Shown: piece after piece, positions 1 through 64,000 of the stretch
How the letters are laid out: each line of letters starts with the position of its first letter
How positions within the stretch are numbered: position 1 is the first letter of the stretch
Assembly (NCBI GenBank): GCA_963805975.1
Contig: CAWDVR010000002.1
Location: 64,001 to 128,000, forward strand
Direction: 5' to 3'
Length of the DNA: 64,000 bases
From: an uncultured Acidobacteriota bacterium
Lineage (GTDB): Bacteria > Acidobacteriota > Thermoanaerobaculia > Multivoradales > SZUA-115
Made by a program: the position numbers and the translations under genes
Notes under the pieces: generated by a model
The model's database searches: none
What the model was told of the DNA's origin: nothing
What the model saw: the letters and a program-made list of their open reading frames with translations, nothing else

Positions 1-514
1 GAAGCGGCCGTCGGCGGTGGTGAGGAAGATCCGGTCGTCGAGCCCCAGCCCCTTCAGGCCGCGAAAGATCGTGTCGCGGTGACCCGCCAGCGCCACGTTG
101 CCGGCCTCGCCGGGAAACGCAGTCTCCGGCAGGTGGCCGACGGCGCGCCGCAGGGTGGTGGTGTCCACGCCCTCGGCGACGATCGTTTCGATGTCTGCCT
201 TGGGGATCTCCAGGCGTCCGATCAGGCCCTCCGCGGCGGCGCTGGCGCGAGCACCGCTTGCTACTCTCTCGCTGGCTGCACGCTTCTTGGTTTCCAGGCC
301 CGCCTCCCAGCCCGGTGGCTTCTAGCATTGATGCGAGGCGGCTCTCCTGCAGGCGCTCGAAGGCAAAGCGATCGAGCGATACGTACCCCACGTAGCCGAA
401 AGACACCAAGGCGACCAGGAGCAACGCCGCTTGCAGCGAGTGGGCGAAGCTCCTGGCCGTCTTCGTGTCGAGCGCCCCTCCGTACCGGAGGGCCGGTGGC
501 TGCGAGGGGCGCAT
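1..514 (-). pseudogene. Class D-type sortase, truncated by the window edge and apparently frameshifted between its N-terminal membrane anchor and catalytic domain
   Basis: Manual translation of the minus strand 321->1 gives GRLEIP..VAEGVDTTTLRRAVGHLPETAFPGEAGNVALAGHRDTIFR (sortase GHRDT motif). That frame has a TAG at 322-324. The ATG at 514 and the hydrophobic anchor (LQAALLLVALVSFGYVGYVSL) lie in a different frame. Could be a sequencing error. Confidence 0.75.
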
Positions 515-544
515 GGGGTTATCGATCAAACCTCGAACCACGGG

Positions 545-1054
545 TTACGAACGGCGCGCCGCACGGAGGCCGACGGCACCGCCCAGAGCCAGCAAGCCGA
601 TCAGGCCCACCAGGGCCTCGGGGCTCGCGGTCTGCGGCAGCGTACGAGCATACTGGTCGTTATCGGTATCGTCGACATCGTCGTTCATCGCCGTGGCGCT
701 CGGAGCCGGCGCAGGGTACGACGTCGGCGGAGTCAAAGGCTGCTCGGCCATCGCGGAGGCAGCAGGGGCAATCTTCGCCGCGTGGAACGTGCCGTTGGCG
801 AGCGCATGGTAGTCGACCGTCACCCGGTCGCCGACCTTGAGATCGGTCGCCGGCTTGGTGGTCATCGAGTCGATGGCCAGCGTCATCCGCGGGTCACTGT
901 CGGACTGGAGGACCAGCGACGACGGCGACCACGAGAGCACCTTGCCGGTGGTGGTCAACGTCGGGCCCATGCTCGTCGAATCAGTCTGCGCCCAAGCCGA
1001 GACCGCACAGGCGGCGGCCAGAACGCACATGAGAGCGATGCTGTAGCGCTTCAT
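545..1054 (-). CDS. Secreted protein with C-terminal LPxTA sortase sorting signal
   Basis: Signal peptide MKRYSIALMCVLAAACAVSAWA; C-terminus LPQTA + hydrophobic helix + RAARRS; SD AAGGAGA upstream of ATG 1054; adjacent to the sortase gene. Confidence 0.85.
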   Translation of the reverse strand: MKRYSIALMCVLAAACAVSAWAQTDSTSMGPTLTTTGKVLSWSPSSLVLQSDSDPRMTLAIDSMTTKPATDLKVGDRVTVDYHALANGTFHAAKIAPAASAMAEQPLTPPTSYPAPAPSATAMNDDVDDTDNDQYARTLPQTASPEALVGLIGLLALGGAVGLRAARRS

Positions 1055-1202
1055 GATGTCTCTCCTTGGAGTAGTTGTCGGTGAAGTGGCCGCCTCTTGG
1101 CGCGCGGCCGAAGACCTATATTTCGAAGCTGAGCTTTGCACTCCTCGACCCGGGCGACTGGAGGCTTCGGCAACAGCGCTTCTCATCATGGACCACCGAA
1201 AG

Positions 1203-1218
1203 TGCAACCTCCGTTCCA
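1203..1218 (-). promoter_or_regulatory. sigma54 -24/-12 promoter for the LPxTA/sortase genes
   Basis: Minus strand TGGAACGGAGGTTGCA = GG-N10-GC with TTGC. Confidence 0.65.
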
Positions 1219-1290
1219 CGGAAGTAGCCTGACGAACGGCAACGATTCCGGGAGGTTTGGCGCCTTTCGGTGGCTGGAGGAGAAGCTTTT

Positions 1291-3366
1291 TCAGGGCCGG
1301 CCGGCAACCGGTGCCGAGCCGGCAGCGCGTCGGGCCCGGAGCCGCAGCTCGACGCCGGCACGTGCCGCGAAGCCCGGTGCCGGGAAGTAGAACGGCACGT
1401 TGGCGCCGGTCGCGTCCGGCAGCGCGTAGCCGAGCGGGGCATAGCGCTCGTTGGTGAGGTTGAGCAGGTCGAGACGGAGCCGGGAACGGCCCAGGGTTCG
1501 CGCCAGCCGCAGGTCCCAGACCAGGGCGTCGGAGAGCGGCAGCAGATTGGCGTCGTCCAACCAGCGGTCCGCGTACCAGCTTCCAGAGATCTCGGCCCCG
1601 ACCCCTCCCGGCAGGTCGAGCCCGGCGCCGGCGCGCAGCACGTGGCGCGGGATGTTCTTGAGCTGCCGGCCGCGCGCCGGGCCCGAGCGCTGTCCGGCCT
1701 GGGTCCAGGTGTAGGCGAGCCGCGGCCGCACGGGGCTGCCGGCGAAGAGTGACGCCGCGGCCTCCACTCCCTGGTGGAGGCTCCCCTCGAGGTTGCCGTA
1801 GCGGAAGGTGGCGGGATCGAAGTCGATCTCGTCTTCGACGGCGGTGCGGTAGGCCACCAGCTCGAAGCGGTGCGCGGCCGTGGTACCGCGCAAGCCGGCT
1901 TCGATCGAGCGCGCCCGCTGCGGCTCGATGTCGGGGTTCGAGATCACGAAGCTGCCGCCCGTGAAGTCGGGGAACGGCCGCGGATCGAAGAGCTGGTCGA
2001 CCGTGGCCGCCTTGAAGGCGCGCGACACCTGGACAAAGCCGACGAGCGAGCCGGGCGCGGCCGGATCGCGGCCGAGGTCCACGGTCAGACCGATGCGCGG
2101 CGAGAGGGCGTCGTGCTCCACCGTCTCGCCGCCACGCTGCCGGTCGCGGATCGAGTCCCAGCGCAGGCCGGTCGCCAGCCGCAGGCGGGGCGAAAGCTGC
2201 CAGGCGTGGGCGAGAAACCCGGCGAGGCGCTCGCGCCGGGCGTCGGCCGCCGCCACCTCTTCACCCGTGGCACCGGCGGCGCCGACCTCGCGGTAGGTGG
2301 TGTCCAACCCATCGGCCGCGAGCTCGAGACCGGCCCGCAGATGGCTGTCGCGCCCGGCGAGCGTGAATCGGCGCTCCCCTTCGAGCGAGGCACCGGCCGA
2401 TTCCGTGTCGAGGGAGCGCAGCTTGCGATCCCCCAGGCCGGGGACGAGCAACAGGGTGCGAAGCAGCTTCGTCTCCCGGCGCGAGGCCCAGAGCGCGGCG
2501 CGCCAGGGGTGACGCTCGCCGAGGTCGAAGCGCAGCGCGGCCCGCTGCCGCTCCGTGTCCTCGCGGTCGAAGCGGAAGAGCGGGTCCGAGCCCGAGCGGT
2601 CCCGTACCAGCTCGGTAGCTGTCAGAGGTCCGGGCTCCTCGCGGTCACGGCTGCTCGCCGTGGCGTCGAAGCGCCAGCTCCCCGCCGCGAGCGGTCCGTA
2701 CGCGGCGAGATCGAGGCTCCCCTCGTCGCTCGCCGACTGGCTGCGGAAGCCGTCCGTGTGGAGCGCCGAGCCTGCCAGCCGCAGCCCGCCGCGCCCCAGC
2801 GCCACGCTTCGACCCAGGTCTGCCGAGGCGGTGCCGAAGCTGCCCCCGGCGAGGGCCAGCCGGCCGGCGCCGTCCTCCTCGGGCGCGAGGCGGGTGGTGA
2901 CGTCGACCACACCCCCGAGCGCCGTATCGCCGTAGAAGGCCGAGGCCGAGCCGCGCAGCACCTCTACGCGCTCGACGCCCTCGGCGCGCACGCGCCGCCA
3001 GTCCGCAACCCCGGACTCGGCGTCCGCCGCGGGAATGCCGTCGACGCGGAGCTGCAGGTACTCCGCTTCCCCGGCGCCGAAGAAGCCGCGGGCGACGATC
3101 ATCGGCACGCCGCCGGCGCTCTGCGGGAAGAGGACGACGAGGCCCGGGACGAAGTCCAGCAGCTCGGCGAGGTTCTCGGCCGGGAAGGCCGAGATCGCCT
3201 CGCGATCGAGCACCGAGACCGCGGCGGGCACCAGCGAGAGAGGCTCCGCGCCCCGCTCGGCGACTACGACGATGGTGTCGGGAACGCGCAGCGCCGGCGC
3301 CTCGGCCTGGGCGGCGGGCGGGGCGTGCGCGAACAGCAGGCGGAAAGCCAGCCAGACGCCGATCAT
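1291..3366 (-). CDS. TonB-dependent outer membrane receptor
   Basis: Signal peptide, TonB-box-like DTIVVVA, plug motif ERVEVLRGSASAFYG..GGVV, NLTNERY near the C-terminus. Confidence 0.92.
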   Translation of the reverse strand: MIGVWLAFRLLFAHAPPAAQAEAPALRVPDTIVVVAERGAEPLSLVPAAVSVLDREAISAFPAENLAELLDFVPGLVVLFPQSAGGVPMIVARGFFGAGEAEYLQLRVDGIPAADAESGVADWRRVRAEGVERVEVLRGSASAFYGDTALGGVVDVTTRLAPEEDGAGRLALAGGSFGTASADLGRSVALGRGGLRLAGSALHTDGFRSQSASDEGSLDLAAYGPLAAGSWRFDATASSRDREEPGPLTATELVRDRSGSDPLFRFDREDTERQRAALRFDLGERHPWRAALWASRRETKLLRTLLLVPGLGDRKLRSLDTESAGASLEGERRFTLAGRDSHLRAGLELAADGLDTTYREVGAAGATGEEVAAADARRERLAGFLAHAWQLSPRLRLATGLRWDSIRDRQRGGETVEHDALSPRIGLTVDLGRDPAAPGSLVGFVQVSRAFKAATVDQLFDPRPFPDFTGGSFVISNPDIEPQRARSIEAGLRGTTAAHRFELVAYRTAVEDEIDFDPATFRYGNLEGSLHQGVEAAASLFAGSPVRPRLAYTWTQAGQRSGPARGRQLKNIPRHVLRAGAGLDLPGGVGAEISGSWYADRWLDDANLLPLSDALVWDLRLARTLGRSRLRLDLLNLTNERYAPLGYALPDATGANVPFYFPAPGFAARAGVELRLRARRAAGSAPVAGRP

Positions 3367-3404
3367 CCTCAGGGGATCATAGTCGGGCGATCATGGCCCG
3401 GCGG

Positions 3405-4958
3405 TCATGGCAGCGGCTCGATGCGGAACACCTTTCCCGTCTTGGGCATCACCTCGGCCGCCTTGGCGGTGGGCTCGAAGACGCCGAAGTCGAGCACGTA
3501 GACCAGCCCGTCCGGCCCGACCTTGACGTCGACCGGGCGCTCCAGGCCGTCCTCGAGGTCGAGGCGCGAGGCGGGCTGGCTCGCCCCCGCGCCCCGGTTG
3601 CGCACGAACACCTCGCGCCGGCCGCTCGCGAGGTCCACGGCCTCGACCTGGAAGCCGGCGCGCAGGTCCGGGTTGACCGGGTCCGTGTTGGGCCGGAAGT
3701 CACCCATCTCCGAGATCAGGAGCCGGCCGGCCCAGCGCGCGAAAGGGCCGCCGGGCGGCACCACCGTCATGCCGCCGAGCGCGGCGTGCGGATCGGTGGT
3801 GGCCACCAGCAGGCCACGGTCCGGCGGCGCCAGGCCGCTCGCCCGTTGGTCGATCACCGGCAGCAGCAGATCCTGGCCCGGCGGGAAGAACTTGGCCGGC
3901 GCGCGGTAGCGAGGGTCGGAGACGGGTACCAGGGCCGCCGAGTAGTCCGGCCAGCCGTACCAGGCGCCCTCGCGCAGGCGATAGATGGCGTCCGGATCGT
4001 CGAGCACCGGACGGGTGCCGCGGATGTCCGCGCCGTGCATGCCGATGAGCAGGGGGCCGGCCGGGTCCCAGGCCAGGGCCACGGGGTTGCGGAAGCCCCA
4101 GGCCAATAGGTCCGGCGTAGCGGCCCCCGATCGCAGCCGATACACGGCGCTGGTACACGGCACTTTGCCTGCCACCTGGCGCTCGACCGGCGCGCCATAG
4201 GCGGCGAAGGCACCGGTCACCGCGCGGTCGTCCTTCTCGTCAGTGAGCGCGTTGTCGTCGGGGAAGGAAGCGCCCGTCAGGGTCAGGTCGCGGCAGGGCA
4301 CGTCGTGCACCGCGGGGCGCTTCGCGAGCCATTTGCCGTTCACCGGGTCGTGGCTCGACACCACTCCCGAGTTGGTGGCGCTGCCGAGTCCGAAATAGAG
4401 GTTGCCGGCGGCGTCGAAGAGCAGGTAGTTGACGGCGTGGTCGCCGTTGCCCGGCAGGTCGCGCAGCACCGCCTCGACGGCGCCGCCCGCCGGCCGCACG
4501 CGGCTGATGCCCCAGGTGCCGTCCTTCTCCTCGTGCGAGAAGTAGAGCCAGCCGTCGTGGAACTCGAGGCCGATCGCCTGCCCGCCGGTCGGCGCCCGAT
4601 CGCCTTCGAGCGGGATCTCCTCCGGCTCGCCGGCGTCGTTGACGCGCAGGATCCGCGGCTCGAGCAGCGGCACCGGCACGGTGTGCGACTCGAGGACGTA
4701 GAGCCGGCCAGTGTCGTCGAAGGTGATCGAGCTCGGATAGTTGAGGCCCGCGACCAGCCGCACGGCCCGGAAGCCGGCCGGCGTCTCGATGTCCGTCACC
4801 ACCTTGGGCTCGGCGCCGTGGGTCGCGGCCTGATCGAGCGACTGCGTGGCGAGCGTTCCACCCTTGCATGCGGTGAGCAGCAGCAGCCAGCCCACGGCGA
4901 CGCCGATGGCGAGCCGGGGGCTGCGTTTCAGGTCACGCGCCTTGACACGGAACTTCAT
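3405..4958 (-). CDS. PQQ-dependent glucose/sorbosone dehydrogenase family beta-propeller lipoprotein
   Basis: Lipobox LLTAC; motifs GLNYPSSITFD, AWGFRNP, YGWPD, RPVDVKVGPDG.VYVLDFG; ATG overlaps the upstream stop (ATGA at 4955-4958). Confidence 0.85.
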   Translation of the reverse strand: MKFRVKARDLKRSPRLAIGVAVGWLLLLTACKGGTLATQSLDQAATHGAEPKVVTDIETPAGFRAVRLVAGLNYPSSITFDDTGRLYVLESHTVPVPLLEPRILRVNDAGEPEEIPLEGDRAPTGGQAIGLEFHDGWLYFSHEEKDGTWGISRVRPAGGAVEAVLRDLPGNGDHAVNYLLFDAAGNLYFGLGSATNSGVVSSHDPVNGKWLAKRPAVHDVPCRDLTLTGASFPDDNALTDEKDDRAVTGAFAAYGAPVERQVAGKVPCTSAVYRLRSGAATPDLLAWGFRNPVALAWDPAGPLLIGMHGADIRGTRPVLDDPDAIYRLREGAWYGWPDYSAALVPVSDPRYRAPAKFFPPGQDLLLPVIDQRASGLAPPDRGLLVATTDPHAALGGMTVVPPGGPFARWAGRLLISEMGDFRPNTDPVNPDLRAGFQVEAVDLASGRREVFVRNRGAGASQPASRLDLEDGLERPVDVKVGPDGLVYVLDFGVFEPTAKAAEVMPKTGKVFRIEPLP

Positions 4959-5446
4959 GGCGCGGGCTCCCGGCGACCGATCTCGGTGGCCTCGGGGTCG
5001 GCGTTCTCGAGCACGCCGATCTTGTGCTCGAAGACCATCTTGCCTCCCAGCCATCCCGAGGCGAGGAGCAACGCCGTCGCCACCAGCGCCAGGCCCATGG
5101 CGAGCGTCCACCGCGAGCCGGTGAATGCGCCGCCATTCCAGCGCAGCGCCAGGCTGGCGGCGAAGAGCGCCACCACCGTGAGGTTGAGAACCATGTGCAG
5201 GGTGGCGAGCCGCCGGCCGCGGGCGCTCATCTTCACCCCGAAGTAGTCCGCGAAGCCGGCCAGGGCGGCGAGCAGGGCCGAGACCACCCCCACCAGGATG
5301 GCGACGCGAGAGATCTCGTACCAGCTCGCGTTTTGGGTCTGGTAGTACGCGCAGTCAGCGATCACCGCCAGGATGAAGGCGCCGATCGGCACGGTGACCA
5401 AGAAGGGATGGATCGGATGCCCTCCGATCGCGGCGCGGCTTCTCAT
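4955..5446 (-). CDS. DUF2231 family membrane protein
   Basis: GHPIHPFLVTVPIG N-terminal motif, 4 TM helices, GWLGGKMVFEH; SD GGAGG upstream. Confidence 0.85.
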   Translation of the reverse strand: MRSRAAIGGHPIHPFLVTVPIGAFILAVIADCAYYQTQNASWYEISRVAILVGVVSALLAALAGFADYFGVKMSARGRRLATLHMVLNLTVVALFAASLALRWNGGAFTGSRWTLAMGLALVATALLLASGWLGGKMVFEHKIGVLENADPEATEIGRREPAP

Positions 5447-5494
5447 ATCTCCACCTCCCGAGCCGGAGCGAGCTCCGCTCACCTGCGGGTTTCT

Positions 5495-6082
5495 CTACAT
5501 CGCGGTTCTCAGCACGCTGATCTTTTCGGCTTCGGCCGGCAGGGCCTGCCCGGCCGTCACCGGCAAACGCCAGGCGATCAGGCCGATTGCCATCACCAGC
5601 AAGAGGAGCACGGGAGCGAGCTCCCAGCGGCGGGCCTGGTCGCGGCGCGGTGCGCGTCCCAGGGCGAAGAGCAGGCAGAAGGTGAGGAGCACGAGGAGAC
5701 CGACTTGGAGCACCGGCGCGAGGCGAGACTCGAAGCCCGCCTGGTCGCCGAGGAGAACAGGCACCAAGAGACCGAGAGCGACCGGCAGCACGAAGAGCGT
5801 GCCGGCACCGAGCAGGAACGCGAGGCGGCGCGGAGCCTGGAGAAAGCGCACACCGCCGTAGGCCACCACCGCGGCGGCCCCGGCGCCGAAGCCGCAGGCG
5901 AGAGCCAGGCCTCGCCACATGGGAACCAGCGCCTCCGCCTCGTGGGCCAGGGTCCAGGTGAGCGCGAGCGTACATGCGACCCAGGCTCCCAGCCCGACCT
6001 TGAGCAGGCGCAAGGTCTCCCGATTCCAGAACAGATGCAGTGCAGCCACTCGCAACGGATGGGGCTCTCGCATCGCCTCCAC
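5495..6082 (-). CDS. Hypothetical multi-pass membrane protein
   Basis: About 5 hydrophobic segments; SD-like GGAGGAGG at the start; first gene after a sigma54 motif. Confidence 0.65.
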   Translation of the reverse strand: MEAMREPHPLRVAALHLFWNRETLRLLKVGLGAWVACTLALTWTLAHEAEALVPMWRGLALACGFGAGAAAVVAYGGVRFLQAPRRLAFLLGAGTLFVLPVALGLLVPVLLGDQAGFESRLAPVLQVGLLVLLTFCLLFALGRAPRRDQARRWELAPVLLLLVMAIGLIAWRLPVTAGQALPAEAEKISVLRTAM

Positions 6083-6138
6083 CTCCTCCCAAGCTCAAAT
6101 TTTCAAGTTTCAAACGACTCGGATCGAAAGCTCGAGAG

Positions 6139-6154
6139 AGCAAGGCATGTGCCA
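6139..6154 (-). promoter_or_regulatory. sigma54 -24/-12 promoter for the 6082->1291 operon
   Basis: Minus strand TGGCACATGCCTTGCT, near-consensus. Confidence 0.8.
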
Positions 6155-6243
6155 TGGAGATCGGAGACAGACGCCAGCACCGCCCTCTCCGGGCATGCAC
6201 CCCTTGCCGCCGGGGAAATCTTGGACGGAAAGAACTGCCATGC

Positions 6244-6477
6244 CTACGCCCGATCCTGGAGACGGCTTTCGCCGGAGGACTTCGCGCAGTGGTTGCAGCA
6301 GTAGAGCGTGCCGTCCGCCTCCAGGCCGTGGCCGATGATCCGGCAGCCGCAGTGCGAACAGACCGGCGCCAGCATGTGGATGGCGCACTCGAAGCTGTCG
6401 AAGGTGAGGGTGGTATCGGCCATCGTTACCTGGAAGGCCTTGTCGTAGTCGTTGCCGCAAAGCGCACAGCGTGCCAT
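6244..6477 (-). CDS. Small Cys/His-rich metallothionein-like metal-binding protein (77 aa)
   Basis: MARCALCGNDYDKAF..FDSFECAIH..CSHCGCRIIGHG..YCCNHCA with 9 Cys and 4 His; SD AAGGAGG upstream of ATG 6477. Confidence 0.8.
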   Translation of the reverse strand: MARCALCGNDYDKAFQVTMADTTLTFDSFECAIHMLAPVCSHCGCRIIGHGLEADGTLYCCNHCAKSSGESRLQDRA

Positions 6478-6525
6478 GCATGCCTCCTTTTGCGTTTCGT
6501 CTTGTGTTTCGTTCCCGCCCGGCGG

Positions 6526-6541
6526 TGCAAGAGAGTTGCCC
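6526..6541 (-). promoter_or_regulatory. sigma54 -24/-12 promoter for the Cys-rich protein gene
   Basis: Minus strand GGGCAACTCTCTTGCA (GG-N10-GC, TTGC). Confidence 0.6.
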
Positions 6542-6551
6542 GCTGCCCGCG

Positions 6552-6567
6552 CGGCACGGCAATTGCC
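6552..6567 (+). promoter_or_regulatory. sigma54 -24/-12 promoter for the UbiB/ABC1 kinase gene
   Basis: CGGCACGGCAATTGCC, near-consensus. Confidence 0.7.
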
Positions 6568-6582
6568 TGGCCTCACCCGCTC

Positions 6583-8253
6583 ATGACCCTCTCCCTCGCT
6601 CCGAGCCACCTGAAGCGCTACAAAGACATCGCCCGCCTGTTCATCCGCTATGGCCGCCGCGAGTGGGCGACCGGCGACTGGGCGGCTGCCGGGCTCGCCG
6701 CCGAAGAGCCGGCGATGCCGGAGACCTCGCCGGCCGCCGAGCAGCTCGCCGACGACCTCGAGGCCCTGGGGCCCACCTTCATCAAGCTGGGCCAGGTGCT
6801 GGCCACCCGGGCCGACCTGCTGCCGCTGCCCTATCTGACCGCGCTCGCCCGCTTGCAGGACCAGGTCGAGCCCTTCGCCTTCGCCGAGGTGGAGCGCACG
6901 GTCGAGAGCGAGCTCGGCGTGCGGCTCTCCAAGGCCTTCTCGAGCTTCGAGTCGGCGCCTCTCGCCGCCGCTTCACTGGGCCAGGTGCACCGCGCGGCGC
7001 TGCGCGACGGGCGGCTGGTGGCGGTCAAGGTGCAGCGGCCCGGCGTACGCGAGATCATCGTCGACGACCTGGCCGCGATCGGCGAGGCCGCGGTCTGGCT
7101 GGAGGCTCACACCGAGATCGGCAGCCGCTACCAGTTGACGGCCCTCGCCGACGAGTTCCGCCGCACGCTGCAACGCGAGCTGGACTACGGAATCGAGGCC
7201 AACAACCTCGAGCGCCTGGGGAAGATCCTCGAACCCTTCCCGCGGCTCCTGGTGCCGCAGCCGATCCACGACTTCACCACCTCGCGCGTGCTGACCATGG
7301 ACTACGTGCGCGGCAAGAAGGTCACCGCTCTCGGGCCCCTGGCGCGCCTCGAGCTGGATGGCGAGGGGCTCGCCGACGAGCTGTTCCACGCCTACCTCCA
7401 CCAAGTGCTGGTGGACGGCTTCTTCCACGCCGATCCGCACCCGGGCAACGTCTTCATCACCGACGACCAGCGCCTGGCGCTCCTCGATCTCGGCATGGTC
7501 GGCCACGTGTCCAACGAGCAGCAGGACAAGCTCCTGCGGCTCCTGCTCGCGGCGAGCGACGGCCGGGGCGAAGAGGTTGCCGCGCTGGCCGAGGCGATGG
7601 GCACCAGGCTGCCCCACTTCGACGCGGCGAAGTTCACCCGCAGCGTCTCCGGCCTGGTGGCGGAGCACCGTGAGGCGAGCCTCGAGCAGCTCGCCATCGG
7701 CCGGCTGATGCTGGCGGTGGCGAGGGAGAGCGCAGAGGCGGGCGTTCGCCTGCCGTCGGATATGTCGCTCCTGGGCAAGACGCTGCTGCAGCTCGACGAC
7801 ATCGGGCGCACCATCGCTCCCGGCTTCAATCCCAACGAAGCGGTCCGCCGCCACGCCGTGGCGGTGACGCGCGAGCGCCTCAAGAAGAGCGCCTCGCCGC
7901 CCAATCTCCTCGCCGCCCTGGGCGACATGAAGGAGTTCCTGGAGCGGCTGCCGGCACGCACCAACAAGATCCTGGACCTGGTGGCGGCGAACGAGCTCAA
8001 GATCGAGGTCGACGCCATCGACGAGGGGTTGTTGATGGAGGGCTTTCAGAAGGTCGCCAACCGGATCAGCGTCGGCCTGGTGCTCGCGGCGCTGATCGTC
8101 GGTGCCGCTCTACTGATGCAGGTGGAGACCTCGTTTCGCCTCTTCGGCTATCCGGGCTTGGCGATGATCTGCTTCCTGGGAGCCGCGGCCGGCGGGGTGG
8201 CGCTGGTAGGCGGAATCCTGTGGAACGACCGTCAGACCCGGCACAAGGACTAA
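6583..8253 (+). CDS. ABC1/AarF/UbiB family atypical protein kinase
   Basis: LGPTFIKLGQ, AAASLGQVH, VAVKVQRP, FFHADPHPGN, LLDLGMVG; two C-terminal TM helices. Start moved from the track's 6040 to ATG 6583. Confidence 0.93.
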   Translation: MTLSLAPSHLKRYKDIARLFIRYGRREWATGDWAAAGLAAEEPAMPETSPAAEQLADDLEALGPTFIKLGQVLATRADLLPLPYLTALARLQDQVEPFAFAEVERTVESELGVRLSKAFSSFESAPLAAASLGQVHRAALRDGRLVAVKVQRPGVREIIVDDLAAIGEAAVWLEAHTEIGSRYQLTALADEFRRTLQRELDYGIEANNLERLGKILEPFPRLLVPQPIHDFTTSRVLTMDYVRGKKVTALGPLARLELDGEGLADELFHAYLHQVLVDGFFHADPHPGNVFITDDQRLALLDLGMVGHVSNEQQDKLLRLLLAASDGRGEEVAALAEAMGTRLPHFDAAKFTRSVSGLVAEHREASLEQLAIGRLMLAVARESAEAGVRLPSDMSLLGKTLLQLDDIGRTIAPGFNPNEAVRRHAVAVTRERLKKSASPPNLLAALGDMKEFLERLPARTNKILDLVAANELKIEVDAIDEGLLMEGFQKVANRISVGLVLAALIVGAALLMQVETSFRLFGYPGLAMICFLGAAAGGVALVGGILWNDRQTRHKD

Positions 8254-8290
8254 AAACAAAAACGCCGGGCCTCGAAGCCGAGGCCCGGCG
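8252..8290 (-). terminator. Intrinsic terminator for the OMP gene (possibly bidirectional)
   Basis: 12-bp stem CGCCGGGCCTCG-aagc-CGAGGCCCGGCG followed on the minus strand by TTTTTGTTTTT, between convergent genes. Confidence 0.8.
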
Positions 8291-8312
8291 GGCAGCTCGA
8301 AGTCGATCGGAG

Positions 8313-8903
8313 CTAGAAGTTCCAGCGTAAGCCGACGTTGGCGCCGAACCCGTCGAGATCGAAGGTCGCGGTGTCGTCGATGTCGATGTCGTCGATGTCG
8401 TCGAGATCCTCGGGATCGAGGCGGACCTCACCTTCCATCTTGCGGTAGTTGGCCTCGACGAAGAACTGGATGCCGTCCGGATTGCCGAAGGCGGCGCCCA
8501 GCGCGCCGTAGTAACCCACCTCGTCGTCCACCTCGCCAAAGTCGCTGTCCAGCAGGTAGTAGCCGGCACCGAACGAGGCATAGGGGCGGAAGCTGTCCTG
8601 CGGGAAGCTCAAGCGCACACCCACCTCGGCCGGGATCACGCTGATGCCCTGATCCTGGAAGACGGTGTCGTCGCTGTCGAAGGCGTTGGCGAGCGGGTCG
8701 TCCGACAGCTCCTCGAAGTAGGTGCCACGGAGCTCGATGGCCCAGGTCTCGTTGAACGGCAGGCCGAGGCTGATACCGCCACCCGCCGTGTCCCCTGCGG
8801 CGTCGGTGTCCCAGTAGGAGCCGTAGAGCGAAAAATCGGTGGCGGTCGCCGGCATCGCGAGTGCGAGGCCGAGGACGGCTGCCAGTAGAGCTTTACTCTT
8901 CAT
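8313..8903 (-). CDS. Small outer membrane beta-barrel protein (OmpW/OmpA-TM-like)
   Basis: Signal peptide, amphipathic strands (RPYASFGAGYY), C-terminal GLRWNF; SD AAGGAGA. Confidence 0.85.
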   Translation of the reverse strand: MKSKALLAAVLGLALAMPATATDFSLYGSYWDTDAAGDTAGGGISLGLPFNETWAIELRGTYFEELSDDPLANAFDSDDTVFQDQGISVIPAEVGVRLSFPQDSFRPYASFGAGYYLLDSDFGEVDDEVGYYGALGAAFGNPDGIQFFVEANYRKMEGEVRLDPEDLDDIDDIDIDDTATFDLDGFGANVGLRWNF

Positions 8904-9010
8904 GGTTGTATCTCTCCTTGGTTGTGTGTGGGTGAAGCTCGAAACAGGCAAGCCCCTCTCTCCCTCACGTCACGCGCGGCTCAATGGAACCGCATATCTC
9001 ACGCCACGGC

Positions 9011-9026
9011 TGCAACTAACATTCCA
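9011..9026 (-). promoter_or_regulatory. sigma54 -24/-12 promoter for the OMP gene
   Basis: Minus strand TGGAATGTTAGTTGCA. Confidence 0.65.
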
Positions 9027-9158
9027 CCAACCAAGGCGCCGGGCTCTGCGACCGTGCCGAGCAGGCTCGAGACCAAGCGGCCGGCAAGGCCTGCCGTTCT
9101 TGCAGACGGATTTTCCGCTGCCAGCGGCACGGGGGTCGCAAATTCGTGTTCAGCGCGC

Positions 9159-9174
9159 TGGCACGACGCTTGCC
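9159..9174 (+). promoter_or_regulatory. sigma54 -24/-12 promoter for the lipoprotein gene
   Basis: TGGCACGACGCTTGCC matches the TGGCACG-N4-TTGC consensus; weaker copy CGGCACGGGGGTCGCA at 9125-9140. Confidence 0.85.
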
Positions 9175-9228
9175 CTGTTCTCTGCCGAGCCTACGGGCTC
9201 CTTCCCTAGACCAAATGGAGAAACAATC

Positions 9229-9756
9229 ATGATTCGAACCCCACAGTTCGTTCTCGCAGCGATGATCATCGCCGCCCTCTCAGTCAGCGCTTGCCAGCCC
9301 GCCCACAACGAGCGGGCCGCGGATACCGCCAAGGGTGCTCCCACCCCCGCGGTGAGCGAGCAGGAGAAGCCCGGCACCGCGAACCCGAGCGATCTCTCCC
9401 CGGCCCAGGCCGAGATCCGCATCGACGACGTGACCCTGGGTTACGCCGTCGCCGCCGACGACACCATCCCCACCGAGCAGAAGGGCGACGATTTCGCCCG
9501 CGAGACGGTGTACGTGTCGATGAAGGTGGAAGACACCCCGGCCGGTTCGGTGGTGAAGACGGCTTGGTTCGCTCCCGGCGACCTGCGCGTCCACGAGGAC
9601 ACCAAGACGGTGGCGAATGGCCAGCAGCACCTGAGCTTCAAGGCCGATACCAAGGACTGGGCGCTCGGCGACTACCGGGTCGAGGTCTGGCTCGGCGACG
9701 AGAAGGTGGCCACCGAGCACTTCAACATCGTGGCCTCGCGCGAGAGCCAGGTCTGA
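9229..9756 (+). CDS. Hypothetical lipoprotein with a C-terminal Ig-like fold
   Basis: Lipobox VSAC after a hydrophobic stretch; WALGDYRVEVWL; SD GGAG. Confidence 0.75.
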   Translation: MIRTPQFVLAAMIIAALSVSACQPAHNERAADTAKGAPTPAVSEQEKPGTANPSDLSPAQAEIRIDDVTLGYAVAADDTIPTEQKGDDFARETVYVSMKVEDTPAGSVVKTAWFAPGDLRVHEDTKTVANGQQHLSFKADTKDWALGDYRVEVWLGDEKVATEHFNIVASRESQV

Positions 9757-9790
9757 CGCAGCTCTCCAGGATCTCTCTCGTGAAACGAAC

Positions 9791-9827
9791 GCGGGGGCGC
9801 ACCACAGGGCGCGTTCCCGCTTTTTTT
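9791..9827 (+). terminator. Intrinsic terminator
   Basis: GCGGGGGCGC...GCGTTCCCGC stem (with G-U pairs) followed by T7. Confidence 0.65.
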
Positions 9828-9846
9828 GTGCGTTAGCATCGCCGCC

Positions 9847-11061
9847 GTGAGCGAGGATCGGCCTCCCGGCCTGGCGTGGTTCCACACCTCCCCGCACCGC
9901 CGGCGACTGGTCGGGATGCTGGTCGGCATCGCCTCGCCGGTTCTGCTCATCGAGCTGCGCATAGTCTTCGAGGCCGATCCGGGCGCCTCGCCGTTCCTGC
10001 TCTTCGGTCTCGTCGTGGTCACCGCTTCCTGGATCGGAGGCCTCGATGCCGGGCTCGCTGCCATGCTGAGCTTTCTCGCCACCAGCTACTCGCTGCTCGC
10101 CCCACCCTGGGACTGGAAGACGCTGGTCGTGGCGCTCGTCGAAGGCACGCTGATGTCCTGGCTCGGCTCGACGCGCCTCAAGGCGATCCTGAGCTGGACC
10201 AACCTGCGCCAGGAGCTCGAGCAGCGCATCGACCGGCGGACCTCGCAGCTCGCGCGCACCAACGTCCGTCTGCAGGAAGAGGTGGAGGCGCACGAGCTGA
10301 CGATCGGCAACCTGGTCAGCGCGACCGGCCAGCTCACCAGCAGCAACAAGGAGCTCGAGCTGTTCGCCTCCGCCGCCTCGCACGACTTGCAAGAACCGTT
10401 GCGCAAGATTCGCACCTTCGCCGATCGGCTGCTCAACCGCCACGCCGAGGGGGTGAGCGACGCGGCGCGCGACGACCTGGCGCGGATCGCGCGCGCGGCC
10501 GAGCGCATGTCGACCCTGATCGAGGGGTTGCTCGCCTACTCGCGTCTCGCCAGGCAGAGCGGCATCGCCCGGCAGGTGGATCTCGACGAGGTGGTTCGCG
10601 GCGTGCTCAGCGACCTCGCCCTGCTGATCGAGTCCGGCGGCGCCAGGGTCGAGGTGGGGCCGCTGCCGACTATCGAGGCCGACGAGGTGCAGATGCGCCA
10701 GCTCTTCCAGAACCTGATCTCGAATGCGCTCAAGTTCGTGGCTCCCGAGGCACCGGCCGAGATCCGTGTCCACGGTGAGGTCGATCCCTCTGCCGTGCCG
10801 CCCTTCTGCCGCCTCTTCGTCGCCGACCGCGGCATCGGCTTCGAGCCTCGCTACCGCGAGAAAGTGTTCGACATGTTCCAGCGCCTCCACGAACGCGGGC
10901 GTTACGAGGGGAGCGGCATCGGCCTGGCGATCTGCCGCAAGATCGTCGAGCGGCACGGCGGCACGATCGAGGTGTCGAGCGAGGTCGGGCGGGGCTCGAC
11001 CTTCGTCGTGACCCTGCCCCTCGAGCAACCGGCGCCCGCAGCCACTGAGATCGAGATCTGA
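9847..11061 (+). CDS. Membrane sensor histidine kinase (ASHDLQEPLR subfamily)
   Basis: N-terminal TM helices, coiled coil, H-box ASHDLQEPLRKI, N-box QNLISNALKF, DRGIG, GSGIGLAIC; exact start uncertain. Confidence 0.92.
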   Translation: MSEDRPPGLAWFHTSPHRRRLVGMLVGIASPVLLIELRIVFEADPGASPFLLFGLVVVTASWIGGLDAGLAAMLSFLATSYSLLAPPWDWKTLVVALVEGTLMSWLGSTRLKAILSWTNLRQELEQRIDRRTSQLARTNVRLQEEVEAHELTIGNLVSATGQLTSSNKELELFASAASHDLQEPLRKIRTFADRLLNRHAEGVSDAARDDLARIARAAERMSTLIEGLLAYSRLARQSGIARQVDLDEVVRGVLSDLALLIESGGARVEVGPLPTIEADEVQMRQLFQNLISNALKFVAPEAPAEIRVHGEVDPSAVPPFCRLFVADRGIGFEPRYREKVFDMFQRLHERGRYEGSGIGLAICRKIVERHGGTIEVSSEVGRGSTFVVTLPLEQPAPAATEIEI

Positions 11062-11070
11062 AAGAGAGGG

Positions 11071-11514
11071 ATGGAAATGGCAAGTATTGACAAGGACGGC
11101 GAAGCCGGCCCCGGGCTCCTGGAGCGCGCGGCCCAGGCCGTCACCTGCTGGTCGGGGACCGATCAGGCCTTCGCCCTGGCCGTGGGGACAGTCGCCGCCT
11201 GGCTGGTGACGGGACCGATCTTCGACTACTCGAACACCTGGCAACTGGTCATCAACACCGGCACCACGATCATCACGTTTCTGATGGTCTTCCTCATCCA
11301 GCGCTCCCAAAACAAAGAGGCGCGAGCCCTGCAGGTCAAGCTCAACGAGCTGATCTCGGCCATCGGTCCGGCAAGCAACCGCCTGATCGGCGCCGAGGAG
11401 CTGTCGGAGCGCGAGCTCGAGGCGCTGGCGCATCACTACAAGCTGCTGACCCAGCGCCTCGAGCCCGGTTCTCGGGAGGCGCCAGAGATTCCTGATTCAT
11501 CAATCCTTAAATAG
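11071..11514 (+). CDS. Low-affinity iron permease (Fet4-like) family small membrane protein
   Basis: YSNTWQLVINTGTTIITFLMVFLIQRSQN..LQVKLNELI signature. Confidence 0.85.
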   Translation: MEMASIDKDGEAGPGLLERAAQAVTCWSGTDQAFALAVGTVAAWLVTGPIFDYSNTWQLVINTGTTIITFLMVFLIQRSQNKEARALQVKLNELISAIGPASNRLIGAEELSERELEALAHHYKLLTQRLEPGSREAPEIPDSSILK

Positions 11515-11603
11515 ATGGCGGTCGAAACCGGCTATGGAACGGTGCGGCCATGGTATGGTGGACTTCGCATCGCCAACCAGTCCCCAGCCGAGGATTCGGA
11601 ACC

Positions 11604-12068
11604 ATGAACGGACCCGTCAGAAGCGCAGGAATCGTCCTCGTCGACGACGACCCCGAGGACCGAATGCTGATCCGCGAAGCCCTCGTCGAGGCCATGGTGA
11701 CCAACCCACTGGCCGAAGTCGAAGACGGCGACGAGCTGCTGCGATACCTCACCCGCCCCGGCCCCGCCGCCGGCGGTCCCGACTCCGGCGGTCTGATCCT
11801 GCTCGATCTCAACCTGCCGGGCAAGGACGGCCTGCAGGTGCTGCGCGAGCTGAAACAGCATCCGCGGCTGCGCCGGATCCCGGTGGTGGTGCTCACCACC
11901 TCCACGGCGACCGAGGACGTCGAGGAGAGCTACGCCCTGGGTGCGAGCTCCTTCATCTCCAAGCCCACGGCGTTCGGCGAGCTGGTGCGGCTGATGAGGA
12001 CCCTGGGCGACTACTGGTTCGCCGCCGTGCGCCTTCCCGCCGAGGTCGCTTCGCATGGAGCCGCGTAG
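11604..12068 (+). CDS. Single-domain response regulator (Rcp1-like)
   Basis: LVDDD, LLDLNLPGKDG, IPVVVLTTS, FISKP, YWF C-terminus. Confidence 0.92.
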   Translation: MNGPVRSAGIVLVDDDPEDRMLIREALVEAMVTNPLAEVEDGDELLRYLTRPGPAAGGPDSGGLILLDLNLPGKDGLQVLRELKQHPRLRRIPVVVLTTSTATEDVEESYALGASSFISKPTAFGELVRLMRTLGDYWFAAVRLPAEVASHGAA

Positions 12069-13644
12069 GCTGCGAGTTCTCCTGGTCGAGGACGACGAAG
12101 ACGACTCCCTCCTGACCGGCGAGCTGCTGGCCGAGATCCCCGACGTCGAGCTCTCCTGTGACTGGGCGCCGAGCTACGCCGACGGGCTCGAGAGGCTGGC
12201 GGCTGGCAGGTTCGACGCTTGCCTGGTCGACCACTTCCTGGGCGCTCGCACCGGCGTGGACTTCGTGCGCGAGGCCTCGACGCTCGCCAGTCCGCCGCCG
12301 ATGATCCTCCTGACCGGCGCCGCGTCGCGCGAGATCGACCTCGCGGCGATGGCGGCGGGCGCCTCGGACTTCCTGCAAAAGGAGGGGCTGACGGCGGCGC
12401 TCCTCGACCGTTCGATCCGCTACTCGATCCAGAAGCAGCAGGCCGCGAGCGCCGCCCTCGAGCTGGTGCTCGAGCGCGCGGCGCGGAGCGCGGCCGAGGA
12501 CGCCAACCGCGCCAAGGACCAGTTCCTGGCCCGCCTGAGCCACGAGCTGCGGACCCCGCTCGCTCCCATCCTCGCGGTGGCGACGCTGCTCGAGGACGAG
12601 CCGGAGCTCTCCGCCGCGGGCCGCGAACAGCTCGTGGTGCTGCGCCGCAACGCCGAGCAGGAAGCTCGGCTGATCGACGACCTGCTCGACATCACCCGTA
12701 TCGTCCACGGCACCTTCGAGCTCAAGAAAGAGCAGGTCGAGGTGGCCACGCTGCTCTCGGAGATGGTCGAGAACGCAGCCGGCGGCACGCCGGACCGGAG
12801 GCCCGAGGTCCGCCTGGCGCTCGCCGCGGACGACCATCGCGTGTGGGGCGACGCGGCCCGCCTGGAGCAGGCCTTCGCCAACCTGCTTTCGAACGCGGTG
12901 CGCTGCACGCCGCCGGACGGGGTGATCACAGTGCGCACCGGCAAGGAGGCGGCTTGGCTCGCGGTCGAGATCGCGGACACCGGCTGCGGATTCGAGCCCG
13001 GCGACGCGCCCCGGCTGTTCGAGGCCTTCGAGCGCGGGGCGGGCGCCGGCACCGGCGGCCTCGGCCTGGGGCTCTCCATCGTGCGCTCGATCGTCGCCGC
13101 GCACGGCGGCCACGTCGCGGCGCTGAGCGAGGGCCGCGACCGGGGCGCGACGTTCACCGTGCGGCTGCCCCGGGTGCTGATGCCGGAGGCTCCGCCGGCT
13201 GGGGCTTTCGAGGCCAGCGAACGGCAGGCGGCCGGGACCGCGGCACCGGGTGAGCCCGCGCTCCACCTGCTGCTGGTCGAGGACCACGAGGACACTGCCT
13301 TTGCCACCGCGGCGCTCCTGCGGCGCCTCGGCCACCGCGTGACCAGGGCGGCCGGGGTGAGCGATGCGCGGGCGGCGGTCGTCACCGGCGAACGGATCGA
13401 CCTGGTGGTGAGCGATCTCTGGCTGGGTGAGGAGAGCGGGCTCGACCTGATGCAGGAGCTGGTTCGGGAGCATGGCCTGCGGGGTATCGCGCTCTCCGGC
13501 CTGGGCGGGAGCGAAGCCGTCGAGCGCTGCCGCGAGGCCGGCTTTTCCCGCCATCTCACCAAGCCGGTCTCCTACGAAGAGCTGGCGAGCGCCATCCGAG
13601 AGGTCGCCGCCGGCTCCCCGGGTCTGATATCTTTTTCCACTTGA
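12055..13644 (+). CDS. Cytoplasmic hybrid histidine kinase REC-HisKA-HATPase-REC
   Basis: N-terminal receiver, LSHELRTPL, NLLSNAV, GLGLGLSIV, C-terminal receiver (LVEDH, VSDL, LTKP). Confidence 0.92.
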   Translation: MEPRRLRVLLVEDDEDDSLLTGELLAEIPDVELSCDWAPSYADGLERLAAGRFDACLVDHFLGARTGVDFVREASTLASPPPMILLTGAASREIDLAAMAAGASDFLQKEGLTAALLDRSIRYSIQKQQAASAALELVLERAARSAAEDANRAKDQFLARLSHELRTPLAPILAVATLLEDEPELSAAGREQLVVLRRNAEQEARLIDDLLDITRIVHGTFELKKEQVEVATLLSEMVENAAGGTPDRRPEVRLALAADDHRVWGDAARLEQAFANLLSNAVRCTPPDGVITVRTGKEAAWLAVEIADTGCGFEPGDAPRLFEAFERGAGAGTGGLGLGLSIVRSIVAAHGGHVAALSEGRDRGATFTVRLPRVLMPEAPPAGAFEASERQAAGTAAPGEPALHLLLVEDHEDTAFATAALLRRLGHRVTRAAGVSDARAAVVTGERIDLVVSDLWLGEESGLDLMQELVREHGLRGIALSGLGGSEAVERCREAGFSRHLTKPVSYEELASAIREVAAGSPGLISFST

Positions 13645-14342
13645 CCGGCCAACCCCTGGAAGAGCATGGTCTGTCGCATGGGAGCCATCTCCTGTGCAGC
13701 GAGCAGTTTCGCGCGCTCGCCCGCTTCCGCTCGTCGATCGAGCACGAGCTGCGCAGCCCCTTGAACTCGCTCGGCCTCAATCTCGAGCTGCTCTCGAACG
13801 AGGTGGCGGACCTGGGTGGCGGGGCGGCAGGAGCCTTGGCCGAGACCCTCGCCTCGCTCCGCCAGGCCGTGGGCCGCATGACCGGCAATGTCGAATCTTT
13901 GCTGCGCACCGTTCTGCCTTCCGGCCACCGCCGCACCGAGGTCGTGGACCTCGACCGCGCGCTGGCCGAGCTGGCCGCGCTCTGCCGCCTCGAGGCGCGG
14001 CTCGCCCGGGTGTCCACCACGGTCGAGCTGCCGGGCCGTCCGTGGGCTGTCGAGGTCGAGGGCGAGGCCCTGCGGCAGGCGCTGCTGATGGTGGCGGCCG
14101 AGGCGCTCGAGCACGCGGTGACCGGTGGCGCGATCGCCATCTCGCTCGGCGGCGAGGCCGGGGCTCCGGTGATCCGCTTCGAGGTCCGGCCCTGGCGACA
14201 GGCGGCGGCCGGCGACGGCAGCCCCGCTCTCGGGCTGGCGGCAAAAGCTCTGGGCGCCATCCTCGAACGGCAGGCGGGCGAGGGATCACTCGTCATCGAA
14301 ATGAGGCTCGAAGTGGCCTCGGAGGGCGGCGAGCCATGTTGA
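13641..14342 (+). CDS. HisKA (DHp) protein with a degenerate ATPase domain; possible phosphotransferase
   Basis: H-box EHELRSPLN is intact; the N-box position reads LRQALLMVAAEALE (no Asn) and G1/G2 boxes are not recognisable; overlaps both neighbours. Confidence 0.7.
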   Translation: MTGQPLEEHGLSHGSHLLCSEQFRALARFRSSIEHELRSPLNSLGLNLELLSNEVADLGGGAAGALAETLASLRQAVGRMTGNVESLLRTVLPSGHRRTEVVDLDRALAELAALCRLEARLARVSTTVELPGRPWAVEVEGEALRQALLMVAAEALEHAVTGGAIAISLGGEAGAPVIRFEVRPWRQAAAGDGSPALGLAAKALGAILERQAGEGSLVIEMRLEVASEGGEPC

Positions 14343-15742
14343 GCGCACTGATCGTAGACGACGACGAATCCTCGGCCCGCGCCCTGGCCCGGGTGGTCAA
14401 GGACGAGGGCTACGTCCCTTTCACCGTGGCGAGCCTCGCCGCGGCGCGCCAGCGCATCGAGGAGCAGCCGCCGACCCTGGCCCTGGTCGACCTCATGCTG
14501 CCCGACGGGCACGGCCTCGAGCTGCAGGAGACCTTGAGCGAGGTGGCGCCCGACTGCGCGGTGGTGGTGATCACCGGCCACGCCTCGATCGACACCGCCG
14601 TCGACGCACTGCGCCGCGGCGTCGCCGACTACCTGACCAAGCCGATCGACATGGCGCGGCTCAAGACGGTGTTCGTCCACCTGAAGCGCAAGCGGGAGAT
14701 GGACGTCGAGATCGGGGCGCTGCGCGACGAGCTCAAGGGGCTGGGCCGCTTCGCCGGCATCGTCGGCTCCTCGTCGGCGATGCAGCGCCTGTTCGACCAC
14801 ATCCAGCGCGTGGCCCCGACCCGCGCCACGGTCCTGGTGCTGGGCGAGAGCGGTACCGGCAAGGAGCTGGTGGCGCAGGCCGTCCACCGCCTGAGCAAGC
14901 GCCGCTCGCAGCCGCTGGTGACCGTCAACTGCGGCGCCATCTCGCCGCAACTGATCGAGAGCGAGCTCTTCGGCCACGAGCGAGGCAGCTTCACCGGCGC
15001 CGAGCGCCAGCACCAGGGCTACTTCGAGCGCGCCTCGCGCGGCACTCTGTTCCTGGACGAGGTCTCGGAGATGCCGCCCGAGCTGCAGGTGAAGCTGCTG
15101 CGGGTGCTGGAGACCGGGCAGGTGCTGCGCGTGGGGGGCCGCGAGCCGATCGCCGTCGACCTGCGGGTGGTGGCGGCCTCCAACCGCGACCTGGAGCAGG
15201 CGGTGAGCGAGGGCAAGTTCCGCCAGGATCTGCTCTACCGGCTCAAGGTCTTCCCCATCTATCTGCCTCCCCTCTCCGAGCGCGGGAGCGACGTCGAGCA
15301 GTTGGCGGAGCACTTCCTGGCCGAGCTCAACCGCGCCGAAGGCCGGCGCCAGCGGCTCTCCGCCGAGGCCGTGGCGGCGCTCTCCCGCCACCACTGGCCG
15401 GGCAACGTGCGCGAGCTCAAGAACACGATCCACCGCGCCTCGATCCTGGCCGGCGACGAGATCACGGTCGCGGACCTGCCGTCCGACATCCTGGGCGACG
15501 CCGCCCTGCCAGAGCCGGGCGCGCTGCGCGTGGCGCCTGGCACCCCGCTCGCCGACGTGCAGCGCCGGCTGGTGCTCGCCACCATGAACGAGTTCGACCA
15601 GGACCGGTCGCGCACCGCCGACGCGCTCGGCATCAGCGTGCGCACGCTCTACAACTGGCTGAAGGAGTACCAGGCCCAGGGTGCCTGGAGCGGCGACGAC
15701 AAGGCCGAGGAGCCGGCCGTGCCCGTCGGCCAGGAGAGCTAG
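14336..15742 (+). CDS. sigma54-dependent response regulator (NtrC family, REC-AAA+-HTH)
   Basis: GESGTGKE, ESELFGHERGSFTGA, LFLDE, FRQDLLYRL, WPGNVREL, Fis-type HTH; ATG at 14336. Confidence 0.95.
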   Translation: MLSALIVDDDESSARALARVVKDEGYVPFTVASLAAARQRIEEQPPTLALVDLMLPDGHGLELQETLSEVAPDCAVVVITGHASIDTAVDALRRGVADYLTKPIDMARLKTVFVHLKRKREMDVEIGALRDELKGLGRFAGIVGSSSAMQRLFDHIQRVAPTRATVLVLGESGTGKELVAQAVHRLSKRRSQPLVTVNCGAISPQLIESELFGHERGSFTGAERQHQGYFERASRGTLFLDEVSEMPPELQVKLLRVLETGQVLRVGGREPIAVDLRVVAASNRDLEQAVSEGKFRQDLLYRLKVFPIYLPPLSERGSDVEQLAEHFLAELNRAEGRRQRLSAEAVAALSRHHWPGNVRELKNTIHRASILAGDEITVADLPSDILGDAALPEPGALRVAPGTPLADVQRRLVLATMNEFDQDRSRTADALGISVRTLYNWLKEYQAQGAWSGDDKAEEPAVPVGQES

Positions 15743-15806
15743 GCCTCGGGAGGTCCTCGGACCACCATCCTCCTTCTTCTCTGCTCGTAACCTCCGGGAG
15801 ATCCTC

Positions 15807-16823
15807 ATGAGCTTGCCTCGACGCCTCGCCCTCGTGGCTGCCGCTGCCCTGCTCGTCCCGCTCACCGCTGCCGCGGCGCCGCAGGTCGCTCTCAAGCGCT
15901 ACCCGCCGGGCGCGCTCAAGCTCCTGCCGGTGCCCTCCTCCGCCTGCGCGCAGGGCCTGCGCTACGACGACGGCAGCTTCGAGAGCCGTCCGAGTGTCGG
16001 CGAGGCCGCGGCGCTCGACACGGTGATGGCGTTCGACCTGCCGGCAAACCCGAGCCAGCTCGGCAGGGTCTGCGTCTGCTGGACGCGGACCGGCGGTACC
16101 GAGACCGCCGACTTCGACCTCCTGGTCTACGACGACGACGGCTTTGCCAGCCAGCCCGGAAGTCTCCTCGCCGGGCTGGGCGGTCTCCAGGCCGAGAGCG
16201 TGCCGCTCTTCCCGCAGACGGCGTTCTACCAGCTCGACCTGGCGGCGCTCGGAGTGTCCCTGGCCTCGGAGCGCGTCTTCATCGGCCCCTCCTGGAACGC
16301 GCAGGCCCAGCCCGAGCTCCACGCCTGCGGTGACGACAACGGTCCCTCCCTCCAGCCCGTCCTCTACTCGACCGACCTCGGGACGAGCTGGAACGACCTT
16401 GCGGGGCTGTTTCCGAACCTCAAGGCGCTCGGCGTGCGAGCGGTGCTGGGGGCGGGGGGTGAGCCGTTCGACTGCGTGGCCGACGACACCACCCTCTGCC
16501 TGAACGACGGCCGCTTCCGGGTGCGGCTCACCTGGCGCGTTCCCGCCGGCAACCAGGGCGCCGGCCACGTGGTGCCGTTCGGCTCCAATGACTCGGGCCT
16601 GCTGTGGTTCTTCAACCCCGTCAACTGGGAGATGTTGGTGAAGGTGCTCGACGGCTGCACGGTGAACGACCGCTACTGGGTGTTCTTCGCCGCGGTCACC
16701 AACGTCGAGTTCACGCTCACCGTCACCGACTCGACGACCGGGGCCACCAAGACCTACGTCAACCCCCAGGGCAGCTCGGCCGACAGCATCACCGACACCG
16801 ACGCCTTCGCCGCCTGCCCGTAG
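15807..16823 (+). CDS. Secreted protein with a Cys-bounded C-terminal beta domain
   Basis: Signal peptide; C-terminal CVADDTTLCLNDGRFRV..WFF..NWEMLVKVLDGC..YWVF..TNVEFTLTVTD..TDTDAFAACP. Confidence 0.8.
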   Translation: MSLPRRLALVAAAALLVPLTAAAAPQVALKRYPPGALKLLPVPSSACAQGLRYDDGSFESRPSVGEAAALDTVMAFDLPANPSQLGRVCVCWTRTGGTETADFDLLVYDDDGFASQPGSLLAGLGGLQAESVPLFPQTAFYQLDLAALGVSLASERVFIGPSWNAQAQPELHACGDDNGPSLQPVLYSTDLGTSWNDLAGLFPNLKALGVRAVLGAGGEPFDCVADDTTLCLNDGRFRVRLTWRVPAGNQGAGHVVPFGSNDSGLLWFFNPVNWEMLVKVLDGCTVNDRYWVFFAAVTNVEFTLTVTDSTTGATKTYVNPQGSSADSITDTDAFAACP

Positions 16824-17660
16824 CTACCGCGCCACCGGCCGGCGGCGCAGCAACCAGGCCGCGGCACCGAACAGCGCCAGCGTCAGGAAGGCGAGGCCCC
16901 AGGCGGAGAGCACCGGGATCGCCGGCGGCTGCGTCGGGATGCCGCCCACGAAGTCGATGACGAGCTGCGGCGGCGCCGCGCCGCCGCCCGTCGCGATGCC
17001 GCTCTCGCGCGTGTCGAAGCGCTTGGCGGTCGCCGAGGTGGACTCGTTGCCGATCAGGATCCAGCCGAAGTTCGAGGCCGGGGTGTCGAGCCAGCCCTGC
17101 ACGTCGGCCACCATCTGGGCCGTCGAGCCCCAGGTGTAGGGTCCGTTGTCGTCCACGGCTTCGGTGGCGCTCACCGTGGGCGAGAAGTCGCCGCCCGGCG
17201 TGGCCCAGCTCGAGGTCGAGAAGAAGGTGTGCAACCAGGTGGCGTCGCCGGTGGTCGCCGGGGCACCACCGCCCCCGCCGCCGCTGGTGGCGTTCGAGGT
17301 GCCCTCGCCCCAATCGGCCGTCAGCCGGTGCAGGTCCACGGGCTCCGCACCGGCGATGGTCTGCGTCATGTTGAGCACCAGTTGCACGCTGTTGATGGTC
17401 GAGCCGGGCGGCACCGCGCCGGCCACGTCGAAGGCGACGACGCCCCGGCGGATGCTGGGGCCCTTGTTGTTCGTGCGCCCCACGAAGAGCGACACGCCGG
17501 CACCGTTGCTGGCCGGGCCGGTCTCGCCCAGGCTCGGGGCGACGAACTCGTAGAGCGTGTTGTCCTTGGTGGGAGTCAGGGAGACGATGTCGGCCGCCGC
17601 CGAGGCGGCCGCAAAGGCTAGGCCGCAGCAGGCGAGAGCCGCGCAGCAGTGCTTGGTCAC
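16824..17660 (-). CDS. Secreted DNRLRE-like domain protein with an IPTL-CTERM-like sorting tail
   Basis: GTG start with SD GGAGG, signal peptide, KDNTLYE, RRGVVAFD, WGEG; C-terminal IPVLSAWGL + TM + RRR. Confidence 0.8.
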   Translation of the reverse strand: MTKHCCAALACCGLAFAAASAAADIVSLTPTKDNTLYEFVAPSLGETGPASNGAGVSLFVGRTNNKGPSIRRGVVAFDVAGAVPPGSTINSVQLVLNMTQTIAGAEPVDLHRLTADWGEGTSNATSGGGGGGAPATTGDATWLHTFFSTSSWATPGGDFSPTVSATEAVDDNGPYTWGSTAQMVADVQGWLDTPASNFGWILIGNESTSATAKRFDTRESGIATGGGAAPPQLVIDFVGGIPTQPPAIPVLSAWGLAFLTLALFGAAAWLLRRRPVAR

Positions 17661-17795
17661 GAGAACCTCCGGTCGGAAAAGGATCGCGGGGGAGTCATCC
17701 CGCGCAAGATTCAAAAAACCAATGCATTATCGCTCGCGGCACACGGTTCAGGCAACGCCCTGCCGAGGAGGAGCGACCCGATCGAGGTCGCGGCG

Positions 17796-18707
17796 CTAGT
17801 GCTTTAGGCTCGTGTAGACCAGGGTCACCATGACGTCCGGCTGAATGAAGCCCTTGCCCCAGGTCTCGTCCCACAGCGCCGTGGGTTTGGCGGCCTTGGC
17901 TTCCTCGAGCGTCTTGCCGGCCGCGATCAGCCGGGCGACCGCCTCGCGGATCTGCTTCAGCATGTCGCGGTACGAGGTGAGGTTGCCTTCGTGCGCCAGG
18001 GGCCCGTGGCCGGGGATGATCTTGGTGTTGGGCCCCACCATCTCGAGCACCCGGTCGACCGCCGCGATCACTCCATCGACCGAGCCGCCGCTCGAGACGT
18101 CGATGAACGGGTACATGCCGTTGAAGTAGACGTCGCCCATGTGCACGACGTCGGCCTTCTTGAAGTGCACGATCGAATCGCCGTCGGTGTGCGCCGGCGG
18201 CACGTGGAAGGCGTGGATCTCCTCGCCGTTCAGGTGGAAGGTCACCGTGTCGTTGAAGGTCACGACCGGCAGCGCAACCGCGGGCGAGGGTGGGGTCTTC
18301 GAGTCCCAGAGCGCGTTGAACTGCTCGGAGGACATCCGCACCCGCACGTTGTCGTGCGCCACGATCAGGGTGCCGGCCTTGCCCAGGTTCTCGTTGCCGC
18401 CGCTGTGGTCACCGTGCCAGTGCGTATTGAGCACGAAGCGGATCGGCTTGGGGCTCAGAGCGGCCACCGCCGCCCTGATCTTCTCGGTCAGCGGCGCGTA
18501 TTGATCGTCGACCAGGAACACGCCGTCGTCGCCGCTCACCACCGCGATGTTGCCGCCGGCCCCCACGAGCATCGCGAGGCCCGGCGCCACCTGTACGGTC
18601 TGGATCTGGACCTGGCTGAAGTCACGCTCCTGGGCTCCGGCCGCGGTGGCCAGGAGCCACGCGGCAAAGCAGAGGGAAACCGGACGGATGCGTCGCGAAA
18701 AGCTCAT
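17796..18707 (-). CDS. Secreted MBL-fold metallohydrolase (cyclase-like)
   Basis: NTHWHGDH, AHTDGD, HMGD, IPGHG; signal peptide. Confidence 0.92.
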   Translation of the reverse strand: MSFSRRIRPVSLCFAAWLLATAAGAQERDFSQVQIQTVQVAPGLAMLVGAGGNIAVVSGDDGVFLVDDQYAPLTEKIRAAVAALSPKPIRFVLNTHWHGDHSGGNENLGKAGTLIVAHDNVRVRMSSEQFNALWDSKTPPSPAVALPVVTFNDTVTFHLNGEEIHAFHVPPAHTDGDSIVHFKKADVVHMGDVYFNGMYPFIDVSSGGSVDGVIAAVDRVLEMVGPNTKIIPGHGPLAHEGNLTSYRDMLKQIREAVARLIAAGKTLEEAKAAKPTALWDETWGKGFIQPDVMVTLVYTSLKH

Positions 18708-18798
18708 TGGGACCTCCGGGAAGGTTGGCAAGAAAGAGAATCGCCGGCATGCTATCAAAGCGCTGGTTCTCAGCTCCTGAGCGGGCTAGGATCGGCCC

Positions 18799-19293
18799 AT
18801 GAACCTCCCGCATACGCTCGTCATCCAGTTTTCCTATACCTACGCCGTGCTGAAGATGAACCTCGCCGGCATCGACCACGCGGCGAGCCTGGTGGCGCCG
18901 GAGCCGGGCGGCAACTGCCTGAACTGGGTGGTGGGCCACGTGGTCGCCTCGCGGAGCAAGCTGCTCGACGAGGTGCTGGGGCTGCCCGCGATCCTCTCAC
19001 CCGAGGCGGTGGACCCCTACCGCCGCGGCGCGCCCGCGCTCGCGGACGGTGCCCTCGCGCAGCCGCTCGACGAGCTGCTGGCGGCCTACGACGCCTCGCA
19101 GGAGGATCTGCGCCAGGGCCTCCTGCAGGTCTCCGAGGAGCGCCTCCTCGAGCCCGCCCCGTTCTCCCCCGGTGGCAATCCCAAGGAGACCGTGGCCTCT
19201 CTCCTAGCCGGCCTCGCCTTCCACGAGGCCTATCACGTCGGCCAGACGGGAATCCTGCGGCGGCTGCTTGGGAAGGAAGGAGCAATACGTTAG
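18799..19293 (+). CDS. DinB family protein
   Basis: NWVVGH and FHEAYHVGQ metal-binding His pattern. Confidence 0.88.
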   Translation: MNLPHTLVIQFSYTYAVLKMNLAGIDHAASLVAPEPGGNCLNWVVGHVVASRSKLLDEVLGLPAILSPEAVDPYRRGAPALADGALAQPLDELLAAYDASQEDLRQGLLQVSEERLLEPAPFSPGGNPKETVASLLAGLAFHEAYHVGQTGILRRLLGKEGAIR

Positions 19294-19319
19294 GCGGACG
19301 GGCAGCTCGGGGGCGATCC

Positions 19320-19360
19320 TTGACCCGTCGAGCACTCTCTCCTTACACTGCGGGTAAGGA
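19320..19360 (+). promoter_or_regulatory. sigma70-type promoter and operator of the vapBC operon
   Basis: TTGACC-N18-TACACT; the inverted repeat TCCTTAC-N7-GTAAGGA (19340-19360) overlaps the -10. Confidence 0.7.
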
Positions 19361-19379
19361 ATCGACCGCAGGAGTAAGA

Positions 19380-19619
19380 ATGCCAACTGCGACTCTCACC
19401 AGCAAAGGCCAGGTCACGATCCCCAAGGAGGTGCGCGACCGGCTGGGTCTCGACACCGGCGCCCGGCTGGCCTTCAGGGTTCGCGACGACGGCATTGTGG
19501 AACTGTCTCCCGAGAACGTGGATCTGATGTCGCTCTACGGCACCGTCAAACCGCCGGTCCGCGGAGTCAGCGTCGAGGACATGAAAGCCACCGCCCGGCG
19601 GATGGGTGGCACGGGGTGA
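19380..19619 (+). CDS. vapB: AbrB/MazE/SpoVT family antitoxin
   Basis: MPTATLTSKGQVTIPKEVRDRLGL; GTGA overlap with the PIN toxin gene. Confidence 0.9.
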   Translation: MPTATLTSKGQVTIPKEVRDRLGLDTGARLAFRVRDDGIVELSPENVDLMSLYGTVKPPVRGVSVEDMKATARRMGGTG

Positions 19620-20011
19620 TCGCCCTCGATACAAACGTTCTGGTCCGCTTCCTGGTCGAGGACCATCCCGAGGAGAGCGCTCGCGCCCGCAGGCTCCTGG
19701 AGGAGAGGCTGGACCAGGACCAGCCATTCTTCGTGGCGGACGTGGTGCTCTGCGAAGTGGTCTGGGTCCTGCGCTCGAACTACCGCCTACCCAAAACCGA
19801 CACCTTGGAGATCCTGGACAAGCTTCTGCACGCGACTCATCTGACCTATGCATCGTCCGACCGTGTTGCGATGGCCCTGAGAGCTTATCGCTCCGGTCGA
19901 GGCGACTTCGCCGACTACCTGATCCGGGAAGAGGCGCGATCCGCTGGGTATCCGACGGTCGCAACCTTCGACCGCGACCTGCTCAAGGAGCCGGGCTTCG
20001 TCGCGCCCTGA
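19616..20011 (+). CDS. vapC: PIN-domain toxin
   Basis: IALDTNVLVR, CEVVWVL, DFADYLI, TFD. Confidence 0.92.
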   Translation: MIALDTNVLVRFLVEDHPEESARARRLLEERLDQDQPFFVADVVLCEVVWVLRSNYRLPKTDTLEILDKLLHATHLTYASSDRVAMALRAYRSGRGDFADYLIREEARSAGYPTVATFDRDLLKEPGFVAP

Positions 20012-20366
20012 GATCGCTGCGGTTGCGCCGAGGTGCGCCCTCCGGCTCCCACTGATACCGCTTGAGATCCACCTTTCCCGCCAGGCTGAAGACCACGCCT
20101 TCCTCCTCGAGCAGGTGGCGCTGGTAGCCCTCCATGAGGCCGGGCTCGGCACGCAGGCTGACCTCGCCCTTGGAGTTGATGACGCGCTGCCACGGGATCT
20201 CTGCTCCCTCGGGGCATCCGTGCAGGGCATAGCCCACCTGCCGGGCGTGGCCGGGCAGGCCGGCGAGCGCCGCCACCTGGCCGTAAGTGGCCACCTTGCC
20301 CTCCGGGATGCGCGCGATCACGGCGTAGATCCGTGCATAGGTGCCGTCCTCTTCCTGGTTCGCCAC
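19983..20366 (-). CDS. Alkyltransferase-like (Atl/MGMT DNA-binding) protein
   Basis: IPEGKVATYGQVA, ARQVGYAL, PWQRVIN (Trp in place of the catalytic Cys). Confidence 0.9.
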   Translation of the reverse strand: MANQEEDGTYARIYAVIARIPEGKVATYGQVAALAGLPGHARQVGYALHGCPEGAEIPWQRVINSKGEVSLRAEPGLMEGYQRHLLEEEGVVFSLAGKVDLKRYQWEPEGAPRRNRSDLRARRSPAP

Positions 20367-20378
20367 GGTCCAGCCTCT

Positions 20379-21596
20379 TCACGGTACGGGCGTGAGGCCC
20401 AGTGCTCCGGCGTAGCGCTCCAGCGCCCGCGCCGCCGCCTCGCGGTCGGCGGCCAGTCTACGGTCCCGAGCCTGCGAGCCCCCCTCTCCCTCGAAGTGGA
20501 GCGCCAGCACGGAGAGGGTGCCGGCGCGGCGGTCGGCCTTGAGGTCGTAGCGCGCCACCAGCCGCTCGCCGGCCAGCACCGGCAGACAGTAGTAGCCGAA
20601 GGTGCGCTGCGGCGCCGGCTTGAAGATCTCGAGCAGGGCCTCGAAGCCGAAGAGCTGGGCTACGCGGCGGCGGTCCCAGAGCAAGGGGTCGAACGGCGAG
20701 AGCAGCACTCCACAGTCCGAGCGCAGCCGAAGATCGGTGAGCCGGGCGGCGAGCTCGCGGTCCCCTGGCCGGATCCAGCCCTGGGCCAAGCGGCCGTCGG
20801 CCAGCACCAGCGCGCAGCGCTCGACTCGCCTCTCCTCCACCAGCTCGGCGAGCGCGGTCGCGATCTCCGGCTGCATGTTCGACAACCGCCAGGTGCCGGC
20901 GAGCGTGCCGGTCTGCGCCCAGCCGTGGCCCGCGAGTGCCAGGAGCAGCAGCTCCTTGACCGCCTCGGCGCGAGGCAGCGAGCGCCGGTGCCATTCCTCG
21001 GGGATGACGCGCTCGGCCAGGTCGAAGGTACGTTGGAACGATTTGCGCTCGCGTACCGCGAGCCGGCCGCTCGACCACAGCGCCGAGGCCACCTTCTTTG
21101 CCGGCTTGAGGTCCCACCAGCCGCGGCTGCCCTCGCCCTCGAGGTCCAGGGAGCGCAGCGGCCCGTCCCGCTCGATGCGCGCCAGGAGATCGTCGGCGAG
21201 CTGGCGGTGCTCGGAGAGCAGGTCTCCCCACCACGGGTGAACACAATACTGCTCGCGCCGGAAGGCGAAGGCGGGATAGAGCTCGATCGGCAGCCAGCTC
21301 GCCTCGTGGCCCCAGTACTCGAAGAGCGGCTCGCCGGGCTGGAGCAGCTCCTCCGCGAGGTCGGGAGCCATGCCTTCGAGCCGCGACAGCAGCACGATGC
21401 CGTGGCTCCTCGCGCCGGCGATCGAGACCGTGTCGAGCTGCAGATAGCCGAAGCGCCGGATCACCGCGAGCGCCCCCTGCCGTGCTCTCTGGCCCGCGCC
21501 GGCAGCCCGCGACGGCAACCCCGTCCACTCCGGCTTCAACAGCCCGGCCCGCGCCAGCGCCAAGCGCCGGGCTTCACGGATCGAGAGCGGTTCCAC
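20379..21596 (-). CDS. YcaQ/AlkZ-family winged-helix DNA crosslink glycosylase
   Basis: LQLDTV (QxD), FEYWGHEAS, LLSPFDPLLWDR, R.FGYYCLPVL. Confidence 0.88.
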   Translation of the reverse strand: MEPLSIREARRLALARAGLLKPEWTGLPSRAAGAGQRARQGALAVIRRFGYLQLDTVSIAGARSHGIVLLSRLEGMAPDLAEELLQPGEPLFEYWGHEASWLPIELYPAFAFRREQYCVHPWWGDLLSEHRQLADDLLARIERDGPLRSLDLEGEGSRGWWDLKPAKKVASALWSSGRLAVRERKSFQRTFDLAERVIPEEWHRRSLPRAEAVKELLLLALAGHGWAQTGTLAGTWRLSNMQPEIATALAELVEERRVERCALVLADGRLAQGWIRPGDRELAARLTDLRLRSDCGVLLSPFDPLLWDRRRVAQLFGFEALLEIFKPAPQRTFGYYCLPVLAGERLVARYDLKADRRAGTLSVLALHFEGEGGSQARDRRLAADREAAARALERYAGALGLTPVP

Positions 21597-21599
21597 TTC

Positions 21600-24500
21600 C
21601 TACTCCCTCCGCAACGCCGGGATCAACGGCACTTCGAGCGCGCCGCGCACCGCGGCCAGGCTGGCGAGGAGGCCGGTGGCGAAGACCAGCACGAGCGTCC
21701 CGCCGAGCGAGAGCCACGGCACTTTCCCGGCACCCGCGGCCAGGTGCGGCGCCACCGCAACGAGAGCGGCCGTCGCCCCGAGGGCGATGCCGAGCGCCAG
21801 CAGGAACGCGTTCTCCGCCACCACCAGTGCCATCAGCCGCGAGCGCTCGAAGCCGAAGGCGCGGAGCGCCGCGAGCTCGCCGCGCCGCTCGAGCACGTTA
21901 CGCAGCAGGATCACACCCAGGCCCACGGTGCCGAGCAGCAGGCCGAGCCCGCCCAGGGTCTGGAAAGTCGCCATGTAGGTGTTCTCCACTGCCTGGAACG
22001 AGGCCAGGCGCTCGGCAGTGCCGGTGGCGTCGAAGCCGAATCGGCCGAGGCTCCTCTCGAAGGCCTCGGCAAGAACCGGGGCCGCGGCCGGCCCGTGCCC
22101 GGGGGGCGCCTCGGCGAGGAAGTAGCGGTAGCCGCCGCGAGAGGGAAAGTGCTCCTCGAAGCGGCGCTCGGAGATCAGGATCTCGCTCTGGAAGAGGCTC
22201 TTCGCGATCAGCCCCACCAGCCGCAGCTTCACGGGGCGGCCGGCCTCGTCCACCAGCTCGAGGTCGTCGCCCAGGCCGAGCTTCAGGATCCAGGTCGCGG
22301 AATTGGCGTCCGCGAAGGCCGGGATCACGTCCGGTCCGCCCTTCCCGTCAGAGATGGGGTCGTCTTCGAGCAAGGTCCAGGGGTTCGCGACCTCGCGGCT
22401 CGTCTTCTGGAAGGTGAAGCCGCCGCGGGCCATCATCTCCGGCGGCACGCCGAGCACACGCGGGCGCTGCGGGCGAAAGAGGTTGAGGCAGGATGCGTCC
22501 TCGCCCGGCAGCAGCCGGAACGGGAAGACGGTGGCTCCGGCCATGGCTGCCTCGGCCGCCGCGTCGAAACCCATCTCCTGCCGCCGGCCGGGGAGGTTGA
22601 GATCGGCGTAGATCGGCGCGTCGCTCTCCGCCGCCAGGGTGAAGCCGCCGGTGCCCGAGGCGCGGTCCGTGACGTCGCCCTCGGCCTGGCCGCGGTTGGC
22701 ACCCACGGCGACGATCAGGAAGCAGGCAGAGGCCACCAGCGCCACCGAGAGCAGGCTCCGGCCGGCGCTCCGGGCGCTGTTGCGCGCGCCCATGGCGAGG
22801 ACGCCCGCGCCGCCCAATGCATTGGCTCGCCGCCGTCCGGCCCGGCGGCACCAGAGGGCGAAGCCCGCGAGACCGGCGACCAGCAGGCAGGCGCCGATGC
22901 CGAAGGCGAAAGCAGGGGAGGCCGAAGCGTCGCCGAGCACGGCCGCCACCAGGAGCACCACGGCGAGCGCCAGGGACAGCACGGCCACGGCGCGGGCACG
23001 GCTTCGGCCGCCGCGTTCCGCCCCCGAGACCACCGCGCCCGCGAGCAGCGCCGGTGCCGGCAGGCGCGCCAGCGAGCGGAGCGCCAGGGCGATCGAGATC
23101 ACGACCACGGCGAGCGAGATCGCGCTGCCCGCGAGGAGGCTCGCCGGCCGTACGTGCAGGAAGAGCACCGGCGTGCCCACCGCCGGCAGCCAGAGGGTGC
23201 GCAATCCCCAGAGCATGAGGCCGGCGTAGGCCACGGCGCCGGCGAGCCCAAGCACCACGCCCAGGGCCGCGACCAGCGTCCCTTCCGCGAGGAAGCGGCG
23301 CCGCACGTGGCGGCGCTCGTACCCCACGGCGAGGAGCAGCCCCACCTCGCCCGCCCGCTGCTCGACGCCGAGCCGGAAGAGCAGGCCGACGAGGAGCGCC
23401 GCGGAGACGATCAGGAAGAGGCTGAAGCCCAGAAAGAGCTGCGCGAAGTCCGTGGCGCCCTGGGCCGCGGCGAGCGCCAGCTCCCGCACCGGCATCAGGA
23501 CGAAGCCCGCGGCCCGCGGGTCCACTTGCCGCGGCAGCTCGCGCTCCAGCCGCCCGGCCAGGGCCGACGCGTCCGTCGTGTCGGCCGCAGCGAGGCGGAG
23601 CGAGGTCAGATCCCCGAAACGGCTCTGCCAGAGCCTCTGGCCGGTGGCGAGGGAGACGAACGCCTTGGGTGCGCCGCGGTAGGCGTCCCAGTAGTCCTCG
23701 TCACGCTTGCGGATGCGGCCCAGCTCGACCGGAAACGGCGGGTCCCAGCCGGACATGTCCTCGGCGTCCGACATGCCGGGGAACTCGGGCGTCAGCGTAG
23801 GGTCCGCACCCAGCCCCTCCATGGCGACCACGCCACGCACGCGGAAGCGCTCTTCCCGCTCGGTGAGCTCGTCCCGCGCGCCCAGCACGTAGTAGCGCAT
23901 CGTGAGGTCGGCGCCCGGTGCTTCGACTCCCAGATCCTCTGCCGCCCACGAGTTGAGATAGATCTCTCCCTCTGCGAGCGACGGCGCCGACGAGCCGTCG
24001 AGGAGCCGGAGTCGAGGGGTGCCTCGGGCGAGCAGCGCAGGCCGCCCGGAGGGAGCTCGAGCAGCGGAGACCGAGATACCCCTCGACTCCGGCTCCGGGG
24101 TGCCGAGTGCCGCCACGGTGGAGTAAGGCAGCGTCGCCTCTCCGACCCGCATCTCGTTGGCGAGGTAGGTGAGAACCGGCTCGACCCCGGCGCCTGCCTT
24201 CTCCGCAAAGGATCTCGTCGCCTCCACCAGGCCCGGCGAGAGCACGAACTGCCGGCTCTCGACCACCACGGCCCCACCGGCGGTCCGCACCACGAGCCCG
24301 AGGTCGTCTGCGGTCAGCGCCTGGCCCAGGGATCGGGACGCGGCCTCGGCGCCGGTGCCGGCGCGCTCCACGAAGAGGGCGTTGACCCGCCCCGGCTCGC
24401 CGAGCACCCGTTGCAGCCGGGGCAGCTCCACGAAGGCGTTGAGCGGCCGGCCCTGCTGAGCGGTGAGCGCGAAGCTCCCCACGCCGCGGTCCGGCACGAT

Positions 24501-25055
24501 GCGCGAGATGGCGAGCCGCACCGAGGCCAGGGCCTCGGCACCGGGCGCGCGGCCCACCAGGGTCTCGCGCGGGATGGCGCCGCGGTCCTCGAACGACAGC
24601 AGCAGCTCGTCGCCTTCCCGCGCCCCGAGCTCCCGGGCCAGGGCCTGGTTGACGATCAGCGAGGGCAGCGCCTGCCCCTCACGGCGGGTGAAGTCGAGCG
24701 CCGTGCCTTCCGCGTAGAGCGCCGCAAAGCGGGAATCGACACCCACCACCGCCACCCGCGAGGCGCGAGCGCCGGTGCTGCCGTGCACGGCCGAGCCGGA
24801 GAGCAGGACCGCCGGTGCCACGGCGCTCTCCCCGCCGAGGCCACGAGCCACCTCGGAGGCCAGCTCCTCGCGGAAGAGCTGCTCGGCGACCAGCGCGTCG
24901 TCGATCGCACCCAGCCGCTCGCGGGCCAGGTCCACGAGGCTGCCGCGCACCGAGTCCCCGACCAGGAGGGCGCCCGTGAGCACCGCGGTGGCCACGGCGG
25001 CGCCGAGGGCAACAGCGAGGTTCTGGCGCCGGAAGTGGATCAGGCTGCGACGCAA
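21600..25055 (-). CDS. Fused FtsX/MacB-type ABC transporter permease
   Basis: Two FtsX-like TM repeats (EQRAGEVGLLLAVG; ERRGELAALRAFG) with large periplasmic domains. Confidence 0.88.
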   Translation of the reverse strand: MRRSLIHFRRQNLAVALGAAVATAVLTGALLVGDSVRGSLVDLARERLGAIDDALVAEQLFREELASEVARGLGGESAVAPAVLLSGSAVHGSTGARASRVAVVGVDSRFAALYAEGTALDFTRREGQALPSLIVNQALARELGAREGDELLLSFEDRGAIPRETLVGRAPGAEALASVRLAISRIVPDRGVGSFALTAQQGRPLNAFVELPRLQRVLGEPGRVNALFVERAGTGAEAASRSLGQALTADDLGLVVRTAGGAVVVESRQFVLSPGLVEATRSFAEKAGAGVEPVLTYLANEMRVGEATLPYSTVAALGTPEPESRGISVSAARAPSGRPALLARGTPRLRLLDGSSAPSLAEGEIYLNSWAAEDLGVEAPGADLTMRYYVLGARDELTEREERFRVRGVVAMEGLGADPTLTPEFPGMSDAEDMSGWDPPFPVELGRIRKRDEDYWDAYRGAPKAFVSLATGQRLWQSRFGDLTSLRLAAADTTDASALAGRLERELPRQVDPRAAGFVLMPVRELALAAAQGATDFAQLFLGFSLFLIVSAALLVGLLFRLGVEQRAGEVGLLLAVGYERRHVRRRFLAEGTLVAALGVVLGLAGAVAYAGLMLWGLRTLWLPAVGTPVLFLHVRPASLLAGSAISLAVVVISIALALRSLARLPAPALLAGAVVSGAERGGRSRARAVAVLSLALAVVLLVAAVLGDASASPAFAFGIGACLLVAGLAGFALWCRRAGRRRANALGGAGVLAMGARNSARSAGRSLLSVALVASACFLIVAVGANRGQAEGDVTDRASGTGGFTLAAESDAPIYADLNLPGRRQEMGFDAAAEAAMAGATVFPFRLLPGEDASCLNLFRPQRPRVLGVPPEMMARGGFTFQKTSREVANPWTLLEDDPISDGKGGPDVIPAFADANSATWILKLGLGDDLELVDEAGRPVKLRLVGLIAKSLFQSEILISERRFEEHFPSRGGYRYFLAEAPPGHGPAAAPVLAEAFERSLGRFGFDATGTAERLASFQAVENTYMATFQTLGGLGLLLGTVGLGVILLRNVLERRGELAALRAFGFERSRLMALVVAENAFLLALGIALGATAALVAVAPHLAAGAGKVPWLSLGGTLVLVFATGLLASLAAVRGALEVPLIPALRRE

Positions 25056-25723
25056 CGGCCTTCTCGCAGCTCCACCCGGCGGCCGAAGCGGGCCGCGATC
25101 TCCGGGCTGTGAGTGACGACGACCAACACTGCGTTGGCCTCCTCGTGCAGCTCGAACAGGAGGTCCGCCACCGCCGTGGCGGTCTTGCCGTCGAGATTGC
25201 CGGTGGGCTCGTCGCAGAGCAGCAGGCGGGGCCCCATGACCAGCGCCCGCGCCACGGCCACCCGCTGCCGCTCGCCGCCGGAGAGCTCCGCCGGCCGGTG
25301 GGTCAGTCGCGCGGTCAAGCCCACACGATCGAGGAGGGCACGCGCCCGCGGCTCGGCCTCCACGCCGCCGCGGCCGAAGGCGAGGGTGGGGATGAGCACG
25401 TTCTCGAGCACCGTGTACTGCGGCAGCAGGTGATGGTCCTGGAAGACAAAACCCACGCTCCGGTTGCGGAAGCGCGCCAGCTCGCGCTCCGGCAGCGAGA
25501 ACGGGTCGCGCCCGCCGATGCGCACACTGCCCGAGGTCGGGCTGTCGAGCGTGCCGAGGATGTGCAGCAGAGTGCTCTTGCCCGAGCCCGAGGGCCCGGT
25601 GACCGCCAGGGCCTCGCCCGGCTCGAGCGTGAAGGTGAGGCCGGAGAGCACCTCGAGCCGCTCGGCTCCCTGGTAGACCTTGCCCAGGTCCACGACCTCG
25701 AGGCGGGCCGGCTCAGGATTCAC
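25040..25723 (-). CDS. ABC transporter ATP-binding protein (LolD/MacB-like)
   Basis: GPSGSGKS, LSGGERQR, LLCDEPTGNLD. Confidence 0.95.
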   Translation of the reverse strand: MNPEPARLEVVDLGKVYQGAERLEVLSGLTFTLEPGEALAVTGPSGSGKSTLLHILGTLDSPTSGSVRIGGRDPFSLPERELARFRNRSVGFVFQDHHLLPQYTVLENVLIPTLAFGRGGVEAEPRARALLDRVGLTARLTHRPAELSGGERQRVAVARALVMGPRLLLCDEPTGNLDGKTATAVADLLFELHEEANAVLVVVTHSPEIAARFGRRVELREGRCVAA

Positions 25724-26141
25724 GGGGAGCCTCCTCGAGCCGATCCGCGATGAAGGCGGGAATGGGGATCGAGCGCAGGCCCGCCGGATCGTCGAGGATG
25801 CAGCAGACCGCGACCGTGCGGCCGCGGGCGATCGCCTGCTCGCCGCGGTGGAAGGCGAAACGGTAGGTCATGGACTTGGTGCCCTTCCTCTCGACCTCGA
25901 CGTGGATCGCCAGCTCGTCGCCGAAGCGGGCCGGCGAGAGGTACTCGCAGGTGGCCGAGAGCCGCGGCCAGCCGATCAACCGGCCCTCGTGCCGGGTATG
26001 GACGGCGGTGCCAATCGCCTGCAGCAGCTCGTGCTCGGCGGTCTCCATGAAGACGAAGAAACGCGCGAAGTGGACGATGCCGCCCATGTCGGTGTCGGCG
26101 AACTCGACGCGGCGAGTGGTGTGGTGCTCGTGGACTGGCAA
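25713..26141 (-). CDS. Acyl-CoA thioesterase (4HBT hot-dog fold)
   Basis: RVEFADTDMGGIVHFARFF, YLSPARFGDEL. Confidence 0.9.
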   Translation of the reverse strand: MPVHEHHTTRRVEFADTDMGGIVHFARFFVFMETAEHELLQAIGTAVHTRHEGRLIGWPRLSATCEYLSPARFGDELAIHVEVERKGTKSMTYRFAFHRGEQAIARGRTVAVCCILDDPAGLRSIPIPAFIADRLEEAPRES

Positions 26142-26174
26142 TCGTGTCTCCGTCGTTGTCTCCGTCCCCGGCGG

Positions 26175-26288
26175 CGGCCGGCACAGGTCCGGCCGCTACG
26201 TTCGGAACCAGGACCCGCTGGCACGGCTCCGGCCGCTACGTTCTCGAGATCAGTCCTCCGGACGTAGCGGCCGGACCTGTGCCGGCCG
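26175..26288. repeat. Cluster of three GTAG-type REP-like palindromes
   Basis: GTAGCGGCCGGACCTGTGCCGGCCG at 26264-26288 (+), an exact inverted copy at 26175-26199, and a degenerate inverted copy at about 26215-26239. Confidence 0.8.
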
Positions 26289-26355
26289 TTGGCAGCTCCG
26301 CCCGTTGGAGGGAATTCTACGGAATACCTGGAAGTTCCACAAACTGTTGCATTTG

Positions 26356-26383
26356 TTGACTTTGTGCCGGTGATGAGTATGGT
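26356..26383 (+). promoter_or_regulatory. Possible sigma70 promoter of the integrase
   Basis: TTGACT-N16-TATGGT in an AT-rich patch. Confidence 0.4.
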
Positions 26384-26478
26384 TTTCTTCTATGAGGTTC
26401 GCCTCGATTGGCTCCTCACTGCATGCCCTGCGCATGCCTAGGATGGCGAGTCGAGGCGCTGTCTCACGGGAGAAAAGC

Positions 26479-27714
26479 ATGCGGATCAAACTCAGCCGAG
26501 CGACCCTCGATAGCGCCAAGCCAGGCGCCCAGCGCTATCTGCTGCGCGACACCCGGACGGTGGGCCTGGCTCTCAAGATCGAACCGTCCGGCACCCGTAC
26601 CTTCGTCTTCGAGTACCGGCTCCAGGGTAAGCCGTCCCAGCGCTACAACATCGGCCGTTATGGTCAGCCGTGGACCCTGGATCAGGCACGGGCCGAGGCG
26701 GGCCGGCTGCGGTCGTTGGTGGACCGTGGTTTGGATCCCCTGGCCGTCCGTCAGCGGGAAGCCTCGTCAGGCCGGAGCCTGACGGAGCTGGCCGCTCTGG
26801 TCATGGCCCAACTCGAAAGGTCCGGGCGCCGCCCTGGGACCCTCTACATCTACCGCCGGATGTTGCGGCTGTTCATCCTTCCCCGGTTCGGCAGGCTTCG
26901 TGTTGAAGATCTCAGTGTCGAGCACGTCGAGCGGATGCACGCAGAGCTAGAACGCACTCCTGTCCAGGCCAATCATGCGCTCGTGGTGCTCGGCCGTTGC
27001 CTGACGATTGCCGAGCGCTGGGGATGGATTCCCCGCGGGTCGAACCCGGTGCGGTGGGTGGAGCGCTATCCGGGGCGGCGGCGTGGGGACAAGAAGGGCG
27101 TGATGTTGACGCCCGAGCAGATGGCGCGGCTCCTGGCGGCGTTCGACGAAGAGGAGCAGAGCGGCGGTGATCCGCTCGCTGTTGCCGCTCTTCGGATCGC
27201 CTTCTGGACGGGCTGGAGAACGAAGAGCGAGGTTCTCCGGCTTCAGTGGTCTGACCTCGACCTCGACCGCAGCCAGGCCCGGTTGGTCGGCACCAAGACG
27301 GCAGACCAGGAGTACAGGGTGCTTCCGGACGAAGCGGCAGCGGTGCTCCGATCGCTTCCGCGGGTCGAGGGGAGCCCCTGGGTGTTCCCCAGCCAGGACC
27401 CGATGCGGCATCGCAGGACTCTACGCCGGGTGTGGTATCGAGCGCGACAGAGAGCCGGGCTCGTGGACCTCGAAGAGCTGGGGTGCTTTCGCCTCCACGA
27501 CCTACGGCACAACATGGTGAGTTGGGACGTCTCTCGAGGCACGAGCTTGAAGATGGCCGGTGCGAGTGTGGGCCACAAGAACCAGAGATCCACCGAGGTC
27601 TATGCGCACTTTCTGCCTTCTCATTTGCTGGCTTCCACCAACGCCCGATCGCAAGCCATGCGCGAGGCTCTGGAAGCGGCCCAGCAGGCGGCTTCAGGCC
27701 CGGAGGAGATGTAG
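26479..27714 (+). CDS. Tyrosine recombinase/integrase with an N-terminal arm-binding domain
   Basis: Arm domain (LRD..GLALKI..GTRTFVFEYR..IGRYG..TLDQAR); catalytic residues TGWR, TKT, HDLRH, GH, Y all present. Confidence 0.92.
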   Translation: MRIKLSRATLDSAKPGAQRYLLRDTRTVGLALKIEPSGTRTFVFEYRLQGKPSQRYNIGRYGQPWTLDQARAEAGRLRSLVDRGLDPLAVRQREASSGRSLTELAALVMAQLERSGRRPGTLYIYRRMLRLFILPRFGRLRVEDLSVEHVERMHAELERTPVQANHALVVLGRCLTIAERWGWIPRGSNPVRWVERYPGRRRGDKKGVMLTPEQMARLLAAFDEEEQSGGDPLAVAALRIAFWTGWRTKSEVLRLQWSDLDLDRSQARLVGTKTADQEYRVLPDEAAAVLRSLPRVEGSPWVFPSQDPMRHRRTLRRVWYRARQRAGLVDLEELGCFRLHDLRHNMVSWDVSRGTSLKMAGASVGHKNQRSTEVYAHFLPSHLLASTNARSQAMREALEAAQQAASGPEEM

Positions 27715-27879
27715 AGATGCCAAGCGCGAGGGACGAGCCTCTGAGGCCCGAGGGCCGCCCAGGGGGCGGTCGCGGTGTTGGCAACCCCGCGGCCACCAGG
27801 CCGCACCAAAAAACCAAGCGGGCCGACCGAGCGCTAACGACACCCGGCCGACCCTAGCCGACCATGGAGCCGGAACCCC

Positions 27880-28317
27880 ATGACCGACCGAGAGCAGTCT
27901 ACCGCTGCCGCAGTACCTCTACCCGATCCCCCTCCACCCCCCGAGGAGCCCGCCTCGCCGCCTTCGCCCTTGGATGCCTGGGAGGAGCTACAGCCCATTC
28001 GGGAGACGTTCCTCCACCACGTGGGCCACGCTGAGACTCAGCAGGCTCTCCGCGCGATCGGCGATTACTTCTACCAGGCCGTCCTCGAGTGGCGGAACTT
28101 CCCCGACGTGGAGACGCCGCTCATACTGCTGGAGCTCGAAGCCGGGGCCAAGGATGCGCGTTATCTCCAGGGCTTTCTGCACCACACGGTAGCCGACGAC
28201 GGCCGGGGCACCTTGGCCGATGCCCGGTACGAGCGCTGGCTCAAGGTGAAGGCCGAGGAGTGGGCCGACGCCCTCGGCGAGGTCGCCACCGAGATCGAGA
28301 AGGCGGTGGCGGAATGA
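27880..28317 (+). CDS. Hypothetical protein (acidic, helical, Pro-rich N-terminus)
   Basis: Coding-like codon usage, SD GGAG upstream, hairpin downstream. Confidence 0.7.
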   Translation: MTDREQSTAAAVPLPDPPPPPEEPASPPSPLDAWEELQPIRETFLHHVGHAETQQALRAIGDYFYQAVLEWRNFPDVETPLILLELEAGAKDARYLQGFLHHTVADDGRGTLADARYERWLKVKAEEWADALGEVATEIEKAVAE

Positions 28318-28373
28318 AGCCCGCCTGCCGGAGGTCCGAGCGCCTCCAGCGACCCACCTAGAAACACCCCTAC

Positions 28374-28416
28374 GCCGCCCGGGCCTCCAGGAACCAGGAG
28401 GCTCGGCGGCTTTCCT
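28374..28416 (+). terminator. Terminator-like hairpin
   Basis: GCCGCCCGGGCCTCC-loop-GGAGGCTCGGCGGC followed by TTTCCT (weak U tract). Confidence 0.5.
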
Positions 28417-29000
28417 CGACCGCACAGTCCCTCGCCTTATCGGAACCACCGAAGCCTGCCGGCCGGAGCGCTGCCGGAGGGGACTAGCAAGCTGTGTTTT
28501 CGCTATGCGAAAACCCCCCGCTCGCAAGCTCGCGGGCCGCTTGCCGGGGGAGGCCCCCAGGACCCCCCAGAGGCTCGCTTCGCTCGGGAAGAGCGCCTAT
28601 GGCTGCGGCCTGGTCTCCCCTCCTCCCGAGTCCGCGAGCGGAGTCCAGGGGTGGCCCTTGGCCAGCTAAGGCGAGCTGGCGAGCCGCGTTTTCGGACCAT
28701 GAAAGCCGCGAGCGCCGCGAGGGGTTTTCGTGGGACGAAAACATTGCTGGCAGAGCGTGGAGCGTCGAAGGCTCCGGGGGGTGGGTCTCAGGCGCGAGGG
28801 TGGCGCCAGCGCATGGGCAATAGGTGGAGCTCGCGCCGCCACCAGGAGGAGCGAGCCAGAGCTGCCGCAGGTCGGATCGAGGGAAGGGAAGCCCAGGTAC
28901 CGTGAGCTGGAAGCGTCTGTCTGCTGTAAGCCACATGCCGGGGATACTTACCCGGGACGGGGTTCGATGCGCCCTGGAGTGCCAAAGCCCGAGCGGCCGC

Positions 29001-31595
29001 TCACTCGGCCGCTTTCGGGAGCGTCTTGAAAGTCAGCCGTTCGAGCGACCAGGTCACGGGCAAGTCCAAGGGTTCGACGCCGCGGCTTGACGAGCCGGTC
29101 TGCGAGAGCAGCTCCTCGAGCAACGTGGTGCCGCGCGGGCCACGCGATCGGACTCCCGGAAACTGCACCACCCAGGGGTTGGGTATGGGTTCCTCGGTGC
29201 TGAGCAGGAAGTAGGTATCAGTGCCGAAAGGCTCACGGATTCGGAATATGTCCCGGGCTCCGACCTGAATCTCGTTGGGCCACCGGCCCGAGGGGGCGGT
29301 AACGATGGGGAAGCGATTCTCGACGCTGCCGAGCGCACCGCGCGGGAACAGCAGGACGCTGTTACCAAAGCTGTCGATGCTGAAGAAATAGAGATAGCGC
29401 GGAGCTCTGGCATAGGCGAGTGCTTGGGCATCGCTTTGCAGCACCAGTCCCAGCTTCTGGCCGGCATAGAGCTCGCCGTCACGGTGAATCTGGCCTGATT
29501 CTCCGCGCAGTGCAAAACGGTAAGGAAACTCGCTGCCCAACGGGGACTCGAGGGTCAGCCAGGCTCGGATCTTGGCGATGCGCAGCGCACTTTCGGTCAG
29601 CGTCTCCGCGCAGTTTTCGTTTTTTTCGTCGCACCAGTTGCTGCGCAGGGGAAGCGCAACCAGCTCCGGATCGGTCGCGCTCGCCTCCGGTCGGAGCCAG
29701 GCGAAGCTCATCTGACCCGCCACCAGGCGACCGACCAACAGATAGTGCGCGTCCGCCGGGTCCGAGACCCGTTCGACAGCGTCGTGCTGGCTGCCCTGCC
29801 CCAGATCGAGATGGCGCGCGAGGTCCGACGAAGAAGGCACGTTGACGAACAGGATTGGCTCTTTCGTTCCTGCCTGGAGCCGCCGCAGGATGTCCTTGCT
29901 CGCGGGCGTCGCGCCCAACGATTCGGGCACCCCGGCAGGATGGGTGAGCCACCATCCATCCTGCTTGCGGTACAGGACGTGCGTGGGCGTGCTCTCGGTC
30001 GGGTCCGTCACCCAGCGCACACCGCTCTTCTCGCTCAAATCGCAGAGCTGCCGAATCCAGGCCATTTGCTGGCTCCAGCTCGGGCCGGCTTCGGGAACCC
30101 ATACCTTCAAGGTGGGCTCGTTGGCAATGACCCAACGCGAGATGGCGACCAGCTCGCCCGCCGCAACCGGCTGCGGAGAGCGTCGCACGGACCTCGTGGC
30201 GACCACCCGCGCCTCGGCCGAAACCGGCCCCAAGACGCGAACCACGCGCAATCGCACGAGCTCCTCGTGGGGCGAAGAGCTCTGGAGATCGAGCTCCACG
30301 CCTTCGCGCAGACCGTGAATCCATCCCCCCTCCAGGATGACCGTGCCATCGGCGGAGGTTTTTTGAACCGCGATCATGCCGACCGACCGGGCCGAAGCCT
30401 GTTCATGGCCGAACAAGGGGCGTCGCTGGCGCTCCAAGGTGCCCGCGAGGACCGGCCGCTGCTGAGTCTCGCTGCCTTGCAGGAGAGCCCAGGCACGTTG
30501 AAACGTGACTTCGGCGCCCTCCCCGGGCAGCCCACGACCGAGCGCACTCAACAGGGCCTGCGAGAAGGCGCCGTGAATCTGTTTTGCCGGGTCTGAGATC
30601 TCGTAGGCCCGTTCGAAGTCCTGGGCCGCCGAGAGAATCAGCGCCCCGCGCTCTTCGGGTTTGCCGCCGGTCGGCGCCGAGTCCACCACACCACGCGTCG
30701 AGGCTGGCAGAAAACGTGGCGTCGCACTGGCCGGAATGCCGCGCGCGATGCTCCCGCTGTGGCAGCTGTCGAACAGGACTGTCAGCTTTGCGCCGGTGTC
30801 CAGGATCTGGTTGAAGAGTCGCGCCAGCTCCTTGTCGCGCAGGTCGTCGGCGCCCAGGTTGGAGTCCGCCGGCACCAGGCTCTCGTCGAGCTTGTCGTCT
30901 TCTTCGGAGGCCCGGTTGGGAACCTGCGACCCGTGGCCAGCATAGAAGAACACCAGCTCGTCGCCGCGCTTGGCAGAAGCCAGGAGGTGCTGCTCCAAGC
31001 CCTCGCGAATGGCCTGCCGCGTCGCAGCGCGATCGGTCAGCAGGAGCACCCCGGCAGCCGGAAAATCGTACTGCCCGATCAGCAGGTCGCGCATCGCTTC
31101 GGCATCGTTCACCGCGCCCCGCAGATTCCGCCAGCGCACTTGCTCTCGCGAGGCGACCGGCAACCCGGAGGTGTAGTCGTTGATGCCGACGATCAACGCC
31201 CGGCGCCTGGGAGCGGATGCGGAACGCCCCTCCGGAGGACGGGGCGCGGGAGCTCCCGTGGCCATGCCGGGCACTGGATCCGGCGTACCGAAAGGCACGG
31301 CACGAGTGCACGAGCGCACCCTCGCCACCGACAGCGCGAGGCCGCGAAGAATGCCGTGCCGCTGCACCGCTTCGCGCGAGTACTCCGAGCACGACGGCCG
31401 ATAACGGCAGCGGACATCTTCAGCCAGCCAAGGCCTGCCCAGCAGCTGATACTTCGCCACCGCCCAGTCGTAGGCTCGAGCCAGCTGCTGGGCCTGGGGT
31501 GGGCGCAGCGCATCGATCACCAAGGCCGTCAAGATCAGCCCGACGGCCAGCAGATAGGGCTCGGGCCTCTTCAGGTATTGCCGCAGTGCGGGCAT
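29001..31595 (-). CDS. YidD-like domain + caspase (peptidase C14) + DUF4384-like domain fusion
   Basis: TM/signal segment, CRYRPSCSEY..AVQRHG..RG...C..DPVP (YidD/haemolytic motif); ALIVGINDY, FYAGHG, FDSCHSG (His/Cys dyad); C-terminal YLYFFSID..LLFP..EPFGTD. Confidence 0.88.
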   Translation of the reverse strand: MPALRQYLKRPEPYLLAVGLILTALVIDALRPPQAQQLARAYDWAVAKYQLLGRPWLAEDVRCRYRPSCSEYSREAVQRHGILRGLALSVARVRSCTRAVPFGTPDPVPGMATGAPAPRPPEGRSASAPRRRALIVGINDYTSGLPVASREQVRWRNLRGAVNDAEAMRDLLIGQYDFPAAGVLLLTDRAATRQAIREGLEQHLLASAKRGDELVFFYAGHGSQVPNRASEEDDKLDESLVPADSNLGADDLRDKELARLFNQILDTGAKLTVLFDSCHSGSIARGIPASATPRFLPASTRGVVDSAPTGGKPEERGALILSAAQDFERAYEISDPAKQIHGAFSQALLSALGRGLPGEGAEVTFQRAWALLQGSETQQRPVLAGTLERQRRPLFGHEQASARSVGMIAVQKTSADGTVILEGGWIHGLREGVELDLQSSSPHEELVRLRVVRVLGPVSAEARVVATRSVRRSPQPVAAGELVAISRWVIANEPTLKVWVPEAGPSWSQQMAWIRQLCDLSEKSGVRWVTDPTESTPTHVLYRKQDGWWLTHPAGVPESLGATPASKDILRRLQAGTKEPILFVNVPSSSDLARHLDLGQGSQHDAVERVSDPADAHYLLVGRLVAGQMSFAWLRPEASATDPELVALPLRSNWCDEKNENCAETLTESALRIAKIRAWLTLESPLGSEFPYRFALRGESGQIHRDGELYAGQKLGLVLQSDAQALAYARAPRYLYFFSIDSFGNSVLLFPRGALGSVENRFPIVTAPSGRWPNEIQVGARDIFRIREPFGTDTYFLLSTEEPIPNPWVVQFPGVRSRGPRGTTLLEELLSQTGSSSRGVEPLDLPVTWSLERLTFKTLPKAAE

Positions 31596-31960
31596 CGTGC
31601 GCTGGCCTCGAGTCGCTGATTGTTGCAGTGAGGGCATCGGATCAAGTTACCCTGTGGGCGCGAGAACAGATAGATCACGAGGCCGATCACGCTGGTCAGC
31701 ATGACCAGCACCATCCACATCACAGCGCTGTCCATGCCGCGCGACTTCGCATCTCTCGCCACCCAGACGAGGAGCGCGATGTTGAGCGCGAAGATTGCGA
31801 TGGGTACGAGGATCAGGGTACCTGTAAATGCGCCACAGGTGCCGCAAGCAGCGCAGGCGACGGCGTCTTCCTGGGGATCGGACGGCTGGAAGGCGAACAG
31901 TGTGGGAGCAAGGCCTAGAAAGGCCAGAGCTGCCGCAACCAGAGCTTTGCGATGGCTCAT
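31571..31960 (-). CDS. Small membrane protein with a PLDc_N-like TM hairpin and a C-terminal zinc ribbon
   Basis: Signal peptide, CAACGTC, WVARDAKSRG..W..IGLVIYLFSRP, CPHC-x10-CPHC. Confidence 0.8.
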   Translation of the reverse strand: MSHRKALVAAALAFLGLAPTLFAFQPSDPQEDAVACAACGTCGAFTGTLILVPIAIFALNIALLVWVARDAKSRGMDSAVMWMVLVMLTSVIGLVIYLFSRPQGNLIRCPHCNNQRLEASARCPHCGNT

Positions 31961-32055
31961 CGGTTTCTCCATGAATTCGTACGGTCGATGGCAGGGCCCC
32001 CGACGCGATGAGTGGAAGGCTCGATGCACTGTGTTCTGCACCGTTAGACACGCGC

Positions 32056-35000
32056 TCAGGGCCTTTGTGGGGCCTCGACGATGCGGATGGCTTGGCGGCT
32101 GGTGCTGAGCGCAACGGCTGTCAGGTCGGGCGCTTTTCCGCGCTGTAGAAAAGCCTCGTCGAGCAGCGGCGCAAGCGGCCCCAAGCGCTCGCGCTCGCCA
32201 CGGCTGAGGCCGGAGAGCCGCGGCAAGCGCAGGGGCGAGAAGTCGATGGGCTCGGCGCTGGCGATCAGCAACAGCACATCGACCCCCAGAGGCTTGGTTA
32301 CCTGAAATACCTCGTTCAAGGTCCGGGGCCTGGGCTTGGCACTTGCCCTTTCACGCGCTCCGGGAGGCGGCCAGATCACGGCGATGTCTCCATCGGACAT
32401 CAAGTCGAGCACCGAGATGAAGGCGGCATCGTCACTGCCGGTGATCCGCAGCTCGAAGAGGCTGTCGAGCGGCAGCTCGATCTCCTCTCCGAGCGTGCGC
32501 ACCTGTTCTCGCGGATGGGCGACTACGCGACAGCTCTGGCGCGTCCCCGTGGTCGGGTCGGGGCAGTCCAGGAAGTCGACCGGCACCACCTCGAGCTCGG
32601 TGTGCAGGCGCGCATCGTACAAATCGAGCCGGCGCAGGTAGCGGTTCAGCGCCAGCCGGGGCGCGAGATCGGTCGCGGTGTCGCGGACCAGGAAAGCGCG
32701 TGCCGTGACGAGCTCGTCGTAGGCCACCGGCGAGGCCAGCTCGGCAATCGCTTCGTAAGGGGAGGCCTCCGAGATGCGAGCACCGGTGAGTGGATCGCCG
32801 ACCGCGGGCCCGGAGGCTCCTGCCGGATGGATCTCCAGCTCGGAGCCGACGGTGAGACCGGCCAGCAATCCAGGCCGCAGGCGGACCCATCGGTCCTTGC
32901 CGGCGATCGGGATCACCGTAAAGTACGGCAGCTGCCACGTCATCGGGGCTTCCAGGAAAAGCGGGCTGTCGAGCACGCCCTCGGCCTGAAGAACATTCGA
33001 CACCTTGCCGCGCAAGGCGGCTCGGGCTCGCTCGGCCAGCTCGCGATAGGTGAGCGGCGGTGGATCCTGAGCCAGCTCCCGGCTGATCGCCCACGTCAGA
33101 CTGCCCACGCGTTCCAGGTCGTGGCGCTTCACTTCGAGCGCCCGCTCCCCGGAACGCGACGCGGAGAGCACGATCAAGGGCGCCAAGCCCTCTTCATGGA
33201 TTTTCATCCCGCGCACGCCGTCGACGAGCCCCGAGATCATGTCTTCGCCCCGCGCCCCGGTGCCGGAGTGGCAGGCGTCCAGCAGCACCACGACTTGCCC
33301 TGTCGGCCCCAATCGGCGGCGCAACCGCTCGAGCAGCTCGCCCAAAGCGTCGTCGCGCAGATAGCGCTCGATACCTTCGCCGAGCGCACCCGGAGCTTCG
33401 TCGACAGGGGCGTCATACGGCACCAGCGCTTCGTCATAGCCGTCGAGCTCGTCACCGGGCTCGTCGTCGGGCAGCAGGCGGCCGTGGCTCGCCACGAAGA
33501 GCAGCGCCAGGTCCCCAGGTCGACTGGGCTCGATCAGCGCTTGCTCGACGGCGCTCACGATCCCGGCGCGAGTGGCATCGCGATTCAGCAACTCGCGGAT
33601 CGCCGACGGCGAGAATCCTCGGCTCTCGAGCGTGGTTCGCATCAGCACCACGTCTTGCTCCGAGGCGATCCTGCGCCAACCACTGCCGGCGGGGTATTCA
33701 CCGATCCCGACCAGGAGAGCGCGCCTGGCGGCAGGGCCGCGAGCGGCCCGCGGCGCGGGCAGCACCGCCGCTTCCGGCTCGGGAGGAGGCGGGGCCATCT
33801 CACCCGTCAGCGTGAAGGCTCCCCAGAAATAAGGAGCTCGAAAACGCTCGTCCGCGAGCAGCGCCAGCTGCGCCTGGCGCAGGGCCTCGCTGGCCGGCTG
33901 GCCCGCACGCAGCAAGCGATAGAACGAGACGGTGAGCTCCGCCGCCGCGAGGTCGTCGATCTTCCACAAGGTGGAAACCACGGCCGGACTGCCGGAGTAG
34001 AGGATGGCGCGCGCCAGGCTGGCGACCTCGTCACCGGCGCTGCGCTTGCCGAGCGCGGTCTCACAGGCCGAGAGCATCACGAGATTGACGCCGGAAAGAT
34101 CCACGCCGCTCAGCAGCTCGTGCACCTCCAGATTGCCGTCCTGGGCCTCGTCCGGTGCCAGGGCGATGCGTGTGAACGAAGAGCTGTTGGCGTTGTAGAG
34201 CCCGTGGGCCGCCAAGTGAACGAGATCGATCTTGCCGCCGAGGCCGTGCAGCTTGCTCTCGGTGGCTTCGCCGTCCAGCCAAGGCCGAGTACCCCAGATC
34301 TCGGCCACTTGACGCGCTTCGGCAGCGGCACCCGGCAAGAGAGGCAGCCGAGGGTCGGTGGCGGCCGGTGCTCCCAGGACGAGCGCACGGCCCTCGAAGG
34401 AGGTTTCCTTGGCGCGCAGAAATGGCAAGGCACTCGCCGACGGCAGGTACGACAACGTGTAGTCCTCGAGCAGGTACCTGCCCGTGTCCGGGTCCCGCAG
34501 GGTGGCGAAGGGAAGGTAATGGAGCACGCCGTGCGGAACGAGCACCACCCTCGTGCTCCCGAGCTTGGTCTTGAGAGGTGAGAACAGCCGCCGGTAGAGC
34601 CTCGTCGCACGCTCGAGGTCATCCGGACAACCGGAGATCACCTCGGCACCCCGCGTGGCGCTGCCTGCGTCGCGACCGAGCGCCGCCGAAAAGCACAGCA
34701 CGTCTTCGATCCCTGCCGTGCCCAGGTCGAGCGCAACGTGCTCGAGGCTCGTCCGGTTGGCCACCCAGACATGGGCCCTTGTCCCCGAGATGAAATAGCT
34801 CACTAGGCTTTCCGCCGGTGCCAGGCTCTGCTGCACGGCAGCGAGGTCGAGCGGCTCGATGGTGACGAGCGCGGCGTACTCGGGGCTGGTGACTTTGATG
34901 CGTGTCATCAAACCCTCGAGATCCGCCTTGGCATGGCCGATGTCCCGTTCGAGGTGGAGGCGCTCGGCGCCGGCGGCCGACGGCAGCTCGCGCTCCCAGC

Positions 35001-36978
35001 GAGCGATCGCCTGGCGCAGTGCGCTGGCATGCTCGGTCAGCCCCAGGTCGCCACCTCCGGTCGCGGTGATACGCCGGTTCCCCAGCTGTTGCAAGAAGGC
35101 GCGGGCACGGGCGCGCTCGGCATAGGAGAACGCCTCCGACACTTGCCCCTGCTCGATCAGCATCTGGATGATGGCGTCGTAGAAGACGTGACGGCCGCTG
35201 CCGAGGTAAGAGGACAGGAGATCCGTGTGGCGCAGCTCCTGCGCACCCCGCTCCATCACGGCAATCGCCTGGCGCAGCGTCGTGAGAGCTTGCGCGTGCC
35301 TGCCCTCGCGATAGTCGAGTGTCGCCAGAGCGGCCGACAGCAGGGCCGTCAGATCGGCATTCTCGAGCTTGCGGGCCTCTCCCAGTGCGTTCGACCAGTG
35401 GCTACGCGCCAAGTCGATTTTTCCGCTCTCCAGGGCAGCGTGGCCAAGATGGAACTCGGAAACGAGGGTGAGCTCAACGGGTTGCGCGCGCCTCTCGGTA
35501 GCGCCGTTCTGGGGAGGCGCCGCGGAGGGTGCGGTTAGTGCGCGATGTAGCTGATCGCGCCAGGGATCTTGCCCCGGGATCCTCTGCAAGAGCTCGGACA
35601 GCCGGGCTCGCAGCTGCCCGGCGTCGAGGCCGCCCGGCTGCCCGCTTTGGATCTCCGCCAGCAGGCTCAGCAGAGCCTGTGCCGGCATCCACTCGCTCTC
35701 GACCGCGGCCGCTTGCCCGCGCTCCAGCATCGAGCGCGCGCTCGCCTCGGATGCCAGCATGAAATAGACCTCCACCAGGGCAGCACTGGACGCGGCCTCG
35801 AGCAGGACCTGACCCCGTTGGCCGAAGATCGCGACCGCCTCTTCGAGGAACCGCGCGGCGTCTCCATAAGCACCCCGCTGGTAGGCCAGCTGGCCACGAT
35901 CCGACTGAATCGTCGCCAGCCGTAGGGAGTTCCCGCTGGCGCGAGCGCGGCCCAGGGCCTCGACCAGCGTCTGCTCCGCCTGGTCGAAGAGGTTCTGGTC
36001 GAGGTAGAGCGTGGCGCGACTTTCGAGTACCGATGCGTGACGTGCCGAGTCGCCGTCCTCGGTGGCCAGGGCCAGCGCCCGGTCGTTCCAGGACAGTGCA
36101 GGCCCGAAGTGGCCGGCCAGGGCGTCGATCTCGGCCAGCCGCCGGAGCGCGGCGATCTGCATCCGATGGTCCTTGGCGAAGGAGAACAAGCTGAACATGC
36201 CGGCGTTCTCGAGCGACTTCTCCAGATGCGCCTTGGCTTCTTCGAGTCGCCACTGTTGCCGTCGCAGCTCACCCCAAGCACCATCCAGCGACGTCACGAA
36301 CAGCCCCCCGAGAAGCTCCGACTTCGCTTGTGCCTGCTCGAGCTCTTGCTCGGCCTCCTCGATCCGGCCCAGGTCCAGGAGCACGAACACCCTTTCACCG
36401 CGCGCCGCTCCCTCCATCACGCTTGCCAGCATAGGTGTTATCAGCGCCAGCATCGGCCCGGCTCCTTCGAGCTGGCCGGTGGGGGCACCAAACAGTCGCC
36501 CCATCGCCAGGAAGCCCTCGAGCGAGGCCGGGCGCCCGGCAAGAGTGAGCTGATGGAGCTGCTCGATCGCGCTGTTGAAATGTGCCAACGCCCTCTCGCT
36601 GTGCCCCAACATGCGATCGGACATTCCCTGTATCACCAGCACCATGCTGGCGGCAAAGAGGTCGCCGCTACTGGCGAAGCGCGCCGACGACGCCTCGAAA
36701 TCCGCCGCCGCGCGGCGCTCGTCTTCTGCGGCGAGCGCGGTCAGTCCACGCACCAAAAGCGCCAGCGCCTCTCCTTGGCCATCGCCGATGCTGCGATAGA
36801 GCTCCAAGGCCTGCTCCACGCCTGCGACCGACTCTACCGAGCCCTGGAGCGCCCGCTGGACCTGGTCGCTCAGCAAGGCTTCGGCCCGTGCACGAATCTC
36901 CTCGGGAGATTCCGCCGCGAGTGGAACCGTGAGCAGGGTGAAGACGATGGACAGTGAAACCACGGTGGATCTCGACAT
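32056..36978 (-). CDS. Secreted TPR-CHAT-caspase(C14)-DUF4384-like multidomain protease
   Basis: Signal peptide, TPR-like helices, CHAT (PHGVLHYLPF, HLAAHG, LSACET, PYFWGAF), caspase (ALLVGIGEY, VASHG, LDACHSG). Confidence 0.9.
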   Translation of the reverse strand: MSRSTVVSLSIVFTLLTVPLAAESPEEIRARAEALLSDQVQRALQGSVESVAGVEQALELYRSIGDGQGEALALLVRGLTALAAEDERRAAADFEASSARFASSGDLFAASMVLVIQGMSDRMLGHSERALAHFNSAIEQLHQLTLAGRPASLEGFLAMGRLFGAPTGQLEGAGPMLALITPMLASVMEGAARGERVFVLLDLGRIEEAEQELEQAQAKSELLGGLFVTSLDGAWGELRRQQWRLEEAKAHLEKSLENAGMFSLFSFAKDHRMQIAALRRLAEIDALAGHFGPALSWNDRALALATEDGDSARHASVLESRATLYLDQNLFDQAEQTLVEALGRARASGNSLRLATIQSDRGQLAYQRGAYGDAARFLEEAVAIFGQRGQVLLEAASSAALVEVYFMLASEASARSMLERGQAAAVESEWMPAQALLSLLAEIQSGQPGGLDAGQLRARLSELLQRIPGQDPWRDQLHRALTAPSAAPPQNGATERRAQPVELTLVSEFHLGHAALESGKIDLARSHWSNALGEARKLENADLTALLSAALATLDYREGRHAQALTTLRQAIAVMERGAQELRHTDLLSSYLGSGRHVFYDAIIQMLIEQGQVSEAFSYAERARARAFLQQLGNRRITATGGGDLGLTEHASALRQAIARWERELPSAAGAERLHLERDIGHAKADLEGLMTRIKVTSPEYAALVTIEPLDLAAVQQSLAPAESLVSYFISGTRAHVWVANRTSLEHVALDLGTAGIEDVLCFSAALGRDAGSATRGAEVISGCPDDLERATRLYRRLFSPLKTKLGSTRVVLVPHGVLHYLPFATLRDPDTGRYLLEDYTLSYLPSASALPFLRAKETSFEGRALVLGAPAATDPRLPLLPGAAAEARQVAEIWGTRPWLDGEATESKLHGLGGKIDLVHLAAHGLYNANSSSFTRIALAPDEAQDGNLEVHELLSGVDLSGVNLVMLSACETALGKRSAGDEVASLARAILYSGSPAVVSTLWKIDDLAAAELTVSFYRLLRAGQPASEALRQAQLALLADERFRAPYFWGAFTLTGEMAPPPPEPEAAVLPAPRAARGPAARRALLVGIGEYPAGSGWRRIASEQDVVLMRTTLESRGFSPSAIRELLNRDATRAGIVSAVEQALIEPSRPGDLALLFVASHGRLLPDDEPGDELDGYDEALVPYDAPVDEAPGALGEGIERYLRDDALGELLERLRRRLGPTGQVVVLLDACHSGTGARGEDMISGLVDGVRGMKIHEEGLAPLIVLSASRSGERALEVKRHDLERVGSLTWAISRELAQDPPPLTYRELAERARAALRGKVSNVLQAEGVLDSPLFLEAPMTWQLPYFTVIPIAGKDRWVRLRPGLLAGLTVGSELEIHPAGASGPAVGDPLTGARISEASPYEAIAELASPVAYDELVTARAFLVRDTATDLAPRLALNRYLRRLDLYDARLHTELEVVPVDFLDCPDPTTGTRQSCRVVAHPREQVRTLGEEIELPLDSLFELRITGSDDAAFISVLDLMSDGDIAVIWPPPGARERASAKPRPRTLNEVFQVTKPLGVDVLLLIASAEPIDFSPLRLPRLSGLSRGERERLGPLAPLLDEAFLQRGKAPDLTAVALSTSRQAIRIVEAPQRP

Positions 36979-37002
36979 GGATGACCTCTCGGTTCGCCGA
37001 GC

Positions 37003-39771
37003 TCAGCGAGACAGGACGAAAGCGCCCGCTCCGAGGACAGCATCGACGAGCGAACGCGTGCGGCGGAGCCGGATCAGCTCCTCGCGCTGCACCTCTGCAA
37101 ACGCCCGCCGGGGGTCGGAGGTCGCGAAGAGTCGCGGATAGAAGCGCTCCATGAAGGCGTAGGCATCGGCATCATGGATCCGCCAAAGTGAGAACAGCAG
37201 GTGTTGTGCACCCGCGAGCCGGAAGCCGTGACGAAGCCCCAGTACCCCTTCTCCATTCGGCGCCTCTCCCAGGCCCGTTTCACAGGCCGACAAGACGCAG
37301 AGCCAGGTGCGCGTGAGGTCCAGGCCGGCGATCTCGTCGGCGTTCAGGAAACCGTCGTGGTCCGGCGCGAGGGCTTCTGCACTCTCCGGCTTCTGCTGGG
37401 CGAGGTGGAGGTAGCCCCGCAGCAGGGGAGAGCGAGCGCTGGCCGGCGCCGCCGTGGACGGTAATCGCAGGAAGCTGCCGTGAGTTGCAAAGTGCAGGAC
37501 ACGCGCCGACGGTTGTCGCGCAACCACCTCTTCACGGGCCTGGTCACCAGTCAGCACACGAGCCTGCCAGCCCTGTTGCTTGGCCACGGACGCCACGAAA
37601 CGGGCCTCGCTTTCGGGCAATGCCAGCCGCGCGTCGTTTCTCCCGACGGCCAGCAGCGTCTTCTCGGCTGCCGACACAGCCGGCTGGAGAAGCTGGCGGC
37701 CGGAGGTGATGTACAGGATAGTGAAGTCTTCGGCGACGAAGCGATCATCCTCTCCCGGCAGTGCGGCCCACGGCACGAAGTGTAGCGCTGCGTCCGGGCT
37801 GAGGATGACAGCTTGCGTGCCTTCCGGAAGCGCCGTGGCCAAGGGCTGCCAGAACCGACGATGGAGCCGGCGCAGGGTGGCGAGAAAAGCCTCGGTGTCC
37901 TCACACGGCCCGGAAGCCTCCGAGCCGCGCCCGCGGATCGCCAGGCAATCTCCCAGCCGGGCGATCTGCTCTTCGATCTCGGCTGCGGCTCCCAGCAGAA
38001 TCCAGCGTGGGCTCCGGTTGGCGGAGATGAGCAACGCCCCATAGTGCGGTACCAGCCGGCGGTTGGCATCCAACTGCTCGAAGCGCACCATCTCGATCAA
38101 GACCTGCCGTGGCTCAAGGGCTGCCTGCACGCGCTCGAGGTCGACGTCGAACACCCGCTCGACCACCGGCATGCTCAGCGACTTGGCGAGCGCCGTCTCC
38201 TCCGCTTCGAGCCTGCGCTCCAGGAGCTCGAAGCCGGGGACGTCGACCTTCTTGCCGGTGCCCTCGCCGAGCTTGGCCATGAGCTCCCGCTTGAGGGCGC
38301 GGATGCGGTCCAATCGCTCGCGGTCGCCCGCCTGTGTGCTGCGCCGCGCCAAGGCGCGCTCGTAGAACAACGATGCAGAGACGGCTCCCTTCATCGTCAG
38401 CACGGCGTCGGCGAGCGGACGTGGCTCGCCCAGGTTCGCCAGCAGGTCATACGGGAACGTCTGTTTCCGATAGCTCAAGCGCTGGGCCTCGGAGCCAAAG
38501 CTCAGGATCTGTCCCAGGTGCTTCCGGTCGAGCACCATCGCCGCTTCGGCAAGTTTCCTGGCCTGATCCGAATCGCCACGCTGCTGCGCGATCACGGCCC
38601 GCCCTTTCATCAGGGCCGCCGAGAGCGGGTGCTGTTGCGATCCGTGAGCGGCCCACAGATTCTCGGCACGTAGCAGAAGCTGATCCGCCTCGGCGAGATC
38701 GTTCTCGGCCAGCGCCATCATCGCGAGATTCGACAGCGAGGCCACCAGCTTGGCCGGCGCGGTGCCGGCCTGGGCTTCGAGAATCGCCAGCGCTTCTCCC
38801 AGATGTTGCTTCGCCCGGCCGACATCACCGGCTTCGAGGGCAACCAGCGCGAGGTTTCCCAGCACGGTTGCTCGCTCTTCGCTTTTCGGGTGCGTGAGAT
38901 CGACCGCCTGCAGCAATCTCGCCTCGGCCTCCTGGAATCGCTCGAGGCCACGCAGGGCCTCGCCGAGATCGTTGAACAGAGCGAGCCGAACCTTGGCATC
39001 GGGTGCGGGCGAGCCTGCCAGGAGCTTCTCGTCGATCGCGCGGGCCCGCTCGTGATCGCCCATCGTCAGACGCAGCGCTGCCCAGTTGTGCTGGGTGATC
39101 ACGAGCTCTCTTGTCCGACTTGGCCCGAGCCCCTCGAGCAAGGCGATCGCTTCGAGGTAGGCGGCATCGGCCTGCTCCCAATCTCCCAAATGGGTAGCCG
39201 CGCTGGCCAGGTTCTGCCAGACAATCGCCCGCTCGGCTGCGCGGGATGGCGCGGGCAGAGCTTCTAAGGCGCGGGCGAAGATCTCGGCTGCCGCATCGAT
39301 CTCGCCCCACTGGAGGCGGATCATGCCCATGTTGTTGTAGAGCCAGCCGAGGTCCGGGCGCCCCGCGACCTGTGCTTCGAGGATGCGTCGCGCCTGCTCG
39401 TAGTAGGTCTGGGCACGGTCGAGATCGCCGATGGCGCCGTAGAGCTGTGCCAGAAAACCGAGGCTGCGTCCGACTGCGGCACTGTTCTCACCCTGAAGAG
39501 TGCGTGCTGCCTGCGTGAGCACCTCGAGCGCGGGAATCGCCGCCGCCGCGGATTCGCGGGGCACGGCGGGCAGCCCTGGGATGTTCACAAAGCCGCCGCC
39601 TTCTCCTGCTGCAGCGGCGGGTATGGGCCTGCGGGCTTCGAGTCGCTCGGCCGCTGTGCGGGTAGCCCGGACAGCCCAGATCAACACTCCCGTGCCCAGG
39701 ACTAGCAGAGGCAACAGGCAGCCCAGGCAGAACACCTTGAGCACGCGCCGCAGCCGTATCGCCTTGCTCAT
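37003..39771 (-). CDS. Membrane-anchored TPR-CHAT protease
   Basis: N-terminal TM, TPR repeats (YNNMG, WQNLA, LSNLA), SPDAALHFVPW, HFATHG, LSACETG. Confidence 0.9.
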   Translation of the reverse strand: MSKAIRLRRVLKVFCLGCLLPLLVLGTGVLIWAVRATRTAAERLEARRPIPAAAAGEGGGFVNIPGLPAVPRESAAAAIPALEVLTQAARTLQGENSAAVGRSLGFLAQLYGAIGDLDRAQTYYEQARRILEAQVAGRPDLGWLYNNMGMIRLQWGEIDAAAEIFARALEALPAPSRAAERAIVWQNLASAATHLGDWEQADAAYLEAIALLEGLGPSRTRELVITQHNWAALRLTMGDHERARAIDEKLLAGSPAPDAKVRLALFNDLGEALRGLERFQEAEARLLQAVDLTHPKSEERATVLGNLALVALEAGDVGRAKQHLGEALAILEAQAGTAPAKLVASLSNLAMMALAENDLAEADQLLLRAENLWAAHGSQQHPLSAALMKGRAVIAQQRGDSDQARKLAEAAMVLDRKHLGQILSFGSEAQRLSYRKQTFPYDLLANLGEPRPLADAVLTMKGAVSASLFYERALARRSTQAGDRERLDRIRALKRELMAKLGEGTGKKVDVPGFELLERRLEAEETALAKSLSMPVVERVFDVDLERVQAALEPRQVLIEMVRFEQLDANRRLVPHYGALLISANRSPRWILLGAAAEIEEQIARLGDCLAIRGRGSEASGPCEDTEAFLATLRRLHRRFWQPLATALPEGTQAVILSPDAALHFVPWAALPGEDDRFVAEDFTILYITSGRQLLQPAVSAAEKTLLAVGRNDARLALPESEARFVASVAKQQGWQARVLTGDQAREEVVARQPSARVLHFATHGSFLRLPSTAAPASARSPLLRGYLHLAQQKPESAEALAPDHDGFLNADEIAGLDLTRTWLCVLSACETGLGEAPNGEGVLGLRHGFRLAGAQHLLFSLWRIHDADAYAFMERFYPRLFATSDPRRAFAEVQREELIRLRRTRSLVDAVLGAGAFVLSR

Positions 39772-39832
39772 CCTCGTGCCTTCCACGCTTCCGAAGACAC
39801 GCCAAGAGCACTTTCAGGGGGTGCGGCCGGAC

Positions 39833-40642
39833 CTATGCGGGCGGAATCTCGATCCGGTCGGCGAAGACCTGCGCTTCCGTTCCGGACGAAGAGATACCGA
39901 CGACACGGATCTCGTAGCGCCCCGGGGCCAGCGCCGCCCTGGAAAGGGCCACTGAAAAAGTGGCATCGGGCAGCAGCTTCAGCCCTGACCGGCTCCACAG
40001 AGGCTGCTCTCCCATGCGATCCATCGAGCGCACTTCCAGACGGTAGTCGTCGTAGGGTTGTGGATCCAGAGTCGCCAGCTGGAGAAAGAGCACATCGCCG
40101 CTCCCTTCCAGTCGTCGGGGCGCGACCTCCACGGGTGAGGAGCCACGCGGTGCCAGCGGTGCCAATCGGTGGAATTCGACATTGATCTGAACGCCCGAGG
40201 TCGCGGCCAGGCGCTGCTCAGCCCCCAGTCGCCCGGCCCGCTCCTGATACCCCCAGAGCGCGAGCCCCAGGATCGCCAACAGCGAGGCTGCCAGCAGGGC
40301 GAGAGCGGGAAGACGGCGATCTCGACGGTCCGGCCCACGCTGCCGCGCACCGGACCGGATGCGGCCCTGGATCTTCTTCCAATCCTGCGCCAGCTCCTCG
40401 GGCGATAGATGACCGGGCTCCCCTCGAGTCGCGGCGGGAGGAAAGGCGGCGAATTGGCTCGCCAGCAGCGCAGCTTCCGGATCGAGGGCAATCGCCTCTT
40501 CGACCCGCTCGCGCTCTTCTGCGGCGAGCTCGTCATTGAGGTATGCGAAAATATCTTCGGCACTAACCTTCATTTCGGGTCGCCGGCGCAGCTCGGCGGC
40601 CAAACCCTCGAGAGCGACCGAAAGTTCTTTGTTTCGCTTCAC
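39833..40642 (-). CDS. Putative anti-sigma factor (ASD-like N-terminus, one TM, extracytoplasmic Ig-like domain)
   Basis: Directly downstream of the ECF sigma gene; AYLNDELAAEERERVEE resembles the zf-HC2/ASD helix pair; TM LALLAASLLAILGLALW; LAPGRYEIRV. Confidence 0.75.
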   Translation of the reverse strand: MKRNKELSVALEGLAAELRRRPEMKVSAEDIFAYLNDELAAEERERVEEAIALDPEAALLASQFAAFPPAATRGEPGHLSPEELAQDWKKIQGRIRSGARQRGPDRRDRRLPALALLAASLLAILGLALWGYQERAGRLGAEQRLAATSGVQINVEFHRLAPLAPRGSSPVEVAPRRLEGSGDVLFLQLATLDPQPYDDYRLEVRSMDRMGEQPLWSRSGLKLLPDATFSVALSRAALAPGRYEIRVVGISSSGTEAQVFADRIEIPPA

Positions 40643-40665
40643 GGCGTCTCCTCCCCTTCCTCGGA

Positions 40666-41223
40666 CTAGTCGAGGCGCAGCCGCGTGCCGCTCAGCATCC
40701 GTTTCAGGGTCTTCAGAGCATCATGGCGCAGACTCTTGACCGTCTCGACCGAGATCGCAAGCAGCTCCGCGATCTCTTTGTAGCTGTGATCCTGATTCTG
40801 CAGCAGGATCACGTGTCGCTGACGGGGCGAGAGCTCCTTGATCGCAGTCCGCAGCAGCCCGAGTGCCTCTTCGATCTCCAGCTTCTTGTCGGCCGGCATA
40901 TCCTGACTTAGCAGCTGCCAAGAAATCAGCATTTCGCCCGGCAAGCTCGATTCCGCATCGATTGCAACCCTCTGACCACTACGCATCTTGGCTCTCCGGT
41001 AGCGAATCTCGTTGGACCAGACGCCGTGGATGATCGTAAAGAGCCATGTCTTCTCGGAAGATTCGTCGCGGAACGTGCCACGGTATTGATAGACACGTAC
41101 AAAAACATCTTGTGCTAGATCGCGAGCCTCGTCCTTGGAGCAGCCGCGGGCGACAAAGAAAGCCACGACGCGCGGATACCACGCCGCATAGAAGCGTTCG
41201 AACCACTGGTCATCTCTGTTCAC
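40666..41223 (-). CDS. ECF RNA polymerase sigma factor
   Basis: Region 2 (ARDLAQDVFVRVY, TWLFTI) and region 4 (LSPRQR, SYKEIAELLAISVETVKS); 185 aa. Confidence 0.93.
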   Translation of the reverse strand: MNRDDQWFERFYAAWYPRVVAFFVARGCSKDEARDLAQDVFVRVYQYRGTFRDESSEKTWLFTIIHGVWSNEIRYRRAKMRSGQRVAIDAESSLPGEMLISWQLLSQDMPADKKLEIEEALGLLRTAIKELSPRQRHVILLQNQDHSYKEIAELLAISVETVKSLRHDALKTLKRMLSGTRLRLD

Positions 41224-41410
41224 GGGCCCTCCGCTGAATCGATCCTAGCAGTATTCCGCCAGCCCTCTTCGTGCTGGGTTGGCAACCTTCGAGCACGCAC
41301 ACTTTCTGCTAGCCTCTGAGAAAGCAATTTCGACCATCCAAGATGCAGCCTGCCCCCTCGCCAGCGACGCTCTGGAACTGACCGGCATTGCCGTGGAGGT
41401 ATCTAGATCC

Positions 41411-44400
41411 ATGAGATTCGGCCTTTGGGTCCCGACCAGTCTGATCGTCCTCCTCGGCTCTGCTTGCATCGGTCGCTCTCCCGCCGACGAGAGGGCGTCG
41501 ATGGAGCCGCTCGCCCGTCCTTTTCCGGTACGTCTCTCCGTCCCGACCACGTATCTCCCTTGCGCGCTCGACGTGGCTCCGGGCCCTCTCCCGCGCAATC
41601 CGCGATGTCCGGAGCCGTCCACTGCAGCCCCCCCCTCTTCCGTTCACGATGTGTCTATAGACACGGCTGAGCAAGCTCGCGGGGTAGCGGGTAGCCATCG
41701 CAGCGCCATCGCGGCGCTGCTCAAGGCCAGTGAGTCTTACGACTTCGAGGAGGCGTTCTCGTTGTTCGAGGCCGAGCTTCAGAATTCGAGCTCCGCGGCG
41801 CTGCTGAACGATTTCGCAGCGGCCCATTGGGTGCGGTCCCAACAGCTCGATCAACCGGTGGACCTCGTGCGGAGCTTGGAATTGGTCCGGCAAGCGGTCG
41901 AGGCCGACGAGAGCTTCGCCCCGGCAATGTTCAACGCCGGCCTGCTCTGTCGATCCCTGGGGCTTTCTTGGTGCGAGCGCGAGGCCTGGGAGCGCTACTT
42001 GCGATTGGACTCGGACCCTTCCTCGCCGTGGGCGCAAGAGGCTCGCCAGCACCAAGCCCGGCTCGCATGGCCGTCGCTCCAATCCCTGGCACAAGCAAAG
42101 ATGGGACTCGAAGAGGCTGTCACCAAGCGTGACTCGGTGCGCCTGCGCCACTTGGTGGCTTCACACCCGGGAACCGCCGAAGCGTGGGCGCTGGACGTTC
42201 TTCTCGGCAAATGGGCTGCGGCCGTGGAGCAAAAGCAGGCGGCTCACGCCGCCGCGCTGCTCGCCGATGCGCGGCTCATCGCCGATGAGACCGGGGCCAC
42301 TCGTCGCAATCGCCCGCTGTCGGCTGCGGTGGCGGCCATCGAGCGTGCCGGGCAAACAGACTCCGAGGCGGCTCGCCTCGCATCCCTCGTCCGCGGCCAC
42401 GCGTCCTACGCTCGAGGCATACAGCGATTCACCACCGATTACGAGCCTGCCGCTCGACACTTCACCGCCGCGCGACAGGCGCTCGCGCAGGGCGGCAGTC
42501 CGTTCGCCCTCGTCGCAGAGCTCCAACGCATCACGTGCCTGATGCGCAACAACGAGTACGAACGCGGGCTCGATGCACTTCGTCGCCTCGAGCGTGAAGA
42601 GGGTATTTTGCCGCCCGCGCTCGGCGGGCGAGTGTATTGGCTGCGCAGTTTTGCCGAAACCCATCAGCGACGGCTTCTCGAAGCCATCGATTCGTACCGC
42701 CAGGCGGTCGCTCTCTACGAACAGGCGGAAGACGCCTCGAGCCTTTTCTGGGCAGAGTGGCGGCTCGCCGAGCTGCTCGACTTGGTCGGGCAGACCGAGG
42801 TGGCATGGCAGCACCGCTATCGTGAGCTGGCACGCCTCGGGAGCATAGAAGACCTGCGAGGTCGCACGTGGGCTCTCAGCGAAGCTTCGGCGGCCGTTCT
42901 CGGCCTGAATGCCAAGCACTCCGCAAAGCTCCTGCACACGGAGGCCGTTCAGGTCGGCCGACTCGCGGGAGACGATTTGATCCTCGCCGAAGCGCTCCGG
43001 AAGAGCGCCGACGTCGCGCTAGCCAGCGGCCAGCCCGAGGAAGCTCGTGAGGCCGTGCAGGAAGCCTCCCGCATTGCCAGCGACTTCGGTCAAGGCAATG
43101 CCTCTGACGCCGTCGAGCTCAAGATTCTCCAAATCGAGGGACGCTTGGCGCTGCCTTCGGAGCCAGCTCGAGCGCTGGCCAAGTTCGAAGCGGCGAGCGC
43201 GCTTGCCCGTACTCTCGGCCAAACGATTTATCTCCCCGAGCTGCACGCTGAGCGTGCCGAGGCGCTGGGACTGCTGCACCGCTTCGCCGAGCGCGAGGAG
43301 GCGCTCGATGCCGCCGTACTGCTGGTCGAAGAGGAATGGGAGGCGGCGCTCAAAGAGCGTTCTCCGGGCGATTACGAGGCGCTGTGGCCAACTTATTTCG
43401 GCCCGGGCCGAAAATCTTTCGATCGCCTCATCGAGGCGTTGGTTCTCGAAGGAAAGTTGGACCGCGCCCTCACGGTTGCCGAGCGTGCCCGGGCCCGCGA
43501 GGTCCTCGACCTGCTACGCGATCCGGCGGCATTGCAGAGTGGTCTGAGGAGTTTTTTCCGGGGCGAAACCCGTCCGTTGACCGTAGCGGAGCTGATCGCC
43601 CGGCTTCCCCCCAAAACGGCCGTGGTCGAGTTCGCGCTGACGGAGGATCGGCTGTTCACCTGGGTGCTGGCGCGGGACGGAGTCCGATTTTTCCACGAGC
43701 AGCCGGCCGGGCCGGTGCTGGCGCAGGAGATCGAGAGCGCGATCGACGCTATCCGCTCGAGCACGCAGCAGTTTGAGATCGAAAGGCGTCTGGCCGCGCC
43801 CTTCGATCGCCTGATCAGGCCGCTCGACGGTTACCTCCGAGAGGCGGAACACCTGGTCTTCATCCCGGACGGCGCTCTCCATGCCTTGCCGTTCGCAGCG
43901 CTCTACGACCGTTCGACACGCCGTTTCCTGATCGAGAGCCATCCTGTGGCCATCACCCCCAGCGCGACGCTCTATGCCTACGCCCTGGAGCGCAATCGCG
44001 AGCTCGCCGCCATCGAGCGCCGGGCCCCGAAGAGTGAGCCTGGGCTCTTGGCCGTCTGCGACCCCGCCTTTCCGGCCGAGAAGTTCCCTGCCCTGAGCCG
44101 CCTCTCGGGCGCGGCCGCCGAGTGCACTGCCGTCGCCGAGCAATATCCGAGCTCGACCCTTCTGGCCGGCGAGACGGCGACGAAACGCCAGTTCCTGACG
44201 GAGCTGAGCCGGCACTCGGTGCTTCACTTCGCCGGCCATGCCATCGGGCACCCGTCGGCAGCCTACATCGTGCTGGCGGCGGACTCGTCGGACGAGCTCG
44301 GCATCCTGTACGCCAGCGATCTTCTTTCCCGGGAGACCGGTCGGACCCGCATCGCCGTTCTTTCGGCTTGCAGCTCGGTTGCCGAGCAGGCGGCGCGCGG

Positions 44401-44674
44401 GCAGGGGGTGGCCGCGCTCGTTCGGCCGCTGATGGGCGCCGGAATTCCGGCGGTGGTCGGGACACTGTGGAAGGTGGACGATCAAGCGACGCTCCATTGG
44501 GCCCGGTCGTTCCATCACCACCTGCTCGCCGGTGACGATGCCGCGCGCGCCATGCAGGCGGCACAGCTCGATCTATTGCACGCCAAGCAGCTCAAGCTTC
44601 AGCTACCTCAGTCCTGGGCAGCGTTCCAGCTGGTGGGATATGCCTCTTTTTTGGAGGAGAACAAGGAGGAGTAG
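41411..44674 (+). CDS. Exported (possible lipoprotein) TPR-CHAT protease
   Basis: SD GGAGG then MRFGLWVPTSLIVLLGSAC (lipobox-like); IPDGALHALPF, HFAGHA, LSACSS, WAAFQLVG. Confidence 0.88.
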   Translation: MRFGLWVPTSLIVLLGSACIGRSPADERASMEPLARPFPVRLSVPTTYLPCALDVAPGPLPRNPRCPEPSTAAPPSSVHDVSIDTAEQARGVAGSHRSAIAALLKASESYDFEEAFSLFEAELQNSSSAALLNDFAAAHWVRSQQLDQPVDLVRSLELVRQAVEADESFAPAMFNAGLLCRSLGLSWCEREAWERYLRLDSDPSSPWAQEARQHQARLAWPSLQSLAQAKMGLEEAVTKRDSVRLRHLVASHPGTAEAWALDVLLGKWAAAVEQKQAAHAAALLADARLIADETGATRRNRPLSAAVAAIERAGQTDSEAARLASLVRGHASYARGIQRFTTDYEPAARHFTAARQALAQGGSPFALVAELQRITCLMRNNEYERGLDALRRLEREEGILPPALGGRVYWLRSFAETHQRRLLEAIDSYRQAVALYEQAEDASSLFWAEWRLAELLDLVGQTEVAWQHRYRELARLGSIEDLRGRTWALSEASAAVLGLNAKHSAKLLHTEAVQVGRLAGDDLILAEALRKSADVALASGQPEEAREAVQEASRIASDFGQGNASDAVELKILQIEGRLALPSEPARALAKFEAASALARTLGQTIYLPELHAERAEALGLLHRFAEREEALDAAVLLVEEEWEAALKERSPGDYEALWPTYFGPGRKSFDRLIEALVLEGKLDRALTVAERARAREVLDLLRDPAALQSGLRSFFRGETRPLTVAELIARLPPKTAVVEFALTEDRLFTWVLARDGVRFFHEQPAGPVLAQEIESAIDAIRSSTQQFEIERRLAAPFDRLIRPLDGYLREAEHLVFIPDGALHALPFAALYDRSTRRFLIESHPVAITPSATLYAYALERNRELAAIERRAPKSEPGLLAVCDPAFPAEKFPALSRLSGAAAECTAVAEQYPSSTLLAGETATKRQFLTELSRHSVLHFAGHAIGHPSAAYIVLAADSSDELGILYASDLLSRETGRTRIAVLSACSSVAEQAARGQGVAALVRPLMGAGIPAVVGTLWKVDDQATLHWARSFHHHLLAGDDAARAMQAAQLDLLHAKQLKLQLPQSWAAFQLVGYASFLEENKEE

Positions 44675-44677
44675 GAA

Positions 44678-45763
44678 ATGGACTTCATTCTGCGGATCTA
44701 CTTCATCGGCCTGATCGCCTTCGTCCCCGATTCGGACGGACAACGCATGACGGCACTGCTGGTCGATGCACGCCACAGCTACATCGCCTCGGACGGCGAG
44801 CAGGTGCCGGAGCATTACCCCATGCTCTTCGCGCGGGCGCAGAACTGCTCCGGCAACTGCCACGAGCAAGACACTTTTCTGGCTGACACCGTGTTTCCTT
44901 CGACCCTGTCGGCAGGCGAGCGCCTGACCAACCTGCAAGATGCCGTGATCGGGGGCGGTGGCTGGAAGCTCGACCTCTCGCAGCTGCGGATCGTCCTTCC
45001 GGGCGCTTCGCAGATGTCTTTGACGCCTTTCCAGCTGGTCGGTGATGGCGATACGGTAGCGGGTCCCGGCCGGCCTCTGCCCAGCAGCTCGACTCCACGA
45101 GACGATTTCGACTACGTGGCCGACCTTCGTGAGATCGTGGGCGAAAGCCTGGTCGTCGATTCGACGCTGCTCGACGCGCCCGAGAAAGGGCGTACCGTCG
45201 CCCTGATGAAGCTGGCGGCGGGTGACGTGACAGCACAGCGTCTGTCGGGCTTCAAGGACGAGATCGTCGAGTTCCGCTTCGCCACCGCCGAGGAGCTCAA
45301 GAATGGTCTCGATCTCTCGATGCCACTCGCAGCCTTGGCGGATCGCGTGATGGTCGAGATCAAGATCTCGGGCGACCGGGTCCGGCTCGAAGACCGCAAC
45401 AGTACGACCTCCACCGTCCGCACGATGGAGCTCACCCCTCAAGCCGGCAGTAATGTGATCGAGGTCGTCATCGTCAATCTGCCGAAGCACGGCTTCCAGT
45501 TCGAGGGCTCCCATCTCGGCCACCCTACGACTCCCGGGCAGATCTTTATCGATCATCACTTCGAGCTGTTCTACGAGCTGGCAGAGTGCGTTCCACCGCG
45601 CAACCGCCGACCGGTTCCGGGCTATCTCAACGACTTACGCACTGAACGACCGAACGACCCGTCCCAAGACAGCTCGACATTCCTGGGCGCGTTGGGCCTA
45701 GCGCCGAGCCGAGGCGTGTGGAGCCAACCCACGTGCGTGGTGGTCCAGCTTCCGCGCGGCTGA
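44678..45763 (+). CDS. Hypothetical beta-rich protein coupled to the CHAT gene
   Basis: Starts 3 nt after the CHAT stop with SD GGAGGAG; FIGLIAFVP, HHFELFYEL, C-terminal SRG..PTC. Confidence 0.8.
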   Translation: MDFILRIYFIGLIAFVPDSDGQRMTALLVDARHSYIASDGEQVPEHYPMLFARAQNCSGNCHEQDTFLADTVFPSTLSAGERLTNLQDAVIGGGGWKLDLSQLRIVLPGASQMSLTPFQLVGDGDTVAGPGRPLPSSSTPRDDFDYVADLREIVGESLVVDSTLLDAPEKGRTVALMKLAAGDVTAQRLSGFKDEIVEFRFATAEELKNGLDLSMPLAALADRVMVEIKISGDRVRLEDRNSTTSTVRTMELTPQAGSNVIEVVIVNLPKHGFQFEGSHLGHPTTPGQIFIDHHFELFYELAECVPPRNRRPVPGYLNDLRTERPNDPSQDSSTFLGALGLAPSRGVWSQPTCVVVQLPRG

Positions 45764-45888
45764 AGGGATCACCCCCGAAGCGACGGCGGTGGTGTCTGAG
45801 CTGGCGAGCGGATACCGCACCAAGGCATACCCGACGTCCGGGCAGCAGATTCGGTCGCGGTCTTCCATCGCAATTACAAGGAGGAGTC

Positions 45889-46302
45889 ATGTCGAAGATC
45901 GTCCCCGCCTTCGTCGCCTCGATGCTGCTGACCGTCGCAGTACACGGCGACAACTCGGGCCTCGTCACCTATGACGAGTTCCTGTCTTCGCGCGGCCTCA
46001 CTCAGTCGCAGGTGGACTGCCGAAGTCCCAAGACCGAGGATGTGCTCAACGTCCGCAGTCAGGACTGGGATCGCAGTCAGACGGTCTGCGAAGTATGGAT
46101 CAAGGAGAAGGTCACGCCCGAGCAGCGGCTCACTTTCAAAGACGGTGCGCAGGTGTATATGACCGTGCGACGCTGGACCGCGCCCAAGCCGGTGCCACCG
46201 CAGCAGGTCGAGGTTTCGGATTCCTTCGTGGTGAAGGAGGACAGCAAGCCCGAAACCAGTACCAAGGCGTACAAGCGCTACGTCGGCAAGCAAGAGCCTT
46301 GA
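45889..46302 (+). CDS. Small secreted hypothetical protein
   Basis: SD AAGGAGGAG, signal peptide MSKIVPAFVASMLLTVAVHG, one Cys pair. Confidence 0.75.
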   Translation: MSKIVPAFVASMLLTVAVHGDNSGLVTYDEFLSSRGLTQSQVDCRSPKTEDVLNVRSQDWDRSQTVCEVWIKEKVTPEQRLTFKDGAQVYMTVRRWTAPKPVPPQQVEVSDSFVVKEDSKPETSTKAYKRYVGKQEP

Positions 46303-46326
46303 GGGTCGGACACGTCCCCCAGTAAG

Positions 46327-46362
46327 AGGAGGGGTCGCCATGAGCGCCCCTCCTTTCGTTTC
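46327..46362 (+). terminator. Terminator-like hairpin
   Basis: AGGAGGGGTCGC-catga-GCGCCCCTCCT followed by TTCGTTTC. Confidence 0.55.
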
Positions 46363-46413
46363 TCCTCGCTTCCATCAACAGCTCGCCCGCCTGTTGCGAC
46401 ACCGGGAGGCTTC

Positions 46414-47811
46414 ATGGTTCGGACAGCTCTGCTATTGCTTCTCGCCTTTTTCACCAGCCCACTGACCGCCGCTCCGAGAGTGGCGTTACAGATTTTCGAT
46501 GTTGGCGCTTTGAGCACCTGGACGACGCTCACGGCAGAAGAGACGACCCCCTACCTCGCCGAGGGTTTGCGCTCGGATTTCCGCTTTGGTGCCCGATCGA
46601 CAGCGGGTAGCTATGCTTTCGTGACTCAAATCGACAACACCCTCGATCGAGATGCGCTCGGCCCCGAGGACATCCAGGGCCTCTTTTCCGTCGACACCTA
46701 TCAGGATCTCGAGCCCAGCGGCTTCACTAGTGAGGTCGTCACCGTCGGAGAGAAACACAACTTGTCGGCCCTGGTGGTATCTTTTCGCACTACCAAGCTT
46801 GGTTACGTGGTCAGCGCCCCCCCCGGCCCGGTGCTGGTAAAAACGGTATTTCTCCCTCTCGTACTGCGAGATGCGAGCACTCGGCAGTACCTCAACTGGA
46901 TCTACGTCGCCAACTTTCGCGGCAGCACGGCACAGCAGGGCGACTTGCAGGCTTTCGACCGGCTCTGGCAGCAGGCAAAACTCGGCGATCCAGGTCTCTC
47001 GCAGGTCGAGCTGGATCGATTCAATGCGCTCCGGCCCGAAATCGCGACAGTTGAGCCGGTCAGCACCTTGCCGCTCGCCCCCCTTCCCGAGCCGCAAGGC
47101 GCCGCGCCGGGAGCACCGGCTAGCGAGCCTCTGGCGCAGGCTCTCGTTGGCGCGCTTACTCCAGGTTCCAAGGTCTTAGCGCCTGGGCCGCTGCGACGCT
47201 TCACCAGCGAATACCCAGACACGGCCCTGGCAAAAGTCTTCCAGTCGCTCGCGCAGGCTCAACTCTCGGTTCTCCAAGAGGCCATCTGGCAGCAAGCCTG
47301 GCAGGCTTCTCCGAGCGCTCAGAAGGCCTTGCTTGCGGCACTGTTTCTGGTGCAGAGCATCTCCGTGGAGGACGAACGGTTAGTGGCGCGCGTGTCCCAG
47401 GACGCTGCGATGGCAGGGATCTCGGCGGGAAAGCTCGATTGCGAGCAGCTCGGTTTCCTGCTGGATCTTCTCTTGCCTCAGCGCAACCATCGCTTTCTGG
47501 CCCGGCCGGCAGTGCGGCAATTCTTCGCCTTGGCTCCCGACCGCGGCTGCGGTGATCTGGTTCAGCTCATGCACGCGAGAGAGATCGATCTTGTCCAGCT
47601 GCACGAGGTCGCCCGCGAGAAGCACCCGGGAACCTGGGAGCTCAAATCGACGTTCCCCTCCGGGCGCCTACCGACCCTGGCGCAACAGGAGGGCAACCTG
47701 ATGCTCGTTCAGTTCCCGGTCGGTCGAAAAGACCGGGCGATCGACGTCCGGGGCGTGACCAGCTTGCTCGATCTGATCGCTGCGCTCGCTCGCCAAGGTG
47801 CAAGCTCTTAG
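46414..47811 (+). CDS. Secreted hypothetical protein
   Basis: SD GGGAGG, signal peptide MVRTALLLLLAFFTSPLTA; 465-aa ORF with no competing gene. Confidence 0.7.
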   Translation: MVRTALLLLLAFFTSPLTAAPRVALQIFDVGALSTWTTLTAEETTPYLAEGLRSDFRFGARSTAGSYAFVTQIDNTLDRDALGPEDIQGLFSVDTYQDLEPSGFTSEVVTVGEKHNLSALVVSFRTTKLGYVVSAPPGPVLVKTVFLPLVLRDASTRQYLNWIYVANFRGSTAQQGDLQAFDRLWQQAKLGDPGLSQVELDRFNALRPEIATVEPVSTLPLAPLPEPQGAAPGAPASEPLAQALVGALTPGSKVLAPGPLRRFTSEYPDTALAKVFQSLAQAQLSVLQEAIWQQAWQASPSAQKALLAALFLVQSISVEDERLVARVSQDAAMAGISAGKLDCEQLGFLLDLLLPQRNHRFLARPAVRQFFALAPDRGCGDLVQLMHAREIDLVQLHEVAREKHPGTWELKSTFPSGRLPTLAQQEGNLMLVQFPVGRKDRAIDVRGVTSLLDLIAALARQGASS

Positions 47812-47835
47812 AGCCTTGCGCGCCTCTCTGCGAAG

Positions 47836-50800
47836 TCACTCTGGAGCATCAGGCTCCGGAGGCAGGGCGCGTCCGATCAGGATCTGGCCCAGCAGGGCCG
47901 GGTAGCTGCGCATCGGCTTTTGGAAACCTCCTGAAGCCGACTCGACCTGGGCCGACACGTGACGATAGAGCTCGTCGAGGTCGATCAGGCCGTCTCCCGA
48001 GCTGTCCGCGGCGCCGCGCAATCCCTCGAGCAGGTAGTAGGTGAAGAGGCCGTGCTCGAGACGGTTGTCTTCGACCGCCACCTGGTTGGGCTCGCTGGCC
48101 GCGAGGATCGCCCGCCCACTGCCGGCGCTCGCCAGGCGGCTCAAGAACTCCGCGCTCAGACTGTTGCGCACAGAGCCGTTACCGCCGAAAACGGTGCGCC
48201 CGCCCGCGGTCGAGGCACCGCTGAAGCAGCTGTCGATCATCACCACCACGCGCTCGGCGCGATAACGCCGCAGGATCAGCTCGAGCTCGCTCATGGGCAG
48301 TGCCGAGCTGTAGAGATCTGCCGATACCGCGTCGACGGGCAGGAAGTATTTGGTGAGGCCGTCGGGCTCCGCAATGCCGATGGCTTGTTCCGGCATGCCG
48401 TGCCCGGCTAGGAAGAGGATCACGGTGTCCCCGGCGCTCGTGGCACGCTGTGGCAGCACGGTACCGAGAAGGCTCCGTACCTCCCGCAGCGTCGCCTGTT
48501 CGTTCGTTCGCACGAAGACCTGCTCGGCCGGCAGATCCAACGCAGTGCGGAAATAAGCGGCCACCGCCTCGGCGTCTTTGTGGGCATAGCGCAATGGCCG
48601 AATCGCGGTGTCCTGGTAGGAGCTCACACCGATAGCCACCAGCCAAACACGCCGACTCTCATCGTCTCGATAGAGCGACAGCACCCGAACGCCGCGCTGG
48701 CCATCAGCGGTGATGGCGGTCACTTCGAAGCGGTTCTCACCGCGGGCGAGCTGCACCGGCAACTCGTAAGTGCTCGCATTCAAGCTCCCGTCACGCACGG
48801 TTCTCGCGGGTGACGAATCCAGGGCGACCGGACGGTCGTTCAGGCGCAGGCGGACGTCTTCGAGCTCCGTGGCATGCTGAATCTCGAAGCGAAGGACGAT
48901 GGCTTCCTGCGCCACCTTCTCGCCGAACTGCTGCCGGAGAAAGGAGATCGTCGGTGCCAAGACGGCTCGCGCCGGCGTGGCGGGCTGTGGCACCGGCTCT
49001 GGTGGAGCGGCACTCATCACCACGGGCGCCTGCTCGACCACCCTCACCGCGGCATTTGTCCGTAGTGGTGCGAAATCCCGCTGCGTCACCGAGACGACGA
49101 GCGGAGCCTCGCCCGGCCCAGCACCGGTACGCACGGAGATCGGCACACGGATCCGCCGCGCGCCTCGTGATGGGACGATGTCCAGCAGAACCTCGCGCTT
49201 GGTTCTCGGCAGCCCCAAGTCGTCGAGCAGGTCCACTCCGGGCATCGAGCTTTCGAGCGTGACCTGTACTTGCTCGGCGGCGAGGTCCCCGCTGTTGCGC
49301 AGCTCCAAGGAGAGCTCCCGGGCCGTGCCGCGCTCGAGCTCCACGACCGAGGGAACGCTCAGCTCGAGCTGGGGCTGGAGGCTCCAGAACTCGACGGGCA
49401 GATCCTGGACGAGATCCGGAAAGCCGTCTTGGCGAATGCGCGCCGTCAACGGGAGGCGAGCTGGCTGCGCTCCTGCTCCGAAGCCCCGCGGCAGGCTCAG
49501 CACCACCCATTGGCTGCGGCTCGTCGCACCCGCCGGTAGCGTGCCGAAGTCGACTTGAGCCGGCTTCGGCTGCAGGAGGTCGGTGCTCGAGGCCAGCTCC
49601 AGTCGCACGTTCTCCGAGGACAACGACCCGTCGTTGCTGACCGCGAGGATCAACTCGACGGTCTCACCATTGTTCGCAATACCATCGGAGTTCCCTCTCG
49701 AGCCGGGTGAAGCTCCATCCGCGAGTTGAGTCGTAACCCGCAGCCGTGGCGCTCGGGCGACCGTGCTCCACCCCTGCTGACGTGTGGTCGACGCGGCCAG
49801 CTCGCCTCGGCCATCAACTGCCGAGAAAGTGAGCTGCAGCTGTGGGGCCAGCCCATTGCGCGAGACTGCGAGCAGAAAGCGGCTCTCGGCGATGTCGTGG
49901 CTCGCCAGGCGCTGGATGATGCCCGGCGTGGACAGCACGTGGACGCTTGCCAGCGGCTCCAGTAGCCCAACGCGAACGCCAAGGGCATCGCCCGCTCCCG
50001 AGTTGCGCACTCGAACGACAACCTCGACCGTCTCCCCGGCTCCGGGGAGGCCGTCACCATCCCCGACAGCGGGCGGCGTGGCGTCGTTGATGGCGACGTC
50101 AAAAATCTCGAGCGCCGGTGACGCGAAGCTCACCGCCGCCACCTCGAGAAGAATGGAGCGGGCCGCATAGCCACGGTTCTCGAGCACCTCGGCGCGCAGA
50201 GCGATCGGTCGGGCAGGTAGGCCCAAAGTGCTGTGGAAGCTGATCTCGTACACCAGGTCGGCACCGACACCGAGGTCGCCGAGCCCCGTGACCGCCGGTA
50301 CGATCAGCGACGGCTCGTCGGACGACAACCGGAGGCTAAGACCGAAAGCTTTGCCCGGGCCTTCGTTGCGCACCTTCACGCGGAGCCGAGCCGCTTCGCC
50401 GGCGTCCAGGCGACCGTTGGGCAGGAGACTGTCGTTGTCATCCAGCTCGATCGAGGCGAGAAGGGTCGCGGGCGCCGTCGACAGGCGCTCGAAAGAATCG
50501 AGCACACGGCGCAGGGACGGTGATCCCCGTAAGCTTTGGATGCAGCTCGAAATCGCCAGACGGAATGCATCCTCCGTGTAGGCTTCGACGAGAAGCGCCG
50601 GACTCCAGAAGTTAAACCCCTTTCGGTCCTCACCCGAGCAGTCCACGGTCACAATGGGTGCGTGCGCTCCATCGAACAGCTCCAGCTGCAATTGCGCTTG
50701 AACACCGGGGCCTGCTCCTCCCGGAGCACCAAGGACTTTGGTTGAGAAGCTGTAGACCGCCTCGAGCAGATGCGGCTCCTGCGGGGGGATTGGCGTGCTT

Positions 50801-51252
50801 TTGCGCTTTCTGGAGGTGGGCGCTATACCCGCCGGGAAGAGCTGCTCGAAAGTGCTCGTCAGCGCTTCTCCGAGGGCTTGGTCCAAGTAAATCGGAATAG
50901 AGATCCCCTGGACCAGATAGTCGCCCGAGACGCTCTCTATATCTTTCTGCAATGGGCTCAGCATGTTGTCGAGTCGACGCTTGAAGTCCCCCTCACGGAT
51001 GTAGATATCTCCGTAGTAGGCCGTGGCATCCGTGTTGCCGGGCTTGGAGGTCACACGGACCGCGATCGGGAAGCGGGATTCGAGGGGACTGATCGGCTCC
51101 GGTACCAGCTCGTCCACGTCGGGCATGGCAGACATCACTTTCCACACGACTTCGGCAGCTAGCGCGCTCGGCGAAGGTTGGAAAATCAAGAAGCCAACCA
51201 TGACGGCCCCTCGACTCACACTCCAGAAGATTCGCACGATCAGGTTCCCCAT
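47836..51252 (-). CDS. Secreted multi-Ig (CARDB-like repeats) protein with a C-terminal caspase (C14) domain
   Basis: Four repeats ending (V/L)xN(E/S/D)G, three with Dx(n)GE loops; LVAIGVSSY, FLAGHG, IDSCFSG, HGLFTYYLLEGL.G.AD; start uncertain. Confidence 0.88.
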   Translation of the reverse strand: MGNLIVRIFWSVSRGAVMVGFLIFQPSPSALAAEVVWKVMSAMPDVDELVPEPISPLESRFPIAVRVTSKPGNTDATAYYGDIYIREGDFKRRLDNMLSPLQKDIESVSGDYLVQGISIPIYLDQALGEALTSTFEQLFPAGIAPTSRKRKSTPIPPQEPHLLEAVYSFSTKVLGAPGGAGPGVQAQLQLELFDGAHAPIVTVDCSGEDRKGFNFWSPALLVEAYTEDAFRLAISSCIQSLRGSPSLRRVLDSFERLSTAPATLLASIELDDNDSLLPNGRLDAGEAARLRVKVRNEGPGKAFGLSLRLSSDEPSLIVPAVTGLGDLGVGADLVYEISFHSTLGLPARPIALRAEVLENRGYAARSILLEVAAVSFASPALEIFDVAINDATPPAVGDGDGLPGAGETVEVVVRVRNSGAGDALGVRVGLLEPLASVHVLSTPGIIQRLASHDIAESRFLLAVSRNGLAPQLQLTFSAVDGRGELAASTTRQQGWSTVARAPRLRVTTQLADGASPGSRGNSDGIANNGETVELILAVSNDGSLSSENVRLELASSTDLLQPKPAQVDFGTLPAGATSRSQWVVLSLPRGFGAGAQPARLPLTARIRQDGFPDLVQDLPVEFWSLQPQLELSVPSVVELERGTARELSLELRNSGDLAAEQVQVTLESSMPGVDLLDDLGLPRTKREVLLDIVPSRGARRIRVPISVRTGAGPGEAPLVVSVTQRDFAPLRTNAAVRVVEQAPVVMSAAPPEPVPQPATPARAVLAPTISFLRQQFGEKVAQEAIVLRFEIQHATELEDVRLRLNDRPVALDSSPARTVRDGSLNASTYELPVQLARGENRFEVTAITADGQRGVRVLSLYRDDESRRVWLVAIGVSSYQDTAIRPLRYAHKDAEAVAAYFRTALDLPAEQVFVRTNEQATLREVRSLLGTVLPQRATSAGDTVILFLAGHGMPEQAIGIAEPDGLTKYFLPVDAVSADLYSSALPMSELELILRRYRAERVVVMIDSCFSGASTAGGRTVFGGNGSVRNSLSAEFLSRLASAGSGRAILAASEPNQVAVEDNRLEHGLFTYYLLEGLRGAADSSGDGLIDLDELYRHVSAQVESASGGFQKPMRSYPALLGQILIGRALPPEPDAPE

Positions 51253-53798
51253 TGCGCTTTTGGATCGCCGGTCAGCGTGAAGCCTGCCCAATAGTAAGGC
51301 GCCGAGGTTGACTCTTCGCGCAGCAGCTCGATCTGTGCGCCCCGCAATGCTTCGGCCACGGAGGAGCCGGCCTTCCAGCGGCGGTAGAAACGATTCATGA
51401 GCTTCTCGGTGGCGGCATCATCGGCGTTCCAGAGGCTCGAGACGACACCCGGCGAGCCGGCATACAGAAAGCCGCGCATCAGGCTCTCGATCTCGTCTCC
51501 TCGGCTCGGCTCTCCGGTCGCTGTCTGGCAGGCTGCCAGCACGACCAGGTTGACTCCGGAGAGATCGAGCCGCGAGTAGATCTCGTGCACTTCCAGGTTG
51601 CCGTCATACCCCGCACCGGTCGCCAACACGATGCGGCTGAAGCGCGGGCTCGCCGGCATGTATTCGCCGTGCGCCGCGAAATGCACGATGTCGACCGTGC
51701 CATCGAGCTTCGCCAGCGCGGCCTCGCTGGCGGCGGGGCCGAGGAGGACCTCGCCGGCGAGCAGCTTGCCCAGCCCCACGGCCTCGCGGCCCATACCAAC
51801 GGCGGCTTTATACTGCCGCTCCTCGCGCTCGGGTGCTCCCCACACCCGGGCCTTGCCCGTGAACGGCGATTCTTTCGCGCGCAGGAAGCGCAGGGCACTG
51901 GCGCTGGGAACGTAGGTGAGCGTGAAGTCCTCGATGAGATAGCGGCCGGTGGCGGGCTCTCTGAGCGCCGCGAAGGGAACGCTGTGCAGAGGCCCGTGAG
52001 GGATCAGGATCAGCTTGGAGTGGTGGACAAACGGTAGCAGCGGCTCGAAGAGCTGCTGATAGAGCTGGACGAGGCTCGACTGCTCGGCCATGCAGTGCTC
52101 CGGAACAGAGCCGCGCACCGCCATCGAAGCGGTTTCGACACGACAGGTGAGCGGCACGATCGGCCCGCTCGGCAGCGGCAGCACGAGCGGCTCGAACGAG
52201 TCCCGCTCCACCACCCAAGCATGGATACTTTGATCGGTGACGAAGAAACTGATGAGCGTGACGTCGGAGTCGAGCTGGGCTTGGAGCTGGTCGACATCCA
52301 CCGGCCGAGCGGTGACCAGAGAGCCGAGCTCTGCGTCCTCCAGAGCCGTGCGAGCGGTCAGCCCCTGGAATTGCCGCCGTTGGTCCAGCAGCTCCTTTTC
52401 CTTGGCCTCGCGCCCCGCCCCGGTGGCGCGGGCCAGCTCTTTCTCGAGATCGACCAGGCGCTGCCGGAAGACCGTCGATTCCGCGGTGCTTCTGAGCAGG
52501 CGAGCGGGATCACGGTCGGCCCCCACGGCCCGCAGGAGCGCGCGGGCACGGGCTTGTTCTGCGACCAGGAAGGCCTCGCGAGGCCGCTGCTCGAGCACCA
52601 GCATCTCGAGCAGGCTCTGGTACGCAACGCGGCCGGGGCCGGCATGGTAGGTGGCGAGCAGGTCGAGCGTGCTCATCGTGCCGGTGGCCTCCTCGAGACA
52701 GGCCACGGCGGCTGCGGCCGCGTCGATCGCTTCAGGGAAGCGGTGTTGATACCAGAGCGCCCGGCTGAGGCTCGCGAGGGAGGGCGCCGCGCTCTCAGCG
52801 CTGCCGGCTCGCAGAGAGCGCCTCACATCCAGGCCCCAGAGGCGAATCGCGTCCTCGAACCGCCCCTGTTGAAAAGCCCGCAAGGCCGCCAGCAGCTGGC
52901 CTCGGGGTGAGCCCGGATCGGCCTGCCGTCGGTGGGTGGCCAGAGACTCACCACGATAGGCACAGCGTCTTTGTACGGTGGCGTGGGCCGCAGTGATCGC
53001 CACTCGACCACCGGCGGCGGAAGGACTCTTGCCGGCAGCATGGATTTCGTCGAGCCGGGGATCGAGGCGGATCCCCTGGCGATGGAATGCGGCCACGCTG
53101 GCTGCCAGGCCTGCCGTGCTTCGCATGAGCAAGAGGTTCGCGGCGAAGCCCAACTCTTTGAGCCTCGCCGCAAGCTCACTCTGGGCTGAGTCCGCGGCGG
53201 TTTGGTGCCCGACCAAATGGTAGTAGAGCGTCAGGATCGCCAGCGACTGAAGCTCTAATTGGCGAGCGAGGACTCGTTCGAGCGGGTGGCGAGGCTGGAC
53301 CTGGCGGCTGAGCGCCTTCGTTTTCTCGAGGTCGTGAATGACCTGTTCGTAGCGCCCGGCTTCGGCATCGAGCACGGCCTGCTGGAAGAAACCTCCCGCC
53401 TGCCAGAGCACGCCGTCCGGACGGTCCGCCTCTCGCAGGAGGCTCTGATTCACGCTCTCGGCAGCCGACAGATAGCCCGCCATCTGTAGCAGAAAGACCC
53501 GCTGCAGGAGAACCGTGAGGTAGACTCTCCGGTCACCCGCCAGCCTGGCATAGCTCTGTGCCCGTTCATTGGCTGTCAGCGCGGCGCCGGTTCGGCCCTG
53601 CAATCTGCGGGTTTCCGCGCCGAGCAGAGAGTACGTGGCGAGGCCCAGGCCCAGCTGGCGCATCACCGACGGCGAAGCTCGAAACGTCGCGCGCCACAGG
53701 GTTTCCCACGCCGCCCAGGTCTGTAAGGAGGTCGCGGTCAGGAGCACCACGCCGAGTGCGAGGTGCCGCAAGGCTCTATTCGAGAGGAGTGTGGTCAT
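51240..53798 (-). CDS. Exported TPR-like-CHAT protease
   Basis: Signal/TM segment, IPHGPLHSVPF, HFAAHG, LAACQT, PYYWAGF. Confidence 0.9.
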   Translation of the reverse strand: MTTLLSNRALRHLALGVVLLTATSLQTWAAWETLWRATFRASPSVMRQLGLGLATYSLLGAETRRLQGRTGAALTANERAQSYARLAGDRRVYLTVLLQRVFLLQMAGYLSAAESVNQSLLREADRPDGVLWQAGGFFQQAVLDAEAGRYEQVIHDLEKTKALSRQVQPRHPLERVLARQLELQSLAILTLYYHLVGHQTAADSAQSELAARLKELGFAANLLLMRSTAGLAASVAAFHRQGIRLDPRLDEIHAAGKSPSAAGGRVAITAAHATVQRRCAYRGESLATHRRQADPGSPRGQLLAALRAFQQGRFEDAIRLWGLDVRRSLRAGSAESAAPSLASLSRALWYQHRFPEAIDAAAAAVACLEEATGTMSTLDLLATYHAGPGRVAYQSLLEMLVLEQRPREAFLVAEQARARALLRAVGADRDPARLLRSTAESTVFRQRLVDLEKELARATGAGREAKEKELLDQRRQFQGLTARTALEDAELGSLVTARPVDVDQLQAQLDSDVTLISFFVTDQSIHAWVVERDSFEPLVLPLPSGPIVPLTCRVETASMAVRGSVPEHCMAEQSSLVQLYQQLFEPLLPFVHHSKLILIPHGPLHSVPFAALREPATGRYLIEDFTLTYVPSASALRFLRAKESPFTGKARVWGAPEREERQYKAAVGMGREAVGLGKLLAGEVLLGPAASEAALAKLDGTVDIVHFAAHGEYMPASPRFSRIVLATGAGYDGNLEVHEIYSRLDLSGVNLVVLAACQTATGEPSRGDEIESLMRGFLYAGSPGVVSSLWNADDAATEKLMNRFYRRWKAGSSVAEALRGAQIELLREESTSAPYYWAGFTLTGDPKAQWGT

Positions 53799-56493
53799 CG
53801 CGCGCAGATCCTCGGAGACTCGCCCGGTGGCTCTTGGTTTCGATCCATCGTGCTTGCGGATCTCCGGCGAGGGTGTAGCCCGCCCAATAGAAAGGCGCGG
53901 CGAAGCGTTCCTGGGCGAGCAGCGACAGCTGCGCTCCGCGAAGCGCCTCCGCCACCGGCGCGCCCGCTTTCAGGCGGCGATAGAAAGCGGTCATGAGCTC
54001 CGCAGAAGCAACATCGTCAACGCTCCAGAGGGTCGAGATCACGCCCGGACTGCCGGCGTAGAGGAAGGCGCGTGTCAGGCCCACGATCTCGTCACCGCCG
54101 CTGTGCTCACCCAAAGCTGTTTCACAGGCGGAGAGGACAACCAGGTTGACGCCCGTCAGGTCGAGCTCGGAGTAGATCTCGTGTACCTCCAGGTTGCCGT
54201 CGTCTTTGCCGTCCCTGGAAGGAGAAAGTGCCAGGCGGCTGAACCCCGCGCTCCGCGGAAAGTAGAGGCCGTGCGCCGCGACATGGACGATGTCGACCTC
54301 GCCCTCCAGCTCTTTGAGCGCCGACTCGCTGGCGGCCATGCCGAGCAAGGGTTCGGTGCCCAGAAGCTCTGCCACCTCCTCGGCCTCGCGGCGGCTTCCC
54401 GCCAGCGGCGGCAACTCGGGGTCGGCAGGGATGGGCTCTCCGAGCACCAAGGCGCGGCCGGTGAATGGAGACTCCTTGTGGCGGAGGTACTGGAGAACGC
54501 TGGCGCTCGGGGCGTAGGTGAGCGTGAAGTCCTCGATCAGATAGCGGCCGGTGGCCGGATCCCGCAGCGCGGCGAAGGGAACGTAGTGCAGGACGCCGTG
54601 GGGAATGAGGATCAGCTTGGAGCTGTGCAGATGAGGCCGTAGCGGTGCAATGAGCTGTTGATAAAGACCCTCCGCATTCTGGTCCGCGGTGCTGCAGCCG
54701 GCGAGCGGCTCGCTGCCTCGAACGCTGTGCCTCACCGCGTCGGAGAAGCACAGCGGAGTGGAGACTTCGCCCTCGAACGGCGGCAGAGAGAACCAGCTGA
54801 AGGTGTCACGGTCGATCACCCAGGCATGGATGCGGAAATCCGTGACGAAGAAGCTGATCAGGGTGACACCCGGCTCGAGCGCGGCCTGCACTTGGGCCGC
54901 TTCCACAGGATGGGCCTTGACCACGGAGGCGAGCTCTGGGTCCAGGGCCACGGTTCGAGCACGCAGGCCTTCGTGGAGCTGGCGCAACTGGAGCAGCGTC
55001 GACTCCATGGCCCGTCGTTCGTCACCGATCGCCAAGGCCATCTGCCGCTCGGTTACAACGATGCGTGCGGCGAGCTGGTCCAGGTCCCGAGAGAATGAGC
55101 TCGCGTGGGAGCGTTGCTGCACGGGACGGGTGTTGCCCAGCGCCTGGAGCAGGGCTCGGGCCTTGGCCAGCTCGGCGACGGCGAAAGCCTCCCTCGTGCG
55201 CAGCTCCAGGCTCAACATCTCGAGCAGCGCGTGGTAGAAGAGACGCGTGACCCCACCACGGTAGGCCTGAATCGATTCCTGCCGCTGATTCAAGTCTCCA
55301 GCCACCTCGAAGCAGGCGACGGCGGAGGCCGCGCGCTCGATCGCTTCGTCGAACCGACCCTGCAGCCAAAGAGCAGCGCTCAGGCCGGAGAGGTGAATCC
55401 CGGCGAGCTGCGCGTCGCCCACTCGGAGCTCTTCCGCCAGCGCGATCTCCCAGGCCCGAATGGCTCCTGTACGGTCGCCCAGATGGTAGAGGATGGGAGC
55501 CCAAATCCCGGTGCGCCATGCCTTCGTGCGGTGGAACTGGCCCAGGCCGACCGCCAGCGTTTGGTCGCCGTTGGCGCAACGGCTCGCGCCTGGAATTCCT
55601 CCTGCGCTTTGCCGCAGAGTACCCGGCGCAGCTTGGGGGCCTTGTCGTTGCAACGAGCGATGGATTCCAGCAAAGTCCATCCTGAGCTTCTGCTTCTCGC
55701 CGAGCCATATCTGAAACGAGCCCAGCTTGCGGATGGCCTCGGCCGTCGTCGTTGCAAAAGGCAGATGATGCTCGTCGAGCATGCGCTCGAGCTCCCTGGC
55801 CGCACTCGAGCTGCCCCTTCCTGGGCCGAGCATGCTGTAGACAGAGGGCAGGAGCGTCGTCGCGGTCCATTCGGTCAGCGTGGCTATCAGCTGTTCGAGC
55901 AGGGCGCTCTGAGGCTCCCTGGCCAACATTCGTGATTGTTCGAGGTAGGCAATACCTTCCTCGTATCGCCCGTCCAAGGCCAGAATAAGACCCCGTTGGG
56001 CTTGCGCCACCGCGGTCATGGCTCGGTTGTTGCTACGCTCGGCAGCGGACATAATTTCTTCGTTGGTTTCGAGCGCGGCGTCAGGATATCCGAAGGCCAG
56101 TAGCAGCCTGGAGCGATGCATGAGAACGCTGGGGTAGGCCCAGGGGTGGAACGAGAGGCGGGCGAAGAGCAAGGCACGGTCGTTCTTCTCCAGGGCCGCG
56201 CTCGGGTTGCCGCGCATGGTTTCGAGCTCGGCGCTCCAGAGCAGCCGCGTCGTCTCCATCATGCTCAGGAAACGGTACCCGTATGCAGACTCCGCAGGGA
56301 TCACCAGCTCTTCGTCAGCGCCGTGATGCCATAGGCCGCGCATCGCCAGTCTGACGGACGCCGCCATCAGGGCGAGCTGCGCCAATGTCGCGCCGACGAG
56401 CAGTCCCGACAGCAAGACCTGGCGTAGCGGGTGGCTCCGTGGGCGGACGCTGCCGAGAGCTTTCGGCTCCTCGCTTCGAGGTCCCACTCTCAC
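53776..56493 (-). CDS. Membrane-anchored TPR-like-CHAT protease (paralogue of 51240-53798)
   Basis: N-terminal TM, IPHGVLHYVPF, HVAAHG, LSACET, PFYWAGY. Confidence 0.9.
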   Translation of the reverse strand: MRVGPRSEEPKALGSVRPRSHPLRQVLLSGLLVGATLAQLALMAASVRLAMRGLWHHGADEELVIPAESAYGYRFLSMMETTRLLWSAELETMRGNPSAALEKNDRALLFARLSFHPWAYPSVLMHRSRLLLAFGYPDAALETNEEIMSAAERSNNRAMTAVAQAQRGLILALDGRYEEGIAYLEQSRMLAREPQSALLEQLIATLTEWTATTLLPSVYSMLGPGRGSSSAARELERMLDEHHLPFATTTAEAIRKLGSFQIWLGEKQKLRMDFAGIHRSLQRQGPQAAPGTLRQSAGGIPGASRCANGDQTLAVGLGQFHRTKAWRTGIWAPILYHLGDRTGAIRAWEIALAEELRVGDAQLAGIHLSGLSAALWLQGRFDEAIERAASAVACFEVAGDLNQRQESIQAYRGGVTRLFYHALLEMLSLELRTREAFAVAELAKARALLQALGNTRPVQQRSHASSFSRDLDQLAARIVVTERQMALAIGDERRAMESTLLQLRQLHEGLRARTVALDPELASVVKAHPVEAAQVQAALEPGVTLISFFVTDFRIHAWVIDRDTFSWFSLPPFEGEVSTPLCFSDAVRHSVRGSEPLAGCSTADQNAEGLYQQLIAPLRPHLHSSKLILIPHGVLHYVPFAALRDPATGRYLIEDFTLTYAPSASVLQYLRHKESPFTGRALVLGEPIPADPELPPLAGSRREAEEVAELLGTEPLLGMAASESALKELEGEVDIVHVAAHGLYFPRSAGFSRLALSPSRDGKDDGNLEVHEIYSELDLTGVNLVVLSACETALGEHSGGDEIVGLTRAFLYAGSPGVISTLWSVDDVASAELMTAFYRRLKAGAPVAEALRGAQLSLLAQERFAAPFYWAGYTLAGDPQARWIETKSHRASLRGSARDDHTPLE

Positions 56494-57194
56494 CCCACGT
56501 ACAGCGGCTGCTCGCGGCTGCTCTGGAAGCGGCCGAGGCGATCCTCGAACAGCGCTTCGATGGAGTAGGTGCCCGAGGGGGCCTTGGCCGGTATCGTGAC
56601 TTCCGAGCGCGTCTCGACGATGCCGCCGCCGCGCGGCACCACGAAGCTGTCGGGCCCGAGGGCATTCATGTACTGGCCGCCGTATTTGATGCCCGTGAAG
56701 GCTTCGATCTTGAGGTCTTCCTCGCGGTTCGGCCCGATCACCAGGTAGCGCACGTAGACCTTGGCCGTGCCGCCGGGTGCGACCCGGGCCGGCTCGAAGC
56801 GCACCTCCTCGACCGCGAGGATGTAGCCCTGGGAAGAGTCGTAGCTCAGGCGGGCCATGGCCTCGTCACGGCTGCCGTAGAGCATGTCCTGCCGGCGCCC
56901 GATGAGATATCCGGCGACCCCGCCGACCACGGCACCGGCGACCGCGCCCTTGACCGGGTCGTGCCCGAGAATGCGCGCCCGCAAGAGGCCACCGGCTGCC
57001 CCGAGCACCGCACCGGTGATGGCGGCCTTCTTCCGGCGCGGCTGCTGCCGCAGCCACGACTTGAGGGGATGGCTGGGCGCGCCGCTGGTTGCGCCCACCG
57101 TGCGGGGAACGCTGCCGCCGCCCGCAAGCGGCGAAGAGGCGCAGCCGGAGAGCTGGAGAGCACAAAGCAGGAGAGCGGTGATCCATTTCTTCAT
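56490..57194 (-). CDS. Glycine-zipper lipoprotein
   Basis: Lipobox LSGC; GAVLGAAGG and GAVAGAVVGGVAGY zipper; C-terminal Ig-like domain. Confidence 0.82.
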   Translation of the reverse strand: MKKWITALLLCALQLSGCASSPLAGGGSVPRTVGATSGAPSHPLKSWLRQQPRRKKAAITGAVLGAAGGLLRARILGHDPVKGAVAGAVVGGVAGYLIGRRQDMLYGSRDEAMARLSYDSSQGYILAVEEVRFEPARVAPGGTAKVYVRYLVIGPNREEDLKIEAFTGIKYGGQYMNALGPDSFVVPRGGGIVETRSEVTIPAKAPSGTYSIEALFEDRLGRFQSSREQPLYVG

Positions 57195-57208
57195 GGGAAA
57201 CCTCGCTT

Positions 57209-58888
57209 TCAACGGTCGTCGTCATCGTCACGGTCGATTTCGGTCTGCTTCTTGCGCCGGGGATTGAGCAAGGTCGCATCGGTCTTGCTGCCGGCGCCCT
57301 GCCAGAGCTGTTTCATTCCCTCCTCCGCCGTGGCCACGAGCTCGCGCGCCCGCGCGGCGACGTCTGCGGGAGCCCCGGCCTCGGCGGCGAGTCGTTGCGC
57401 GAGCTGCTTGGCTTCGGGGTAGCTCGCGGCGGAGAGCAGCGCGTCGATCTCCGTCAGCCGGCGCTCCCAGGCTTGGCGCTCGGCCTGGGCTGCCGCCTGA
57501 GCCACCGACTGGGCATGCTGGGCGGCGGTGCGGCGCTCGATCTCTTGCTCGGTGATGCGGTTGCTGAGGAGCGACAGCGTGGCCATCTCGTCCACCAGGT
57601 CGGTGCGGTGCTGGTACGAGCGGTTCAACAGCTCCTGCACCTTCTGCCGGGCTTCCTCGAGCCGGCCTTCGTCACACCAGCGCTCCGCCTGGGCCGTACC
57701 CGCTGCGAGCTCGGCACGCAAACGCACCAGCGCTTGCTCGCGGATCGCCTGCGTCGGATCGGGACGAGGCGGCTCGCGATCGCGCCGCACGGGCGGCGGT
57801 GGCGGCTCGGGATGGGGTGCAGCGGGTGCCTGGATCGGTGCCGGGGGAGGTTCGACGATCACGTACTGGTTTGAGATGGTCGGCGATGGCGGATCTCGCT
57901 GCTGCCACCCGTCGAGCAGCTTCCCGAGTAGCGTCAGGGTCGTCAGGGCCAGGATGACGGCCCCCCAGACCGTCCGCGCTCTTCTAGGGCGGACATTCGG
58001 CTGCCCCCTGTCCCCGACCCGGTTGCCGGCGCTGCGCGCGTGCTCTCTCGGCAGCGCCGCCGGCTCGACAGCATGGAGCGCACGCTCGAACGCCGCGGCG
58101 CTCGAGAAACGCTCGCGCGGCTCCTTGCGCAGCGCCTTCGACAGAGCTGCGCAGACCACCGAGCTGGCGGCGAGCGTGCTCAGAACTTGTTCCGCCGGCC
58201 GCTCCAGATGCAGGCGCTGGATCTCGTAGTCGCTCTTGCCGTCGAACGGCGGCCGGCCCGCCAGCAGCTCGAAGAGCAGCACGCCGGCGCTGTAGATGTC
58301 GCTGCGATGGTCCAGGCTCTGCGGGCTCTTGATCTGCTCCGGGGACATGTAGACCGGGGTACCCACGGTCTGTGAGGTCTTGGTACGCCGCTCCTCGCCC
58401 ACCCGTAGCGCAATGCCGAAGTCGGTGAGCTTCGCCACTCCGGTGGCGCTCACCAGCACGTTGCCGGGCTTGACGTCCCGGTGGATGATGCCTTGCGAGT
58501 GCGCGTAGTCGAGGGCCGAGAGCACCTGCCCCAGGATGCGCAGTGCCTGGTCTTCCGGCAGGCCCCGGCCGCCCCGCTCCCGCAGCAGCTCCTCGAGACT
58601 GCGGCTGCCGAACAGCTCCATCACCAGGTACGCGACGCCCGCGACCTCGAGCACGTCGTGGACGGCGACGATGTGCGGATGCTGGAGCCGCGCCTGCGCC
58701 CGGGCTTCGGCGGCGAAGCGCTCGCGCAGCTCGCCGTCGCGGGTCAGCTCGAAAGGCAGAGCCTTGATCGCCACCTCGCGATGCAGCCGGTCGTCCACCG
58801 CGCGGTAGACGACTCCCATGCCGCCGCGGCCCAGCAGGCCGAGCACCCGGTAGGGGCCCAGCAGCGCGGGCAGAGGTGCGGGTGCCAT
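57209..58888 (-). CDS. Hanks-type Ser/Thr protein kinase with a TM and an extracytoplasmic helical domain
   Basis: GRGGMG, VAIK, HRDVKPGN, DFG, GTPVYMSPEQ, SDIYS; alternative TTG start at 58894. Confidence 0.95.
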   Translation of the reverse strand: MAPAPLPALLGPYRVLGLLGRGGMGVVYRAVDDRLHREVAIKALPFELTRDGELRERFAAEARAQARLQHPHIVAVHDVLEVAGVAYLVMELFGSRSLEELLRERGGRGLPEDQALRILGQVLSALDYAHSQGIIHRDVKPGNVLVSATGVAKLTDFGIALRVGEERRTKTSQTVGTPVYMSPEQIKSPQSLDHRSDIYSAGVLLFELLAGRPPFDGKSDYEIQRLHLERPAEQVLSTLAASSVVCAALSKALRKEPRERFSSAAAFERALHAVEPAALPREHARSAGNRVGDRGQPNVRPRRARTVWGAVILALTTLTLLGKLLDGWQQRDPPSPTISNQYVIVEPPPAPIQAPAAPHPEPPPPPVRRDREPPRPDPTQAIREQALVRLRAELAAGTAQAERWCDEGRLEEARQKVQELLNRSYQHRTDLVDEMATLSLLSNRITEQEIERRTAAQHAQSVAQAAAQAERQAWERRLTEIDALLSAASYPEAKQLAQRLAAEAGAPADVAARARELVATAEEGMKQLWQGAGSKTDATLLNPRRKKQTEIDRDDDDDR

Positions 58889-58890
58889 CG

Positions 58891-60252
58891 TCAAGGCTCC
58901 GCCGGCACCGGTGCGGGAGAGGACACGCCCGCACGGGCCAGAAAGCTCCGGATGGCACCCAAGGCGACCGCCTCGACGGTGCCGGCTCCATAGTCTTTCG
59001 TCGCCACCGATCGACCGGCCAGCGAGATCGTCCTCGCCGCCGCCAACCGGCTGCGCGTGAGGCCCACCAGCTCGCCACGCCGGTTGACCACCGGGCCACC
59101 CCCGCCGGCCACGGCAAAGGAGCGGTCGAGGGTCATTCCTACGGGCTGGCCGCCGGCATCCCGATCGAGGCGTGCCACGAAGGCCTTGATGAAGAGCGGG
59201 TCCGCCAGCGGGCCCGCGCGGGTGCCTGTCGGGCGCATGCCGGCGGCGCTCAGCAGAGGCTCGGCAACGGTCGATGGATACAGCAGGAGGCCCACGTCCT
59301 GCGCCACTTCGAGCGGCTCGCCGGCCGCCGCGACGGCAAGCGGGGTCGTCAGGCGCAACGGGATCTGCAGCAGCGCCAGATCGGCGTTGCTGGCGAGGGC
59401 ATAGACCGTGGCGGGAACCGGCTCCTGGCCCGGGAGCTGCACGGAGAGCGTATCGATGGCGGCCTTGAGCTTGCCGGAACCGGTGAGATCTTCCAGGGGA
59501 TGGCCGATGGCTTCACGCCAGGGTCGCGCCAGGTGAGCCGACGTCAGCACCAGGGTGGGCGCAATCAGCACGCCCGAGCCCCAGGCGGTCCCATTCTGGA
59601 TCGAGCCCGAGCCCGGCGTGACGAGGCTGTAGCGGCTCTCCACGCGTGCCACGGCGGCGCGAGCACGCCCTTCCACCTCCGTCCAGGCCGGTGCCGCGCC
59701 GCGCCCGAGTGACTGCACGCTCGCTCTCTGCGCTGTGCGCTCGGAAGCCCAGAAGCCGATCAGGCCGAGCGCACCGAGCAGCAGGAGCAGCCCGGTCGAG
59801 CCGGCGAGCAACGCTCGGTGCCGCGCTCGACGCCGGCGCGCCTGGTCGTCGTCGCTCAGGGCACCGCGCAGCTCCGCGCGCAGGGTCTCGCGACCGATCG
59901 CCGGCTTGGCGGCAACCTCGCCGGACATCAGCAGCACGCGCAGCTCCGGGCCACCGGCGGCAAGGCGAATGCGTGAGCCCTCCGGCACCGCCAGGCGCTC
60001 GAGAGGCGGGCACTTGGCTCCGTTCAAGAAGGTGCCGTTCGAGCTTTGCTGGTCTTCGAGCCAGAGCCGGCCTTGCTGGTAGAGCAAGCGCGCATGGAGC
60101 CCGCTCACCAGATCGTCCGCGAGGTCGTGAAACTTCACGTCGCAAGTGGCATTGCGGCCCAGCGTGAGGCTCTGCCCCTCGGCGAGCTTGAGTCGTTGAC
60201 TGTGGCTGGCGAGGGATCCGGATTGATGCCGGAGTTCGATCTCGACACTCAC
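58891..60252 (-). CDS. FHA-TM-trypsin-like domain protein (catalytic Ser apparently absent)
   Basis: FHA (LGR, VSGLHA, SSNGTFLNG), TM, GSGVLI..LTSAH, DLALL, GGGGP in place of GxSGGP; GTG start overlaps the upstream stop. Confidence 0.85.
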   Translation of the reverse strand: MSVEIELRHQSGSLASHSQRLKLAEGQSLTLGRNATCDVKFHDLADDLVSGLHARLLYQQGRLWLEDQQSSNGTFLNGAKCPPLERLAVPEGSRIRLAAGGPELRVLLMSGEVAAKPAIGRETLRAELRGALSDDDQARRRRARHRALLAGSTGLLLLLGALGLIGFWASERTAQRASVQSLGRGAAPAWTEVEGRARAAVARVESRYSLVTPGSGSIQNGTAWGSGVLIAPTLVLTSAHLARPWREAIGHPLEDLTGSGKLKAAIDTLSVQLPGQEPVPATVYALASNADLALLQIPLRLTTPLAVAAAGEPLEVAQDVGLLLYPSTVAEPLLSAAGMRPTGTRAGPLADPLFIKAFVARLDRDAGGQPVGMTLDRSFAVAGGGGPVVNRRGELVGLTRSRLAAARTISLAGRSVATKDYGAGTVEAVALGAIRSFLARAGVSSPAPVPAEP

Positions 60253-61010
60253 TTGAGATCTCCTTGATCGGTCGGTTTGCGCCCACCGGATGGCATCGGC
60301 GGCAGTACCAGCAACACCAGCTCGGTGGAGCCACAACGGATCCAGTCCCGGTCCATGAGCTCGACCTGGTTGCCGGCGCCGAGTTCCTCGCCGTTGATCC
60401 AGGTGCCGTTGGTTGACATGCGGTCCGAGAGGTAGAAGCGTCCGTTGCGCGCCAGCAGCAAGGCGTGCTCGCTCGAAACCCGCGCGTCTTCGCGCAGGCA
60501 GATGTCGTTGGCGGGATGGGCGCCCAGAAAACTCTTGCCCTGCCGCACGCCGAAGAGGGCGCCGCCAGGTTTCAGCGCCGGAGCGGCCAGCACCGCCACC
60601 AGCTCACGCGCCGGCTCGCCCGCGACGGCTCTCGGGGCGACGGGATCGAGGCGCGTCGGCGGGCCGCCGGCACGAGCCTCTGCGAGAACCGGTGGAGCCG
60701 GGGCTTCCCGTGGCTCCGGCTCCACGCTACCGAGCCGGGTGCGACGGCCGGCTCCCGGCGGGGCCACCTCGAGACGTGTGCCGCGGGCCTCGGCGGCACC
60801 GGCGGCATGTTCCAGGCGCGTGTGCGCGGGGGCGGCCGGCGGCGCGGCTCCCAGGAGCGCGCAGTAGGGACAGGTCGCCCAGCTCGGATCGATGGGATGC
60901 CCGTTGGCACAGATCGGCTCGCCCGCATCCGCCACCAGGCTCGTGCCGCAGGACAAGCAGGCTCGCTCGCTCGCCGGGTTGAGCGTCTGGCAACGCGGGC
61001 AGCGGTTCAC
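60249..61010 (-). CDS. Zinc-ribbon + FHA domain protein
   Basis: CPRC..CLSC..CANGH..CPYC; FHA (VSSEHA, STNGTWING). Confidence 0.88.
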   Translation of the reverse strand: MNRCPRCQTLNPASERACLSCGTSLVADAGEPICANGHPIDPSWATCPYCALLGAAPPAAPAHTRLEHAAGAAEARGTRLEVAPPGAGRRTRLGSVEPEPREAPAPPVLAEARAGGPPTRLDPVAPRAVAGEPARELVAVLAAPALKPGGALFGVRQGKSFLGAHPANDICLREDARVSSEHALLLARNGRFYLSDRMSTNGTWINGEELGAGNQVELMDRDWIRCGSTELVLLVLPPMPSGGRKPTDQGDLK

Positions 61011-61840
61011 GATCCCCTCCGCGCCACCGCCGCCGGCCGGGTCGGTCGCAGGGCTGTACCCAGAGGCGCCTCGGTCAGCCGCAGACAGATCACCGAGATG
61101 TTGTCGTCGCTCGCGGCGGCGAGCGCGGCCTCGACCAGGCGCGCGCAGATCTGCGCTGCCGTGCCGCCGGTGTTGGCCAGCCGCGTCATCTCGGCATCCG
61201 TCAGGCTGCCGTGCAGCCCGTCGCTGGTGAGCAGCAGCAGATCACCGGCGTCGAGCGGCAGCGGCAGGTGCACTTCCGGCTCGAAGGGCGCCTCCTGGCC
61301 GACGGCGCGCTGGAGCACGTTGCGCTCGGGGTGGGAGAAGGCTTCGTGCTCGGAGAGGTGGCCGTCGCGCACCAGCTGCTCCACCAGGGAGTGGTCGGCT
61401 GTCAGCCGCAGGAGCGACCGGCCCCGCAGCAGATAGGCCCGGCTGTCTCCCGCGTGCGCCAGGTGCAGGATCGCCCCCGCACGGCCGTTCTCGATCACGG
61501 CGACGAGGCCGGTGGCGCCCATGCCCGCCTGCGCCCGCACCCGCGCGGCCTCGCGCACTGCATCGTGAGCGGCGGTGAGGGCCTGCGCCAGTGCCGCCGC
61601 CCACGGCTCGGAGCCGTCGCTCGCCCGCAGCCGCTCACCGATGGTCCGCACCACGATCTCGGCGGCGTCGCGGCCGGCTTCGTGTCCACCCATGCCGTCG
61701 GAGACGACGCCCACCACCTGTCCCGCGTCGCCGACCAGAACCAGCGCGGCATCCTCGTTCTCCGTTCGCACGGGACCACAGATCGAGATCACGGCGGCAT
61801 CGATGTCAGAGCGGCCGGGCAGCTGAAGTTCGGTCGACAC
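61007..61840 (-). CDS. PP2C/PPM family Ser/Thr phosphatase
   Basis: RTENED, SDGMGG, MGAT, GDSRAY, DHS, SDGL, DDNIS; probable GTG start at 61840. Confidence 0.93.
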   Translation of the reverse strand: MSTELQLPGRSDIDAAVISICGPVRTENEDAALVLVGDAGQVVGVVSDGMGGHEAGRDAAEIVVRTIGERLRASDGSEPWAAALAQALTAAHDAVREAARVRAQAGMGATGLVAVIENGRAGAILHLAHAGDSRAYLLRGRSLLRLTADHSLVEQLVRDGHLSEHEAFSHPERNVLQRAVGQEAPFEPEVHLPLPLDAGDLLLLTSDGLHGSLTDAEMTRLANTGGTAAQICARLVEAALAAASDDNISVICLRLTEAPLGTALRPTRPAAVARRGS

Positions 61841-61880
61841 GGTGGTGTTCTCGCCCCCTAGAGACACCAACGGACACACC

Positions 61881-61907
61881 TTGTTGCCACGCGCGCCGGG
61901 GCAACAA
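61881..61907. promoter_or_regulatory. Inverted repeat in the divergent promoter region
   Basis: TTGTTGCC-N11-GGCAACAA between the PP2C and VWA genes. Confidence 0.45.
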
Positions 61908-61946
61908 AGAGAGCGATGGCGTGTCTATCGGCCGCGGAGGAGATCC

Positions 61947-64000
61947 GTGAGACGACGCGACGTTCGGGAAGCTCTGATGGCGCTGGCGCTCGCGATCTGC
62001 ACGGGCCCGCTGGTGGCGCAAGGCAGCGCCGAGGCCGATGTCGTGGTGGTGGTGGACACCTCGACCAGCATGCAGCAAGAAGGTATGGACCCGGAGCGCA
62101 GCTCGCTGCTGGTCACCAAGCTCTTGGCGGACATTTCCCCGGGAAGCCTGGCTGTCGTGCGGCTGCTCGACTTGCAGGCCGACGCCAATCTCCTTCCATC
62201 GCGCGACACCGGTACGTTCGTGCCGTGCTCGGAGGACCCCTCCCGGTCATGTCGGCACGTTGAGGCCGCGTCGGACTGGGAGGCCGACGCGCGCCGCCAG
62301 ACGTTCGGTGCCCTGCTGCGACCGGCACGCGGTGACGGCGCTTACAAGAAAGATCTCGAAGCTCACCTCGAACAGCGCAGCAACAACAGCCCGTTCAATC
62401 TCGCGCTGCGCTCGGCCCAGGGTGTTCTCGACCAGCGGCGCCAGACCCGTGCCGCCGAGGCCGCGGTGCCGCAGACCGTCATCTGGTTGTCCGATGGCCG
62501 ATCGGACAACCCGACGACGCTGCCGCCCGTCGTCGCCGAGCTGAAGCAGCAGAAGGTGGCCCTCGAAGCGATCGTCTTCGGGCGCGGTGAAACTCACCTG
62601 TCGCTACAGCTCGGTCTCGACCCCCATCAGGTGAAGACTCCGGCCGAGCTGATGAGGGCTTTCGCCAGCGCCTTCCGCCGCATCGTCCAGGCGCCCTACG
62701 AGATCGACGCCCTGCTGTCGTCGTCCCCCTCGTTCGAGATGAAGCAAGCCGTGGACGAGGCATGGATCGTGGTGTACGGCGACGACACCTTGAGGCAGGC
62801 CGAGGTCGAAGGGCCGGCGGGAGTGGTGCCGGCCGATTACGCCGCCGACCGCTGGGCCGGGGCCGGGGCTTACCGCGTGGTCCACCTCACCCGGCCCGCC
62901 GCGGGGCGCTGGACCATCCGCGCCACCGGCGGCGGCGCCGGCACGGCCTATGCGGTGGTGCAACGCTCGGCGCTCACCCCCATCTTCCTGGGGCCGGAAC
63001 AGGTCCTTTCCGGCACCGCCACCCTGTTTCAGGGAGCGATCCGCGCCGGCAGCTCGACCGAGCCGATCAGCGATCCGGCGATCCTGAAAGAAGCCGAGCT
63101 CACCCTCGAAGCCCTGGGCTCGGGTCCGGGGACGACCGTCCGGCTCCACGACGATGGCCGGGATGGCGACGCGCAAGCCGGCGACGGCCGCTTCTCCGGT
63201 TTCGGCACTCTCCACGGCTTCGGCCCGCAGCCCGCTCGACTGCACCTGGCAACGCCGCTGGTCGACCGTTCGGTGGAGGCCACGATCCAGGTGGCGGGAC
63301 GCTTCGCCACCACGGGTGAGCCGGTCGAGGTCGACCTCGGCCGCTTGGGGGTCGCCACCGAGGTCTGCAAGCCGCTGCGCTTCGCCGTGGAGCACGAGGG
63401 GCAAGTACCGCTCACGCTCGCGCAGCTCGCCGCATCGCCCGTCGATCACCAGCTCTCGCTGCGCACGCCGCGGGGCCGGATCGAGGTCGGAGGCGATGCG
63501 CAGCTCGCCACTCCCGAGGACACCTTCGAAGTTTGCCTCGCCACCGGCCCCCGAGTTACCTCCTCGCGGGCTCAGGGCGAGCCTTGGCTGGTGCTCGGTG
63601 TGGCCTCGTCCGAGGACCCGCTCCAGCGCCAGGTGGTACGACTGCGCTGGCAGGTCGAAGGCCTGGGCTTCTGGGCCCGCTGGGGCTGGCTGATCCTGTT
63701 GATGCTGGCGGCCATCGCGGTTGCGATCGTGGTCGCGGGGTACATCGTGCCCGAACGTTTCCAGCCCTCGCTGGCGCTGGTCTTCACGTCCGACCGCGAG
63801 GACCTCGAGGAGCAGAGCCCGCAGCCGATCAAGCAGTGGCGCGGCGTGGGAATCGGCTTTTATCGCCATGCGCGCGCTTACCTGCATGCGGACTTTCGGC
63901 TCTCGGGCAACCCCGGCGGCTCGGTCGCAACCCTCGCGGCAGTCGCCCGAGGCACGCGCGTCTTCCCCGGCAAGGGCGCGAGCCTCTATCGCGAAGGGCT
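61947..64000 (+). CDS. Membrane-anchored von Willebrand factor A domain protein (3' end outside the window; absent from the ORF track)
   Basis: SD GGAGGAG, GTG 61947, signal peptide, MIDAS DTSTS, IWLSDG, LHDDGRDGDAQAGDGRFSG (choice-of-anchor-X-like), TM at about 63670-63750; frame checked at several points. Confidence 0.85.
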   Translation, partial: MRRRDVREALMALALAICTGPLVAQGSAEADVVVVVDTSTSMQQEGMDPERSSLLVTKLLADISPGSLAVVRLLDLQADANLLPSRDTGTFVPCSEDPSRSCRHVEAASDWEADARRQTFGALLRPARGDGAYKKDLEAHLEQRSNNSPFNLALRSAQGVLDQRRQTRAAEAAVPQTVIWLSDGRSDNPTTLPPVVAELKQQKVALEAIVFGRGETHLSLQLGLDPHQVKTPAELMRAFASAFRRIVQAPYEIDALLSSSPSFEMKQAVDEAWIVVYGDDTLRQAEVEGPAGVVPADYAADRWAGAGAYRVVHLTRPAAGRWTIRATGGGAGTAYAVVQRSALTPIFLGPEQVLSGTATLFQGAIRAGSSTEPISDPAILKEAELTLEALGSGPGTTVRLHDDGRDGDAQAGDGRFSGFGTLHGFGPQPARLHLATPLVDRSVEATIQVAGRFATTGEPVEVDLGRLGVATEVCKPLRFAVEHEGQVPLTLAQLAASPVDHQLSLRTPRGRIEVGGDAQLATPEDTFEVCLATGPRVTSSRAQGEPWLVLGVASSEDPLQRQVVRLRWQVEGLGFWARWGWLILLMLAAIAVAIVVAGYIVPERFQPSLALVFTSDREDLEEQSPQPIKQWRGVGIGFYRHARAYLHADFRLSGNPGGSVATLAAVARGTRVFPGKGASLYREG

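Follow-up and report, generated by a model that had tools for sequence, protein, structure and literature searches.

Six sigma-54 motifs clustered in one gene block are probably working promoters of a genome-wide stress-survival regulon, for which the NtrC-type activator encoded alongside is the predicted switch; this reading was built from sequence comparisons. The usual stress sigma factors are missing and the same motif stands before survival genes elsewhere in the genome, so the activator likely runs a general stress programme. The window, which is the whole stretch of DNA analyzed, covers 64,000 nt (positions 64,001-128,000 of CAWDVR010000002.1, forward strand, assembly GCA_963805975.1) and provides all coordinates used here. 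The genome under study (G000) is 96% complete and was compared with a genome of the same genus (G001), with spacers that share only 52-57% identity with its own, and with 60 genomes of the same order, among which kin genomes are not independent of each other. The proposal bears on the way in which abundant soil lineages lacking RpoS, SigB and EcfG organize a general stress response. For cultured carriers of the clade it provides a named clade of activators together with a promoter type, a candidate enhancer and a list of targets.

Sigma-54 motifs and genes of the block

The sigma-54 consensus is TGGCACG-N4-TTGC-like with GG and GC exactly 10 bases apart, as given in PMC4676750. The main scoring matrix was trained on 58 upstream sites outside the block once a motif-like repeat present in 32 copies had been taken out, and its seed pattern was drawn up with the six block sites already known; the first matrices, which had drifted or been contaminated by this repeat, were discarded and retrained without it. 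With the main matrix, 2.9% of the 2722 upstream regions outside the block reach at least 12 bits, versus 0.44% with matrices whose spacer differs by one base. The preliminary description had reported six GG-N10-GC/TTGC motifs, and all six were recovered at its positions and strands with the 10-base spacing:

1202..1220, minus strand: motif 1 (GG 1217, GC 1204), 16.8 bits, kept in G001 and G002
6138..6156, minus strand: motif 2 (GG 6153, GC 6140), 18.5 bits
6525..6543, minus strand: motif 3 (GG 6540, GC 6527), 9.7 bits, the weakest of the six
6550..6568, plus strand: motif 4 (GG 6553, GC 6566), 12.2 bits, also upstream of the G028 homologue
9010..9028, minus strand: motif 5 (GG 9025, GC 9012), 14.7 bits
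9157..9175, plus strand: motif 6 (GG 9160, GC 9173), 17.7 bits

Scores of at least 9.5 bits occur in 6 of 7 oriented intergenic regions, while the best of 2000 shuffles had 3. All six motifs are kept in G001 despite the divergence of the spacers (13.9, 17.8, 6.8, 11.5, 16.6 and 19.8 bits for motifs 1 to 6), and rpoN is present as one intact copy. These results confirm, as far as sequence can, that the six are genuine, intergenic and correctly oriented sigma-54 motifs above background. It is very improbable that GC-rich DNA produced them by chance or that they are disused relics, since the shuffle and spacer controls, the retention of six of six in G001 and the intact rpoN outweigh what speaks for such an origin, namely that GG-N10-GC alone is ubiquitous (5570 sense versus 5944 antisense), that two of the six sites are weak and that a repeat family imitates the motif. 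An earlier matrix seeded with the strict consensus scores motifs 1 to 6 differently (15.0, 20.5, 13.6, 7.6, 9.9 and 17.4), so the sites at 6527, 6552 and 9012 are matrix-dependent. No other cluster in the genome is as dense as the block, which has 5 sites of at least 12 bits in 8.5 kb against 4 for the runner-up. Motifs 3 (6527) and 4 (6552) are oriented back to back, a gap of 12 bases separating one GG from the other, and the start predicted from motif 4 lies only about 5 bases upstream of the ATG. The genes of the block are the following:

545..1054, minus strand: secreted protein, weak DUF5666 match, sortase-type C-terminal signal judged by eye
1291..3366, minus strand: TonB-dependent receptor, missing from the corresponding G001 locus
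3405..4958, minus strand: beta-propeller lipoprotein, marginal glucose/sorbosone dehydrogenase match, missing from the corresponding G001 locus
4955..5446, minus strand: DUF2231 membrane protein, missing from the corresponding G001 locus
5495..6073, minus strand: membrane protein of no known family, first gene downstream of motif 2
6244..6477, minus strand: Cys/His-rich protein of 77 aa, metallothionein-like, below the Pfam cut-off
6583..8253, plus strand: ABC1/UbiB-family atypical kinase
8313..8903, minus strand: outer-membrane beta-barrel protein
9229..9756, plus strand: lipoprotein of no known family

Motif 1 precedes the secreted protein, a sortase gene and then egtB/egtD-like genes outside the window. 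Homologues of the metallothionein-like gene carry a site of at least 10 bits at 5 of 8 loci (spacer controls 0/16). The likeness of this cargo to general-stress genes, put forward earlier, is weak evidence on its own, because most of the products are secreted, membrane, outer-membrane or unknown-family proteins, the metallothionein match (PF02069, 20.4 bits versus a gathering score of 33) and the UbiB equivalog match (335 versus a cut-off of 488) are below threshold and that to a dehydrogenase is marginal, although the domain of the ABC1 kinase is clear. No hallmark stress gene stands first behind any of the six motifs.

Survival genes elsewhere and the missing stress sigma factors

Genome-wide, G000 holds about 70 real sigma-54 sites and 23 activator domains, and csbD, BON, katE, yciF and ku-ligD lie outside the block, so the preliminary description was wrong to call the regulon self-contained. 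Its wider proposal, a general stress response run by sigma-54, is supported by the hallmark genes bearing the motif and by the missing sigma factors. Among the non-block site genes, 75 of 76 were taken in. High scores were found before csbD (19.4 bits), DUF6496-BON (20.1), DUF5670 (19.5) and a 747-aa catalase of the katE type (17.9), and lower ones before a ferritin-like gene (13.2), ku-ligD (11.8) and both yciF copies (9.9 and 10.4); csbD, catalase, ku-ligD, yciF and BON are thus hallmark targets under one promoter type, Ku and LigD being named by eye. Sites of at least 10 bits recur in the relatives at 14 of 29 csbD loci (spacer controls 0/58), 18 of 28 yciF loci (1/56) and 9 of 21 DUF5670 loci (0/42), counted after exclusion of csbD row L091 (a tandem repeat) and yciF rows L191-L192 (weak matches).

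Searches whose controls were positive found no RpoS, SigB or NepR in the genome and no PhyR over the cut-off. This negative covers those four factors; the sole sigma-70 gene with region 3 is RpoD, and an ECF stress factor could be among the 38 other sigma-70 matches, whose ECF groups are unsorted. Upstream of the 29 csbD loci, EcfG-type promoter patterns and a SigB-type pattern gave 0 matches each, and the EcfG-type patterns also gave 0 upstream of 57 loci of other markers.

Quite unlikely, in our judgement, is a single sigma-54 regulon that reshapes the envelope or belongs to one phase of the life cycle, such as resting cells or growth on surfaces, and answers one specific cue with no broad protection. 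The envelope-rich block cargo would fit it, as would the pilins, MacB/FtsX permeases and receptors among many other sigma-54 targets and the link between sigma-54 and the cell exterior drawn in a comparative study (PMC3162934); however, the gene set also includes pfpI, otsA and topoisomerase IB, which together with catalase, ku-ligD, yciF and the ferritin-like gene are cytoplasmic protection genes, and envelope genes are also abundant in the EcfG stress regulon (PMC7083833).

The neighbouring activator, its clade and candidate enhancers

The kinases and the NtrC-type activator of the preliminary description are present downstream of the sigma-54 units:

9806..9830, plus strand: terminator-like hairpin separating the sigma-54 units from the signalling operon
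9847..11061, plus strand: membrane sensor histidine kinase with intact catalytic boxes; its start codon is uncertain
11071..11514, plus strand: low-affinity iron permease family protein
11607..12068, plus strand: single-domain response regulator
12055..13644, plus strand: hybrid kinase (receiver-kinase-receiver), boxes intact
13641..14342, plus strand: kinase remnant without a sensor; the H-box is retained, the N, G1, F and G2 boxes are gone
14336..15742, plus strand: NtrC-type enhancer-binding protein with receiver Asp52, GSFTGA loop and HTH, member of a stress-linked clade

A sigma-54 motif is lacking at the operon itself, which the hairpin sets apart from the unit at 9159. The 14336 protein has the features of an NtrC-type enhancer-binding protein (invariant D52, GSFTGA, HTH_8), and among its 25 best rows it is below every NCBIfam equivalog cut-off (NtrC, AtoC, ZraR, LuxO and others), the best match being NtrC at 393 versus 559 bits.

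In a quick tree, from which the rows of G011 and G012 are missing, the activator falls in one clade of 29 rows (SH-aLRT 100). Stress markers lie within 10 kb at 17 of 30 clade loci versus 0 of 10 loci of the next-closest paralogue, with no marker nearby at the other 13 clade loci, and at least one of four markers is present in 26 of 27 clade-bearing genomes versus 5 of 34 others. Across phyla, among the matches listed, markers accompany 6 of 9 clade loci versus 2 of 71 other activators; the clade extends in these matches to Binatia and Betaproteobacteria, with Herbaspirillum, Paraburkholderia and Cupriavidus as the cultured genera.

A box motif was learned on 74 promoters with G000 and G001 left out, two of its training matches falling inside the coding sequence of the activator itself. 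The resulting 15-bp palindrome, NNG[A/C/T]A[A/G]-N3-[C/T]T[T/G/A]CNN, is degenerate and its excess over three random control sets is modest (likelihood 88 versus 49-72). Second boxes are in helical phase in 23 of 34 cases (17 at 20-22 bp) versus 13 of 59 controls, and pairs above the 95th background percentile occur at 9 of 20 hand-picked stress-type G000 promoters versus 5 of 65 other sigma-54 promoters. Phased candidate pairs lie upstream of four of the six block promoters:

1280..1316, minus strand: candidate enhancer pair, 1302-1316 and 1280-1294, 22 bp apart
6195..6240, minus strand: candidate enhancer pair, 6226-6240 (12.3 bits) and 6195-6209 (3.0 bits), 31 bp apart, 32 in G001
9082..9117, unstranded: candidate enhancer pair, 9082-9096 and 9103-9117, 21 bp apart, likewise in G001

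The first box of the pair at 1280..1316 has only 1.3 bits with the held-out matrix but is conserved in G001 with unchanged spacing; the pair at 9082..9117 is common to the divergent motifs 5 and 6. Motifs 3 and 4 have no above-background pair within 200 bp. The paired palindrome is likely the enhancer of the activator, and the choice of this protein as driver draws support from clade linkage, co-occurrence and the shared upstream boxes.

Alternatively, the promoters may be real and the reach of the 14336 activator may end at the block and a few genes that have boxes, with csbD, katE, ku-ligD and yciF under other activators and no single regulon. We consider this unlikely. Most hallmark promoters of G000 are indeed without a nearby pair (none above background within 200 bp of the csbD, DUF6496, DUF5670, katE, ku and one yciF promoters), 22 activator domains exist besides 14336, another activator lies 4 kb from targets at C3:772 kb, and in one closed genome (G025) csbD and DUF5670 have sigma-54 sites, yet no clade member was found. 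Enhancers can, however, act from farther away, clade presence tracks the stress markers, and in the relatives the clade gene directly adjoins csbD (G034, G018), yciF, BON, pfpI and otsA, the csbD and yciF promoters near clade genes often having single boxes.

For the regulon under one activator, the standard mechanism of enhancer-binding proteins suggests that sigma-54 holoenzyme would wait closed at each -24/-12 site until the activator, phosphorylated on Asp52, bound two of the 15-bp boxes, 21-22 or 31-32 bp apart and 50-100 bp upstream of the promoter, and opened the promoter with ATP. Less firmly, as the ATP pocket is gone from the kinase at 13641, whose gene overlaps that of the activator, phosphate may reach the activator by a relay that starts at the sensor and hybrid kinases encoded upstream and runs through the 13641 histidine. 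Such a relay is not obligatory, since the hybrid kinase could not be found in G001 and that of G050 is truncated. From the gene set, the inducing cue might be guessed to be starvation or drying.

Likeness to known systems

RpoS and SigB responses are further general stress responses, comparable to EcfG. The proposed regulon would share with the EcfG/PhyR/NepR system of Alphaproteobacteria the targets csbD, catalase, ku-ligD and egtB/egtD and many envelope genes; in Sphingopyxis, EcfG directly targets csbD, ku-ligD, egtB/egtD and catalases as part of the general stress response (PMC7083833). Unlike in the EcfG, RpoS and SigB responses, the EcfG partners, RpoS and SigB were not found in G000 and the targets carry -24/-12 motifs, so control would lie with an ATP-using activator, not with sigma-factor release. 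Tentatively, this might be a fourth design of general stress response, in which one old clade (HTH signature LG[IV]SLKTLYNRL) would act through a phased 15-bp box pair on csbD, yciF, katE and ku-ligD via sigma-54 in Acidobacteriota, Binatia and Betaproteobacteria, and its kinase would have become a relay protein in the present lineage. In the literature outside subscription papers and supplements (rpoN2 transcriptomes, for example), no description of a general stress regulon run by sigma-54 was found; the wiring thus appears undescribed in print within that scope, and the switching mechanism itself is textbook.

NtrC, AtoC, ZraR and PrsR resemble the 14336 protein in their receiver-AAA+-HTH layout, paired upstream palindromes (candidates here) and adjacent kinase gene; it differs from them in its own clade, its equivalog scores, a partner kinase without ATP boxes and predicted targets that cover broad survival and not one pathway. 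The activator beside rpoN2 on the Ralstonia megaplasmid (the RSp1667/RSp1668 pair) is 51% identical, has the GSFTGA loop and the same HTH signature and neighbours small genes with sigma-54 motifs, although a second RpoN lies alongside there and G000 has a single rpoN. If true, our proposal would suggest a role for this activator in Betaproteobacteria, for which Table 3 of PMC4676750 gives no function.

When 13641-14342 is aligned with 20 members of its family and with two controls that are intact, the H-box proves to be kept and the ATP boxes to be absent, and its product is likely a phosphotransfer or phosphatase partner of the activator. Among solved structures it had no sequence match to ChpT or Spo0B (best ZraS and KinB), and searching by fold with a poor single-sequence model (pLDDT 60.6) produced nothing at E 0.001. 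Phosphotransferases of the ChpT/Spo0B type combine a helical domain that carries the histidine with a catalytic domain that has degenerated, an arrangement that 13641-14342, a predicted phosphotransfer protein, shares; it differs in being a recent derivative of an intact kinase that sister genomes still have.

Sigma-54 promoters in the block and across the genome

All six sigma-54 motifs proposed in the preliminary description for the block (about 8 kb, 1203..9174) were found on the claimed strands. They were scored with a matrix trained on 58 non-block upstream sites, for which a 32-copy motif-mimicking repeat was taken out first and the seed pattern was composed after the six sites were known; values from an earlier, stricter matrix are in brackets.

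Putative sigma-54 promoter motifs of the block
Motif 1, 1203 (-), 16.8 bits (15.0)
Motif 2, 6139 (-), 18.5 bits (20.5)
Motif 3, 6526 (-), 9.7 bits (13.6)
Motif 4, 6552 (+), 12.2 bits (7.6)
Motif 5, 9011 (-), 14.7 bits (9.9)
Motif 6, 9159 (+), 17.7 bits (17.4)

Matches to the loose consensus number 109 in the window versus 63 +/- 8 in shuffles, and the matrix reaches at least 9.5 bits in 6 of 7 oriented intergenic regions, the maximum in 2000 shuffles being 3. The block is the densest sigma-54 site cluster of the source genome, G000 (5.36 Mb, 70% G+C, six contigs, 96% complete; the window is C2:64001-128000), which carries one copy of rpoN. All six motifs are retained in the same-genus genome G001 even though identity is 52% and 57% in the two spacers measured. 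Judged from sequence, the block motifs are very probably real sigma-54 promoters. The 32-copy palindromic intergenic repeat found across G000 resembles the sigma-54 motif and misleads matrix scans.

The regulon had been called self-contained, which is contradicted by 23 strong activator domains (31 matches in total), some 70 real sites and stress genes elsewhere in G000. Outside the block there are 82 sites of at least 12 bits versus 12 with spacer-shifted matrices, and therefore about 70 should be real. Gene starts are approximate because the 4248 G000 genes were called by a codon-based script. We scanned 75 of the 76 non-block genes with such a site for families; 26 had none at E 1e-8, and the set includes six MacB/FtsX permeases, two pilins and three receptors, whose sites probably answer to other activators. 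The six MacB/FtsX-type permease loci (L004, L021, L032, L034, L042, L050) each have a 16-19-bit site, mostly near the start, and form a separate predicted sigma-54 regulon.

Known stress markers include yciF, BON, pfpI, otsA and topoisomerase IB. Several stress genes of G000 outside the block have sites, some of them in one island:

G000:C1:257318-263654 (L005), the second stress island of the genome, where 19-21-bit sites precede four genes: DUF6496, csbD, DUF5670 and a secreted protein gene

A BON gene comes after DUF6496. The island's sites surround a hybrid histidine kinase gene, whose product could feed the NtrC-type activator encoded at 14336-15742 (+). A 747-aa catalase gene (17.9 bits) and a ferritin-like gene (13.2 bits) also have sites, while ku-ligD, named by eye (11.8 bits), and both yciF genes (9.9 and 10.4 bits) fall slightly below the 12-bit threshold. 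Downstream of motif 1 lie a sortase gene and, past the window edge, egtB/egtD-like genes. The direct targets of the Sphingopyxis EcfG stress response include csbD, catalases, ku-ligD and egtB/egtD (PMC7083833).

The cargo is of the same kind as in a general stress response, and we think it probable that the block promoters go together with survival genes spread over the whole genome. At G000:C2:884034 (L027), an ECF sigma factor gene combines an 18.3-bit site with a strong box pair, and through it the regulon may extend to a second tier.

Conservation at stress genes and the activator clade

Promoter conservation was examined in 60 same-order genomes, counting sites of at least 10 bits within 300 nt of a locus, with a changed spacer as control. 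Sites were present at 14/29 csbD loci (control 0/58), 18/28 yciF loci (1/56), 9/21 DUF5670 loci (0/42) and 5/8 metallothionein-like loci (0/16). One csbD subtype has the site in 11 of 14 members and most of the other subtype has none; in four additional yciF genes a strong site lies further out, about 700 nt before the gene.

Relatives of the 14336 protein with at least 50% identity occur in 27 of 61 genomes and form one clade with a common recognition helix (29 rows, SH-aLRT 100, in a quick tree without the G011 and G012 rows); at least 1751 protein clusters matched at E 1e-140. Within 10 kb, a stress marker, mostly named by eye from clustered families, lies at 17/30 clade loci in relatives versus 0/10 loci of the next-closest paralogue, and a site of at least 10 bits at 24/30 versus 2/10. 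At least one of four markers is found in 26 of the 27 clade-bearing genomes and in 5 of the remaining 34, for which no P value is claimed because kin genomes are not independent. Among the marker-bearing exceptions, G058 has its clade member at a contig end, G043 has a receiver-less relative, G027 and G052 have csbD genes lacking the motif, and G025 is a true exception, with markers and no clade member found.

In an all-phyla sample of 80 activator loci, from Binatia, Acidobacteriota, Betaproteobacteria and Planctomycetota where they belong to the clade, a marker is nearby at 6/9 clade loci versus 2/71 others, whose low-GC members may conceal markers. Gene order is common to the Acidobacteriota locus L223 and the same-order relatives G023, G032 and G059, which points to Acidobacteriota as the phylum of G000. 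The best plasmid match, 51% identical, is the Ralstonia activator beside rpoN2, which stands without a function in Table 3 of PMC4676750. At the betaproteobacterial-type loci L162 and L226 the rpoN adjoining the clade activator has its own site (15.2 and 15.8 bits).

The adjacent 14336 protein is the likeliest activator of the block promoters, and we hold this with reasonable confidence; that the promoters, the survival-gene set and this activator all hold jointly is somewhat better than an even prospect. The system would work as NtrC-type systems do and falls outside the RpoS, SigB and EcfG systems. NepR was not found in G000 and PhyR gave nothing above cut-off, controls matching in both searches; no RpoH- or FliA-type factor was found, RpoD alone among the G000 sigma-70 factors having region 3, and the remaining matches among those listed look ECF-like. 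Across the order, 74 of 79 region-3 matches lie in RpoD-sized frames (at least 550 aa), some relatives having a second such gene. The literature searched, subscription papers and supplements aside, contained no description of a sigma-54-run general stress wiring.

Candidate enhancer boxes

Comparison of G000 with G001 revealed conserved DNA blocks upstream of motifs 1, 2, 5 and 6, and a motif search on 74 promoters of other genera yielded a 15-bp palindrome. Of its 39 best matches, 25 precede the -24 element by 40-100 bp, and second boxes are in helical phase in 23/34 (17 at 20-22 bp) versus 13/59 in controls, spacing being untrained. In held-out G000, a pair above the 95th background percentile occurs at 9/20 hand-picked stress-type promoters versus 5/65 other sigma-54 promoters.

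Candidate box pairs, with spacing the same or nearly so in G001
1280-1316, one box scoring 1.3 bits
6195-6240, one box scoring 3.0 bits
9082-9117

The last codons of the TonB receptor frame overlap the first candidate enhancer box. No pair rises above background at motifs 3 and 4 or at csbD, DUF6496, DUF5670, katE, ku and one yciF of G000, and the palindrome likelihood is in modest excess (88 versus 49-72 for control motifs). At other-phylum loci, 8/19 promoters exceed the 95th-percentile threshold; in two cases they do so via the activator's own coding sequence. Given the low-scoring boxes, the pairless promoters and the modest likelihood, the box pair is a good lead as a candidate enhancer, not a result.

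Signal input and neighbouring genes

The kinase remnant (13641-14342, +) that overlaps the activator gene retains the H-box but none of the N, G1, F and G2 boxes. The same loss occurs in G001, G041 and G050, the G050 gene call lacking the H-box stretch, and intact sensor kinases hold this position in sister genomes, for example G056, G053 and G044. The upstream sensor kinase, single receiver and hybrid kinase are intact in G000 and recur near the activator in G041; the hybrid kinase is present in G013, truncated in G050 and not found in G001. Our best guess, a tentative one with slightly less than even chances, is that a phosphate relay would pass through the remnant's histidine to the activator; the remnant may instead be a phosphatase or scaffold. 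The signalling operon is not preceded by a sigma-54 motif (best score 0.2 bits) and is set off from the transcription unit after motif 6 by a terminator-like hairpin. Six other clade loci have their own strong site before the kinase-activator operon, which suggests positive feedback there.

Two gene blocks of the window, 1291-5446 (DUF2231-propeller-TonB receptor) and 9847-13644 (kinase-iron permease-receiver-hybrid), are absent from the G001 locus, where a small GlsB/YeaQ-like gene carrying a site of 19.8 bits is present. In place of the single 230-aa frame of G001, the sortase gene (1-541, -) occupies two frames (about 511-296 and 216 onward), through either a frameshift or an assembly error. 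Genes at 16824-21596, without a sigma-54 link, encode an IPTL-CTERM protein, a DinB-like protein, an AbrB-PIN toxin-antitoxin-like pair, an Ogt-like DNA-binding protein and an AlkZ-like glycosylase. From about 26000 to 56000 gene calls are few and score low, and a fragment of an ECF sigma factor gene lies at 40666-40899; this long stretch is a possible foreign island.

Follow-up and report, generated by a model that had tools for sequence, protein, structure and literature searches.

The window analysed here, a 64,000-nucleotide stretch of DNA from an uncultured Acidobacteriota bacterium, carries a cluster of genes for clan CD proteases. A Pfam scan of 23 of its proteins detected eight clan CD domains in seven proteins, five of them CHAT (in proteins B, C, D, F and G) and three Peptidase_C14 (in A, B and E; 60-79 bits against a Pfam cut-off of 21.4). 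The sequences and a motif list place an intact His/Cys dyad in all eight, in agreement with the initial annotation of this DNA. DUF4384, which had been named there as a domain to search for, was matched in none of the 23 proteins scanned. Protein A (29001..31595, minus strand) consists of a YidD-like transmembrane domain fused to a metacaspase-like C14 domain (H221/C278), followed by a middle and a C-terminal domain, and its closest solved relatives are metacaspases. The adjacent gene (31571..31960, minus strand), formerly listed as a Zn ribbon, does encode a Zn-ribbon protein, but one of 129 aa with a signal and two transmembrane segments (PLDc_N). B (32056..36978, minus strand) joins a signal, TPR repeats and a CHAT domain to a second C14 domain and a C-terminal domain, and C (37003..39771, minus strand) has a TM-TPR-CHAT layout. 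An ECF sigma factor (40666..41223, minus strand) and its cognate single-pass anti-sigma (39833..40642, minus strand) follow, the latter comprising a helical cytoplasmic bundle, a transmembrane segment and an outer Ig/FN3-like beta-sandwich. The zinc-binding anti-sigma motif HxxxCxxC occurs in 11 of 39 relatives, while the window protein is devoid of Cys.

On the other strand lie D (41414..44674, plus strand), a lipoprotein TPR-CHAT of the DdvA-like type, and u361 (44678..45763, plus strand), its leaderless, beta-rich partner of 361 aa. Among solved structures, the D-family profile matches best a CHAT protein of 991 aa (8ROT, E 3e-16), with numbering that fits DdvA. Two signal-peptide proteins of no family, the small u137 (45889..46302, plus strand) and u465 (46414..47811, plus strand), are followed by E (47836..51252, minus strand), which combines Ig/CARDB repeats with a C14 domain, and by two TPR-CHAT paralogs of B, namely F (51240..53798, minus strand) and G (53776..56493, minus strand; start codon uncertain). 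Next come a glycine-zipper lipoprotein (56490..57194, minus strand), a transmembrane Ser/Thr kinase with a helical outer domain (57209..58888, minus strand), an FHA-TM-trypsin-like protein whose trypsin-like domain lies past the membrane segment and has no catalytic Ser motif (58891..60252, minus strand), a Zn-ribbon-FHA protein (60249..61010, minus strand) and a PP2C phosphatase (61007..61867, minus strand). The regulatory genes first reported here are all present, from the sigma and its transmembrane anti-sigma to the kinase, the lipoprotein, PP2C and both FHA genes. As context, the arm of an integrative element adjoins the cluster (26332..28840, plus strand; tyrosine integrase at 26479-27714, a 115-aa gene and a conserved 430 bp), and the first vWA gene of a vWA/Tubulin_2/GTPase-like operon (61947..64000, plus strand) continues beyond the window.

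Export was judged from hydropathy and by eye rather than with SignalP. It is clearly predicted for B (signal), C (transmembrane segment) and D (lipobox LGSAC, with Cys at the lipobox position in nine of ten orthologous starts), moderately for F and G, and weakly for E (best 12-mer 1.78). Protein A itself carries no signal, and its export depends on the transmembrane part of the fused YidD-like domain. A signal peptide or transmembrane segment on all seven proteases, as first proposed, is thus plausible, with weak or indirect indications for E and A. The absence of membrane anchors behind the predicted signal peptides of B, F and G, together with the predicted secreted orphans u137 and u465 nearby and the phage-tail-like genes (labelled by eye) beside the cassette of one relative (G027), would suit exported weapons or maturation enzymes, induced by the sigma factor for predation, competition or surface-protein processing, with Arg-Gly (RG) loops serving only for pro-domain removal and the anti-sigma not being a substrate. 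This explanation appears quite improbable, as D is lipid-anchored according to its predicted lipobox, few residues of the anti-sigma ectodomain are as well kept as this same RG, and anti-sigma and TPR-CHAT are joined in one chain in DdvA of Myxococcus.

Comparison with other loci has shown that the conserved core is the sigma/anti-sigma pair, divergent from the lipoprotein TPR-CHAT (D) and then u361, plus a metacaspase-like C14. These genes co-occur across many genomes and contigs. A CHAT gene lies directly upstream of u361 in 39/40 loci, C14 was present in 18/18 u361 loci and a divergent sigma in 14 of these 18 by script (16 after reading gene calls), and the order sigma-anti-sigma-CHAT was found in all 13 anti-sigma loci read; neither these counts nor the ortholog counts given below are independent, because most orthologs belong to a single class and near-duplicates occur among the loci. 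A candidate fusion of anti-sigma and TPR-CHAT in genome G017 was set aside, having an internal signal peptide and the look of a frameshift. No shared promoter motif was found. A is a core member minus its YidD part, the fusion having been seen in the source genome (G000) only. The PLDc_N/Zn-ribbon protein is likely a passenger that arrived with the YidD-like gene: in genome G170 this protein and a YidD-like gene that stands alone form a pair, and the 20 kb read there contain no protease. YidD does not recur with the core either, and its place in the system is not supported.

The remaining genes are less constant. C, E, F, G, u137 and u465 are not conserved members. Among 182 other loci, no match was found for u137, for the TPR part of C or for the N-terminal and Ig parts of E, which argues against E as a conserved sensor and leaves it accessory; u465 has one homolog (56%). 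The PP2C and FHA genes were likewise unmatched in the 182 loci and the kinase has no conserved RG, so the phospho-switch thought to be wired into the system is not upheld, although the kinase and the glycine-zipper lipoprotein do recur, at the same locus as the core in four of eight genomes. The source genome holds 22 CHAT matches in 20 genes, 13 of which lie within 7 kb of an ECF-like sigma match (about 14% expected by chance). The majority of its CHAT genes belong to simple one-sigma, one-CHAT modules. It also has a second protease cluster (G000:C3:600-36000), which is preceded by a homologous integrative-element arm.

An RG loop is conserved in the anti-sigma, in the C14 of A and in the CHAT proteins B and G, and is present also in C and F. 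In the anti-sigma it is R166-G167 (40142..40147, minus strand), located after the first strand of the outer domain, in a loop of the model, and is a candidate for the site-1 cut. R166 is kept in 39/39 selected anti-sigmas, being one of only three invariant columns in an alignment of 28% identity, and G167 in 32/39; in an unselected set the values are 26/32 and 30/32. In A, R285-G286 just past the catalytic Cys (30738..30743, minus strand) is a candidate activation site. Both this RG and R316-G317 (30645-30650, minus strand) are found in 10/10 orthologs, compared with 5-6 of 10 for two C-terminal RGs and 0-3 for the eight others; R316 begins the second subdomain. In B, R776-G777 (34648..34653, minus strand) lies in a loop C762...C784 before CHAT and is kept in 6/6 orthologs with the flanking Cys in each, the seven other RGs of B being kept in 0-3 of 6, the background being about 7% per window. 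A further RG, R1243-G1244 (33247-33252, minus strand), follows the C14 Cys of B. Comparable loops occur in C (C609-x3-RGRG-x6-C623; RG at 37930-37935), F (C552...R562-G563...C569; RG at 52110-52115) and G (C582...R592-G593...C600; RG at 54715-54720), all on the minus strand, so that four of the five CHAT proteins have an RG between two Cys just before CHAT. D is the exception, and a conserved RG is also missing after the catalytic Cys of the E C14 domain. This pattern fits D as an initiator and the others as putative Arg-cleaved zymogens, even if the conserved RG could be structural rather than a cut site.

The same loops may be explained without a cascade. Each protease would mature by cutting its own RG loop, as is known for orthocaspases and metacaspases (MaOC1 processes itself with no activator; PMC5756287), a single one or a housekeeping protease would make the site-1 cut in the anti-sigma, and the cluster would be a set of parallel sensors piled on an island. 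The prevalence of one-sigma, one-CHAT modules in the genome, the poor conservation of C, E, F, G, u137 and u465, and the position of the cluster against the integrase arm, with a GC content of 0.62-0.69 where the flanks reach values as high as 0.74, agree with this proposal. On the other hand, D, the C14 of A and B co-travel with the sigma pair in several genomes, and D is systematically without the loop kept by B-type proteins, the pattern that an initiator/effector split would give. Independent maturation is regarded as unlikely.

The closest precedent is the DdvA/DdvS system of Myxococcus xanthus (PMC11506125; PDB 8ROT/8RW5), an anti-sigma fused to a periplasmic TPR-CHAT, which means that known precedents are not all cytoplasmic, as had been supposed. 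Both systems have an ECF sigma, a single-pass anti-sigma and a TPR-CHAT with a His-Cys dyad, whose extracytoplasmic location is here a prediction from lipobox and hydropathy. For DdvA/DdvS a CHAT site-1 cut followed by RseP has been proposed (PMC11506125); the regulon under its control is a CRISPR/CBASS one. Unlike DdvA, the present locus has anti-sigma and TPR-CHAT in separate genes, an anti-sigma that has no zinc ligands and whose Ig-like ectodomain bears an RG loop, several CHAT and C14 proteases, a leaderless partner and no adjacent CRISPR locus. Among the ECF groups, CHAT has been linked with actinobacterial ECF54, and anti-sigmas carrying DUF4384 with ECF25. The SAVED-CHAT/PCaspase/PCc-sigma/PCi/PCk system of Haliangium ochraceum likewise unites CHAT, C14, sigma and Ser/Thr kinase in one locus, and its SAVED-CHAT activates C14 by cleavage (bioRxiv 10.1101/2023.06.23.546230). 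It is cytoplasmic and triggered by cA3 via SAVED, whereas here no SAVED was found on the window CHATs (Pfam shows TPR only), export is predicted, and both anti-sigma and kinase are transmembrane proteins. Because these two systems already cover the two halves of the logic, novelty in kind is not supported for the locus.

In Craspase (Csx29/Csx30/CASP-sigma; PMC10028731; bioRxiv 10.1101/2022.08.17.504292), a TPR-CHAT cuts an anti-sigma and relieves an ECF sigma, but the system is RNA-guided and cytoplasmic and cuts after Met or Leu. The window proteins reach 36-41 bits on the Csx29 model (cut-off 300), and the setting of a Csx29 equivalog, beside Cas7-11 and a CRISPR array, is not seen at the locus. 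No Cas protein was matched among the window proteins scanned, a search of the 96%-complete source genome for Cas1 found none, and the single array-like match of a simple repeat scan falls within a coding gene, in line with the reported lack of cas genes and array in the window. Co-occurrence and the candidate cut site conserved in both anti-sigma and proteases point to a clan CD module that works outside the cytoplasm, independently of CRISPR, and is linked to an ECF sigma/anti-sigma pair. With regard to metacaspases and orthocaspases (PMC5756287), A aligns in fold, dyad and acidic motifs with metacaspase-4, Yca1 and other members, and Arg/Lys specificity is expected: cleavage after Arg/Lys is the rule in those non-caspase C14 enzymes that have been characterised, and separases likewise cut after Arg (PMC11506125). 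A differs in its export signals, its extra middle and C-terminal domains and an Ala for the pocket Cys (LRGAVND where metacaspase-4 has LRGCVND), a residue needed for full activity in metacaspases (PMC5756287).

We consider it somewhat probable (about 0.55), judging from sequence, that this expanded sigma/anti-sigma/TPR-CHAT/C14 cassette with seven protease genes acts as an Arg-specific proteolytic relay in the envelope that ends in sigma release. A ligand at the TPR domain would switch on the candidate initiator D, which would cut the RG loops of B, C, F, G and the metacaspase-like C14 domains, and these would amplify the signal; since the loops are probably disulfide-clamped, the cut chains would stay linked. 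CHAT-to-C14 activation, for which SAVED-CHAT/PCaspase is a precedent, is suggested here by the conserved RG after the C14 Cys. The Arg specificity of D is an assumption, as CHAT proteases differ in specificity (cleavage by craspases is after Met or Leu; PMC11506125). One activated protease would then cut the anti-sigma at R166, detaching most of the outer beta-sandwich, and an RseP-type intramembrane protease would complete the cleavage and free the sigma, as reported for truncated DdvA (PMC11506125). Defence or a response to damage would be induced by the sigma, and the kinase-lipoprotein pair and the vWA/tubulin operons are likely to be outputs linked to it. The neighbouring operon (Tubulin_2, E 3.6e-45, and vWA by Pfam; GTPase motifs by eye in two genes, with no Pfam GAP1 or DO-GTPase match for the proteins scanned) shares vWA and Tubulin_2 with GTPase-centric conflict systems, in which paired TRAFAC GTPases and GAP1 occur along with tubulin, vWA, HSP70, kinase and PP2C genes (Kaur et al. 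2020, PMC7159879), and the kinase and lipoprotein operons of relatives similarly hold vWA, Tubulin_2 and HSP70/GrpE; sigma factors and CHAT, present at this locus, are not mentioned in the passages of that description consulted.

Several points count against the relay: the Ala in the pocket of A, its export through a fusion seen in one genome, the position of u361, which, being without a signal peptide, lies outside the predicted compartment of D and keeps its RG in part, and two results on DdvA, whose dyad mutants behaved like wild type and for which infection with phage Mx4 brought no visible autoproteolysis (PMC11506125). Loop Arg residues commonly contribute to binding, and the RG loops might be docking motifs rather than cut sites, with TPR-CHATs holding the anti-sigma (and u361), the dyads at rest and the signal acting by release. 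In DdvA, the active site is resting in the structure and the dyad mutants still repress DdvS (PMC11506125). Docking is nonetheless very improbable here, given that all eight dyads are intact, that RG follows the catalytic Cys where C14 enzymes get processed, and that Cys-flanked loops would suit two-chain activation. If the relay is real, caspase cascades would reach into the bacterial envelope, in the form of a multi-step clan CD zymogen relay that runs outside the cytoplasm. The split locus names testable residues (anti-sigma R166, C14 R285, CHAT R776/R613/R562/R592) and offers a candidate initiator (D) and a candidate ligand or substrate (u361), and purified proteins could address the targets and the order of cuts made by exported bacterial caspases.

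The u361 family has 181 representatives with conserved H46, N267, H294 and C353, and its C-terminal tail reads (R/K)G-x7-C (RG at 45710-45715, plus strand; RG or KG in 32 of the 45 closest rows and 42 of all 114). As the partner dedicated to D, the protein would most likely be a substrate with a cut near its own C-terminus. A more speculative reading, which we hold to be improbable, is a coagulation-like damage alarm: cytoplasmic u361, possibly a new fold, would meet the outward-facing D only when the cell or a neighbour breaks, D or A would clip its tail, the disulfide-clamped Arg-Gly zymogens would fire, and the anti-sigma would be cut, inducing the tubulin/vWA conflict system. In animals and plants, leaderless danger peptides are released by caspases and metacaspases, and u361 would then be their bacterial counterpart. 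Protease-effector defence modules (MBL, hydrolase, Pepco, EACC1, gasdermin; bioRxiv 10.1101/2025.11.14.688446) also place beside the protease a dedicated gene with a predicted cut near one end; u361 differs from these in that searches of Pfam, NCBIfam and solved folds gave no match for it and that export is predicted for its protease. With a confident model (pLDDT 90) that matched no solved fold in a wide fold search, u361 constitutes an attractive target for structure determination.

The cassette is real, conserved and uncharacterised, and is a variant of protease-controlled ECF signalling. Among 23 window ORFs scanned with Pfam, five carry CHAT and three carry Peptidase_C14, bearing out the eight clan CD domains in seven proteins of the initial annotation: A (29001-31595), a C14 protein with a fused YidD-like TM domain; B (32056-36978), combining CHAT and C14; the CHAT proteins C (37003-39771), F (51240-53798) and G (53776-56493); D (41414-44674), a lipoprotein TPR-CHAT; and E (47836-51252), with C14. 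The dyads are likewise intact, with both His and Cys present in all eight domains. The N-terminal export signal claimed for every protease stands only in part. From hydropathy and inspection by eye, a signal peptide is predicted for B and a TM segment for C, and D has a lipobox whose Cys is found again in 9/10 orthologous starts; the signal is moderate in F and G and weak in E, while that of A rests on its YidD-like TM domain. DUF4384, also named at the outset, was not reported by Pfam among the 23 ORFs. An FHA-TM-trypsin-like protein (58891-60252) has His and Asp motifs with no Ser at the GxSGGP position, and is a probable pseudo-protease.

Loci of u361, the leaderless 361-aa partner gene following D, have been fetched in 52 cases, five from genomes and 47 from metagenomes, with some near-duplicates. 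CHAT lies immediately 5' of u361 in 39 of the 40 loci with at least 400 nt upstream. C14 occurs in all 18 loci that extend 2.5 kb or more downstream; by script, sigma is divergent in 14 of 18, a figure that rises to 16 once gene calls are read. Sigma and CHAT adjoin the anti-sigma gene in 13/13 loci read in other genomes. In simple sigma-anti-sigma-CHAT modules (L104, L106, L108, L109, L110, L112, L113 and G000:C4:459287 of the source genome), the slot of u361 is often occupied by a gene for a leaderless Pro/Gly-rich peptide of 60-120 aa, with a conserved ~470-aa gene and C14 frequently coming next, reminiscent of the ddvS-ddvA-unknown-C25 order. Several loci have a conserved ~120-aa lipoprotein, a candidate inhibitor, between u361 and C14-A (L175:11125-11490, L177:11113-11478, L170:3502-3864, L133:2631-3017), in the slot of the small orphan u137. 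Locus L065 (G027:C195:15000-34999) carries two sigma/anti-sigma pairs with D, u361 and C14-A, adjoining genes labelled by eye as phage-tail-like (contractile injection).

DdvA/DdvS (PMC11506125) is the closest system, and the D-family profile has its best solved match in a CHAT protein of 991 aa, with His/Cys numbering that agrees with DdvA. The window cassette appears to work like DdvA, yet is not a DdvA member, because both the anti-sigma-CHAT fusion and the zinc site are absent. The Haliangium cascade (bioRxiv 2023.06.23.546230) has CHAT-to-C14 activation beside a sigma factor and a kinase, but is cytoplasmic. The cassette is not described in the accessible parts of the craspase papers, a protease-effector survey, the ECF reclassification (supplement) or an ECF review. 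Literature searches listed no paper on a sigma/anti-sigma/CHAT/C14 cassette that is split, exported and provided with RG sites, a result limited to openly available text without bioRxiv supplements, DdvA table S7 or the Haliangium journal version.

Gene content, dyads, linkage and the conservation of the Arg-Gly (RG) loop are observed. A relay ending in anti-sigma cleavage is favoured, with a probability of about 0.55. D would be the initiator, switched on by a ligand, and B, C, F, G and the C14 domains would be zymogens cleaved at RG; the anti-sigma would receive a site-1 cut at R166 and then be processed by RseP, as for DdvA, with a defence or damage response as the possible output. The proteases are presumed to be Arg-specific from the metacaspases (PMC5756287), which are the nearest solved relatives of A, and from separase. 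Against a relay, craspases cut after Met or Leu, autoproteolysis of DdvA was not observed according to PMC11506125, A is without the pocket Cys, and u361 lies outside the predicted compartment of D. The alternative, in which the same cut sites exist without a cascade, seems rather unlikely. The relay reading offers residue-level predictions and an initiator/zymogen pattern, and the cassette includes in u361 a partner of unmatched fold.

The proposed three-unit wiring has survived for the kinase and its neighbouring lipoprotein, and not for PP2C, FHA, YidD and E. Full-length lipoprotein matches occur in 8/250 other genomes of the class; in four (G125, G129, G159, G244), one locus holds kinase and lipoprotein together with sigma, anti-sigma, D, u361, C14-A and a B-type CHAT, and the kinase and lipoprotein continue into an operon of vWA, HSP70, GrpE and Tubulin_2. 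In G265 the lipoprotein is separated by ~10 kb from C14-A and a B-type CHAT, and neither sigma nor kinase accompanies them; no protease was present in the stretches examined in G276, G250 and G025. A 3-kb metagenome contig (L149) carries D, u361 (55% identical), the lipoprotein and the kinase end, oriented as in the window. Searched by tblastn against 182 other loci (1.6 Mb), PP2C, the two FHA genes, the trypsin-like domain, the N-terminal region and Ig part of E, the TPR of C, u137 and the signal-peptide orphan u465 gave no match. The PP2C/FHA genes may belong to the neighbouring divergent operon right of the window (G000:C2:125947-152092; L072, L073). This operon has three genes of vWA type, Tubulin_2, a second tubulin-like gene, two GTPase-like genes and one resembling the MrfA-Zn helicase, and recalls the GTPase-centric conflict systems described by Kaur et al. 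2020 (PMC7159879), which in one theme include kinase, PP2C and vWA. Among 201 genomes, the YidD-like domain of A has its nearest relative in an unfused 108-aa gene, whose partner is a copy of the 129-aa Zn-ribbon gene with 81% identity; the 20 kb read there contain no protease, so the YidD/Zn-ribbon pair is probably a passenger.

CHAT is matched 22 times in the source genome, over 20 genes. Of these 20, 13 have an ECF-like sigma hit no more than 7 kb away, compared with ~14% by chance, the 53 such hits including some non-sigma HTH proteins. The proposed CRISPR-independence agrees with the absence of Cas1 and, in a simple scan, of any CRISPR-like array from this genome. The relatives that carry names belong to the Thermoanaerobaculia or Acidobacteriota, and the anti-sigma ectodomain has mostly Acidobacteriota neighbours in the Atlas, so that the host is probably of the class Thermoanaerobaculia. 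A second cluster (G000:C3:600-36000) again contains C14-A, u361, D, sigma, anti-sigma and a frameshifted B-type CHAT. Both clusters begin after homologous integrase-element arms, one element copy flanks genes labelled by eye as relaxase-like, and GC is lower within the cluster, suggesting that the proteases are island cargo; the right end of the island was not found. The second cluster (G000:C3:609-35854; L074, L075) comprises four C14 and three CHAT genes, one CHAT frameshifted, together with a vWA gene, a C14-FGE fusion and a 1625-aa gene whose start is tubulin-like. The element family has near-identical integrase and 115-aa genes (window 26332-28840; G000:C4:566798-576107; C5:716075-718155; C3:1-431; C6:1491-6842), and contigs C5 and C3 probably join, since neighbouring stretches of the arm are matched at the end of C5 and at the start of C3. 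Elsewhere in the window, 16824-18758 encodes a DNRLRE/IPTL-CTERM protein and a metallo-hydrolase of SoxH-related type, the latter under all beta-lactamase cut-offs, and short REP-like inverted repeats at 26163-26293 are found at many genome sites.

Follow-up and report, generated by a model that had tools for sequence, protein, structure and literature searches.

Canonical YidD is a small peripheral protein on the cytoplasmic side of the membrane; it stands alone and has no membrane-spanning helix. In E. coli it is known as the membrane-protein insertion efficiency factor. YidD has been reported to assist YidC and to be encoded in the rpmH-rnpA-yidD-yidC cluster (PMC3573977, PMC8082313, PMC10502375, PMC6822775).

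Metacaspases (clan CD, C14B), such as Yca1, TbMCA2, AtMC4/9 and Geobacter GSU0716, are cysteine proteases with a His-Cys dyad and two Asp residues for basic P1 specificity. In TbMCA2, the S1 pocket contains two Asp and the Ca site contains four (PMC4357240), and a Ca-independent metacaspase exists as well (PMC10235996). Helices at the N-terminus, ahead of the domain, were described as frequent among prokaryotic caspases and as possible signal peptides in a survey (PMC3501461); YidD and the word 'haemolytic' are not mentioned in its main text, as far as this was available. Two systems link such proteases or CHAT proteases with sigma factors. These are the SAVED-CHAT/PCaspase cascade of Haliangium (10.1101/2023.06.23.546230) and DdvA/DdvS of Myxococcus, where the periplasmic CHAT protease domain of DdvA is tied to ECF sigma control (PMC11506125). 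The available text of neither paper mentions YidD.

Structure of the Fused Gene

The gene considered here lies in a stretch of 64,000 nucleotides (the window) from an uncultured bacterium of the Thermoanaerobaculia (Acidobacteriota). The initial annotation placed at 30600..31595 a YidD-like domain fused in frame to a caspase with an intact active site. The fusion is real: the minus-strand frame from the first ATG (31637) to 29001 contains zero stops, the dyad residues His221 and Cys278 are present, and the protein passes the cut-offs of both Pfam families (YidD PF01809, 54.1 bits vs 27, E 1.3e-14; Peptidase_C14 PF00656, 78.8 bits vs 21.4) as well as that of TIGR00278 (49.7 bits vs 40). The fusion had been made dependent on a PF01809 match, which is thus available. 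The motifs quoted for it (the helix, CRYRPSCSEY, AVQRHG, DPVP, the Pro/Ala linker and the internal ATG at 31265) were all found. However, the gene is larger than first described, since the C14 domain ends near 30435 and is followed by about 480 more residues, to 29001 (Table 1).

ATG 31595 is the likely start, as it lines up with the starts of the stand-alone homologues and pairs better with what we take to be the anti-Shine-Dalgarno string (-5.9 kcal/mol vs -3.9 at 31637 and -3.3 at 31265). The internal ATG, regarded earlier as a possible sign of a separate gene, is a poor start with the weakest ribosome-site pairing among the five starts tested. The only hydrophobic segment of the whole protein is the helix of the YidD paralog. 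The model of the protease part (741 aa) has a mean pLDDT of 89.2; a fold search with it returned caspase-clan chains only, with no match for the C-terminal domains, and the Pfam scan of the fusion protein gave no match, DUF4384 included, in its C-terminal part. A precomputed DUF4384 label is carried by 15 of the 119 other caspase relatives listed. In six relatives that were scanned, this was the last domain, each time with a score under the cut-off.

Table 1. Positions of the fused gene, its parts and its neighbours in the window
Feature	Positions	Strand	Remarks
Whole fused gene	29001..31595	(-)	864 aa, or 878 aa if started at the upstream ATG 31637, which is weaker
Basic N-terminus and sole hydrophobic helix (about 12-30; 11-29 by a second estimate)	31506..31595	(-)	Residues 1-30; native part of YidD paralogs; signal anchor with a predicted N-in/C-out orientation
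YidD core (PF01809/TIGR00278), intact	31269..31505	(-)	Residues 31-109; D28-R31-Q36, C63, C69, C96, closing DPVP
Pro/Ala linker	31206..31268	(-)	Residues 110-130; internal ATG 31265; no signal peptide
C14 metacaspase-type domain	30435..31208	(-)	His221 (30933-30935), Cys278 (30762-30764), acidic S1 residues D164 and D276
C-terminal domains, ~480 aa	29004..30434	(-)	Conserved, well folded in the model; last one DUF4384-like in relatives
Cassette partner gene, 129 aa	31571..31960	(-)	Signal-like N-terminus, CxxC-type motif, PLDc_N membrane helices, zinc ribbon; overlaps the fusion start by 25 bases
Neighbour, 1640 aa	32056..36978	(-)	Signal-like N-terminus, TPR, CHAT, C14, weak DUF4384; dyad motifs
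Neighbour, TPR-CHAT	37003..39786	(-)	Shares 50% identity with the CHAT gene that precedes the G028 cassette
Transmembrane anti-sigma-like gene (weak zf-HC2) and ECF sigma factor	39833..41223	(-)	Heading the same gene run

YidD Genes of the Genome and the Helix-Anchored Paralogs

The genome (5.36 Mb, 6 contigs, 96% complete) contains three YidD genes. The canonical one is intact and lies between rnpA and yidC on contig C5, in an rpmH-rnpA-yidD-yidC operon. The second, likewise on contig C5, encodes a stand-alone protein of 108 aa with an N-terminal helix and follows DUF4870-like and DUF2752 genes. The third is the fused copy, which is not linked to rnpA/yidC. The suggestion that an ordinary rnpA/yidC-linked YidD was repurposed therefore has to be abandoned, because the genome retains an intact copy of that gene at another place and because the fused domain derives from a different paralog family, whose stand-alone proteins already possess the helix.

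YidD was matched in all 61 genomes searched, and at least two YidD-like genes were present in 57 of them. The best 28 relative loci (L006-L033) all encode helix-bearing stand-alone proteins, with DUF4870-like neighbours in 22 and DUF2752 in 14 of the 28. The fused copy belongs to a separate clade of 11 rows (support 100/99), whose members follow a PLDc_N/zinc-ribbon gene and mostly overlap it, the end of the zinc-ribbon gene encoding the first residues of the paralog in another frame. This group was defined in the present analysis as the cassette-type helix-anchored YidD paralogs; the fused copy shows the basic N-terminus, the helix, D28/R31/Q36, the overlap with the zinc-ribbon gene and the position in the same clade. 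It resembles canonical YidD in passing both family cut-offs and in having the C-R-Y/F-x-P-S/T-C-S-x-Y motif and the third Cys. Unlike canonical YidD, it carries the N-terminal hydrophobic helix and a D-x-x-R-x-P-x-x-Q motif, is part of an 864-aa protein joined to a protease, lies in its own clade outside the rnpA/yidC context and is predicted to face outwards.

Against a profile of 52 representatives, the fused core scored 142.8 bits, the sixth of 15 and within the range of the 14 stand-alone copies (129.8-155.9), although the representatives had been found with a profile containing the fused sequence, which leans in favour of the fused core. The fused core retains every one of the 35 positions at which conservation among 66 rows reaches 75% or more. 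The core/partner distance ratio (1.85) is the second-highest of 15 (range 1.22-2.12), and the end branch of the fused core is the longest in its 9-row clade; judged by these sequence distances, the core appears to evolve somewhat fast. Tails extending more than 25 residues past the usual end occur in 31 of 145 representatives of the paralog family. The model of the YidD paralog (pLDDT 95.8) gave no Foldseek match at E<=0.001, the best VIA Z being 4.3, and the sequence had no match to solved structures; this absence does not show a new fold.

The helix-anchored family, likely periplasm-facing, is apparently undescribed. Full-text literature searches, with subscription papers and supplements outside their scope, returned, judged by their listings, no description of a helix-bearing YidD paralog and no paper on YidD joined to a caspase, and no work on Thermoanaerobaculia with a caspase; within that scope, they revealed no description of the architecture, in line with the initial annotation. 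YidD, PLDc and DUF2752 are not mentioned in the main text of PMC11237479.

The Two-Gene Cassette and Its Predicted Topology

The cassette, consisting of the PLDc_N/zinc-ribbon gene and the helix-YidD gene, was found in many unrelated neighbourhoods. At 19 of 22 partner-gene loci the YidD paralog is a separate gene without an adjoining caspase (in L097, one of these, the paralog is cut by a stop), and one locus (G322) has no YidD; the other two are the present fusion and the locus of genome G028. The genome G218 (locus L153) enters a single tally but none of the locus analyses, and no claim depends on it. The records include Planctomycetota and the Bacteroidota group, and the cassette likely moves as a unit, since its neighbours differ from genome to genome. 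The partner is best conserved at the fusion locus (mean identity 68%) and most diverged in G028 (46% vs 54-68% in the others, with 57% in G322). Divergence of the partner in G028, where the core was lost, fits the core and the partner working together. Furthermore, P0126 and P0127 are natural fusions of helix-YidD with PLDc_N/zinc ribbon in one protein.

In all but one of the 73 rows scored (79 aligned), the net charge on the N-terminal side of the helix exceeds that on its C-terminal side (means +2.7 and -0.3), and this predicts an N-in/C-out orientation. In P0126 and P0127, the core precedes the first helix of the partner with no helix between them, and the separate partner has a signal-like N-terminus at the position matching the junction of these two proteins. 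Together, the charge bias and the two natural fusions suggest that the YidD core is outside the cytoplasm, in agreement with an exported caspase. YidD had been proposed to act as a membrane tether or sensor. The first role is favoured by the sole hydrophobic segment, by the signal peptides that relatives carry in the same place and by the G028 protein with the helix and without the core, whereas the role of sensor gained no support.

The Caspase-Like Protease and Its Family

Among 7988 candidates, 446 caspase relatives passed E<=1e-30; the named ones are mostly Thermoanaerobaculia. The relatives P0005-P0123 are 36-66% identical across nearly all of the 741-aa protease part. None of the 119 others listed has PF01809, the fusion protein being alone in this among 120. 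A hydrophobic stretch (12-mer, mean Kyte-Doolittle >=2.0, at most 70 codons before the domain) precedes the C14 domain in 52 of 59 loci of relatives. G028 is counted in the 52, and the rows include near-duplicates; five loci were below the mark and two had too little frame. No YidD core was found near the caspase in those 59 loci, and no match to YidD or the partner at 43 metagenome loci of caspase relatives. Judged from these N-termini, the family is exported by means of its own signal peptides. The fusion differs from the exported, uncharacterised caspases with C14 and DUF4384-like domains in Thermoanaerobaculia and other bacteria, which begin with their own signal-like or lipoprotein-like N-termini, in beginning with a YidD paralog.

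The best sequence and fold matches of the protease part are metacaspases. All 103 aligned rows have D164, H221, D276 and C278, and D164 and D276 align with ND and DSC of Yca1/AtMC4, i.e., the S1-pocket pair is kept. At the Ca site, mapped with what is presumably the TbMCA2 numbering, D237 and D254 are kept, and K255 (101/103) and R285 (103/103) apparently stand in place of the other two Asp. Cleavage after Arg/Lys and independence of Ca are predicted from these residues. Unlike metacaspases, the fusion protease is probably exported and has a long C-terminal extension in addition to the apparent replacement of two of the four Ca-binding Asp. The model of the EACC1-associated caspase (NF047832) was missed (50.5 bits vs a cut-off of 140), and PADLOC gave the generic caspase model only.

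Gene Neighbourhood

The cluster includes an ECF sigma factor, a membrane anti-sigma-like gene, several TPR-CHAT and C14 genes, a kinase, FHA and PP2C. The neighbouring CHAT/caspase genes have hydrophobic N-termini and intact dyad motifs. The cluster adjoins a tyrosine integrase and has low GC (0.64-0.68 vs 0.70 +/- 0.025); no convincing attachment-site repeat for an island and no tRNA were found within the window. A search for an RNA holder returned none. As in the Haliangium system, one region contains CHAT proteases together with a C14 caspase, a kinase and a sigma factor. In that system, a SAVED sensor with type III CRISPR or CD-NTase lies next to the CHAT/caspase genes; no SAVED domain was found in those genes of the window that were scanned (26392 to 61879). 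In the DdvA-type anti-sigma, the zinc domain, the helix and the periplasmic TPR-CHAT form one chain, whereas here the anti-sigma-like protein is small (269 aa) and without CHAT, the CHAT proteins being separate. The cluster probably belongs to neither system, as far as these are described in the available texts, and resembles them by analogy of working only.

Comparison with G028 and Occurrence of the Fusion

G028 represents another family of the same order and has the gene order TPR-CHAT, partner, caspase. Its caspase is 57% identical to that of the fusion. The G028 caspase frame starts at the same partner overlap and consists of the paralog helix, a 40-residue linker and C14, with no YidD core. 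When its residues 9-29 were scored in register against six stand-alone paralogs, with eight overlap-constrained residues excluded, the score of 18.7 exceeded the best placement in 117 of 117 control N-termini (top 15.0) and in all 10,000 shuffles. Compared with native linkers, with the YidD core and with one another, the linkers of the fusion and G028 scored no better than shuffles did (p 0.15-0.94).

In a quick tree of 64 rows, the fusion caspase, G028 and P0005 form a clade (SH-aLRT 100), with four caspases having native signal-like N-termini as its sister group; the branch joining the fusion and G028 inside this clade has a support of 40. P0005 is the closest caspase (66%) and was called from just before C14 with neither helix nor signal peptide, its upstream DNA not being visible. 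The shared clade and the synteny suggest that the cassette preceded the caspase in a common ancestor, the helix being what both loci share. There may have been either one fusion followed by loss of the core or two deletions. Since G028 kept the anchor only, the protease likely does not need the YidD core.

The full fusion is rare. The search for a second protein with both PF01809 and PF00656, suggested earlier, revealed no further case. Residues 1-125 searched against proteins of 475-1512 aa matched only the fusion itself among 1588 candidates; an 18-sequence profile gave 9 matches among 7996 candidates of 199-2000 aa, with C14 in the fusion alone. The best 150 of 10,676 representatives were all of 284 aa or less and included no fusion, nor the protein of the fusion itself, so that clustering at 50% can hide fusions in this set. 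The cassette profile matched 8 of 401 genomes of the phylum, the other seven matches being in frames of 113-163 codons. Thus, the full fusion occurs in one genome and the helix-only form in one (G028).

Proposed Origin of the Fusion and Alternative Explanations

The explanation we favour, and consider moderately probable, is that a captured YidD-paralog helix replaced the signal peptide of the caspase and thereby produced a metacaspase-like protease tethered on the periplasmic side, with the core kept for the cassette partner. Replacement of the signal peptide by the helix is likely because the relatives have signals of their own, the fusion has none, and the G028 caspase begins with the same helix. 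The cassette would have inserted directly 5' of an exported caspase belonging to a CHAT/ECF cluster, at a time when the lineages of the fusion and G028 had not yet separated. A deletion would then have removed the stop codon of YidD together with the start and the signal peptide of the caspase. Translational coupling to the partner gene is predicted to yield the fusion product, inserted with N-in/C-out topology. The product would be an Arg/Lys-cutting cysteine protease, probably Ca-independent. By analogy, it might be activated through cleavage by a neighbouring exported CHAT protease, in a cascade ending at the membrane anti-sigma factor. The core was probably retained for the sake of the partner, not of the protease. 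Several observations count against this explanation: the fully intact core fits selection for a role within the fusion as well, the fused core is somewhat fast-evolving, each of the two forms is known from a single genome, P0005 was called with neither the helix nor a signal peptide, the grouping of the fusion with G028 has low support (40), and contig coverage of the junction is thin.

The junction could have arisen from an assembly error that hid a stop or a frame change between two genes, the more so as the full fusion was seen once and as the genome is in only six contigs, suggesting a long-read assembly. A stop lost near 31200-31280 was looked for in public contigs, as had been advised, and a 246-base contig matched 31038-31275 with 0 differences and 0 gaps, spanning the linker as well as the codon behind DPVP that is a stop in the majority of separate homologues. 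This match is thin, as it has a depth of 2.5, reaches just 7 bases past that stop codon position and may come from the window's own source. To the 5' side of it, the conserved D-P-V-P sets the frame right up to the junction, no signal peptide or good start was found in the other two frames, and G028 is an independent case of the same sort of join. An artefact is therefore unlikely, and this explanation is highly improbable. Alternatively, the fusion could be a near-neutral accident, the working products being a long-tailed YidD paralog, a cytoplasmic caspase translated anew from the internal ATG (31265), or both. Tails are tolerated in the paralog family, P0005 was called from a start just before C14 and without a signal, and the full fusion is a singleton. 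Against this stand the poor pairing of the internal ATG and the native signal peptide of the caspase, which is missing from the DNA and not just read through. Moreover, the whole protease part is conserved and folds well in the model (mean pLDDT 89), and the sister locus also keeps the helix in frame. We regard such an accident as improbable.

A functional role of the YidD core as sensor or docking module for the protease is rather unlikely. In this role the core, together with the partner, would sense envelope damage or redox state through its three cysteines and the CxxC-type motif of the partner and switch on or cluster the caspase. This proposal is consistent with the complete set of conserved positions and the ordinary profile score of the core, with the good conservation of the partner at the fusion locus and with the occurrence of paralog and partner as one protein in P0126 and P0127. 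However, the intact core is also expected if it merely serves the partner, the sister caspase in G028 lacks it, PF01809 was absent from all the other listed relatives, and no second fusion appeared in either candidate set or among the best representatives. A broader version, in which the helix-YidD paralogs and their PLDc_N/zinc-ribbon partners form a periplasm-facing sensor of envelope damage or redox wired to the caspase, so that stress would fire a CHAT/caspase cascade controlling the ECF sigma factor, is quite doubtful.

Significance

Under the favoured explanation of signal-peptide replacement, the fusion is a lineage-restricted case of gene capture and represents, together with G028, two states of one locus. 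It can also be seen as a natural topology reporter. Together with the two YidD and PLDc_N fusions, it indicates that a widespread second YidD is oriented towards the periplasm and cooperates with small membrane proteins instead of YidC. An outward-facing second YidD would make the poorly known YidD fold testable apart from membrane-protein insertion. The fusion also points to an exported, probably Ca-independent metacaspase-like family in CHAT/ECF clusters, for which the libraries searched contain neither a solved structure nor an assayed protein. The paralog family may be a more useful lead than the fusion itself.

Genomic Setting of the CHAT and Caspase Genes

Within positions 26392-56000 of the window, a lower-GC stretch of about 30 kb adjoins a tyrosine integrase and contains five CHAT and three C14 genes. 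This region is likely a genomic island; an attachment repeat for it was looked for, and no convincing one was found. Two long frames that lie downstream of one CHAT gene had no match in Pfam or PADLOC. The minus-strand gene run at 56490-61879 leads on to a pair of CHAT genes, together with a C-terminal caspase.

Features in the window and on a second contig of its genome
Feature	Position	Strand	Remark
Tyrosine integrase	26392-27714		Adjoins lower-GC stretch
Long frame, 361 aa	44678-45763	+	Downstream of CHAT gene
Long frame, 465 aa	46414-47811	+	Downstream of CHAT gene
PP2C, zinc-ribbon+FHA, FHA+trypsin-like, Ser/Thr kinase and glycine-zipper genes	56490-61879	-	Gene run
Stand-alone helix-anchored second YidD with DUF4870-like/DUF2752 neighbours	L002:1498-2619 (G000:C5)		On contig C5

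Another contig of the same genome holds four additional C14 matches inside 36 kb (G000:C3:705-35731). The first is a paralog of the protease part of the window fusion (46% identity) and carries its own signal-like N-terminus. At locus L142 (G592:C408), the same kind of two-gene cassette as at the window fusion (PLDc_N/zinc-ribbon partner plus helix-YidD), here with a separate YidD paralog, has a TPR-CHAT gene on one side and a divergent caspase gene on the other; this is a second cassette landing within a CHAT/caspase cluster, without fusion.

Helix-Anchored YidD Paralogs

The stand-alone second YidD is preceded by DUF4870-like and DUF2752 membrane-protein genes on G000:C5, an arrangement widespread across the order of the window genome. 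Among the 28 best relative loci examined (L006-L033), the DUF4870-like gene adjoins it in 22 and the DUF2752 gene in 14. Full-text literature searches on YidD paralogs and on PF01809 yielded no account of it.

In proteins P0126 and P0127, the helix-YidD and the PLDc_N/zinc-ribbon protein are naturally joined in a single chain. Since their YidD parts group in the tree with the general helix type and not the cassette type, the pairing is suggested to have originated more than once. The 227 aa protein P0261 has two YidD domains, which could lie one on each membrane side because a hydrophobic segment separates them. Tails of more than 25 residues beyond the usual end occur in 31 of the 145 paralog representatives (among P0132-P0281) and consist of unrelated sequence; the family readily loses its stop codon.

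Follow-up and report, generated by a model that had tools for sequence, protein, structure and literature searches.

The closest described counterpart of the gene reported here is the SAVED-CHAT/PCaspase system of Haliangium ochraceum (10.1101/2023.06.23.546230; PDB 8tl0), which likewise pairs a CHAT protease with a C14 caspase-like protease and has a sigma factor, a kinase and other signalling genes nearby. The available portion of that report demonstrates initiator-effector logic in H. ochraceum, and describes a cytoplasmic system of two proteins acting in trans, gated by cA3 via SAVED and tied to CRISPR/CBASS. A second point of comparison is DdvA-DdvS of Myxococcus xanthus (PMC11506125, available in part; PDB 8rot), in which a periplasmic TPR-CHAT is linked to an ECF sigma factor and its zinc-dependent counterpart, a zinc anti-sigma, and for which proteolytic release of the sigma factor has been proposed. 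HetF of Anabaena PCC 7120 is also a CHAT protease that cuts after Arg, with a small residue at P1', but the accessible sections of its account present a membrane protein of the divisome whose substrate, PatU3, is not a protease, and no C14 partner (PMC9457339). On the caspase side, DUF4384-bearing proteins made up 23 of the 473 cyanobacterial orthocaspases in the accessible part of one survey, which also tabulates one CHAT-bearing C14 (PMC8283722, Table 1), and metacaspases with likely signal peptides have been noted in the available text of another paper (PMC3501461). The portion of PMC8195603 at hand held nothing relevant. Within the accessible literature, a CHAT-to-caspase cascade has been shown only for the cytoplasmic, CRISPR-linked system. 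The texts searched, which did not include supplements or most subscription papers, described no TPR-CHAT-C14-DUF4384 fusion, no Cys-closed Arg-Gly loop and no Thermoanaerobaculia CHAT proteins; nor was a paper found on the CHAT or C14 genes of the order to which the present host belongs.

The window analysed here, a stretch of 64,000 nucleotides from the genome of an uncultured bacterium of the Thermoanaerobaculia, a class to which the names on homologues also point (contig CAWDVR010000002.1, positions 64,001 to 128,000), is free of Ns and encodes a single uninterrupted open reading frame of 1640 amino acids (32056-36978, minus strand, as are all features below unless stated otherwise), identified from the ORF, Pfam matches and a fused orthologue, P0003. 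The gene is a rare in-frame fusion of two habitually neighbouring genes, TPR-CHAT and C14-DUF4384, and from N- to C-terminus its product consists of a signal-like stretch, a TPR region, a CHAT domain, a Pro linker, a C14 metacaspase domain, a small beta domain and a DUF4384-like domain. The original prediction of CHAT and caspase domains in tandem in one 1640-aa polypeptide is confirmed by the single ORF and its Pfam matches to CHAT and Peptidase_C14, and the motifs it named were all found in place (HLAAHG at residues 921-926, LSACET at 969-974, AARG at 1078-1081, VASHG at 1162-1166 and LDACHSG at 1233-1239); the interval it gave, 32056..34600, lies inside the ORF but covers only residues ~793-1640. 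The top 19-residue hydrophobic window of the whole protein starts at residue 4, within a predicted signal peptide spanning residues 1 to ~23 (36910..36978; drawn from hydrophobicity, with the cleavage site estimated by eye), and an N-terminal hydrophobic stretch was found in 112 of 118 TPR-CHAT relatives, whereas an internal control gave 2 of 118. The protein had also been called secreted, a description we keep as a prediction of export made by hydrophobicity only. Residues ~24-700 form a TPR/helical region (34879..36909; Pfam TPR_12 at 315-385 and TPR_MalT at 272-411) that is predicted to be a sensor or regulator. The Pro/Ala-rich linker with AARG (33727..33798), placed by motif position and alignment to relatives, is similar to the C-terminal tail of unfused TPR-CHAT relatives.

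The CHAT protease domain (residues 789-1060; 33799..34614), recognised by Pfam, alignment and a structural model, matches PF12770 with an E-value of 1.8e-71 (241 bits against a cut-off of 24), and its dyad, H925/C972, is intact and kept in 120 of 120 aligned relatives. The closest solved CHAT folds are those of Csx29 from Craspase (Z 28.0, rmsd 3.0, 315 residues aligned) and separase (Z 28.0, rmsd 3.2, 306 aligned), which likewise have a His-Cys dyad and regulation by TPRs; the comparison with DdvA gave Z 23.3 and rmsd 4.0 over 304 residues. The protein differs from Csx29 in that no Cas7-11/Csx30 context was seen and NF041237 scored 41 bits against a cut-off of 300, and from separase in that the Asp that recognises P1 Arg is replaced by Ala (A1013; Ala in 89 of the 120 relatives), a position deduced from the D2151/K670 equivalence in the available part of PMC9729208 together with our alignment. 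Before the CHAT core lies a loop, C762...R776-G777...C784 (34627..34695; alignment and pLDDT), that the original prediction had overlooked. R776 is Arg in 118 of the 120 relatives and part of an RG in 110, while the length and sequence of the loop vary; both flanking Cys are present in 110 of the 120, neither in nine and only one in a single protein. With pLDDT below 50 at residues 774-781, this segment is predicted to be a disulfide-closed, flexible Arg-Gly processing (nicking) loop.

The C14 half is a metacaspase-type domain in which p20 and p10 are both present (32944..33726; Pfam, alignment and model). Its Peptidase_C14 match covers residues 1085-1323 (E 1.3e-16, 61 bits against a cut-off of 21.4), and the nearest folds of the model are the plant metacaspases AtMC4 (Z 25.7, rmsd 2.7, 228 aligned) and AtMC9. 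Across the 150 best representatives of its relatives, the dyad H1165/C1236 is conserved in 150 and 149 sequences, respectively, the S1 Asp pair in 144 (D1109) and 150 (D1234), and the acidic cluster at 1177-1183 (E1177, D1179, D1182 and E1183) in 140-149, the S1 and Ca2+ positions having been located by alignment to Yca1. The S1 acidic residues and the acidic Ca2+ cluster are assigned the roles and positions that are known for the metacaspase family. The likeness to metacaspases and orthocaspases (AtMC4, AtMC9, Yca1, MaOC1) extends over the p20+p10 fold, the dyad, the Asp pair and the cluster, a full acidic set that would allow self-processing, and a DUF4384-like companion domain is shared with the cyanobacterial C14-DUF4384 proteins; the differences are that this C14 domain is predicted to be exported and follows a TPR-CHAT on one chain. 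Also found were a small beta domain (residues ~1350-1436; 32671..32931) with a weak likeness to ATPase N-terminal barrels (Z 8.2-8.7 over ~70 aligned residues) and, at the C-terminus, an Ig-type beta-sandwich (32059..32622; profile, model and alignment) with R1593, R1613 and a Cys pair at 1472/1483 that resembles an MG domain of complement C5 (Z ~8); the scores for both domains are middling, and each domain was folded only within a larger model. The earlier wording "DUF4384-like" suits this tail, whose PF14326 match lies below the gathering threshold (17.6 bits against 27, E 0.004) and whose family is matched by the profile in 10 of 19 members.

Arg-Gly dipeptides are not above chance in the protein as a whole (15 observed, against an average of 11.4 after shuffling, p 0.15), and overall enrichment was rejected as a signal. 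Among individual sites, R1243, seven residues after the catalytic Cys, is Arg in 150 of 150 C14 relatives and is followed by Gly in 134, and a second Arg in the p20-p10 linker is kept in 147 of 150. The RG that had been noted just after the catalytic Cys in both DUF4384-type caspases corresponds to R1243 here and to Arg299-Gly in the neighbouring 878-aa protein, and the further RG sites noted near the C-terminus recur in relatives as well (R1613 in 142 of 149, R1593 in 117 of 142). The linker around R1243 is modelled with pLDDT below 50, and residues 1612-1616 are likewise a low-confidence loop. The PCaspase of Haliangium ochraceum is reportedly cut at R153, that is at its catalytic Cys146+7, which would correspond exactly to R1243. 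The linker AARG, which the original prediction had noted, did not hold up as a key site: it is absent from the fused orthologue P0003.

P0003 is a 968-aa partial protein on a 3.3-kb contig of another assembly, and aligns with the fusion protein over CHAT (66% identity), linker (32%), C14 (57%) and tail (56%), with both dyads kept. When 35 CHAT regions were placed in a tree, P0003 came out as the sister of the fusion protein (98/85), in keeping with a single old fusion; P0035 and P0159, in which the order of the CHAT and C14 modules is reversed, make up a clade of their own (100/99). The proposed search for other CHAT+C14 fusions has returned examples of both kinds, and the phylogeny indicates that fusion arose twice, in opposite orders.

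Fusions are rare among relatives. PF00656 was also present in 2 of 119 CHAT relatives among the matches listed (the best 120, scored from the 7991 best word-sharing candidates), and CHAT in one of the 150 best C14-DUF4384 representatives, a set that contains several seed sequences of the search itself and excludes P0001 and P0003, so that fusions of the divergent C14 type are undercounted. No fusion was found among 80 metagenome C14 loci, or in 60 regions from relatives that included every listed PF00656 match with an ORF of at least 1000 aa and part of the shorter ones. The host genome has one ORF with both domains, among 22 CHAT ORFs and 7 C14 ORFs. A 1004-aa candidate, G007:C106, was rejected as a fusion, as both models match the same stretch, a single domain. 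Adjacency of separate genes is common: a separate CHAT gene lies within ~4 kb of 14 of the 18 C14-DUF4384 ORFs examined, and a CHAT gene is present in 25 of the 41 metagenome C14 loci of at least 10 kb. The nearest C14 type occurs at four loci (C3, which is in the host genome itself, G007, G028 and G050), all of them TPR-CHAT/C14/C14 operons. P0012, from the CHAT clade sister to that of the fusion, has a separate caspase directly after it, but of the 878-aa type. Because CHAT and C14 genes are usually adjacent, the Rosetta-stone reading of the fusion is fair, the more so with two fusions of domains that are usually separate, but the data leave the CHAT-first order that was drawn from it unfixed. 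Action in cis as a requirement is not upheld, since unfused proteins make up almost all of the relatives and AARG is unconserved.

The fusion gene is followed by a gene for a C14-DUF4384-like caspase of 878 aa with the dyad H235/C292 and Arg299-Gly (29001..31637; Pfam and profile search). This protein begins with a YidD-like domain at its N-terminus and is thereby another fused gene at the locus. On the other side are a TPR-CHAT gene whose 927-aa product bears a Cys-flanked Arg-Gly loop ahead of its CHAT core (37003..39786; Pfam and motif), a zinc-finger membrane anti-sigma factor with a conserved Arg166-Gly in its predicted outer domain (39833..40642; Pfam and alignment) and, at the head of the gene run, an ECF sigma factor (40666..41223; Pfam). 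Farther along are a divergent TPR-CHAT gene on the plus strand (41279..44674; Pfam), a CARDB/NEW3-repeat protein with a C-terminal C14 caspase (47836..51291; Pfam) and two more TPR-CHAT genes, each with a Cys-flanked Arg-Gly loop (51240..56493; Pfam and motif). The presence of a TPR-CHAT near zinc anti-sigma and ECF sigma genes, like the fold itself, recalls DdvA; there, the TPR-CHAT is part of the anti-sigma chain, whereas here the anti-sigma factor is a separate gene and the fusion adds a C14 protease. No SAVED match was found among the 21 window proteins scanned, no CRISPR type III gene or CBASS cyclase among 21 ORFs scanned (26.4-63.9 kb) or 8 in PADLOC, and no tRNA beside the integrase within the window. 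Compared with SAVED-CHAT/PCaspase, the fusion is a single, predicted-exported chain with a TPR sensor and a DUF4384-like tail on the caspase; by analogy it may work like that system, but with no SAVED found it is not a member.

The anti-sigma factor is a candidate protease substrate. One Arg column is invariant in its family (23 of 23) with R[G/S] nearby in 20 of 23, although alignment can favour such columns. The Arg is also kept in all eight proteins from four genomes without a C14 match (19 HMM matches before a length filter and de-duplication; one weak). These genomes are 93-98% complete, with 14-33 CHAT matches each, but the PF00656 search recovered 5 of the 7 C14 ORFs of the host genome, and the four are therefore not proven to be caspase-less. 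Retention of the Arg there makes an Arg cutter other than C14 likely in those genomes, and points to the CHATs of this lineage as Arg cutters.

The reading we prefer, with a probability of roughly 0.4, is that the protein is an exported two-step zymogen in which a TPR-gated CHAT cuts the caspase after its Cys+7 Arg, switching the caspase on. The exported chain would be a zymogen twice over: the CHAT dyad would be aligned by a signal received at the TPRs, and CHAT would cut R1243|G of a neighbouring caspase, in cis or between chains. Both domains would have an Arg|Gly/Ser specificity, and the activated caspase would act as the broader Arg-cutting amplifier of Arg|Gly cleavage. It may feed back on the Cys-closed R776 loop of the CHAT, and the outer domains of anti-sigma factors may be cut too, which would release the ECF sigma factor. 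Fusion would merely raise local concentration, because relatives work in trans, and action in cis would not be obligate, because unfused proteins make up nearly all relatives, fusions occur in both orders and the adjoining caspase gene is itself joined to a YidD-like one.

The invariance of R1243 in a loop of low model confidence argues for CHAT acting first, as does precedent: the CHAT protease HetF cuts PatU3 at R117|S118 in the accessible part of its description (PMC9457339), and SAVED-CHAT cleaves and activates PCaspase, in trans, in the available portion of its own (10.1101/2023.06.23.546230). Other observations pull the opposite way. The C14 half retains the two Asp residues and the acidic cluster seen in metacaspases that process themselves; MaOC1 autocatalyses, according to the available text of PMC8283722, and promiscuous cleavage after Arg is described for a bacterial caspase-like protease in that of 10.1101/2024.10.24.620036. 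A1013 stands in place of the separase P1-Arg Asp. The p20-p10 loop of the fusion copy is 21 aa shorter than in P0003 and has lost a second Arg-Gly site with these residues. Since the CHAT has an Arg-Gly loop of its own, the reverse order is allowed, and since the 878-aa neighbour is joined to a YidD-like gene unrelated to it, gene fusion at this locus does not necessarily signify an enzyme and its substrate. By analogy, the order from CHAT to caspase seems likeliest, with self-maturation of the caspase or the reverse order nearly as likely.

A more ambitious version, in which one polypeptide, with two caspase-fold proteases of different build, forms a self-contained exported initiator-effector cascade with mutual Arg-Gly-loop activation in the periplasm, opening the membrane anti-sigma factor at the same code, seems doubtful, if still worth entertaining. 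If true, Thermoanaerobaculia would have, outside the cytoplasm, an equivalent of the apoptotic caspase cascades, which fusion would have captured twice, in opposite orders. With both active sites and at least three candidate Arg sites on a single chain, the protein is suited to show with one construct whether a caspase cascade also operates outside the cytoplasm, in what order, and whether the neighbouring anti-sigma Arg-Gly is a cut site.

The main competitor of the CHAT-first order, which we consider somewhat unlikely, is a reverse or mutual order in which the C14 domain would self-mature at R1243, probably in a Ca2+-dependent manner like type II metacaspases, and then nick the R776-G777 loop of the TPR-CHAT, which would make CHAT the specific protease of the later step, acting for instance on the anti-sigma factor. 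The complete metacaspase acidic set, the nearest folds (AtMC4 and AtMC9) and a CHAT without the separase-type S1 Asp are all consistent with this, and the Cys+7 Arg is kept in 16 of the 16 metagenome loci of at least 10 kb that have no CHAT gene, although a CHAT may sit elsewhere in those genomes. The Cys-Arg-Gly-Cys loop, near-invariant in this CHAT subfamily, is missing in each of 30 CHATs taken from the four genomes that gave no C14 match (never two Cys), in which R[GS] occurs in the same region in 17 of 30 against a 38% background. However, only 4 of 12 Thermoanaerobaculia/Acidobacteria loci with the loop hold a C14 gene, while four full-length loci and G049 (33 kb) have none; strict co-occurrence of the loop with an adjacent caspase was rejected on this count. 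The loop could also be where the CHAT cleaves itself, as separase does (PMC10317155, available in part), and the sole tested pair goes from CHAT to caspase.

The two halves may instead be tethered but independent, each self-maturing at its own Arg loop and sharing Arg|Gly substrates, with the fusion a tolerated event in which two co-expressed genes lost the stop codon and signal peptide that lay between them. The frequency of unfused relatives (117 of 119 CHAT relatives listed, 149 of the 150 best C14 relatives, all 80 metagenome loci and the relatives' regions examined) would be expected on this account, as would the occurrence of both orders, a linker that is unconserved and resembles the tail of unfused CHATs, and a neighbour fused to a YidD-like gene. 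We nevertheless regard it as unlikely, given that the fusion has persisted across 34-44% sequence divergence with both dyads intact, that there were two fusion events, and that genes of the two types have a strong tendency to lie next to each other.

It is also conceivable that the Arg-Gly motifs are never cut, and serve as docking or pseudo-substrate elements in the S1 pocket that hold the proteases or anti-sigma factors. An invariant Arg with variable flanks fits P1 occupancy whether or not cleavage follows, and the TPR-CHAT of DdvA showed no autoproteolysis under the conditions tested in the available account (PMC11506125). The small P1' residues (G/S/A) and flexible exposure match known preferences, as far as accessible descriptions go (R|S for HetF, as well as the caspase of type IV Thoeris), and the covarying flanking Cys would keep nicked chains joined, which makes uncut motifs very unlikely.

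An assembly chimera or sequencing read-through, the danger raised with the original prediction, is extremely improbable even though the fusion protein is known from one contig only, because the independent orthologue P0003 has the same junction, which largely refutes it, and another fusion is known in which the order is reversed; GC3 does not vary along the ORF (the domains have 0.81-0.82), the genome assembly comprises 6 contigs (96% complete, 0% contamination), and the fusion is almost certainly genuine as judged from these sequences. Among 61 genomes of the host's order, CHAT genes were found in 59, with up to 30 or more in a genome, and C14 genes in 43.

The nearest relative of the fused caspase module within its own genome is the second caspase of a paralogous operon (42-45%), in which C14-DUF4384, TPR-CHAT and C14-DUF4384 genes follow one another unfused (G000:C3:28486-35872). 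Comparison of lengths with relatives revealed a shortened p20-p10 linker in the fused caspase (residues 1244-1260; window ~33200-33255, minus strand), which is 33 aa long versus 54 in P0003, the orthologous CHAT and C14 fusion from another assembly. Linkers spanned 52-66 aa in the six nearest unfused relatives measured and 36-61 aa in 129 representatives. The second Arg-Gly site of the fused caspase, a putative cut site, was lost through this in-frame deletion of 21 aa.

The neighbouring caspase (gene at window 29001-31637, minus strand) begins with a YidD-like domain at residues ~15-125 (Pfam E 1e-14; TIGR00278 above cut-off). A relative encodes this domain as a separate ORF of 175 codons (L328, genome G005), and it was found on no further C14 protein among the C14 sets compared. 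The neighbouring caspase represents a second gene fusion at the locus.

Three proteins of 1781-1793 aa, P0035, P0275 and P0159, have the reverse order, with C14-DUF4384 first and TPR-CHAT second; this type of fusion arose independently of the CHAT-first one. P0035 and P0159 share 54% identity. Other tandem layouts were a double CHAT protein of 2781 aa (L232), a double C14 protein of 1918 aa (G058:C199, L325), and P0010, a protein of 2159 aa with two TPR-CHAT units, the first apparently frameshifted.

In the home genome, a TPR-CHAT gene encoding the Cys-flanked Arg-Gly loop (G000:C3:9095-13684) is split by an apparent frameshift directly before the catalytic His, and in genome G007 one of two tandem caspases (L035:7925-10429) has Tyr at the catalytic Cys, making it a pseudo-caspase, and retains its Arg-Gly sites.

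A lower-GC stretch at window 26-58 kb (0.62-0.68 versus 0.70 for the contig) contains five CHAT and three C14 domains, with a tyrosine integrase (26392-27714, plus strand) at its left edge; no tRNA was found within the window. A minus-strand run at 56490-61879 leads into two TPR-CHAT genes; its products are a PP2C phosphatase, a pair of FHA proteins, of which one also carries a trypsin-like domain, a Ser/Thr kinase and a glycine-zipper protein. Two plus-strand ORFs inside the island, of 361 aa (44678-45763) and 465 aa (46414-47811), had no Pfam, NCBIfam or PADLOC matches; the 361-aa product carries RG motifs close to and at its C-terminus.
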